A stretch of DNA of 31,613 nt from positions 1 to 31,613 of the forward strand of contig JAQCMZ010000385.1 of assembly GCA_028274825.1 (NCBI GenBank), in the 5' to 3' direction. The notes under the pieces were generated by a model. The model made no database searches and was not told the origin of the DNA. It worked only from the letters and a program-made list of their open reading frames with translations. This DNA is from Haloferacaceae archaeon (GTDB taxonomy: Archaea; Halobacteriota; Halobacteria; Halobacteriales; Haloferacaceae). Below, in pieces: positions 1 to 31,613 of the stretch. The first letter of the stretch is position 1, and the number at the start of each line of letters is the position of its first letter. Made by a program: the position numbers and the translations under genes.

Positions 1-1040
1 TCTTCGGCGGGACAATCGCGGCTACGGTTGTCACGGCCGTGCTGTATACCACCGGTCAGATTCTCTTCGTCGGGATCGTCGTCTCGCTGGTTGGCTGGCT
101 CGTCGTTGGAGTCGAACTCGCAGGCTGGCTCGCCTCGAGACGCCGACGGACGCTGCTTTCGGGCGTGCTTCTCGGCTCAGGTGTGATTTTCGGGGTTCTT
201 CCACTTGTCATCGCCGAGGCTGTCGAACTCAAGATCATCGGGACACTCGGGTTGCTCGGTGTCGTGACGTACTCGTATGCCCGCACTATCACCCGCGTCC
301 AGTGGGCGTCTGATGCAAAACTCGCGATCGTCTCAGTCGGGGCTGTGTGGTGTTTCTTCCTGTGGTATTTCGTTTCACCGCTGCGGGCAGCGGTTCTCCA
401 GGGCAGTTTCGCGCAGGCTCTCGAGATACTCACTGAGAATATCGTGTGGTTCCTCGAGTTCGGCGGGAACGAGGGAATTGGCTATCAGATTGCCGTTATC
501 GGGAGCACGACCGTCGGGATCGATTACAGTCGATTCCTTCTCGCGATACTCGTATTGTTCACCGTGAGTGCGTATTACGTGCTCGAACTGACCGTGCAGT
601 CGCCGTTTGGTCGCACTCTCCGCGCAATCAGAAACGACGAAGATGTCGTTAAATCCCTCGGCAAGGATCCGTTCGTGTACAAGATTCAAACCATGATCAT
701 CGGGTCGGCACTTGCAGGCCTGGCCGGCGCGCTCTGGGCGATTTACTCGCAGGGACTGACGTTCACGACCGGAAATCCGGAAACCACCTTTATCGCATTA
801 CTTATTGTGTTCCTCGGCGGCTTAGCAAACAACAAAGCCATGCTTCTGGGCGCTGCAGTCTACTGGTCTTTCCAACAGGCGACGACACAGATAGCCGACT
901 TCTTTCCGACGGCGATGCGAACGAATCTCCTGGCATTTCGGTTCGTCGTCATTGGGCTGTTATTCCTCGCCGTCCTGTATTATGTGCCGGATGGATTACT
1001 CGGCCGCGATGTGGCTGACACAGAGGTGGATCAGCGATGA
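1..1040 (+). CDS. livM: Branched-chain amino acid ABC transporter permease (LivM-like), 5'-partial
   Basis: The frame is open from the window edge (FGGTIAATVVTAV...). It is multi-TM and has the LivM motifs SPFGRTLRAIRNDEDVVKSLG and IVFLGGLANN. The stop overlaps the ATG of the next gene (ATGA, 1037-1040). Confidence 0.85.
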   Translation, partial: FGGTIAATVVTAVLYTTGQILFVGIVVSLVGWLVVGVELAGWLASRRRRTLLSGVLLGSGVIFGVLPLVIAEAVELKIIGTLGLLGVVTYSYARTITRVQWASDAKLAIVSVGAVWCFFLWYFVSPLRAAVLQGSFAQALEILTENIVWFLEFGGNEGIGYQIAVIGSTTVGIDYSRFLLAILVLFTVSAYYVLELTVQSPFGRTLRAIRNDEDVVKSLGKDPFVYKIQTMIIGSALAGLAGALWAIYSQGLTFTTGNPETTFIALLIVFLGGLANNKAMLLGAAVYWSFQQATTQIADFFPTAMRTNLLAFRFVVIGLLFLAVLYYVPDGLLGRDVADTEVDQR

Positions 1041-2005
1041 GTACGATTCTCTCGGTCGATAACCTCCAGAAGCGGTTCGGTGGGATCACAGCCGTCGATG
1101 GTGCCACCTTCGACGTTGAGAAGGGATCTATCACGGGGATTATCGGCCCGAATGGCGCCGGCAAAACGACGACATTCAACCTCATGAGTGGATTCTACGA
1201 GCCAGACGGGGGGACGGTCCGATATGACGGTCGTGACCTCCAGCAACTCATGACGCCGAGTCGCCACGAGCAGACTATCTGGGGTGGGGCGTCGGCCCTA
1301 ACGGTTGGCGCGACCAGCGGGATCGTCGGGGCTGGGGCACTCGCAGCCGGTGGGATAGCGAGTGTCGGACTGGCGGCTCTCGGTGCCGGGGCTGGGGCTG
1401 GAATCTACGCCGGCCGGGAGCGGCTGAGCCAGCGCGGATCGACGGCGAACAGCCGCCCGTACATGCTCGCTCGTGAGGGGCTGGTCCGCACGTTCCAGAT
1501 CACTCGAGAACTCTCGGAGATGACTGCCCTACAGAATCTCATGCTCGCCCCGCAGGGACAAGCCGGTGAGAATCTGCTTAACACGTGGTTTCGGCGTGAC
1601 GATGTCATGAGAGAAGAACAGCAGGTCCGCGAGCGAGCTACCGAGATGCTCGAGTTACTCGAGATCGACCACGTTCGCGATGAACCCGCGGAAAACCTCT
1701 CTGGGGGCCAACGCAAACTGCTCGAACTCGGCCGTGTGTTGATGCTTGAGCCGACGGTCATTCTCCTTGATGAGCCGATGGCAGGCGTCAATCCGACGCT
1801 CACCACGAAACTCACCGACCGAATCAAATCGCTTCGCGAGGAGGGCTACACCTTCTGTATTATCGAACACGATATGGAACTCATCATGCAACTGTGCGAC
1901 ACTATCGTAGTGCTCGACGAGGGGACCACACTTGTTGAGGGGCAACCAGAAGAGATCCAACAAGACCAACAGGTTCTGGACGCGTACCTCGGGGCAGAAC
2001 AGTGA
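1037..2005 (+). CDS. livG: Branched-chain amino acid ABC transporter ATP-binding protein (LivG-like) with internal hydrophobic insertion
   Basis: Walker A GPNGAGKTT, GLVRTFQ Q-loop region, signature LSGGQ, Walker B ILLDEP, IEHDM H-loop and C-terminal VLDAYLG. Confidence 0.9.
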   Translation: MSTILSVDNLQKRFGGITAVDGATFDVEKGSITGIIGPNGAGKTTTFNLMSGFYEPDGGTVRYDGRDLQQLMTPSRHEQTIWGGASALTVGATSGIVGAGALAAGGIASVGLAALGAGAGAGIYAGRERLSQRGSTANSRPYMLAREGLVRTFQITRELSEMTALQNLMLAPQGQAGENLLNTWFRRDDVMREEQQVRERATEMLELLEIDHVRDEPAENLSGGQRKLLELGRVLMLEPTVILLDEPMAGVNPTLTTKLTDRIKSLREEGYTFCIIEHDMELIMQLCDTIVVLDEGTTLVEGQPEEIQQDQQVLDAYLGAEQ

Positions 2006-2098
2006 GACAGCCAGACTCGCCGATAGACTCGCCGAACAACTCCACAGGTGGATGCCAACAACACCGTCTTTGTCTCATGATTCGAGGTGCCTGAGCAG

Positions 2099-2809
2099 AT
2101 GTCACTACTGACAGCACGAAACGTGGTCTCCGGGTATGGGAAAACTGAAATCCTCCACGGCGTCGATCTCGATGTCGGCGAGGAAGAAATCGTCACGATT
2201 GTCGGCCCGAACGGGGCAGGAAAATCCACGGTTATGAAAGTCGCATACGGACTCATTTCGTGTTGGGAAGGAACCATAACTATCGGCTCGACAGACATCA
2301 CCGACCATCGGGCCGACGAGGTCGCACAACTCGGGATGTGTTATGTCCCCCAGCGCGAGAACGTGTTCCCAACGCTCACTGTTCGGGAAAATCTTGAGAT
2401 GGGCGCGTATATCGAAGACACACCAGCGGCAAACGACTACCAGCACGTGTGGGACCGGTTTCCGATCCTCGAGGAACGGAAACATCAGAAAGCCGGGACG
2501 ATGTCCGGTGGCCAACGACAGATGCTTGCGCTGTCGTCTGCGCTGATGACTGACCCAGACTTACTTCTGGTAGATGAACCGTCTGCAGGGCTTGCGCCCG
2601 ATTTGGTCGAGGATATGTTTGACCGACTCGTCGAGATCCGTGAAGAAACCAATACTGCGATTCTCATGGTTGAACAGAACGCACGACAGGCCCTGCAGGT
2701 CTCTGACCGCGGATACGTCCTCGATATGGGCGAGAACCGATTCGAGGATTCTGGCTCAGAGCTCCTGAACAGAGACGAAGTCGCAGAGTTGTATCTCGGC
2801 GGTGTCTGA
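2099..2809 (+). CDS. livF: Branched-chain amino acid ABC transporter ATP-binding protein (LivF-like)
   Basis: GPNGAGKST, YVPQ, MSGGQRQML, LLVDEPSAGLAP, MVEQN and terminal LYLGG. ATG 2099 was chosen because the SD-like GAGGTG lies at 2084-2089; GTG 2087 is the alternative start. Confidence 0.9.
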   Translation: MSLLTARNVVSGYGKTEILHGVDLDVGEEEIVTIVGPNGAGKSTVMKVAYGLISCWEGTITIGSTDITDHRADEVAQLGMCYVPQRENVFPTLTVRENLEMGAYIEDTPAANDYQHVWDRFPILEERKHQKAGTMSGGQRQMLALSSALMTDPDLLLVDEPSAGLAPDLVEDMFDRLVEIREETNTAILMVEQNARQALQVSDRGYVLDMGENRFEDSGSELLNRDEVAELYLGGV

Positions 2810-3182
2810 CACCGCCGGCGATGCGTCTCGTCCATCGCCGCCGTACCGACCCATCGGTACCTGCGAAGATAATCGAGCTTCTCACCGGCTTTCACGCGAG
2901 TTTCACGCCTCTATCGCTGATCCAGCCACCAGCCAGACGGATTGCTCACGACCGTGTGGGTTATCGGTCACTTCAGTCGTGATGCGGTTATGAGACGCGA
3001 AGTCGTGAGTCGTGACCCGAGACATGGTCCATCTCTGACGCCTGCTGGGGGTTCTCAACTCCGCCGCCCAGCGGCGAGTCGAAATCTGATCCGGAGTAGA
3101 TCTTGATAACAGCCTGGTTTGTCTTTTCTGCTCGCCTCCCTGTCTTCTCACGCTTCTCGACGCGGGCACTGGTCACCCGGTC

Positions 3183-5480
3183 TCATGACCCCGGGTCAGC
3201 AACTGGTTGCTCGACGGATTCGCCACTTCTGACGATGGCAACGTTACCAGACGTTCCTCGACTGATTCGCTCGGCGACTGACCCCACCATCGCCCGGGAG
3301 AGTGTGGTCTCTTCTGACAGCCCAACGCAGACTGTATCGTATTTCCGAGCGGTTTCCAGTATCGCTGACTCGATATCTCTCGCAACGACAACGGCGCTCT
3401 CACAATCTGTCTCGTCCAACTCTCCACGCTCGATAACTGACTGGATTGTCGTCTGCGCTCGTTTCTCTTGACTCGTCTGGTCGTCGTTGCTACCCTGCTG
3501 GACGTTGAGAAGGACAGCAGCGGAGTCGGACGCAGTTGCGAAATCACTGGCACGAGACGCAGCGGTGGGGGCATGTGGCCCTGGCCCTGCAAGTGCAACG
3601 GGTGTTCCGATATCGTCGTCTTCGATCCTCACGAGAGAGACGTCACAGGGTGCCTGCGTGACGACGGTGTCGAGTGTCGACCCGAACACGCGGTCTCCCT
3701 GGTTCGACTCACCTCGCCACCCGAGCAGCGCCTGGTCGGCGTTCTTATCTCGAATCACCTCCACGAGAGCCTCGCCTGCGTCTCCGGCCACGACTGCGCT
3801 CGTGCGCACCCTCACTCCCATTTCTGCGGCGAGTTCACGCGTCGTCTCGAGCAGCGTGCGTTGGCTCTCGAGTCGGTCGAACGCGACGTTGCGTGACTGA
3901 ATCGGGTGATGGGCGTCTGACAGTTCCAGCTCTGATTCAGTCTGGACCACGTTCACCGCGATGAGTTCAGGAGTCCCTTCTTGATCGTGTGCGCGCGCTG
4001 TGGCGGCTGCAAGTCGGAGAAGTCCGCGTTGTGTCTCCGGATTCGCTACCCCGACGACTACCCGGTAAGGCTTGTCGGAGAGACCGCTGGGCTGGTTCCC
4101 GGGGAGTGGCGCTGTGACTGTCCGAGTGAGGTCCCCGAATGCCTCCTCAAACAGTCCCTCTTCGACTCCGCGACCTCGGGCGTACCCGACGTACCAGACG
4201 ATACCGAACAAAACAATCCCGGTCCCCACGAGCACGACCAGTGGCTCCATCTGTGAGACGACGACACCGGTCATCGCCACGCCGGCAACCGGGACGGCGG
4301 GATACAGCAGCCGTGGCATCTCGAAGACCGGGTCGTAGCCGCCGGGATCGGCACGGCGAAACACGACAACTGCAACATGAACGAGCCCGTATGTCACGAG
4401 AAAGCTGAAACTCGCCACCTGTGCGAGGAGTGCGACAATCTCTTGCACGCGAAGACCAGCGAGAATGAGAAGCCCGGTCACCCCGCCCGTCGCCATGATC
4501 GCCCGGTGTGGTGTGTTGAACCGGCTGTGTGTGACGTTCAATTGGTTGCTCATCAGTCCGTCCCGCCCCATGGCGAAGACGACTCTGGACGCGGCGAGAA
4601 TCGATGAATTCGAACTCGAAATCGCGGCGATTGCCGCCGCAACTGTGACGGCTGCCACCCCGACGGCTCCGAACATGGTGATTGCTGCGACATCCGACAC
4701 CGGCACGAGTGAGCCACCTAACTCGCTGTACGGGACCACCCCGGTGCTGATCAGCATGATGGCTGCGTACAACAGCGTCACCGAGACGACCGACAGTACC
4801 ATCGTCAGCGGGATGAGTTTGCCCGGCTTCTCGATTTCGCCGGCAACTGTCGCAATAATCTCGAACCCGAGATACGTCACGAAGACGGTCCCGGTTGTCG
4901 CGACAATCCCCGAGGCCCCCGTCGGTGCGAAGTTCTCCAGATTTCCGGGTTCGATAAAGAACACCCCGAGTGCGACGTACACGAGAACGATGACCAACTC
5001 CGCCCCGATCATAATGTTTTGTGCGCCGCTGGATTCGTCGGTTCCATAGAAGTTGATCCCGGTGATTAATGCGAGACCAACAAGCCCCAACAGAACGATG
5101 AGTGCTCGCCCGTCAAGAAACGGAAGCGGCGCGACGATGTACTGACCGAACCCGATCATATAGAAAGCGCTGGCAAACATCAGCCCGGTCCACATCCCCC
5201 ACCCGACGATACTCCCGAATAAGCCGCCGAGCGCCCGGTTGACGTAGTGGTAACTCCCACCGGCAATCGGCATCCCAGTGGCTAACTCCGCTAGCGATAG
5301 CGCGGCGAGCAATGCGACGAACCCAGCGATTAGAAACGAGATCGCGCTGGCCGGCCCTGCGCCCTTAGCGGCGAGTCCGGGGAGAATGAAAATCCCGGCT
5401 CCGATCATGGTCCCGCCGCCGAGAGTCATCGCCTCGAGGAATCCAAGATTCCGCTCGAGTTCTCCCCCGTCGGCACTCAT
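3183..5480 (-). CDS. APC-family amino acid permease fused to two C-terminal universal stress (USP) domains
   Basis: The N-terminal GGGTMIGAGIFILPG and YLGFEIIATVAGEI motifs are typical of APC transporters, with ~12 TM segments. The C-terminus has USP motifs (VVVGVANPET, VFGSTLDTVV...APCDV, MVGSVAERI). Confidence 0.88.
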   Translation of the reverse strand: MSADGGELERNLGFLEAMTLGGGTMIGAGIFILPGLAAKGAGPASAISFLIAGFVALLAALSLAELATGMPIAGGSYHYVNRALGGLFGSIVGWGMWTGLMFASAFYMIGFGQYIVAPLPFLDGRALIVLLGLVGLALITGINFYGTDESSGAQNIMIGAELVIVLVYVALGVFFIEPGNLENFAPTGASGIVATTGTVFVTYLGFEIIATVAGEIEKPGKLIPLTMVLSVVSVTLLYAAIMLISTGVVPYSELGGSLVPVSDVAAITMFGAVGVAAVTVAAAIAAISSSNSSILAASRVVFAMGRDGLMSNQLNVTHSRFNTPHRAIMATGGVTGLLILAGLRVQEIVALLAQVASFSFLVTYGLVHVAVVVFRRADPGGYDPVFEMPRLLYPAVPVAGVAMTGVVVSQMEPLVVLVGTGIVLFGIVWYVGYARGRGVEEGLFEEAFGDLTRTVTAPLPGNQPSGLSDKPYRVVVGVANPETQRGLLRLAAATARAHDQEGTPELIAVNVVQTESELELSDAHHPIQSRNVAFDRLESQRTLLETTRELAAEMGVRVRTSAVVAGDAGEALVEVIRDKNADQALLGWRGESNQGDRVFGSTLDTVVTQAPCDVSLVRIEDDDIGTPVALAGPGPHAPTAASRASDFATASDSAAVLLNVQQGSNDDQTSQEKRAQTTIQSVIERGELDETDCESAVVVARDIESAILETARKYDTVCVGLSEETTLSRAMVGSVAERISRGTSGNVAIVRSGESVEQPVADPGS

Positions 5481-5804
5481 GATGACCTCTCTGGGAAACG
5501 TGACGCCGTCTCCGAACCACTGAACTGGTTAGTCTGCCGTGTGGCTGTGCTGTAATACTCTGCGTGTCGTACATTCGGAGGGCGGACGACCCGACCACCA
5601 CCCGCGAGTCTCTCGTGTGAGGGCATGTGCATACATGGATGGAAAATTTGGTTACTCGCGGGGACTGGCCACCGCGACAGTTTTTGCCGCCGACACAGGC
5701 GGGAATCAAATATGTCATTCATAGAGCAGTAAGCTACTAAAAATTTCCTCTGAGACACGCGAGATTGGATACGCCACACTGCTGAAGTCCGGGCGGCTGT
5801 GAGT

Positions 5805-6530
5805 TCAGTCCTCTTCGAGATTCCGCATAATAAATGCGGGATTGTCCACTTCGTCGATTATCCGTGACTGGACTGTTCCGAGAATCTGCTCTCGGAGCGA
5901 CGGGTTCGTCTCCCCAAGAACCAACAGGTCGTACTCTCGTGCGAGTTCGATTATTTCGTCTTCGGGCGACTCAGTGTCTGACAACTGCCAGTCGATTCTG
6001 TCACGATCGATTCCGGCCTCGTCAAGCCGGTCCACGGCACCGCGGATCAAAAACTCGCCGTGGCTCGGATCACTGCCCTCGGCGACCGAATGGAAAAACG
6101 TGACCGACGCGTCACTCACCTGCATAGCATTTGCGAGAAGCGAGACGATGCGTTTGAGATTTGTATCCCCGCGTACCGGAACGAGGACGCGCTCAATACG
6201 CTCGGCGTCACCGAGGGTTAACACAGCATCACAGCCGTATTTACCGGCGAGACGGTCGATAGTGTCCTGCCGGTCGTGAGTGAACACAAGAACGTCCGTA
6301 ATATCAATTCCGCTCGCGCGAAACTTCTCGGCAATCTCGGCTAGTGCCTCTGTTGCATCCGTCTCGTGGTCTTCGCGGAGCTGTGCAGGCGCAATCTGAT
6401 CTGGAACTGGATAGTATCCCAGCAGGATCACATCGACAGAGCGGCAGAGATCGATCAGTGGTTGTGCGGGAGGAGTCCCGTCTGAAATATCAACTGGGAC
6501 GAGGAGGGCTGAATCGCCGTCTAATGACAT
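5805..6530 (-). CDS. Universal stress protein (two-domain USP-like)
   Basis: LLVPVDIS, RVLVPVRGD and YDLLVLGET...ILGTVQSRII motifs. It is acidic and lies upstream of and co-oriented with the APC permease. The start was moved to the ATG at 6530. Confidence 0.8.
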   Translation of the reverse strand: MSLDGDSALLVPVDISDGTPPAQPLIDLCRSVDVILLGYYPVPDQIAPAQLREDHETDATEALAEIAEKFRASGIDITDVLVFTHDRQDTIDRLAGKYGCDAVLTLGDAERIERVLVPVRGDTNLKRIVSLLANAMQVSDASVTFFHSVAEGSDPSHGEFLIRGAVDRLDEAGIDRDRIDWQLSDTESPEDEIIELAREYDLLVLGETNPSLREQILGTVQSRIIDEVDNPAFIMRNLEED

Positions 6531-6634
6531 ATCCTGATTTCTCATTCAACCCATATCGGACTTCGGGTGGTAACCCGACCTGAGCGTGACCGGTATACTT
6601 TCCTCACAGTGGTATCTGCACAACGGCTCCCCGT

Positions 6635-7211
6635 TTGACTTCCTCCCACAGCTAAAGCCGTGGGATTCCTCCGCGTGGGTGATTCAGGCCGTGCCTGTGC
6701 CACCGGAGGCAAGTTTCCCCTCACGGGTACTCCGGTTTGCGGATTCCTCTTTGGTCGACTGATCACGGTGTTGCCACCGGTGATCGTCCCACTCGAGGCA
6801 CTCGATTGAGTCCCTTGGACTGTTCTGCTCGCAGGCTGCGGGCCGAGCCATCGGCCCAGCTTGGACCACGTCCGTCTGCTCAACGAGGAAATTCACTGCT
6901 CCCACTACATCACTATGCCCCTCGAAATCGCACGAAAGGCACTGTAACAGGTCGCTGGACCGGTGAATGTCTTCACTCCCACACGACGGACACTTACTGG
7001 ACGTCCCGGCCTCGCTTTCCTCGTGGACGGTGGTTCCGCACTCACCCTCCAACACGTCCTCAAGCCGATCACGGAATCGGCCATGTGCCCAGAATAGGTC
7101 GGTTTTCTCGTTCACTGTCGCACTCCAGTGCTGTTCTCGCACATCGTCGAGTTTGCCGACGTACAGCTCGGTGACGCCCCGTTCGACGAGCCACCGAGCG
7201 AGCCGAAGCAA
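6635..7211 (-). mobile_element. IS200/IS605 element remnant with intact right end
   Basis: The tnpB 3' half is followed on the minus strand by hairpin CCCACGGC-TTTA-GCTGTGGG (6645-6664) and terminal GGAAGTCAA ending at 6635. Confidence 0.8.
6684..7211 (-). pseudogene. tnpB: 5'-truncated TnpB (IS200/IS605, IS1341-like) C-terminal fragment
   Basis: Contains LYVGKLDDV, EESEAGTSSKCPSC...CLSC zinc finger and RuvC-III-like HSDVVGAVN. The upstream in-frame sequence is unrelated and hits a stop at 7275-7277, so the N-terminal half is missing. Confidence 0.85.
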
Positions 7212-7420
7212 ACGACCGGAAGACAGTCGAACCCCGAGATCTGTAGGTCGGCAACGAATATCGGGATTCAGTTCTCAAAACCATAGTGGCGGATCGGCTG
7301 CCCATTATTTGTTAACAGTTTCTACTAACTATCGGTCGGTCGAATCGCCACACCATCTATATGTGTCGGTGCCACCGGCGAAGTGAGACAAGAATAGCTG
7401 AAACAGTGGTGGGGTTGGCA

Positions 7421-7447
7421 TAAGCGAGTTATTGGATAACTCGCTTA
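7421..7447. repeat. Perfect 11-bp inverted repeat TAAGCGAGTTA-ttgga-TAACTCGCTTA
   Basis: Read directly from the sequence. Confidence 0.9.
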
Positions 7448-7860
7448 CTGAACCCGCTTAACCACCCTATATCGGGGGTGATTTGGAGAAAATCAGTGCT
7501 TCTATAAGCGAATACTCAGGACCGAACCTGTGCACGGATACCGAGCAGACACTGGAGTGACCTCAACCGGCACGTTCCATGAACAGTAGTCGCTAGTGTG
7601 ATCTGTTTTTCAGTCATCATAGAACCGACCGTCGGTGACTGAGTCGCATCAACCTCTCGCCTGACAGTCTCCCGAATCCCACTCACTCCGCGAACCGAGC
7701 GGACGTGTCGACGGAGAGCCGGACTCAGCGATTTCTCTGGGCGCCGTAAGAGACGTCCTAAATCAGATTGAAATCCCGAGCCAGACAACTAGCGTGTTTC
7801 TTGCCGTCCAGTTCGTGGCGTCCCCAGTACTGCCGTGGGGGCCGGTGAGTAAACTACCGG

Positions 7861-8094
7861 CTATTGTGAGGTTCCAGGCCCACGCGACTCGGAATTAAGC
7901 CCGAGTGCTGCGTACATGGGACAGGTTCCCACCACCGCTGTAGCGAGAAATATTGTTGAGATGACCCCGAGTACTGGCGAGAGGATTTCCGGGAGCATGA
8001 TCGTCCCGGTGAGAATCGTCAGTGACACGATACCAGTGATTGCACCGAGCGTCGTCCTGAGTGCACGGTCTGTTGAGCCGACGTTGTTGTTCAC
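7861..8094 (-). CDS. DUF2892 (YgaP-like) small membrane protein
   Basis: From GTG 8094 the sequence reads MNNNVGSTDRALR...TAVVGTCPMYAALGLNS, matching the NVGxxDRxxR and CPxYxxLGI pattern. Two TM helices. TTTATAT lies 23-29 nt upstream on the minus strand. Confidence 0.8.
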   Translation of the reverse strand: MNNNVGSTDRALRTTLGAITGIVSLTILTGTIMLPEILSPVLGVISTIFLATAVVGTCPMYAALGLNSESRGPGTSQ

Positions 8095-8116
8095 ATATGC
8101 AGTGTGGCCCCCACAG

Positions 8117-8123
8117 ATATAAA
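8117..8123 (-). promoter_or_regulatory. TATA box of the DUF2892 gene (leaderless)
   Basis: TTTATAT on the minus strand at canonical haloarchaeal spacing from GTG 8094. Confidence 0.6.
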
Positions 8124-8353
8124 TGCAGTGTTGAGTTTCATGGACAACATTGTAACTCTGAAACGTCACTTGAGTCTTTAAAGACCCGTATATAAATTCT
8201 AAGATCACGGAGTATTGTATGTGATGTACAATATAATCTGTCACGACTGCGAACGTTCAGCATGTGAATGTGATTGAGATTGATACTGAGGGTACTCACA
8301 GTTCTATATTTCACACAGCCTCAGGATCAATGGAGAGCACTCCGTTAGCGGCC

Positions 8354-8827
8354 TCAGTTGACTTCGAGAATTTCGACTTCGAACTCAAGCGTCTCGCCTG
8401 CAAGCGCCGGGTTAAAATCGACGCGAACGACCTCATCGGTGACAGAAGTCACCTCTCCGCGCTGTCCGCTCTCCGCCTGAAGTTGGTCGCCCTCATCAGG
8501 CGTTTCCCCTCCGAGCATCTCCCGAAGCTCATCGGTATCGAGCTGTTGAACGCGGTCTTCGTCCCACTCGCCGTATCCTTTCTCTGGTGAAATAGTGAGT
8601 GTCTCTGTCTCGCCAGTTTCGAGACCAACCAGCCCCTCATCCATACCCTCAATGACCTTCCCAGCTCCAACCTCGACTGACAGAGCATCGAAGTTTCTGT
8701 CTGGCTGGGCGTCAGCCAAGCCGTTTTCTTCGGCAACCGCACGCCGGGAGGTGTCAAAGACCGTCTGATCGTCGCGTAATCGACCGATATATTCGAACGT
8801 CACATCGTCGCCAGTTGAGATTGGCAC
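8354..8827 (-). CDS. slyD: FKBP-type peptidyl-prolyl cis-trans isomerase (SlyD-like)
   Basis: GDDVTFEYIGRL...FDTS, VIEGMDEGLVG, PEKGYGE, VDFNPALAGETLEFEVEILEV. Confidence 0.9.
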   Translation of the reverse strand: MPISTGDDVTFEYIGRLRDDQTVFDTSRRAVAEENGLADAQPDRNFDALSVEVGAGKVIEGMDEGLVGLETGETETLTISPEKGYGEWDEDRVQQLDTDELREMLGGETPDEGDQLQAESGQRGEVTSVTDEVVRVDFNPALAGETLEFEVEILEVN

Positions 8828-9249
8828 ACTAGCGCTGGGGGCGCCACACCGGAAAATCCGTCGTATCGGCAGACATCCGCGATTGATGCTGGATCTCGTG
8901 GCTGTGCTGGCCTCGGATCAACGGTGACTGGACTTCGCATGGAATGAGAACAGCATCGCCAGACACTCACCCGAGACGCGCCGGTTGCCACCTGAAAAAG
9001 CCATCTCCTCAAACCGAGATGGCGTGGGGCGTCCATGTGGAAGCGCGACACTCAGGAGTCTACCGACAACCCCACGACGTGGCTCGTGGGCAACTGACAC
9101 GCGGATCAAGACCGGCTTTTCCCACTAATTCGTCTGTCGCTACGCCACAGCATATCTTGTTTGAGCTATCCTTGGTTGAACCCGTGAGATTCAGCGTAAC
9201 CTCCCGTTCAACCCGATAATACTGCTGTGATGGATGCTATCGGATACCT

Positions 9250-9861
9250 TCAGGATCCGTTATTTTCACCGGGAGATTCGTCTTCAGACGTGTCTTCCTC
9301 AGCACCATCGTCAGATTCCTCGGCCGAGTGGTTGTCTGATTCATCTGCCTGCATCTCCTCTTCGTCTGCTTCGGGTTGTTCCTCGCTGTCGTCTTCGTCT
9401 GCTTCGGGTTGTTCCTCGCTGTCGTCTTCATCTGCTTCGGGTTGTTCCTCGCTGTCGTCTTCATCTGCTTCGGGGTCCTTGTATTCACCAGTAACATCAA
9501 TCGTCACTGGTCCGTCGTCAGCGGTTTCGCCCTCGTCATCGTTTTCATGGGTTGTGGTGTGTTCTGCGTGAGTTTCTGTTTCGGCGTCGGATTCACTTTG
9601 CTTTTCGATCTCTCCGAGTGTGTATCCGACCACGTAGCCGGCCGACCCGCCAACGAGCGCTCCGAGGCCAGCCCCGAGTGGGCCTCCACGGGCGCCGAAC
9701 ACGGCTCCGGTGAATCCGCCGATACTGGCCAGCCGCTCGGCGTTTCGCTCGGGGGTGATGCCGTCTCCGTCGTGTGTATCGATATGCCCGCCGTCACCGT
9801 CGGTACCGTTGCCGTCGTGCCCGTGACTCTGGCCATGATTACTGTTGTGGTCGTTTCCCAT
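9250..9861 (-). CDS. Hypothetical acidic protein with His-rich N-terminus, glycine-zipper segment and 11-aa repeats
   Basis: The ORF from ATG 9861 has typical haloarchaeal acidic composition, GGFTGAVFGARGGPLGAGLGALVGGSAGYVVG and EQPEADEDDSE repeats. Confidence 0.7.
   Translation of the reverse strand: MGNDHNSNHGQSHGHDGNGTDGDGGHIDTHDGDGITPERNAERLASIGGFTGAVFGARGGPLGAGLGALVGGSAGYVVGYTLGEIEKQSESDAETETHAEHTTTHENDDEGETADDGPVTIDVTGEYKDPEADEDDSEEQPEADEDDSEEQPEADEDDSEEQPEADEEEMQADESDNHSAEESDDGAEEDTSEDESPGENNGS
9361..9474. repeat. 33-nt coding tandem repeat, ~3.5 copies
   Basis: The unit TTCRTCTGCTTCGGGTTGTTCCTCGCTGTCGTC starts at 9361, 9394 and 9427, with a partial copy at 9460. Confidence 0.9.
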
Positions 9862-10117
9862 GACTGCATCTACGGGTTCAACACTCCTATATGGCTCGTC
9901 CTTTGGCGCGAGTTTCATCACCACTGTATGGTGTGATTGCTGAAAGACCCACTGGGGCACCTGAACGGCGACGGTCTCTCGGGGTTACCGTGATTTCACA
10001 CTGAACTGTCTCGGGGCTACTCTCCTGGAACTCGTTTCGACCCGCTGGGAACCACTGTCGACCAGAGATGGCCATAATCGAGATCAAATTCTGGAACCCC
10101 GTTTTTGTGAGCTAGTA

Positions 10118-11428
10118 TCAGACCGGTCCGTGCGTCGCCTCTTCGGGGTCGTCGACAATCTCCATCCCTCGATTATTCACGGCATGCGGGTCGATTCCCA
10201 TGTCTTCCATCTCCTGTTTGTAGATGCGCTCGACGGCGTCGCCGTCTTTCTGCTTGTCGCTGGCACGGTCACACAACGCGATGAGTTCCTCGGGGACGTC
10301 ATCGGTGTCGACAATCCAGTGATTGATCAGATCGGAGAGCCGTCGGATGGGAGAGGTGAAGTGACCGTAGATATCGAAATTGAGCGCGTGATGGCCCCCG
10401 AACGGGTCGTTCATATATTTTGCACGCGGCATCACCTTCAGCACCGCTCGTTGGATCTTGTCGAGTTGCCGTTCCGGTGACTCCTCGAGTGCGCCGTTGA
10501 CTGCTTTTCGGGGGTCGTCCCCGTCCCACGCGGACCCGGGAATAGACACGCCGTTGAGTTCTTGAATCTCCTGAAGTGCGTCGCTCCACTGGTCAGGTGT
10601 CGGCTGTGGATGCACCCGATACATCGCTTCTAACCCTCGGTCCCACATCAACACGTGTGTGACCGCTTTGTTCGCCTTCAGCATCGATTCCTCGATGATG
10701 GTGTGGGCTCGGTCTCGACGGGGATTCAACACCAGTGAACCGTCCTCTTTCCGTTGTTCGTGCATCTGATTGGCCAGCTCGTAAGCCACCGTATTCTCCT
10801 CGTGGAGGGGTGATTCCTCGTCATCGAGTCGCCGCTCGCAATCGTTGTACGTGAGTCGTTCGTTCGAGCGGATTACAGACTTGTAGATATCGACACTCTC
10901 GAACGACAACGTCTCCTTGCTGATCTCCATCTCGACAGTGTGTGCGAGACGGTCTTCCTGCGGCACCAGCGAACAGACTGTCTCTGCCAGTACTGACGGA
11001 AGCATGTGCATCACGTGCCCGGGGAGATAAATCGTGTTACACCGCGAGACAGCCTCTTCCCACATCTGTGTGTCTGGATTCACGTAATGTGTGACATCTG
11101 CGATGTGAACCCACAGTCTGTACGCGTCTTCTTCTTCCTGAATACTGATGGCGTCATCGAAGTCCTCGGCATCCGAGGGATCGGTCGTCCAGGCGGTCAA
11201 CTCTCGGAGATCCTCTCGCTTTTGAGCCTCCGCTTCAATCTCTTCAGTCACCCCCTCGACACGGGCTTGGGCCTCTCGGAGCACTTCAGGCGGGAACTCG
11301 TCGTGGAGATCAAACTCTTCAAACAGTTCCTGTCGTTTCGATTCTAGCTTCTCGGCTCCCTCTTCAGTGACTTTCACGGGCCCCTGATAACTCGGTGATT
11401 GGGCGGCCGCTTGGGCGTCTTCACTCAT
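10118..11428 (-). CDS. rnr: RNase II/R (RNB-domain) exoribonuclease
   Basis: TTDPSDAEDFDDAIS catalytic acidic motif, VHIADVTHYV, IIEESMLKAN, HHALNFDIYGHFTSPIRRLSDL. Start moved to ATG 11428. Confidence 0.92.
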   Translation of the reverse strand: MSEDAQAAAQSPSYQGPVKVTEEGAEKLESKRQELFEEFDLHDEFPPEVLREAQARVEGVTEEIEAEAQKREDLRELTAWTTDPSDAEDFDDAISIQEEEDAYRLWVHIADVTHYVNPDTQMWEEAVSRCNTIYLPGHVMHMLPSVLAETVCSLVPQEDRLAHTVEMEISKETLSFESVDIYKSVIRSNERLTYNDCERRLDDEESPLHEENTVAYELANQMHEQRKEDGSLVLNPRRDRAHTIIEESMLKANKAVTHVLMWDRGLEAMYRVHPQPTPDQWSDALQEIQELNGVSIPGSAWDGDDPRKAVNGALEESPERQLDKIQRAVLKVMPRAKYMNDPFGGHHALNFDIYGHFTSPIRRLSDLINHWIVDTDDVPEELIALCDRASDKQKDGDAVERIYKQEMEDMGIDPHAVNNRGMEIVDDPEEATHGPV

Positions 11429-11568
11429 ACTCAGATATAGCGGGTTTCCCACAAAGACCTGTCGGGGGGACTGACAACCCCGCATTCGTCTCGTGACGGC
11501 TACTTTTGACTTCGTCTCACCTCACCTCACCAGTCGGGCAAAAAACACGACGGAACTGATATCGAAAT

Positions 11569-11892
11569 TCACCGCCCGTTATTCTGGTTTTCCACGGCAG
11601 TGATATACCGCGAGAGGAAGTCCTCTCTCGACGGGTGCTCGGACTCGGGATCTGTTGCCGAATCAGCGGCGGCATCAGACTCGATTGAAATCAGGAGCGA
11701 TTCGAGACCATCGCGTGGCTGATGACACAGTTTCGCGTGGCACCCATTACAGAGGAATTCGAATTCCTTGCCGAGACGATCCCATCGATCACCTTCCTTG
11801 TCGTATTCTCGTGCGTCAGCACGTTCAACACTGTCTCCACACGCGATGCACACTATCATCTGTTCATCCCGGTCTCGCCGGGAACTCCACAT
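11569..11892 (-). CDS. Small conserved haloarchaeal Zn-finger-like protein (CxxC...CxxC)
   Basis: MWSSRRDRDEQMIVCIACG...FLCNGCH...PRDGLE, acidic. Start at ATG 11892. Confidence 0.75.
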   Translation of the reverse strand: MWSSRRDRDEQMIVCIACGDSVERADAREYDKEGDRWDRLGKEFEFLCNGCHAKLCHQPRDGLESLLISIESDAAADSATDPESEHPSREDFLSRYITAVENQNNGR

Positions 11893-12246
11893 GTGCGAGC
11901 TCACGTATGCTTTGTACTTATCCGTTTCGAGGCTTCCAATTATCATCCACCAGCGAGTTGTAGAGTCGCGATTCACTCACTCGGCGAGATCTCGACCGAG
12001 TGAGTCGATACCGTCTCTCACAAAGACTGTCGCGTTCGCTGGCAGTTACGGGACACTGACCCACTGCTGGAGGATATCCCCAGCCATGGCGAGTTCCAGA
12101 ACGGGATGGTCTGCGACGATGCCTGTGTGAGACATTGCCGCCGACGGCACAGATCCAACCCTCTCACACCGGCCGTACACGATTCTCGACCCGTCACCTG
12201 ACCTGAAACGGGGCGATTTATGCCGAGCGAGAGCGTCCTACCACGC

Positions 12247-12726
12247 ATGCAAGTCAAATCGAGACACCATCTCCGCAGCGACGGGGTGCAAGAGATTCGC
12301 GAGACGCTTGCTGCTGGTCTTGATGTCAATATCTCGGGGGATTCTTTTGAACTTGTGGAACTCGAGGGAACCGATTTCGACCTCGTACTGGTCGACGGTG
12401 AGCCGCTCGTCTTCTATGCTAACGAGGAACCGTTTCTCTCGGTGAAAGGTGCAAACACCTACGATCCCGATTCTCACGTCATCACGGTCGATACTGGTGC
12501 GATATCGTTCGTCTCCGACGGTGCAGACGTGATGCGGCCCGGAATCGTGGACGCAGATACTGATATTACTGCGGGCGATCTCGTCGCGATTGCCGAGGAA
12601 AGTCATAACAAAATCCTGGCAATCGGCCGAGCGCTCGTCGACGGTCCCGCTCTCGCCGGTGACTCGGGAAAAGTTGTCGAATCAGTCCATCACGTCGGTG
12701 ACGATCTCTACGAATTCGGGATCTGA
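12247..12726 (+). CDS. PUA-domain RNA-binding protein (MCT-1/Tma20-like, DUF1947+PUA)
   Basis: MQVKSRHHLRSD, VDTGAISFVSDGADVMRPGIV, GKVVESVHHVGD. TTTA at 12217-12220 supports the leaderless start at 12247. Confidence 0.88.
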   Translation: MQVKSRHHLRSDGVQEIRETLAAGLDVNISGDSFELVELEGTDFDLVLVDGEPLVFYANEEPFLSVKGANTYDPDSHVITVDTGAISFVSDGADVMRPGIVDADTDITAGDLVAIAEESHNKILAIGRALVDGPALAGDSGKVVESVHHVGDDLYEFGI

Positions 12727-12924
12727 TTGTCACACAACGGGATTGTGCCCTTTTGTTCTGTCTCGACGGCGGCGAAGCGACCGCCGACTTCCCCAGTAGT
12801 GGGATAACGCCAACACCGATTCGTATACACGTGTTCTACGCGAGTGTCGACCGGTGAATTCACACAGTTCGTGTTACATCTGGAGTGGATACGTGATATG
12901 CTGTCGTGGGACCGCTACAGGAGA

Positions 12925-12967
12925 AACGCGGGGAGAGTCCACGGCTTTAGCCGTGGGAAGATATCAA
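12925..12967 (+). mobile_element. Solo IS200/IS605-type right end (TCAA class)
   Basis: CCACGGC-TTTA-GCCGTGG hairpin followed by GAAGATATCAA. About 40 nt align with the 6635 right end (ACGCGGxGxAxxCCACGGCTTTAGCyGTGGGA). Confidence 0.75.
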
Positions 12968-13321
12968 TCAGGCTCACGACGGCTACATGCGGGTCTCTTC
13001 AGTTTCACTCACACGCCATAGTGGACCTCCCGTGGCTGCCTCGATAGTGACAGCGAGACTGTAGACCGACCGTGATGAGTACACCATTCAACTCTACCCC
13101 GATGAGCAGCCACTGTCAGAATCACGCTCAAAACTGCTCGTATGAGCGTCTCTCGCGAATCGTGTGGGGTTTGTTCCTGTTCCTATCCCACTGTGCTGCT
13201 CACCTCGCCGTAGTGTTTTTCACATCGATGAGTCCCCCGCAGAGGCTGATCACCCATCGCGGCCGGAACTCTTCTCAAAAAGAGAGTTATCTTTAGGTCT
13301 CAACACATAGATTGCCCAACT

Positions 13322-14083
13322 ATGACTGAGACACGGGTACTATCGTACAATGTCCGTCACGCAGACGCCGACGACGGGCATGACCGGTGGTACAACCGGC
13401 GTGACGCCGTGGGCTCTCTGCTCGGGGCGCACGCCCCCGACATCTTCGCTCTTCAAGAGGCACTCTCCGAACAGACCGCTTTTCTCGACGATCAACTCGA
13501 AACGTACCGATTTCTTGAGGGGGCTCCTGATGGACACGCAGAGGGATGCCCGATTGCGTGGCGGACAGATCGGTTCGAGCGTGTCGACGACGGCATTTTC
13601 TGGCTCTCTGAAGCCCCCGAAGCGGAGACACCTGCTGCCGGGTGGGACGGCAGATACTCCCGGATCGCCGTCTGGGCCCGACTCCAGGACACTGACGGGG
13701 AGTTTCTCGTCATGAATACACACTTTGATCACCGTGGGGACCGGGCTCGCCGCAAGAGTGCAGCTCTGATTCGTGACCGACTTCAGAATCTTGCTGCCAG
13801 TATTCCCTCACTGCTCGTGGGCGATCTCAACTGCACCTCTGGAGCCGATCCGTACGACATTCTCACAGAACAACTCGCCGATGCAGCTGACGAAGCAGCT
13901 GTTCGCCACGGTCCGACGACATCGCTGACCGACTTCAGTCGTCTTCTGCTCAACCGTCGCATTGATCACATTCTGGCCGACGGATTCGAAGTGGCCGCGT
14001 TTGCAACTCTCAGCGACCGGGACGACCGCGGCCGATATCCCTCGGATCATCTCCCGGTGATGGCTCGACTGCAGCGGCCATGA
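13322..14083 (+). CDS. Endonuclease/exonuclease/phosphatase (EEP) family protein
   Basis: LSYNVR, DIFALQE, NTHFDH, LLVGDLN, RRIDHI and PSDHLPV catalytic motifs. Confidence 0.9.
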   Translation: MTETRVLSYNVRHADADDGHDRWYNRRDAVGSLLGAHAPDIFALQEALSEQTAFLDDQLETYRFLEGAPDGHAEGCPIAWRTDRFERVDDGIFWLSEAPEAETPAAGWDGRYSRIAVWARLQDTDGEFLVMNTHFDHRGDRARRKSAALIRDRLQNLAASIPSLLVGDLNCTSGADPYDILTEQLADAADEAAVRHGPTTSLTDFSRLLLNRRIDHILADGFEVAAFATLSDRDDRGRYPSDHLPVMARLQRP

Positions 14084-14213
14084 GCGGTATTCGGTGGGGA
14101 TCGACCAATCCATTGGCGTGTCAACACGACTGTCAGTCTCGATAGCCGGCCACCGGCGACGGATTCAGTATCCGTTCGCAGTCTCGACTTCTGACGTGCC
14201 CCCGTGACTGACA

Positions 14214-14927
14214 TCACTCCCCTGTCGTGGTATCGGCTTCATCGACGGTGTCGGAATACTGCGCGACGGCGTCTTCCCACCCTTGAACGGCGTGTTCGTA
14301 GGTGTCTTGCAGATCGGTAATCGGTGTCTTGGTAGCGTCGACTCGGAGATCGTCATAGTAGGGGTCTCCCATCTCGGAGGAGCGTGTCGTTTTGACGATG
14401 AGTGCCGCCGAGTGAATCGGGAATTCCTCCCGCTTATCACCGCCCTTCTCATGGCCGGCCTCAAGAGCCTCGATTAGACGCTCGGCCAGTGGACGCTCGC
14501 CGAACGCGTCTGATTCGTATACTGCGGCAGTTTCAGTGACGACCTCTTCTCCGGTTAAGAGGTTGCCAGCAACGGTGAAGTTTGCTCCTTCGACGTGTCC
14601 ATACCACGGTTTACACTCGTCTCCAGAGAAAGCGAATGTCTCCTCGCTGTCGACACCGTGCACCTGGCGTTGAGGCTGGCCTTCATCGGCGTTCAACAGG
14701 GCCTGAAGCGCATCCTCAATGCCGAGTCCGTCGTCGAGGTACTCAACTCCATTTCGACCGAGTTCTACGTTCACTAACGACTGCGTCGCCACTACCCCGT
14801 TTTTTGACGCGAACGGACACAGTGTCCCCACTCCCGGCAATCGCGTCGTTACTGCGACTCCGAACCGCATCTGGTTGCTCCCTCTCTCGTCGGTGTACCG
14901 CTCACGGACACAGATGCTGAACGTCAC
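14214..14927 (-). CDS. DUF1028 family (Ntn-hydrolase-like) protein
   Basis: N-terminal TFSI, GVVATQS, RQVHGVD, TVAGNLL, GGDKR and DLRVD motifs. GTG start with TTTTTCC ~30 nt upstream. Confidence 0.85.
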   Translation of the reverse strand: MTFSICVRERYTDERGSNQMRFGVAVTTRLPGVGTLCPFASKNGVVATQSLVNVELGRNGVEYLDDGLGIEDALQALLNADEGQPQRQVHGVDSEETFAFSGDECKPWYGHVEGANFTVAGNLLTGEEVVTETAAVYESDAFGERPLAERLIEALEAGHEKGGDKREEFPIHSAALIVKTTRSSEMGDPYYDDLRVDATKTPITDLQDTYEHAVQGWEDAVAQYSDTVDEADTTTGE

Positions 14928-15638
14928 AGATGAATAGAGTTATTCTGAGGGAAAAAGTCGGGCGATTAAGCACCGAAAGCGGTAGACGAGCGGGTCAAAT
15001 ACTCTGAGATTGTGCCCCCGACGGCTCTCCTGGTGCAGCGCGAACCTATCAACCCGGCGGCGGCGATTTATCCAGTCTCACCCGATCAATTCATCCGCTG
15101 ATATCCTCCCCTCGCTGTACTGGCTCGTGAGCGGGTTTGAACAACTGGTGTGGTGTGACACAGTCGATAGCGCCTCTGAGTCACACTTGTGAGTTCCCCA
15201 ATAGGGACCGGGACACCCCTTCACCAGAGGTCAGTGATATCTGTGGAGTGGCCAGGAATCACCGTTCTATAGGCGGAACAGGCCGAGTGTGAGGGGTCGG
15301 ACGGAACTCTTCGAGGAGTGATGACGAGAATCGGCGATTCTCGACGGATGCCCCCGAGGGTGAAGGCCGTCGAAGGATTCATTCAACCACGTGACGGAGC
15401 AGGAGCGAGCGGCTGTGACGGATATTGAAGACCTCAGTATGAAACAGTCGCTCGACAGTGTGAAACGTGGCTTCTCTCAAGACCCGCCGCTGGCGGTGCG
15501 ACGGGAGTTGTCGGGTCGTGGTGGAGCGACCTCCACGGACACATCGGTGTGTTCGGGTGTGAATTCCAGCCGGCTCCTCACGGACAACGTTGAGGGCAAT
15601 TACAGTCTGTCGCTGGTGCAGTGCGGCCCTACACACGG

Positions 15639-15670
15639 AAGCCTCGGGGCTTGTCCCCGAGGGACTTCAC
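15639..15670 (+). mobile_element. Solo IS200/IS605-type end (TCAC class)
   Basis: AAG-CCTCGGGG-CTTGT-CCCCGAGG-GACTTCAC, the hairpin plus short tail pattern typical of haloarchaeal IS605-family ends. Confidence 0.7.
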
Positions 15671-15734
15671 ACCGGCTGTGGTATGTCTCCTGTCTGACGT
15701 AAGAACTAACACTCCGACCCAGCGAATTAATGCT

Positions 15735-16088
15735 ATGGGTATCATGAGCAAGATTTTCGGGGCGGATGGACACCGATCCGTTGATGATTACGTTGAACTC
15801 GAACTAGACGATTTCGCGGACACACCGGAGGCAACCGGACTACAGGTGCATATCGCCGAGATTGGGGAAAAACAGGATATCATTCCGATCAAGGACGCTG
15901 TCTACGACGGTGACTTCGTGATTGCTGATGTGACGCGACACTCGACGTCTGACCGGACTGTCGAACACATTATCGACGAACTCCGCCAGGTGGCTCGTGA
16001 AGTCAACGGCGATATAGTGCAGAAAGGCGACGACCAACTCATTATCACGCCGTCCGGCGTAACTGTCTCGCGAAAAAAACTCGATTGA
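15735..16088 (+). CDS. sepF: Cell division protein SepF
   Basis: MGIMSKIFG, DYVELELDDF, IKDAVYDGDFVIAD, VNGDIVQKGDDQLIITPSGVTVSRKKL. Confidence 0.92.
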   Translation: MGIMSKIFGADGHRSVDDYVELELDDFADTPEATGLQVHIAEIGEKQDIIPIKDAVYDGDFVIADVTRHSTSDRTVEHIIDELRQVAREVNGDIVQKGDDQLIITPSGVTVSRKKLD

Positions 16089-16405
16089 CCGGCGAAATGC
16101 GGTGAGATCTGCTGATATACGCACCCACCGAGTGACGATTCCGGTCCCAACAAGTGTTTTACAAAACCCGTATTCGTGTGTATCTAGCCTGTGTGGACAG
16201 GTGATACCGACTGACGAGAAATTCCGAATTTCAGAGAGATGAGACGGTAACGTCTCTGCGAGTCCGTCACGACGAATGTGCGCCTGGGATATCTCAGCCT
16301 CACACGGACAATTCGGCCGGTGTATACGCCTGATATAGTGGTTATCTGTGGATCAGCTATCAGGCCACTTTGATCACGGCGCCTAATACCGGTATAATGG
16401 GGCAA

Positions 16406-17410
16406 TCAGCTTGCCTCAGACGAGTGATCCGGGTTTTCACCGTCAGCGCTCGCCACCTCGAGATACACGTCACGATATCGCCGGATCTTCACGAAAAGGA
16501 TACTCCCGATGATCCCGACGAACACAGAGATATACACAATGAACGCGCCAATTGGCGGGAGTCCGGTGAGCCCAGCGATTGCCGCCGATCCCACGCCGAC
16601 CGTCGAATTATACGTTGCGTGTAACAATCCGGCGACGACCAACCCCTTAATCACGATGGGTCCACGGTTTCCAGGGTTGAATTTGGCAAGCCCGAGATAA
16701 TATCCCGCAAACGCGGAGTAAATCACGTGACCTGGCCCTGCAAGCGCCCGGAGGGCAGTGATTCCGTCGCCCGCACCCACGAGAGTGACACCGAGTCCAA
16801 GTTCGGCAGCATCGACATTGTTGATAATATATAGCGAGTTCTCGATACTGGCAAAGCCGAGGCCGGCAACAGCACCGTACACTGTGCCATTAATCACAGC
16901 ATCAAACCGGGTGTCATTGTACGCGTACAATCGGACAGCTAACAGTTTCACACTCTCCTCAACCGGCGCGACAATAACGAAGTAAAATAACACGACCCCG
17001 AGTGGGCCGATGGAGACGAACAGCGGCCGTGTAGCGGAGTTGATCACCGCTGCAAAGCCCGCTGTCAGCACGGCTAACAGAAACGTCGCCACCAGCAGCG
17101 TGAGTGGTTCCCGGTCTGTCACATCTGTATACCATACATACGCGGTCAGCCCGAACGCCGGGATAACTGACAACAGCGTCAACACGCCGATTGCCGGCTC
17201 GACGAAGAGCCCAATCCCGACCTGCCCGACAATCGTGAGCAGGATCACCAGTGCGGCCAACACGACGACGGCTTTTGCCGACCGAACTGCTAGCCAATGC
17301 ATCGCCACTGAAAGCCCGTCCAACGAGGAACGCTCCTCCCAGGTGACAATCCCGTACAGATCCCGAGACCCATCAGAGGCTTCTTCCACTGGGTCTCTCT
17401 GTGAAGTCAT
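16406..17410 (-). CDS. prsW: PrsW-family intramembrane metalloprotease
   Basis: APVEESVK (EExxK), GFASIENSLY, GHVIYS and LLHATYN motifs, multi-TM. The start may be at 17410 or 17431. Confidence 0.88.
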   Translation of the reverse strand: MTSQRDPVEEASDGSRDLYGIVTWEERSSLDGLSVAMHWLAVRSAKAVVVLAALVILLTIVGQVGIGLFVEPAIGVLTLLSVIPAFGLTAYVWYTDVTDREPLTLLVATFLLAVLTAGFAAVINSATRPLFVSIGPLGVVLFYFVIVAPVEESVKLLAVRLYAYNDTRFDAVINGTVYGAVAGLGFASIENSLYIINNVDAAELGLGVTLVGAGDGITALRALAGPGHVIYSAFAGYYLGLAKFNPGNRGPIVIKGLVVAGLLHATYNSTVGVGSAAIAGLTGLPPIGAFIVYISVFVGIIGSILFVKIRRYRDVYLEVASADGENPDHSSEAS

Positions 17411-17895
17411 ATGATAGTGTTTTTTCCCCAAATATATGGGTTATTGCCTGCCAGTATTCTGAGTCAGCGCCCCCCATCCGTTCTCCATCACCACCGGAGA
17501 AGGGTTCCACCCGACTCACGTCATGCCGGTGTTGATGACCCGGTCGGTGACGGTCCACCGATTGTGCCCGTCTCGGTCGTGTCATCGGGATTGATTGCCG
17601 TCGCGGCCTGATACCCCGGTGACTACTGCCACCGGGATATCCGAGCGCTCGGTCACCATTGTCACCAGAATATCCGAATTCTTGAAGGAACCCCTGTCAT
17701 CGACGCGTGACGAGGGTACGAATCCGAGAGTTGGCGTTCACCGGTAATGAGCAAGACGAAAGAATCCCCGCCACCCTACGAGAGCGCCGTGAGTGTCACT
17801 TTCCTCGAGAGTTTTCACCGGGAGATGACCTCTGTTCTCTCCGCATCATCGCTCACGACCAACACACTTGAATTGATCCCGACCCATGGTCTTGT

Positions 17896-18270
17896 ATGCA
17901 CTTTGACCCGCGCACCCAGCAGGCACTGCGCGAAACAGGCCTCGAGACGGAGACAATCGAGACGGTGAGCGCCCGGGTCGCCGAGTTAGTTCGAGACGAC
18001 GCCGACGCCATCGAATCGTTCTTTTCAGATCGCGAGACCACGTATTCGGATCTGCCTGTTGCACACAGCAGTTCCGATATTATCGAACACGACGTGGAAT
18101 ATATCGATCTTTACACACACAGCGCGGACCTCCGCGGCTATCTCAAGTTTGACGGCTGGGGAGTCCCGGTCGAGGACGGACGAGTCCTGTCGGACGGGCT
18201 GGTCGAACTCACGCTGGGGGGCACAGTTGGCGAGCGCGTGCGATTCGCCGCGACGCGGGATCGAGTATGA
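17896..18270 (+). CDS. Conserved haloarchaeal hypothetical protein, coupled to fau-1
   Basis: Acidic ORF (MHFDPRTQQALRE...DLRGYLKFDGWGVPVEDGRVL). TTGAAT lies ~29 nt upstream, and the stop overlaps the next ATG (ATGA). Confidence 0.75.
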   Translation: MHFDPRTQQALRETGLETETIETVSARVAELVRDDADAIESFFSDRETTYSDLPVAHSSSDIIEHDVEYIDLYTHSADLRGYLKFDGWGVPVEDGRVLSDGLVELTLGGTVGERVRFAATRDRV

Positions 18271-19670
18271 ACGTTCGCGTCCGCGGTATATACGCGACTG
18301 CGCTGACTCAGCGGTTTCTCTCGGCCGGCCACGCTATCGTGGACGCATCCCCGCCGATTCAGCGGCGATTCGACGTGGACTTCGAGACCGCACCAGTCGA
18401 TATCTCTGTCTCGACGACAGACGATCGCCAGGGAGTCGGAATCAGCGGGACTGACGACGCTGTCACAGCAGTGGCCGGTCGACTTCAGGAGATAGGCCGA
18501 GACACCCTCGGCTGGGATGACCCGACTCCGCCAGGAGCAGTCTTCGACGGTCGGGTGACGAACACAGGTGGTAGGCGAGCAGTCGTTGACCTCGGTTCTC
18601 GAGAGGGGTATCTTCCGTATGACCGGACTGACGAGTACATAGACGACGGTGATACCGTCCGAGTTCAGGTGAAAGAGACTGCCCCAGTGTGGGGAGATAC
18701 CCGTCCAGAACTCGGGACCGATCTGCACGCTCCGGCTGGGATTGTCACACTCGAACCCGGTAAAGAGACGACGGTCGCAGGGGGAAACAGCGCCGCAGCC
18801 CGAGAACTGGCGGGGATGACCGACCTGCTGGATCTAGACACGCCAGCCGGGTGGGGAATCCACTGGAGTCGCTCCGCGACTGACGCTGATCTCGATACGC
18901 TCCGTGCAGCGCTCACCCGGGCGATCGACCGTGTCGATTCGATCGAATCGGCACTCGATGATGCCCCGACTGATCCCGAGCCTCTTGCCAGCGACCCGAT
19001 TGTTGCGCCGACCCGGTGTCGGTGGCTGTGGTTCGGGCGGGAATCCCGGTTCGCGCTCGATGGCATTCGCGACGAGGTGACGACCACGATGCCCGGCCAT
19101 CACCGGACGAAGGCTGCCGCCCCGGCCGCGAGTGCAGGAGTCGATCTCGCTGAGGCACTCTGTGACCCCTCCGGAGAGTTCCCGTTCGAGGTCGTCGCCG
19201 ACCAGTTCGGTCCACACGAGGGCGACCGGGTCAGACTCGAGCATGGAAAACCCGATGGCCGGCTCATCACGCTCGGAACCGGCCGTATCTGCAGCCGTGA
19301 GGGCTCGGAACTGACGCTCGAGCGAGAGATGACCGCTGGCGGGAGTTACGACGCCCTGGGCACCCCGCGAGAGTCAGGCGATATCGCGTCGACCCGGCTC
19401 TCAGAGGGCCGATGGTGGTATCCGACGACATATCGCAGCGCCGATGGTGAGACGAAAGGGACCTACGTGAACATCTGCACCCCGGTCGAGTGTTTCCCCG
19501 CTGCTGTCCGGTACGTAGATCTTCACGTTGACGTTATCAAATACCCTGACGGGACCGTCGAACGAGTAGATGATGACGAACTCGACGCGTCGGTAGCGGC
19601 CGGCGATATCCCTGAGCCGCTGGCAGAGAAAGCACGCAACGTCGCCAGGGCAATTGAAAGCGCGCTGTGA
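18267..19670 (+). CDS. fau-1: FAU-1 AU-rich RNA-binding ribonuclease (S1 + DUF402 domains)
   Basis: N-terminal VRVRGIYATALT, MPGHHRTK, YVNICTPVE and VRYVDLHVDVIK (DUF402). Confidence 0.85.
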   Translation: MNVRVRGIYATALTQRFLSAGHAIVDASPPIQRRFDVDFETAPVDISVSTTDDRQGVGISGTDDAVTAVAGRLQEIGRDTLGWDDPTPPGAVFDGRVTNTGGRRAVVDLGSREGYLPYDRTDEYIDDGDTVRVQVKETAPVWGDTRPELGTDLHAPAGIVTLEPGKETTVAGGNSAAARELAGMTDLLDLDTPAGWGIHWSRSATDADLDTLRAALTRAIDRVDSIESALDDAPTDPEPLASDPIVAPTRCRWLWFGRESRFALDGIRDEVTTTMPGHHRTKAAAPAASAGVDLAEALCDPSGEFPFEVVADQFGPHEGDRVRLEHGKPDGRLITLGTGRICSREGSELTLEREMTAGGSYDALGTPRESGDIASTRLSEGRWWYPTTYRSADGETKGTYVNICTPVECFPAAVRYVDLHVDVIKYPDGTVERVDDDELDASVAAGDIPEPLAEKARNVARAIESAL

Positions 19671-20019
19671 GCGACCGAGATGTCAGCCGGCCGACTGTCG
19701 TGAGTAGTCCAGATCAGCCGATGTGACTCTCTTTATAGCTCTCGAGACAGTGACTGCCGTCTCACAGATCGGCAGGACGGATACTCACGGCTGCGGTCTG
19801 TCTAGTGTATTTCGGGGATAGAGACAGCAGAAATTGACTCTTCACCGACACCACCAGCCCACTCGGGAAGTCACTCTCTTCAGAGCGTCTCTTACTACAG
19901 CGGTGGGTGACTGACGTTTGCTGAGGATATCATTGCGGTGAGATTGTGATCAGCGATCTCGATGAGCGAGTGACGCTGGGAGAGGAACGAAGCCTTTAGA
20001 ACTGCTAAGCAGATATTGC

Positions 20020-20204
20020 AGGTAACTCGCTGGAAAACGAGCGATCAGCGAGCACCTGTGACTCACGTGGACTGATGGGATCCTGACCTAAGATTGGCCC
20101 TGTCGGCTCCGTCCGAGGACAGGACGAGATGTGCCCAGACCAGCGTCCCGACTCGAAGGTGACTGTTGGATCTGGGTGAATCGCAAGCGCTCGTGGAATA
20201 CACA
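20020..20204 (+). ncRNA. Structured 5' leader of rpl15e (probable eL15 r-leader)
   Basis: GAAGCCTTTAGAA promoter-like motif at ~19989-20001. Hairpins CCTGTC...GACAGG (20099-20123) and CCCAGA-CCAGC...GTTGG-TCTGGG (20134-20176). A euryarchaeal eL15 leader motif has been described, but the match was not computed. Confidence 0.55.
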
Positions 20205-20777
20205 ATGTCACGAAGTTTCTACTCGCATATCAAAGAGGCCTGGCGGAATCCCGGCGACGGGAAACTCGGCGAACTGCAATGGCAGCGCAAACAAGACTGG
20301 CGCGATGAGGGAGCAGTCGAACGGATCGACAACCCCACGCGCCTTGATAAGGCACGAGAACTCGGCTACAAAGCCAAACAGGGCGTTATTGTGGTCCGAG
20401 TAAGTGTCCGAAAAGGCGGCTCTCGGAAACAGCGACACACCGCCGGTCGTCGGTCGAAGCGACAGGGAGTCAACCGGCTCTCCCGGAGCAAGTCGATCCA
20501 GCGGATCACCGAGGAGCGTGCCTCGCGAAAGTACCGTAATCTCCGAGTGCTGAACTCGTATTGGGTCGGTGAAGACGGCTCCCAGAAGTGGCACGAAGTG
20601 ATTCTCGTCGACCCGAACCACCCCGCGATCGAGAGCGACGACGACCTCAGTTGGATCTGTGATGACTCACACAAAGGCCGAGCATTTCGCGGGCTCACCT
20701 CTGCCGGGCAGAAAGGGCGTGGCCAGCAGTCGCGCGGCAAAGGCACTGAGAAGACGCGTCCCAGCGCCGACCGATGA
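20205..20777 (+). CDS. rpl15e: 50S ribosomal protein L15e
   Basis: [70 protein letters not shown]. Confidence 0.97.
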
Positions 20778-20787
20778 TCAATTTCCG

Positions 20788-20920
20788 CGTCTCACGAGTC
20801 CCTCCGACTCCCTCCCAGAACGCTATCTGAGAAAGAATGTGGTGTGGGGCTTTCAGATCGGGAGCGCGACACTTGAAATTCCCATCGACAAACCCACGAC
20901 TTCAGTCGTGGGTTGCTGAC
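20788..20920 (+). mobile_element. Non-autonomous IS200/IS605 3'-end module (omegaRNA/sotRNA-like)
   Basis: Ends in AACCCACGAC-TTCA-GTCGTGGGTT-GCTGAC and encodes the TnpB-like C-terminal tail DKPTTSVVGC*. Aligns by eye over ~130 nt with the reverse complement of 31404-31613. Confidence 0.75.
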
Positions 20921-21452
20921 CGTCTGCTTTCATCTTACAATCTCAAACGTCCAACTTCTAGGCTCTCGATTACCCTTCATCGGGCAACATAGCGACTCTC
21001 ACTCCCCTTGAGCAGAATTCTCTGAATCGCTCTCTTAGCAGTCTGTTTGATATGATCTACTGTATCTGTCCGTTCTCATACGAAGTGCGCGAAGAGCCGC
21101 GTTGAGCAACGCTTGTGGACACAGGAGAGAGTGAAATATGCAGATCTCAGTCAGACGTCTCTGACTGGTCCACGTCGGTTTCTGTGCGTGCGGGTGGACT
21201 AGGACATCCAGGAAGCATTGCAGAGTACACATCCGCTTCACCATCACGAGTAGTATCGGATCTCTTCGAGGACATAGCCTATGACAGCGCATTATCACGC
21301 CAATAACAATAATTTCGACATCGATTGCACACATTGAAACTGGGCAGCAATAGAGAGCGAACCAGAACCCCGCCTTCTTGAGAGGAACTGCTCTGTTAGA
21401 TCGTGTGACCCGGGACACGCACCACTCGGGTCTGACTCCCACAGGTGGTTAC

Positions 21453-21497
21453 GTGAGGGGTATGAGGGGTGTGAGAGGTGTGAGAGGTGTGAGGGGT
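21453..21497. repeat. 9-nt tandem repeat x5 (RTGAGRGGT)
   Basis: GTGAGGGGT ATGAGGGGT GTGAGAGGT GTGAGAGGT GTGAGGGGT. Confidence 0.9.
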
Positions 21498-21585
21498 GTG
21501 ACACACCGAACGTGGAACGTACTCGATTTGGCGGAATCTCGCGGGAAATCCTGGAGTTCTTTTCTGTTCGGTACTACCGGTGTGT

Positions 21586-22206
21586 ATGGATTCGATCACA
21601 GTTTACGCCGACTACGTGTGTCCGTTCTGCTACTTGGGACGGTCATCGCTCCGCACGTTCAGAAAGACACGCGATGAACCGCTGACCGTACGATGGCAGC
21701 CTTTCGATCTCCGGGCGAACAAACGGGACGCCGATAATGGGATAATTGACGAGATTGACGACGGGAAAGACGAGGAGTATTACGCTCAGGCGAAACAGAA
21801 TGTGGCTCGTCTCCAGGCGAAATACGATGTCGAGATGGCACAGGATCTTGCGACAGATGTCGACTCGTGGGACGCTGGCGTCGCATCACTGTTCGTCCGC
21901 GAGCGCCACCCCGACAGTTGGGACGCGTTCGATACGGCACTGTATCGAGCCTTGTGGGTAGATCAGCGCGATATCGGTGAACTCGACGTCATCAGAGACA
22001 TCGCGACGGATGTCGGTCTCGAGGCCAGCGCGGTCGAATCAGCCGTATCAGGGTCAGAGTGGAACGATACATACCGGGAAATTATCGATGACTCGCGGGA
22101 ACCCGGGATTTCCGGAGTTCCGACGTTCGTGTACGATGGGCGAACAGCCCGGGGCGCAGTCCCTCCAGAGCAACTCCGCCGGCTCGTCGACGGTGTGAAT
22201 GCCTGA
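21586..22206 (+). CDS. DsbA/FrnE-like thioredoxin-fold oxidoreductase
   Basis: YADYVCPFCYLG (CPFC), WQPFDLR and GISGVPTFV cis-Pro motif. Confidence 0.88.
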   Translation: MDSITVYADYVCPFCYLGRSSLRTFRKTRDEPLTVRWQPFDLRANKRDADNGIIDEIDDGKDEEYYAQAKQNVARLQAKYDVEMAQDLATDVDSWDAGVASLFVRERHPDSWDAFDTALYRALWVDQRDIGELDVIRDIATDVGLEASAVESAVSGSEWNDTYREIIDDSREPGISGVPTFVYDGRTARGAVPPEQLRRLVDGVNA

Positions 22207-22374
22207 TATCTCCGTCAATATTTCACGATCTGACATTTCTGTCGGGATTCAACGATCTGGTATCTCTGTGAGTTGACGGTCCACACTGCAGCGATAAATT
22301 CCTGGGGCCCGCTCGCAGCCGTAACTTCAGAGACGAGACGCAGTCATTAGTACCGCCGGATAATACGGTCTAAT

Positions 22375-23808
22375 ATGCAACGACAGCGCGCGGAGGTGCA
22401 GCCACCGATTGCGTTGACGATCGCAGGGAGTGACAGCGGCGGCGGTGCCGGGATCCAGGCGGATCTCAAAACGATGGAGGCACACGGTGTATTCGGGACA
22501 TCAGTAATCACTGCCACGACGGCTCAGAATACACAGGGTGTACATGGAACGGAGGTGCTCCCGACCGATCATATTGCCGATCAGTACGAGGCGGTTATCG
22601 AGGATTTCGGCGTTGGCGCTGTCAAAACCGGGATGCTTGCCACCAGCGAGGTTATTCAGACTGTCACAGAACTGACTGACTCGTTCACCGGGCCGGTCGT
22701 CGTCGATCCGGTGATGGTGGCAGCGACAGGTGATCGACTGCTCACGGAGGCTGGTGAGGAAGCCTACGCGTCATTACTCGCGGATGCAACCGTGGTGACG
22801 CCGAACGCCGACGAGACAGAGGTCCTTCTAGACCGGTCAGTCTCGACGCCCGAAACCGCCCGAGAAGCAGCCGTCACTCTCGTCGAACAGGGGGCAAACG
22901 CCGCGCTGGTGAAAGGCGGCCATCTTGACGGCGATATGATCGTCGATACGTTAGCGGTGGGTCCGGATACGCACGTGCCGAGGCCGACAGAGATTAATGC
23001 CACTGTCAAGACTCACGTCGATCGGACGTCCAGTGAGGGTGCGATCGTCCGATTCGAATCGCCTCGCGTGGAGACGGACGCCACCCACGGCTCCGGTTGT
23101 GCGCTCTCGAGTGGAATCGCCGCTCGATTAGCCCGTGGTGAGTCGCTGATTCCTGCGGTCGCAGGTGCGACAGCATTCGCCGGGCGGGCGCTCCGATACG
23201 GGTTAGATGTCGGGCACGGGCCGGGAGCGATTCACCATCTCGTTGATCTGCGCGAACGAGCCGATCGCGACCCGACGGCGGAGGCTGTCGAGTCGGTGCT
23301 GTCACGTCTCGAGACAGCATCTACACGGCCGTTAGTTCCTGACTCTGGACTTGCAGTCGTCGGTGCGACAGAGTTCGCGGAGTCACCCGGTGAGGTGGCT
23401 GCCGTGGAGGGGTGTCTCGTCTGCACTCGTGACGGTGTTCGCGCACCTCGAGGAGTCCGATACGGCGCAGATTCCCGGACGACTCGAGCGTTGCTGGGCG
23501 CCCGGGAGATCACACCCGAGTATCGGTTTGCCGCTCGAATCCCAGCTGACCCAGGTGTGGAGTTGTCAGAACTGCTGGATGGGGTGTTGGAACTCCACGG
23601 CAGCCCTCTCCAGGCGGACACGCCCGCGGACTCAGATGAACAACTCGCCAGATTGCTCCGTCGTGGGCTGAGAGAGGCCCCCGAAAGCGTCTGTGTAATC
23701 GATACCGTGGGGATCGGTGGGCCTGCAGGCGCGTATCTGTTCGGAGCAGATACTGCCGCACTAACTCGCCGTCTCATCACGGTCCGAGATGCGGCCACTG
23801 AAGATTGA
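22375..23808 (+). CDS. thiD: Hydroxymethylpyrimidine/phosphomethylpyrimidine kinase ThiD fused to a divergent ThiN-like domain
   Basis: [64 protein letters not shown], followed by a ~170-aa ThiN-like C-terminal domain. Confidence 0.9.
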
Positions 23809-23954
23809 TGTCCTCCACGGGTGAAACTGGGTGTTTTTGCCCTGTTCTACTGGAAGCCACAGAGAGTTCGTTGCCCGACGAGGCGGTCTGTCGAGCCACA
23901 CGCCACAATCAGCCCCGTATCGAACGCTGCAGACCCCAGACGACGGGCCGAACT

Positions 23955-25061
23955 CTATCTGTCTGTCTCTGTGGGATACGCAGGGAGCCGGGCTGACGGC
24001 TTACCGCCGTCAACGAACGGGAGATCGACCCGAGTCGCTGGTAGTTCTTCGCCGTCGATACGTACTGCCAGCGCCTCGGTGTCGGCACCCGACTTGAGAA
24101 ACGCAAGCGCGATTGGCGTTTCTTCAGTCGGGCTCTCGACGGCGTGTGTCACTTCACCGACAGCGGCGTCGCCGGCGAACACTGCGGCGCCTGACTCGGG
24201 AAGCTTCTCTGGCCGAAGCCCGACGACTCGCTTACTCGGCCGACCGCGATTTTCGACCTTGGAGACGACTTCTTGACCTACATAACAGCCCTTCTCGAAA
24301 TCGAGCGCGTTCCGGAGTCCCACCACGTTTGGGATCTGGTCTCGAATTCCCGTGTGAAACAGCGGGGTTCCGGCTTCTGCTGCGAGGATCTCGTAGCTAT
24401 CGTAGCCGAACGGAGCGGCATTGTATCCGCGGGTGAGAAGCGTCTCAAAGATCGCAGGCGCGTCGTCGGCACCACAAACAACCTCGTAACCTTCCTCGCC
24501 GAGCAGCCCGTCAGTCGCGATTACCGTCACTCCGACAGAGTCCATCCGTCCACGGACGAATGTCAACCCCGGCTCGGGGGCGCCGGCACCGTTGAGTACC
24601 GAGGCAATCTTCTCTGTGGAGGCAGCCCCGTGAACGCCGAACACCCCGAACTCGGTGGTCGCGTCACGGATCTCGACATCCTGGATGAAGATTTTGCCCT
24701 GCCAGTCGTCGACGAGAGGTGTCACCCGGTCCGGCGGGACGAACAACAATAACCGCTCGCCAGCGTTGTAGATGTACAGTTCCGTCTCGATGGAGCCTTG
24801 TGGGTCGAGCAACAGCGCGTACGTCCCGTCCCCGTCGGTGGTCGGGACGCGGTTTGAAACCGCGTTGTCGACGTAGTCCACGCGATCGTCTCCCTCGATG
24901 ACGACGACTCCGTACCCCATCTCGATCACGCCAGCGCCGTTTCGAACTGCCAGTGCCGCACTCTCTGGCCGGCCGTAATTGGCGACAACCGAACGGCCTC
25001 CGTGGTCCCGGTACACTGCTCCGTGATCGTCGTGCAGTTCACCGACAAGTGTCATGTCCAT
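23955..25061 (-). CDS. Folate-binding aminomethyltransferase-like protein (YgfZ/GcvT family)
   Basis: DRVDYVDNAVSN, LLLDPQG, FEKGCYVGQEVVSKV (KGCYxGQE YgfZ motif). The start may be at 25061 or 25055. Confidence 0.88.
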   Translation of the reverse strand: MDMTLVGELHDDHGAVYRDHGGRSVVANYGRPESAALAVRNGAGVIEMGYGVVVIEGDDRVDYVDNAVSNRVPTTDGDGTYALLLDPQGSIETELYIYNAGERLLLFVPPDRVTPLVDDWQGKIFIQDVEIRDATTEFGVFGVHGAASTEKIASVLNGAGAPEPGLTFVRGRMDSVGVTVIATDGLLGEEGYEVVCGADDAPAIFETLLTRGYNAAPFGYDSYEILAAEAGTPLFHTGIRDQIPNVVGLRNALDFEKGCYVGQEVVSKVENRGRPSKRVVGLRPEKLPESGAAVFAGDAAVGEVTHAVESPTEETPIALAFLKSGADTEALAVRIDGEELPATRVDLPFVDGGKPSARLPAYPTETDR

Positions 25062-25190
25062 TTAGAATCGTTCCGAGAGGAAAAACACGCCGGGTATCGA
25101 CAAAACAGACGGGCGTTGTCTGCATCGCCAGACTACTCGTCTGATACTGGTTGCACGCTGGATCTCCTCTCAAGTTACAGCTGCAGCAAG

Positions 25191-25225
25191 GCGAAAGCCA
25201 CCGGCTTCAGTCGTGGGCAGTTGAC
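25191..25225 (+). mobile_element. Degenerate solo IS200/IS605-type right end (TGAC class)
   Basis: GAAAGCCACCGGC-TTCA-GTCGTGGG-CAGTTGAC. The 3' arm CTTCAGTCGTGGG is identical to the 20900-20912 copy and the 5' arm is partly mismatched. Confidence 0.65.
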
Positions 25226-25235
25226 CGGCGTATCC

Positions 25236-25535
25236 TCAGAGATCGAACTTCTGCCGGAATCGGTCGAACAGACCGTCCTCGTGGATAGTCTTCTCGTCGG
25301 AGTCGGGGACGACCTTGTCATGTGGGAACACTCGGACGGTGTCACCGTCTCTTTCAACACGAATCAGCCCGTCACGTTTCAACTCTGACAGCGCTGTTTC
25401 GATAGTGTCGATATTGCTGTCGACGGCCGCTCGGAGTTCGAGAACTGTCATACCGTCGGCCACGCGGTCACAAAGGGCGTCGAGTACCCTGACCTGCTCA
25501 TCTTGGCGATCCCGAAACTCGTCTCTGGCCTCCAT
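25236..25535 (-). CDS. Small conserved haloarchaeal winged-helix-like protein (DUF6432-like)
   Basis: MEARDEFRDR...GMTVLELRAAVDSNIDTIETALSELKRDGLI, acidic. Start at ATG 25535. Confidence 0.75.
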   Translation of the reverse strand: MEARDEFRDRQDEQVRVLDALCDRVADGMTVLELRAAVDSNIDTIETALSELKRDGLIRVERDGDTVRVFPHDKVVPDSDEKTIHEDGLFDRFRQKFDL

Positions 25536-25746
25536 ACAATTGTATTCTGTCGGCGATGGCTTACGTGTACCGCCACGGGACTTTCCGCCAGTCACCACGC
25601 ACACTCACCTGACAAGCGATCCCAGCCCGTCGCACTGGGAGCTAATTGAGTTCTATCTTGCTACCCTGTGAACACGGGGTTGTTCGAGTCAGCCGTCCGT
25701 CAGACACGACGGGGATTTTTTACCGTAGCGAGTCGGATGCCAACCA

Positions 25747-26904
25747 ATGCGACTCAGGTGTCTGCTCGGACACAACTTCGGGACTGCCGAAATCGAACGG
25801 GAACGAGAAGAGGATGGAAACCAGGTAGTCGTTACCGTCCAAGAAACAAAGCAATGTCAACGCTGTGACAAACGTCTCGTGATTAGCGAGAGCAAAGAGG
25901 TGACATCCGTCGACCAACTAACCAAAGCAGCAAACGGAACAGTCGATCCGCGTAATCCAGATACTGACGTCGAGCCTGACACGGCTACCGATTCTGGCGC
26001 CGAGTCGTCATCGGCAGACCCTCCGGTGTCTACCGTCTCTGACTCGGCTGAGATCCCCGATGCCGAACCGGAACGCGAATCTGCATCTGACGCCACTCGC
26101 GACAGCGACTCCGTATCAGCTGACACCACGGGAGATGAAGAGGCCATCACTGATGTCTCCGACGACGCCGCAATCATTCTCGACGACGAGGACGACCCTG
26201 AGTCTGAGCAGCCGGATTCGACGGGAGACTCCGAGCCCGCAATGACAGCGGATTCGCCTCGCCAGAGTCAATCCGGCGCGGAGACTGAATCCGAACCTGC
26301 CAGGCCGAATCTATCCGGTATCGAGGCCAGCGCTGAGACGGGAGTGGATTCTCAGTCAGACGATGGCGTAATTCTCGATGACGAACCGACGACCGACCCT
26401 GCCGACCGAGGTCCTGGCGAGTGGCCCGAACCCCCCGATCAAGAGAGTCAGACTGACGATGATAGCTCATCCCAACCCGATATCCAGCAAGAGTCACGGA
26501 CCGAGGATTTCGAGCCGTGGCCGGAGCAAGTGGGCGAGGATGAGGGATTTAACGCCGAGGCGGACACCGGGAATCCGTCGGCCGTCTCGACTGACACTGC
26601 CAGCGGCCTGCCAGCCGAGGACGGGCAAGACGGAGCTGGATCGACTGGATTCCAGGGTGAATCCAGAGACACTACGCCCGAACAACCCACCACTGTGGAC
26701 GATGTACACACCGGTGTCGAACGAACGGAAGCTGGGGTCGCCCACTCGAACCCCCCAGATGCCGATGCGGAGTCTGCTGGCGTCACTCTCGAGTATCTCT
26801 GTCCGGACTGTGGACACGTCGAACAAGTGAGAAACAGCCCACTGCGTGCCGGTGACATCTGCCCGGAATGTCAGCGCGGGTTTATTAGCGAACGACGAGT
26901 CTGA
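25747..26904 (+). CDS. Acidic, largely disordered haloarchaeal protein with Zn-ribbon-like motifs at both ends
   Basis: N-terminal CLLGH...CQRC and C-terminal CPDC...CPEC, with a D/E/S/T/P-rich linker. TTTTTACC TATA-like at ~25716. Confidence 0.75.
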   Translation: MRLRCLLGHNFGTAEIEREREEDGNQVVVTVQETKQCQRCDKRLVISESKEVTSVDQLTKAANGTVDPRNPDTDVEPDTATDSGAESSSADPPVSTVSDSAEIPDAEPERESASDATRDSDSVSADTTGDEEAITDVSDDAAIILDDEDDPESEQPDSTGDSEPAMTADSPRQSQSGAETESEPARPNLSGIEASAETGVDSQSDDGVILDDEPTTDPADRGPGEWPEPPDQESQTDDDSSSQPDIQQESRTEDFEPWPEQVGEDEGFNAEADTGNPSAVSTDTASGLPAEDGQDGAGSTGFQGESRDTTPEQPTTVDDVHTGVERTEAGVAHSNPPDADAESAGVTLEYLCPDCGHVEQVRNSPLRAGDICPECQRGFISERRV

Positions 26905-27204
26905 GCCCGTTACTGAATCAGGGCTAACAGCGACCGAACCGGTCTAAGTGAGATCAATTCCCAATATTCGTGCTTTCGAGAACTCGATCTTGCGGACTCT
27001 GTGGGCTGGTGAAGCCGTCGGATTCGGGGGCGTTCTGCTCCGCGCCAACGCCACTCTGTGTGACCCTATCTGATCATCCAAGTTGTCTTTCGGCATCGAG
27101 TACCACCCACGGTCAGCACACGAAAACGAAAGGATGAAACAGCTCATAACACCTTGCTAGAATCGCATGGCACGTGAGTACGGTATCAGCCCACAATGGG
27201 TGAC

Positions 27205-27218
27205 GAAAGCGGTTTACC
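27205..27218 (+). promoter_or_regulatory. BRE/TATA promoter (leaderless) of the 27241 gene
   Basis: GAAAGCGGTTTACC at canonical spacing. Confidence 0.6.
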
Positions 27219-27240
27219 ATCTGCTATCAAACGACGAAGT

Positions 27241-27624
27241 ATGAAAGAATACAAAATGCGTCGGGGAGAGTATCTCGACGATCGGGTACCGGATCTGAAA
27301 GGACTCATCGAGGAGCACTTCGGCAGTGTGAACGGGACAGAAGATGTGAGCGGACACCAACTGTACGTCATCCCAGATCCAGATAACCCAGTTTTCGAGC
27401 GCATCTTGGCCGGGAAATCCGAATACGACGGAAAAAAAGACAGACTCATGGTCCAGTTTGAGGAGCGCGATGCTGAAGACGTGATTGCTGATGGCGACGC
27501 TGACGCAGCCGCCGAGGCAGTAGATCTCAAGAATGGCTTCCTGAAGCAAGTGACTGACCGAGACGCGAAATCGCGACGTGATTCGATGAAACGAGCTGTC
27601 GAAGACGAGGCCCCGGACTTCTGA
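27241..27624 (+). CDS. Conserved archaeal hypothetical protein (DUF5611-like)
   Basis: MKEYKMRRGEYL...AVDLKNGFLKQVTDRDAKSRR. GAAAGCGGTTTACC (BRE/TATA) lies 28 nt upstream of ATG 27241. Confidence 0.8.
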   Translation: MKEYKMRRGEYLDDRVPDLKGLIEEHFGSVNGTEDVSGHQLYVIPDPDNPVFERILAGKSEYDGKKDRLMVQFEERDAEDVIADGDADAAAEAVDLKNGFLKQVTDRDAKSRRDSMKRAVEDEAPDF

Positions 27625-28076
27625 ATCACGGCCGAGACTTTTTTCACTGCCGTCAAGACCGGGCACAGTCTAGCTTCAGTAGTGACTGGCATCATGATCA
27701 GCCTCGATACACGAACCTGCACAATCTGAATATGGAACACCCGCATGCGCGTTCAGGCCTGAGTACTGCCGATTGAATCATCGACAATTGTTGACAAACT
27801 CCGGTTGAGCGCCCGGGAGTGTGCTCCGAGACAATCTGCCGACACCTCTCGCCGAAGTTTCGCCCACTTTACCGTCACACGCTGGCGAGCCCCCGATCTA
27901 CCGACCTATTTCGGTTACTCCGTCACAGCCTTCTCGTGACAGCGAGGAAATCCCGCCACTCACGATGGCCGACAATATCTAACCCTCATCGTTTGCAGAG
28001 CGAACGGACCCGCCTCCGGCGATACCGGTCGAACAGCCCGCGACACCCTCAAACCAGTCGATCCCTGATAGATTGT

Positions 28077-29585
28077 ATGCGTCGACGTGACCTGCTCCAG
28101 ACCGGGGCTGGTGTCGGGCTCGGAATCGGGACTGGAGTCGGAGCGGTTCCGATTGGCTCGGCCACCCGTGTGACCCGCGGGTCACACAGCGAGACCACAG
28201 AGCCGTACGAGCCCCTCGCTAGACTGGAGCTTGACGCCGCCTTCGAGGCAGTCATGGGTGAAGACGGACAGTTCACGTATCTCGCGACCGGCGACGGGTT
28301 CGTGAGTGTTGATGTTTCAGACCCCGCTGACCCGCGTATTCTCACACGGGTGCGTGATGTTCTCGCCAACCGAGACGGCGGGCCGCTCCACCTCGTTTGG
28401 GACCTGAGCGTGGATGGCGATGAGCTCATCCTCGTGGGACCGGCACACCGCCGTGATGGGGCTTTCCGGGCAGTCGCACAGTTTGACATCTCAGACCCAG
28501 CGGCACCAGTATTCACTCGTGCGGTCGAAACCGACTATACAATTCATAACGGTCATCTCGCGGACGGGTACGCGTACCTCACGGCCACCGATGGCCGCCA
28601 GAATCCACTGGTGATCGTTGACTTACAGTCGGGATCAGAGATTGCCCGCTGGTCGGTGCGCGACTACGATGACCGCTGGAGCGAGGTCGATCCATCGCTG
28701 TATCCGATCCACGATGTGCACGTAACTGGCGATATCGCATACGTCTCCTACTGGGACGCAGGGGTGCAGTTGGTAGATATCTCAGACCCCACCGCACCGA
28801 CTCACCTGTCGACAGTCGGCGGGCAAGATCCCGCAGACCTCAGAGGACTCGCCAAAACGGCGGTGAATCTGCAGGCGACGACACCGCCGGGGAACGCACA
28901 CTACGCAGCCCCCGGTGAACAGGGGGAGCTATTGGCAGTCAACCACGAAGCGTGGGCGGCGACTGATGGCTCTGATCTCGTGGGCGCTCCCGGTGGAATC
29001 GATTTATTCGATATTTCAGACCCCCAATCCCCCCGGCATCACGCAACTATCGACCCGCCAGAGTCATCCGATCCTACACGCCAGGGCGTCTGGACCAGTT
29101 CACACAACTTCGAACTCCGGGGAGACAGACTCTATTCGTCGTGGTACGAGGGCGGTGTGCGAGTGTACGATATTGCGTCGCCAGACTCACCACAGCAGAT
29201 TGCCGATTGGCGGGACCCGGAGACGGCGAGTTTCTGGACTGCACGAGCCGGTGTTACTGATGAATTCTACATAGCCAGCAGTACGGGCTACCGCGCGGAG
29301 CCAGCCCTGTTCGTCTTTCCGGATCGGGCAGGCGAACAGCCCAATCAGCCGTCGTTGATTGCGTCGACAGGCGGGACCACTGACAATGATCGCACCGCTG
29401 AGGAAAACGCCGAGTCGGGTGCCCCATCGTCAGTAGCGACGGACGGGTCTCCTCCCGACGATGCGACGGTATCAGACGACAGTGTCTCCGACTCAGCGCT
29501 TGGGTTTGGGGTCGGGACTGGGGTTGCCGCCCTCGGTGGGGCCGTGTGGTGGCTCCGAACTCGACTCGGAACTGACGATACGTAG
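28077..29585 (+). CDS. Tat-exported LVIVD-repeat (beta-propeller) cell-surface protein with C-terminal TM anchor
   Basis: MRRRDLLQTGAG twin-arginine signal. Repeats DVSDP, DISDP, LVIVD and YDIASP, then a Ser/Thr/Asp linker and LGFG + TM + basic tail. The upstream extension to 27819 looks non-coding. Confidence 0.82.
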   Translation: MRRRDLLQTGAGVGLGIGTGVGAVPIGSATRVTRGSHSETTEPYEPLARLELDAAFEAVMGEDGQFTYLATGDGFVSVDVSDPADPRILTRVRDVLANRDGGPLHLVWDLSVDGDELILVGPAHRRDGAFRAVAQFDISDPAAPVFTRAVETDYTIHNGHLADGYAYLTATDGRQNPLVIVDLQSGSEIARWSVRDYDDRWSEVDPSLYPIHDVHVTGDIAYVSYWDAGVQLVDISDPTAPTHLSTVGGQDPADLRGLAKTAVNLQATTPPGNAHYAAPGEQGELLAVNHEAWAATDGSDLVGAPGGIDLFDISDPQSPRHHATIDPPESSDPTRQGVWTSSHNFELRGDRLYSSWYEGGVRVYDIASPDSPQQIADWRDPETASFWTARAGVTDEFYIASSTGYRAEPALFVFPDRAGEQPNQPSLIASTGGTTDNDRTAEENAESGAPSSVATDGSPPDDATVSDDSVSDSALGFGVGTGVAALGGAVWWLRTRLGTDDT

Positions 29586-29652
29586 TCAATACTGGTTACA
29601 CACCCTCATCTGAAACGCAAGGTATCCAAAGGGTGGGCTGTAATAATAAGTA

Positions 29653-29979
29653 ATGAGTAACGAAACCCTGAAAGAACGAGTAGAGCAGTGGATGGTCGGA
29701 CAGATGCCGATTATTCAGATGCACGGGGGAACGAGTGCTGTACGTGAGGCTGATCCGGATACTGGCGAGGTCGTCGTCGAACTCGGCGGGACGTGTTCTG
29801 GATGCGGAATCTCTGATGTCACTGCGAGCAATATCCAACGCGATCTCATCTTGGAATTCGACGATATCCAAGACGTTCACGTCAAGGTTCCATCGACCGG
29901 TGGACAGGGATCCGCTACTGTCGAGGGTGGCCGTGGCGGTGACCTCAAACACGAGACGGAATCGAGTAACCACTTCTGA
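29653..29979 (+). CDS. NifU/NfuA C-terminal domain Fe-S scaffold protein
   Basis: [22 protein letters not shown] (CxxC), IQDVHV. Confidence 0.85.
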
Positions 29980-30238
29980 ATTGTTCAACTCTGTGCGTCT
30001 GTTGGCCCACCCGGATTCCTTTTGCTGGCTTTCAATTACCCGAACTAACCAGTGCCTTCCGTAATTGGCTGATTTCGGTGGCCCCCGAAATCTGTCTGCC
30101 GTCTCAGTTAGAATCCGACCGAATTATCCGGGCAATACTCAGGCTCCTCGAGCCCGGTGATCTGTGGACGACACTGAATAGATACGACGGTTCAGACGTG
30201 ATAGATCAATATCCGAAGTGGTCGGGCGCCGAGCCGTG

Positions 30239-31360
30239 TCAGGAGAACAATCGCTTCAGTTGATCACGCGAAAACAGCGTCGAGGGGCGATCCATGTGTA
30301 CCCCAATCTCCCCGGAAAGAGAGCGAAGCCCGAGCCGTTGGACAGGCTTCGGCAGAGAGTAACACCGCCGCACCCAGCGGCCGAGCCGAATCTCTTCTGC
30401 CAACTCGTCTCGCCACCCGGACTCGTACTCCGCGAGCGTGGCTGGACGGTCAGGATCGATCCGCTCGGCAGCAATGTCAGCGGCCGTCATTCCGTAGAGA
30501 ATCCCACCGCCGGTGAATGGCTTCGTCTGGGCGGCTGCATCACCAATCAGGAACGTCCGGTGACCGGTCACCTGCGATGGAGGGCCAACCGGGATGAGTC
30601 CCGAACAAGTGTTACTGGTCGAAACCTCGTATTCGTCAGTCAGTTGATCGAACATCTCGGACACCGCCGTTCCTGGCGGCGCGCCAAGCCCGTATTCGAC
30701 CCCTGCGTCTCCTCGGGGGATCCGCCATGCGAAAAACTCCGGCGCAGTCAGGTGGACATCAACCCGGTCGCCGTGATCGGGGTCGGGATCGAACGCAAGC
30801 ACACCGTGCAGGAATTCGTCTGGGCTTGGAAGGTCGACCTCCTGACGTACCCGAGAATTCGGCCCGTCACAGCCAGCCACCATTCGCGCCTCTATTTCAA
30901 CGGTATCGGTCGGGTTGTCGGCCCCAGACCCGGCTATCGAGTCGGCATCGTCTGCCACGGCCACTTCCAGGCGCACACACTCGTCGCCGTCGTCGACATC
31001 CGTCACCGTATGCCCCTCTCGAACGTCCGCTCCGGCGTCACGAGCACAATCGGCCAGCGTTCGGTCGAGTTCCACCCGGTCGATCACGTTCGAGATTTCT
31101 CGTTGCTTGTAGAATGGATACGACCGAGAGTCCGGACCGTCGATGTGGAATCTGGCCCCGTAGATCCGGTTCTGAAAGAGTCGTTGTGTAGCCGTCTCGG
31201 GGACGTACTCCCAGATATCGGTCGAAACGTGGCCCGAACAGGCTAACGGCTCTCCGAGTCGGCCCTTCTCCAGCGCAAGCACGTCGTAGCCTGCTTCCGC
31301 TGCTCGTCTTGCGAACCGCGCTCCTGGCGGCCCAACACCGACCACGACGAAATCATACAT
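30239..31360 (-). CDS. Geranylgeranyl reductase-family FAD-dependent oxidoreductase
   Basis: MYDFVVVGVGPPG Rossmann motif, LACSGHVS, IDRVELDRTLA, GCDGPNS, LIGDAAAQTKPFTGGGI. Start at ATG 31360. Confidence 0.88.
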   Translation of the reverse strand: MYDFVVVGVGPPGARFARRAAEAGYDVLALEKGRLGEPLACSGHVSTDIWEYVPETATQRLFQNRIYGARFHIDGPDSRSYPFYKQREISNVIDRVELDRTLADCARDAGADVREGHTVTDVDDGDECVRLEVAVADDADSIAGSGADNPTDTVEIEARMVAGCDGPNSRVRQEVDLPSPDEFLHGVLAFDPDPDHGDRVDVHLTAPEFFAWRIPRGDAGVEYGLGAPPGTAVSEMFDQLTDEYEVSTSNTCSGLIPVGPPSQVTGHRTFLIGDAAAQTKPFTGGGILYGMTAADIAAERIDPDRPATLAEYESGWRDELAEEIRLGRWVRRCYSLPKPVQRLGLRSLSGEIGVHMDRPSTLFSRDQLKRLFS

Positions 31361-31403
31361 ACACATATCCAGTATCTGCTGATATAATAGTGATTGGAAC
31401 TGT

Positions 31404-31613
31404 GTCAGCTCCCCACCCGTAAACGGGTGGGCTTGTCGGTGGACTCGCAAGTGTCGTGCTCCACAGGCGGACAGCCCCACGCCCATTTCTTTCGAAACCC
31501 GGGCTTTCTCAGGCGGCTTCCAGCAGGGGAGTCAGAGGGACTCGTTCAGTATCCCCAACTTTAAGCCTGACAGACTGCCCGTCTCACCGGCCGCTTCTGG
31601 GCCTGTGAGACGG
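31404..31613 (-). mobile_element. IS200/IS605 3' end (decayed tnpB tail plus right end), continuing beyond the window
   Basis: The minus strand ends AAG-CCCACCCG-TTTA-CGGGTGGG-GAGCTGAC. It contains a TnpB-tail-like ESTDKPTRLRVGS* and an upstream AQKRPVRRAVCQ/LKLGILN broken by a frameshift or stop. Confidence 0.75.

Follow-up and report, generated by a model that had tools for sequence, protein, structure and literature searches.

Dispersed hairpin modules in a salt-lake archaeon are very probably the ends of gene-less IS200/IS605 derivatives at various stages of reduction

Introduction

Palindrome-associated transposable elements (PATEs), a gene-less kind of IS200/IS605 mini-transposon, have already been described in two haloarchaeal genera, Haloquadratum (PMC3119063) and Halobacterium (PMC4615843). 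In Haloquadratum walsbyi, a 52-bp derivative of ISHwa23 that consists of the termini only is a PATE explained by deletion of the core between the palindromes (Dyall-Smith et al. 2011, PMC3119063). Halobacterium salinarum transcribes the PATE-derived intergenic RNA VNG_R0052, whose right-end stem-loop is joined on its 5' side to a partial left end (Gomes-Filho et al. 2015, PMC4615843). PATE-like elements of the IS605 family in Geobacillus stearothermophilus encode omegaRNA, for which a use in trans has been proposed (Meers et al. 2023, PMC10055086).

Here, we analysed a window of 31,613 nucleotides from a haloarchaeon of the A07HR60 genus (Haloferacaceae), a salt-lake archaeon whose genome is crowded with PATEs. 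An earlier note on this DNA had described six dispersed IS200/IS605 right ends and suggested that their preferential survival reflects either a family of non-autonomous RNA-encoding elements or co-option. We find that the six modules are mostly complete gene-less PATEs or the decaying remains of such elements, not orphan right ends kept as a guide-RNA set of the host. They are very probably the ends of non-autonomous derivatives of the IS1341 group of IS200/IS605 elements, caught at various stages of reduction and decay.

Results

All six hairpin-plus-tail modules are present where the earlier note had placed them and on the same strands. Each combines an 8-bp CC...GG stem, a TTYA or CTTGT loop and a tail of 8-10 nt that terminates in TCAA, TCAC or TGAC. 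The subterminal palindrome, short tail and cleavage tetranucleotide of IS200/IS605 right ends are thus found in all six, and also in a seventh module that the list of six had overlooked. The same layout stands directly 3' of full-length tnpB ORFs in the source genome (22 tnpB ORFs), which bears out the assignment to this transposon family. A strict scan of that genome, a 3.37-Mb MAG (62% complete, 543 contigs), returned 170 right-end-type and 138 left-end-type modules, compared with 2 and 6, respectively, in a genome of the same size simulated by a first-order Markov model; as the scan used strict stems and regex-defined flanks, it undercounts both end types. Eight Y1 tnpA matches were found, one of them full length, and a full tnpA+tnpB element (C439) carries a left-end palindrome whose stem is identical to that of site 6.

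The modules are intergenic relative to Pfam-supported genes, as had been proposed, and Pfam searches of the ORFs overlapping them gave no match. They are also mostly without tnpB: there are seven within 31.6 kb, and site 1 alone has a tnpB remnant. A cmscan search of the window against Rfam, at the gathering threshold and at E<=5, returned only the eL15 leader and two chance-level matches, and no HgcC. Several modules lie near gene ends, with site 4 beginning about 13 nt past the rpl15e stop and site 5 lying 10 nt from the stop of DUF6432, as might be expected if the hairpins served adjacent genes as transcription terminators or sites of RNA processing. This is extremely unlikely, given that the stems have no following U-tract, that they point in different directions relative to these genes, that the same genes in a same-genus relative are without modules and that the modules come from multi-copy mobile families with unrelated flanks.

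In IS200/IS605 elements and PATEs, the palindrome of the left end follows a conserved target motif and a flank of about 20 nt, without target duplication. Left ends in the source genome carry the same palindromes as right ends, and a left-end-type 5' flank was found at 114 of 150 left ends, compared with none of 32 tnpB-linked right ends. By HMM searches, site 2 is a minimal PATE of 49 nt at 12919-12967 (+), preceded by the target motif GCTAC at 12914-12918. It joins a left-end 5' flank and one hairpin to the right-end tail AAGATATCAA, and its sequence layout is that of the left ends of tnpB elements; left-end and right-end HMMs matched positions 12915-12958 and 12928-12966, respectively. Site 5, likewise recognised by HMMs, is a minimal PATE of 47 nt at 25179-25225 (+; 25174-25225 with the upstream target motif GTTAC). 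Here, the left-end 5' flank is followed by a degenerate hairpin (25198-25217, two mismatches in the stem) and the tail CAGTTGAC, and the two HMMs matched over 25174-25217 (left end, E=2e-6) and 25188-25225 (right end, E=6e-4). Contigs of related strains span site 5, with no adequately supported joint among those listed; one joint, 25056->25353, was discarded, as one of its sides was supported by 23 nt only. Both sites are single-copy in the genome. The minimal-fusion architecture of site 2 recurs at least 23 times genome-wide, and near-identical copies, which occur in small sets at different loci, are a hint that minimal fusions may in some cases still be mobile.

A left end together with the same palindrome was found at sites 2, 3 and 5 and in full copies of the site 6 family, and the earlier statement that no left end could be recognised is wrong for these four. 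Genome-wide, left-end-type and right-end-type hairpins are about equal in number (150 and 178). Equal frequency had been named beforehand as one of the outcomes that would speak against preferential survival of right ends, which is thus unsupported. Both results also count against the idea that right ends were kept without left ends or tnpB and co-opted as trans-acting guides (TldR-like) or as regulatory RNAs.

Two longer families retain considerably more of the element. Site 3 is a complete PATE of 405 bp including its target motif TCTAT (15266-15670, +), delimited by the sharp boundaries of many copies. Its left-end flank (15271-15289) precedes a left-end palindrome whose loop contains an insert of about 57 nt (about 15293-15359); a structured scaffold occupies the 3' 230 nt, and the right-end hairpin at 15642-15662 is followed by the tail GACTTCAC. 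The 3' part has 116 nhmmer matches in the genome, three of which, in C28, C106 and C316, stand directly 3' of tnpB TNB domains. Site 6 (31404-31613, -) comprises the 3' 210 nt of a PATE, with the scaffold and the right end. It belongs to a family whose members measure about 298 bp, as recognised from family copies and from covariance model R1 (220 bits). Its hairpin occupies 31412-31431 and its tail GAGCTGAC terminates at 31404. The contig end interrupts this copy, and its left end is therefore taken from the family, of which about 13 full copies with a left end (e.g., C339:6567-6864) are 95-98% identical to it. The site-4/6 family as a whole has 34 matches. A tblastn search of the 22 TnpB proteins of the genome against the 405-bp element, the 298-bp element and site 4 gave nothing significant.

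Both families keep a structured region of about 170-220 nt with compensatory changes, whose presence the earlier note had proposed to check, well above shuffled and slid controls. In the site-4/6 scaffold, 77 cells were changed on both sides of a pair, compared with 20-30 in slid controls; with the tnpB-linked homologues included, the count rose to 168, compared with 20-36 in controls, and 93% of cells were paired (covariation counts from alignment A3 are biased, as that alignment was fitted to the model). As the RNAalifold consensus of the mixed alignment A1 was nearly empty, the structure was taken from a subset fold. For the site 3 family, 19 of 31 predicted pairs showed compensatory change. 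This structured region is the predicted omegaRNA scaffold, because in other genomes it overlaps the 3' end of tnpB: the R1 match does so at 15 of 19 loci from other genera, and also in the same-genus genome, where one such tnpB is an intact frame of 393 aa. Compared with the tnpB-linked homologues, the site-4/6 PATE scaffolds contain one additional inner branch, about 50 nt long and formed by helices 7-9. In the 298-bp family, an A/T-rich patch that precedes helix 1 was weighed as a possible promoter and dropped; since helix 1 covaries in the tnpB-linked homologues, a transcription start inside it is unlikely. In the source genome, a search for an intact tnpB cognate to the site-4/6 scaffold found remnants only (C204 and C375), which is uninformative because the MAG is 62% complete. 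The suggestion of non-autonomous RNA-encoding elements is supported for the longer elements in that they are non-autonomous and keep an omegaRNA-type scaffold; it does not extend to sites 2 and 5, where the units are about 50 nt long and retain the terminal hairpin only.

The remaining modules are truncated relics, and none of them has a left end. Site 1 (6635-7211, -) is a 5'-truncated tnpB pseudogene with its right end, identified by Pfam, tblastn and its hairpin. The remnant at 6684-7211 (-) holds the C-terminal ~175 codons, matches the Pfam family Cas12f1-like_TNB and aligns in tblastn with residues 267-439 of 441 of the genome's own TnpB from C48 (60% identity). It is followed by the hairpin at 6645-6664 and the tail AGGAAGTCAA, which terminates at 6635; a left end was sought up to 7870 and not found. 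The seventh module, at 8978-9098 (+), is a fragment that covers about 120 nt at the 3' end of the scaffold of the site-4/6 family (nhmmer E=3e-17; R1 67.8 bits, E ~1e-16), with a hairpin at 9071-9090 and the tail CAACTGAC terminating at 9098. Site 4 (20790-20920, +) is a fragment of about 130 nt that contains scaffold and right end, with the hairpin at 20893-20912 and the tail TTGCTGAC; it matched in nhmmer over 20794-20919 and scored 89.7 bits over positions 57-218 of model R1, and comparison with a full family copy revealed internal deletions. The short forms and fragments are probably inert and being eroded.

It might be argued that all modules, long repeats included, are functionless decay products of dead IS elements, and that their conserved structure reflects only the needs of TnpA for single-stranded DNA or recent common ancestry. 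The truncated pseudogene at site 1, which is eroded further in sister strains, the degenerate stem of site 5, the deletions in site 4 and the many tnpB copies of the genome that are fragments would fit such pure neutral debris. However, the long families have sharp-ended copies in numbers from dozens to over 100, and identities of 92-98% among some of them indicate recent amplification. In addition, the compensatory changes span about 170 nt, reaching far past the palindrome bound by TnpA, and are common to the tnpB-linked homologues in other genera. We therefore regard neutral decay of everything as unlikely, and favour PATEs at different stages of reduction, among which only some are relics.

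Comparison with other genomes showed that the module positions vary. Related strains have lost 6652-7757, and with it half of the site 1 hairpin, by a deletion across a 5-nt microhomology, and in related strains site 3 is replaced by 67 nt. In the same-genus relative, sites 2-6 are absent from the syntenic spacers, and the spacer holding site 3 is about 505 nt shorter; this comparison consists of spacer lengths and module absence, the intergenic DNA being too diverged for alignment. Multiple copies with sharp shared boundaries, a conserved 5' target motif, unrelated flanks and presence/absence polymorphism, as expected of PATEs, were all found.

These positions, common neither to the same-genus genome nor unaltered in sister strains, do not bear out the positional conservation that co-option would lead one to expect. 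Several observations could be taken in favour of co-option, namely the density of modules relative to the single tnpB remnant, the conservation of scaffold structure by compensatory changes, the location of site 4 just past the highly expressed rpl15e in the same orientation and the improved growth of H. salinarum upon overexpression of a PATE RNA (PMC4615843). Nevertheless, the 20-nt flanks have no second genomic target beyond repeat-derived matches, the ~50-nt units are devoid of scaffold, and the single TnpB examined (C485) keeps the catalytic D-E-D triad and the zinc finger, unlike the nuclease-dead, TldR-like protein that had been envisaged. Together with the left ends described above, this makes co-option of preferentially kept right ends very unlikely, and nothing indicates that the host has recruited the modules as trans-acting guides, terminators or processing sites.

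Discussion

Our results are consistent with IS200/IS605 derivatives at various stages of reduction and decay, which occur in three forms. Site 3 and the site 6 family are long PATEs, 300-400 bp in length, with left end, right end and a scaffold of about 170-220 nt, the omegaRNA scaffold that in parental elements overlaps the tnpB 3' end. Sites 2 and 5 are minimal PATEs, roughly 50 nt long, in which left-end flank, one palindrome and right-end tail are fused. The latter most likely arose by recombination between the directly repeated end palindromes, by which the core would be deleted. The truncated relics are site 4, the seventh module and site 1, which still has half a tnpB. Movement would occur by single-strand excision and insertion 3' of a TYAC/CTAC-type motif, presumably catalysed by a Y1 TnpA acting in trans. 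Long PATEs probably express the scaffold and the adjacent flank as omegaRNA. With such an RNA, a TnpB from another locus could re-cut the emptied donor site, so that the element is retained; selection would therefore act on the element and not on the host.

A further possibility is that the PATEs with an omegaRNA scaffold constitute a working distributed guide set, in which few TnpBs are loaded in trans with dozens of omegaRNAs. Gene-less PATEs of this type account for at least 150 family matches in the 62%-complete MAG (116 for the site 3 family and 34 for the site-4/6 family), far above the count of intact tnpB genes. We consider a working set of this kind doubtful; if true, it would serve element retention or possibly have host-level effects such as the growth effect of PATE RNA in H. 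salinarum.

Apparent orphan right ends in haloarchaea are thus usually whole miniature elements or fusions of left and right ends, and left ends are easily missed by eye. The window adds a well-documented case of gene-less IS200/IS605 derivatives that keep a covarying omegaRNA scaffold, which bears on the question whether PATE-encoded guides routinely program TnpB in trans. For annotation, PATE families explain much of the fragmentation of the MAG; they are best masked or given a PATE label.

The elements described here closely resemble the PATEs of H. walsbyi, which are also protein-free, have no inverted terminal repeats and share near-terminal palindromes with IS605-type transposons. There, too, versions of about 50 bp with fused termini are explained by deletion between the palindromes, copy numbers are high, presence varies among strains and small inserts occur in the palindromes. 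The differences are the host, here of the A07HR60 lineage genus, the sequence families and the covarying scaffold of the long PATEs, with its homology to the region that overlaps the tnpB 3' end, a point that lies outside the 2011 analysis of H. walsbyi. The sotRNAs of H. salinarum likewise have a stem of 8 bp, closed by a UUCA or UUUA tetraloop, resemble right ends and occur in intergenic PATEs as well as at the tnpB 3' end, and the left-end/right-end fusion of VNG_R0052 is exactly the arrangement of sites 2 and 5. The H. salinarum RNAs were shown to be transcribed and have a growth phenotype on overexpression, whereas expression of the long PATEs here is predicted. With the elements of G. 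stearothermophilus they have in common that genes are absent, both ends are present, omegaRNA is kept and dependence on TnpA and TnpB in trans is proposed; in contrast, the host there is a bacterium, TnpB belongs to another clade and activity of the parental element was demonstrated, which for our elements is inferred. Finally, the scaffold agrees with the omegaRNA (reRNA) of ISDra2-type TnpB in overlapping the 3' end of tnpB and the right end, and in a layout of several stems, a terminal right-end hairpin and a long-range helix with the last 5-6 nt before the guide. The site-4/6 PATE versions depart from tnpB-linked omegaRNA homologues in their inner branch.

Right-end modules and the host genome

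All six hairpin-plus-tail modules that the earlier note had located in the window (sites 1 to 6) were found where it had placed them. In all of them the stem has 8 bp (CC...GG), the loop reads TTYA or CTTGT, and a tail of 8-10 nt finishes with TCAA, TCAC or TGAC. As the same layout recurs 3' of the stop codon in the organism's own tnpB reading frames, these are true IS200/IS605 right-end-type modules. Left ends, at tnpB elements and at repeats, consist of a target motif (TTAC, TCAC or CTAC type), about 20 nt, the right-end palindrome and then a ATGAAGCCGAC-like sequence. A fourth, very abundant left-end class (TTATAG, 20 nt, CCACGCCG TTCA CGGCGTGG, then ATACGCGCCGTCAC) has at least about 56 copies genome-wide (e.g., C6:6459 and C103:5900 on other contigs of the assembly) and none in the window.

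Among the 543 contigs of its metagenome-assembled genome (3.37 Mb, 57% GC, completeness 62%), the window (C160) is the longest; its genes are ordinary haloarchaeal housekeeping genes. The nearest named genome is the Lake Tyrrell assembly "uncultured archaeon A07HR60", amid Haloferacaceae and Halorubrum relatives, and the DNA runs that contain the window stretch are hypersaline-lake metagenomes. Genome-wide, the TnpB TNB domain had 67 matches, of which about 22 lie in reading frames of 338 aa or longer, and both the zinc finger and the RuvC D-E-D residues are preserved in the one own-genome TnpB copy examined (C485). The Y1 TnpA domain had eight matches, one of them full length and adjoining tnpB at C439; the left-end palindrome stem of that element is the stem of the site 6 right end. 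Separately, an Rfam eL15-Euryarchaeota ribosomal-protein leader lies upstream of rpl15e at 20099-20187 (+; 36.2 bits, gathering threshold 33.7).

Left and right ends are about equally frequent

The earlier note suggested that right ends survive preferentially, and named equally frequent left ends among the findings that would speak against this. In a genome-wide census that applied strict stem and flank rules, 178 hairpins carried right-end-type tails and 150 carried left-end-type 3' flanks, so both ends are about equally frequent and preferential survival is not supported. In a strict scan, right-end-type hairpins numbered 170 in the real genome and 2 in a composition-matched simulated one; for the left-end type the counts were 138 and 6.

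Some hairpins combine both ends. At least 23 right-end-tailed hairpins bear a left-end-type 5' flank, which 114 of the 150 left ends have and the 32 tnpB-linked right ends all lack, with a random-sequence background of 3%. These are minimal fusions, i.e., palindrome-associated transposable elements (PATEs, gene-less IS200/IS605 derivatives) of about 50 nt in which both ends surround one palindrome. Several small sets are near-identical, each at differing loci.

Anatomy of the sites

Sites 2 and 5 match both the left-end and the right-end profiles and are therefore such fusions. At site 2 (+), GCTAC precedes a 49-nt fusion (12919-12967) of a 20-nt left-end flank, a hairpin and AAGATATCAA; at site 5 (+), GTTAC precedes a 47-nt fusion (25179-25225) of a left-end flank, a degenerate hairpin and CAGTTGAC. 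The right flank of site 2 (12968-13010) resembles a second, degenerate right-end hairpin; stretches of 14-18 nt in it match other right-end regions of the genome (e.g., in C326 and C429), suggesting that relics are nested or lie side by side here.

What remains of tnpB at site 1 (6635-7211, -) is its final ~175 codons (residues 267-441 in a 441-aa relative), together with the right end; a search upstream for the left end found none. A 405-bp repeat (15266-15670) has site 3 (15639-15670, +) as its right end; many copies share both of its boundaries, with flanks unrelated among copies. Site 6 (31404-31434, -) belongs to a 298-bp family that has a left end; the contig end truncates this element to its 3' 210 nt, and some 13 family copies are >90% identical (e.g., C339:6567-6864). 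Two fragments of the site 6 superfamily, each of ~120-130 nt, are without a left end: site 4 (20790-20920, +), and a seventh module at 8978-9098 (+), made of a scaffold fragment, a hairpin and CAACTGAC, which overlaps a spurious 91-aa ORF and was absent from the earlier list.

An insert of ~57 nt with its own inner hairpin (TCGGACGG...CGAGAATCGGCGATTCTCG...GGATGA) occupies the loop of CCTCGGGG/CCCCGAGG palindromes at 15293-15359 and, genome-wide, at about 60 places (e.g., C402, C83, C143 and C22), in left ends, right ends and minimal fusions alike. The insert is reminiscent of small mobile repeats noted in Haloquadratum, which insert into PATE palindromes (PMC3119063).

Turnover among relatives

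A genome of the same genus is syntenic with window 7860-31360, with 70-84% identity in genes. None of modules 2-6 is found in its corresponding spacers, and its site 3 spacer is ~505 nt shorter. Metagenome contigs of strains roughly 95% identical to the window lack 6652-7757, leaving only half of the site 1 hairpin with its tail; this remnant and a 5-nt microhomology at the junction mark the loss as a deletion. In related strains, 67 other letters stand in for the 404-nt body of site 3, and three metagenome runs show an extra right end, its last ~29 nt identical to those of site 4, adjoining sequence homologous to 13189-13214 in the spacer of site 2. This extra end is a strain-specific insertion. 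Site 5 lies within the related-strain contigs that span it. Together, the absences, deletion, replacement and extra end show that modules are gained, lost and eroded on short timescales; they are not kept in place.

Two further stretches vary. A tandem GGTGTGAGRGG-type repeat occupies 21440-21535, where 67 nt give way to 32 other letters in one related strain; at 9372-9442, inside an unannotated 236-aa ORF (9250-9960, -), one related strain carries 30 other letters instead of 69 nt.

The earlier note had also considered co-option as trans-acting guides, terminators or processing sites. Searched against the genome, the 20 nt that follow each right end returned self-matches only, except at site 2, where they resemble another degenerate right-end hairpin. 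Given this lack of a second target beyond a repeat-like match, and the turnover among relatives, host co-option is not supported.

An RNA scaffold in the long families

No TnpB coding remnant was found in the long families, whose 3' 170-230 nt is the best-conserved part across sub-families. For the site 4/6 family, a structure derived from a 12-sequence subset and counted on a 19-sequence alignment (A1) had 82% of cells paired versus ~40% with slid partners, both-side changes in 77 cells versus 20-30, and a covariation score of 0.20 versus 0.06-0.08. The covariance model of this scaffold matched 34 times in the window's genome and 18 times in the same-genus genome; within the taxonomic family, 26 of 61 genomes have matches. 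Outside the genus, the match overlaps a same-strand tnpB ORF at its 3' end in 15 of 19 loci; the same-genus genome also has tnpB-linked matches, one adjoining an intact 393-aa frame. In the 62%-complete assembly itself no intact cognate tnpB was seen, with remnants at C204 and C375. An alignment that includes tnpB-linked copies, fitted to the covariance model, had 93% of cells paired and both-side changes in 39 pairs versus 11-21 slid. An inner branch of ~50 nt (helices 7-9) is present in PATE copies and missing from tnpB-linked ones.

The 3' region of the site 3 family likewise lies directly 3' of the TNB domain in C28, C106 and C316, with compensatory changes in 19 of 31 predicted pairs. In both families the right-end tail is paired, through its last 5-6 nt, with an internal segment (A1 columns 54-59 with 258-263, GUCAGC/GCUGAC; columns 107-111 with 294-298 of the site 3 family alignment A2, GUGGA/UUCAC). 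This predicted long-range helix may close the omegaRNA in a pseudoknot-like manner, or may act at the DNA level to guide TnpA cleavage. The covariation and the homology to tnpB-linked 3' regions show that long PATEs retain the parental omegaRNA scaffold, of which the terminal hairpin is the sole part left in the 50-nt fusions. The proposal of non-autonomous RNA-encoding elements probably holds for the long families.

Comparison with known elements

The observation is real, and the elements are PATEs and their relics, a kind already described. PATEs were defined in Haloquadratum, where a 1.5-kb TnpB element gave rise to a 52-bp PATE by deletion between end palindromes (Dyall-Smith et al. 2011, PMC3119063). 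A right-end-like UUCA tetraloop has been described, as has a transcribed PATE RNA that joins left-end sequence to a right-end stem-loop (Gomes-Filho et al. 2015, PMC4615843), and omegaRNA-encoding PATEs that would need TnpB in trans have been reported (Meers et al. 2023, PMC10055086).
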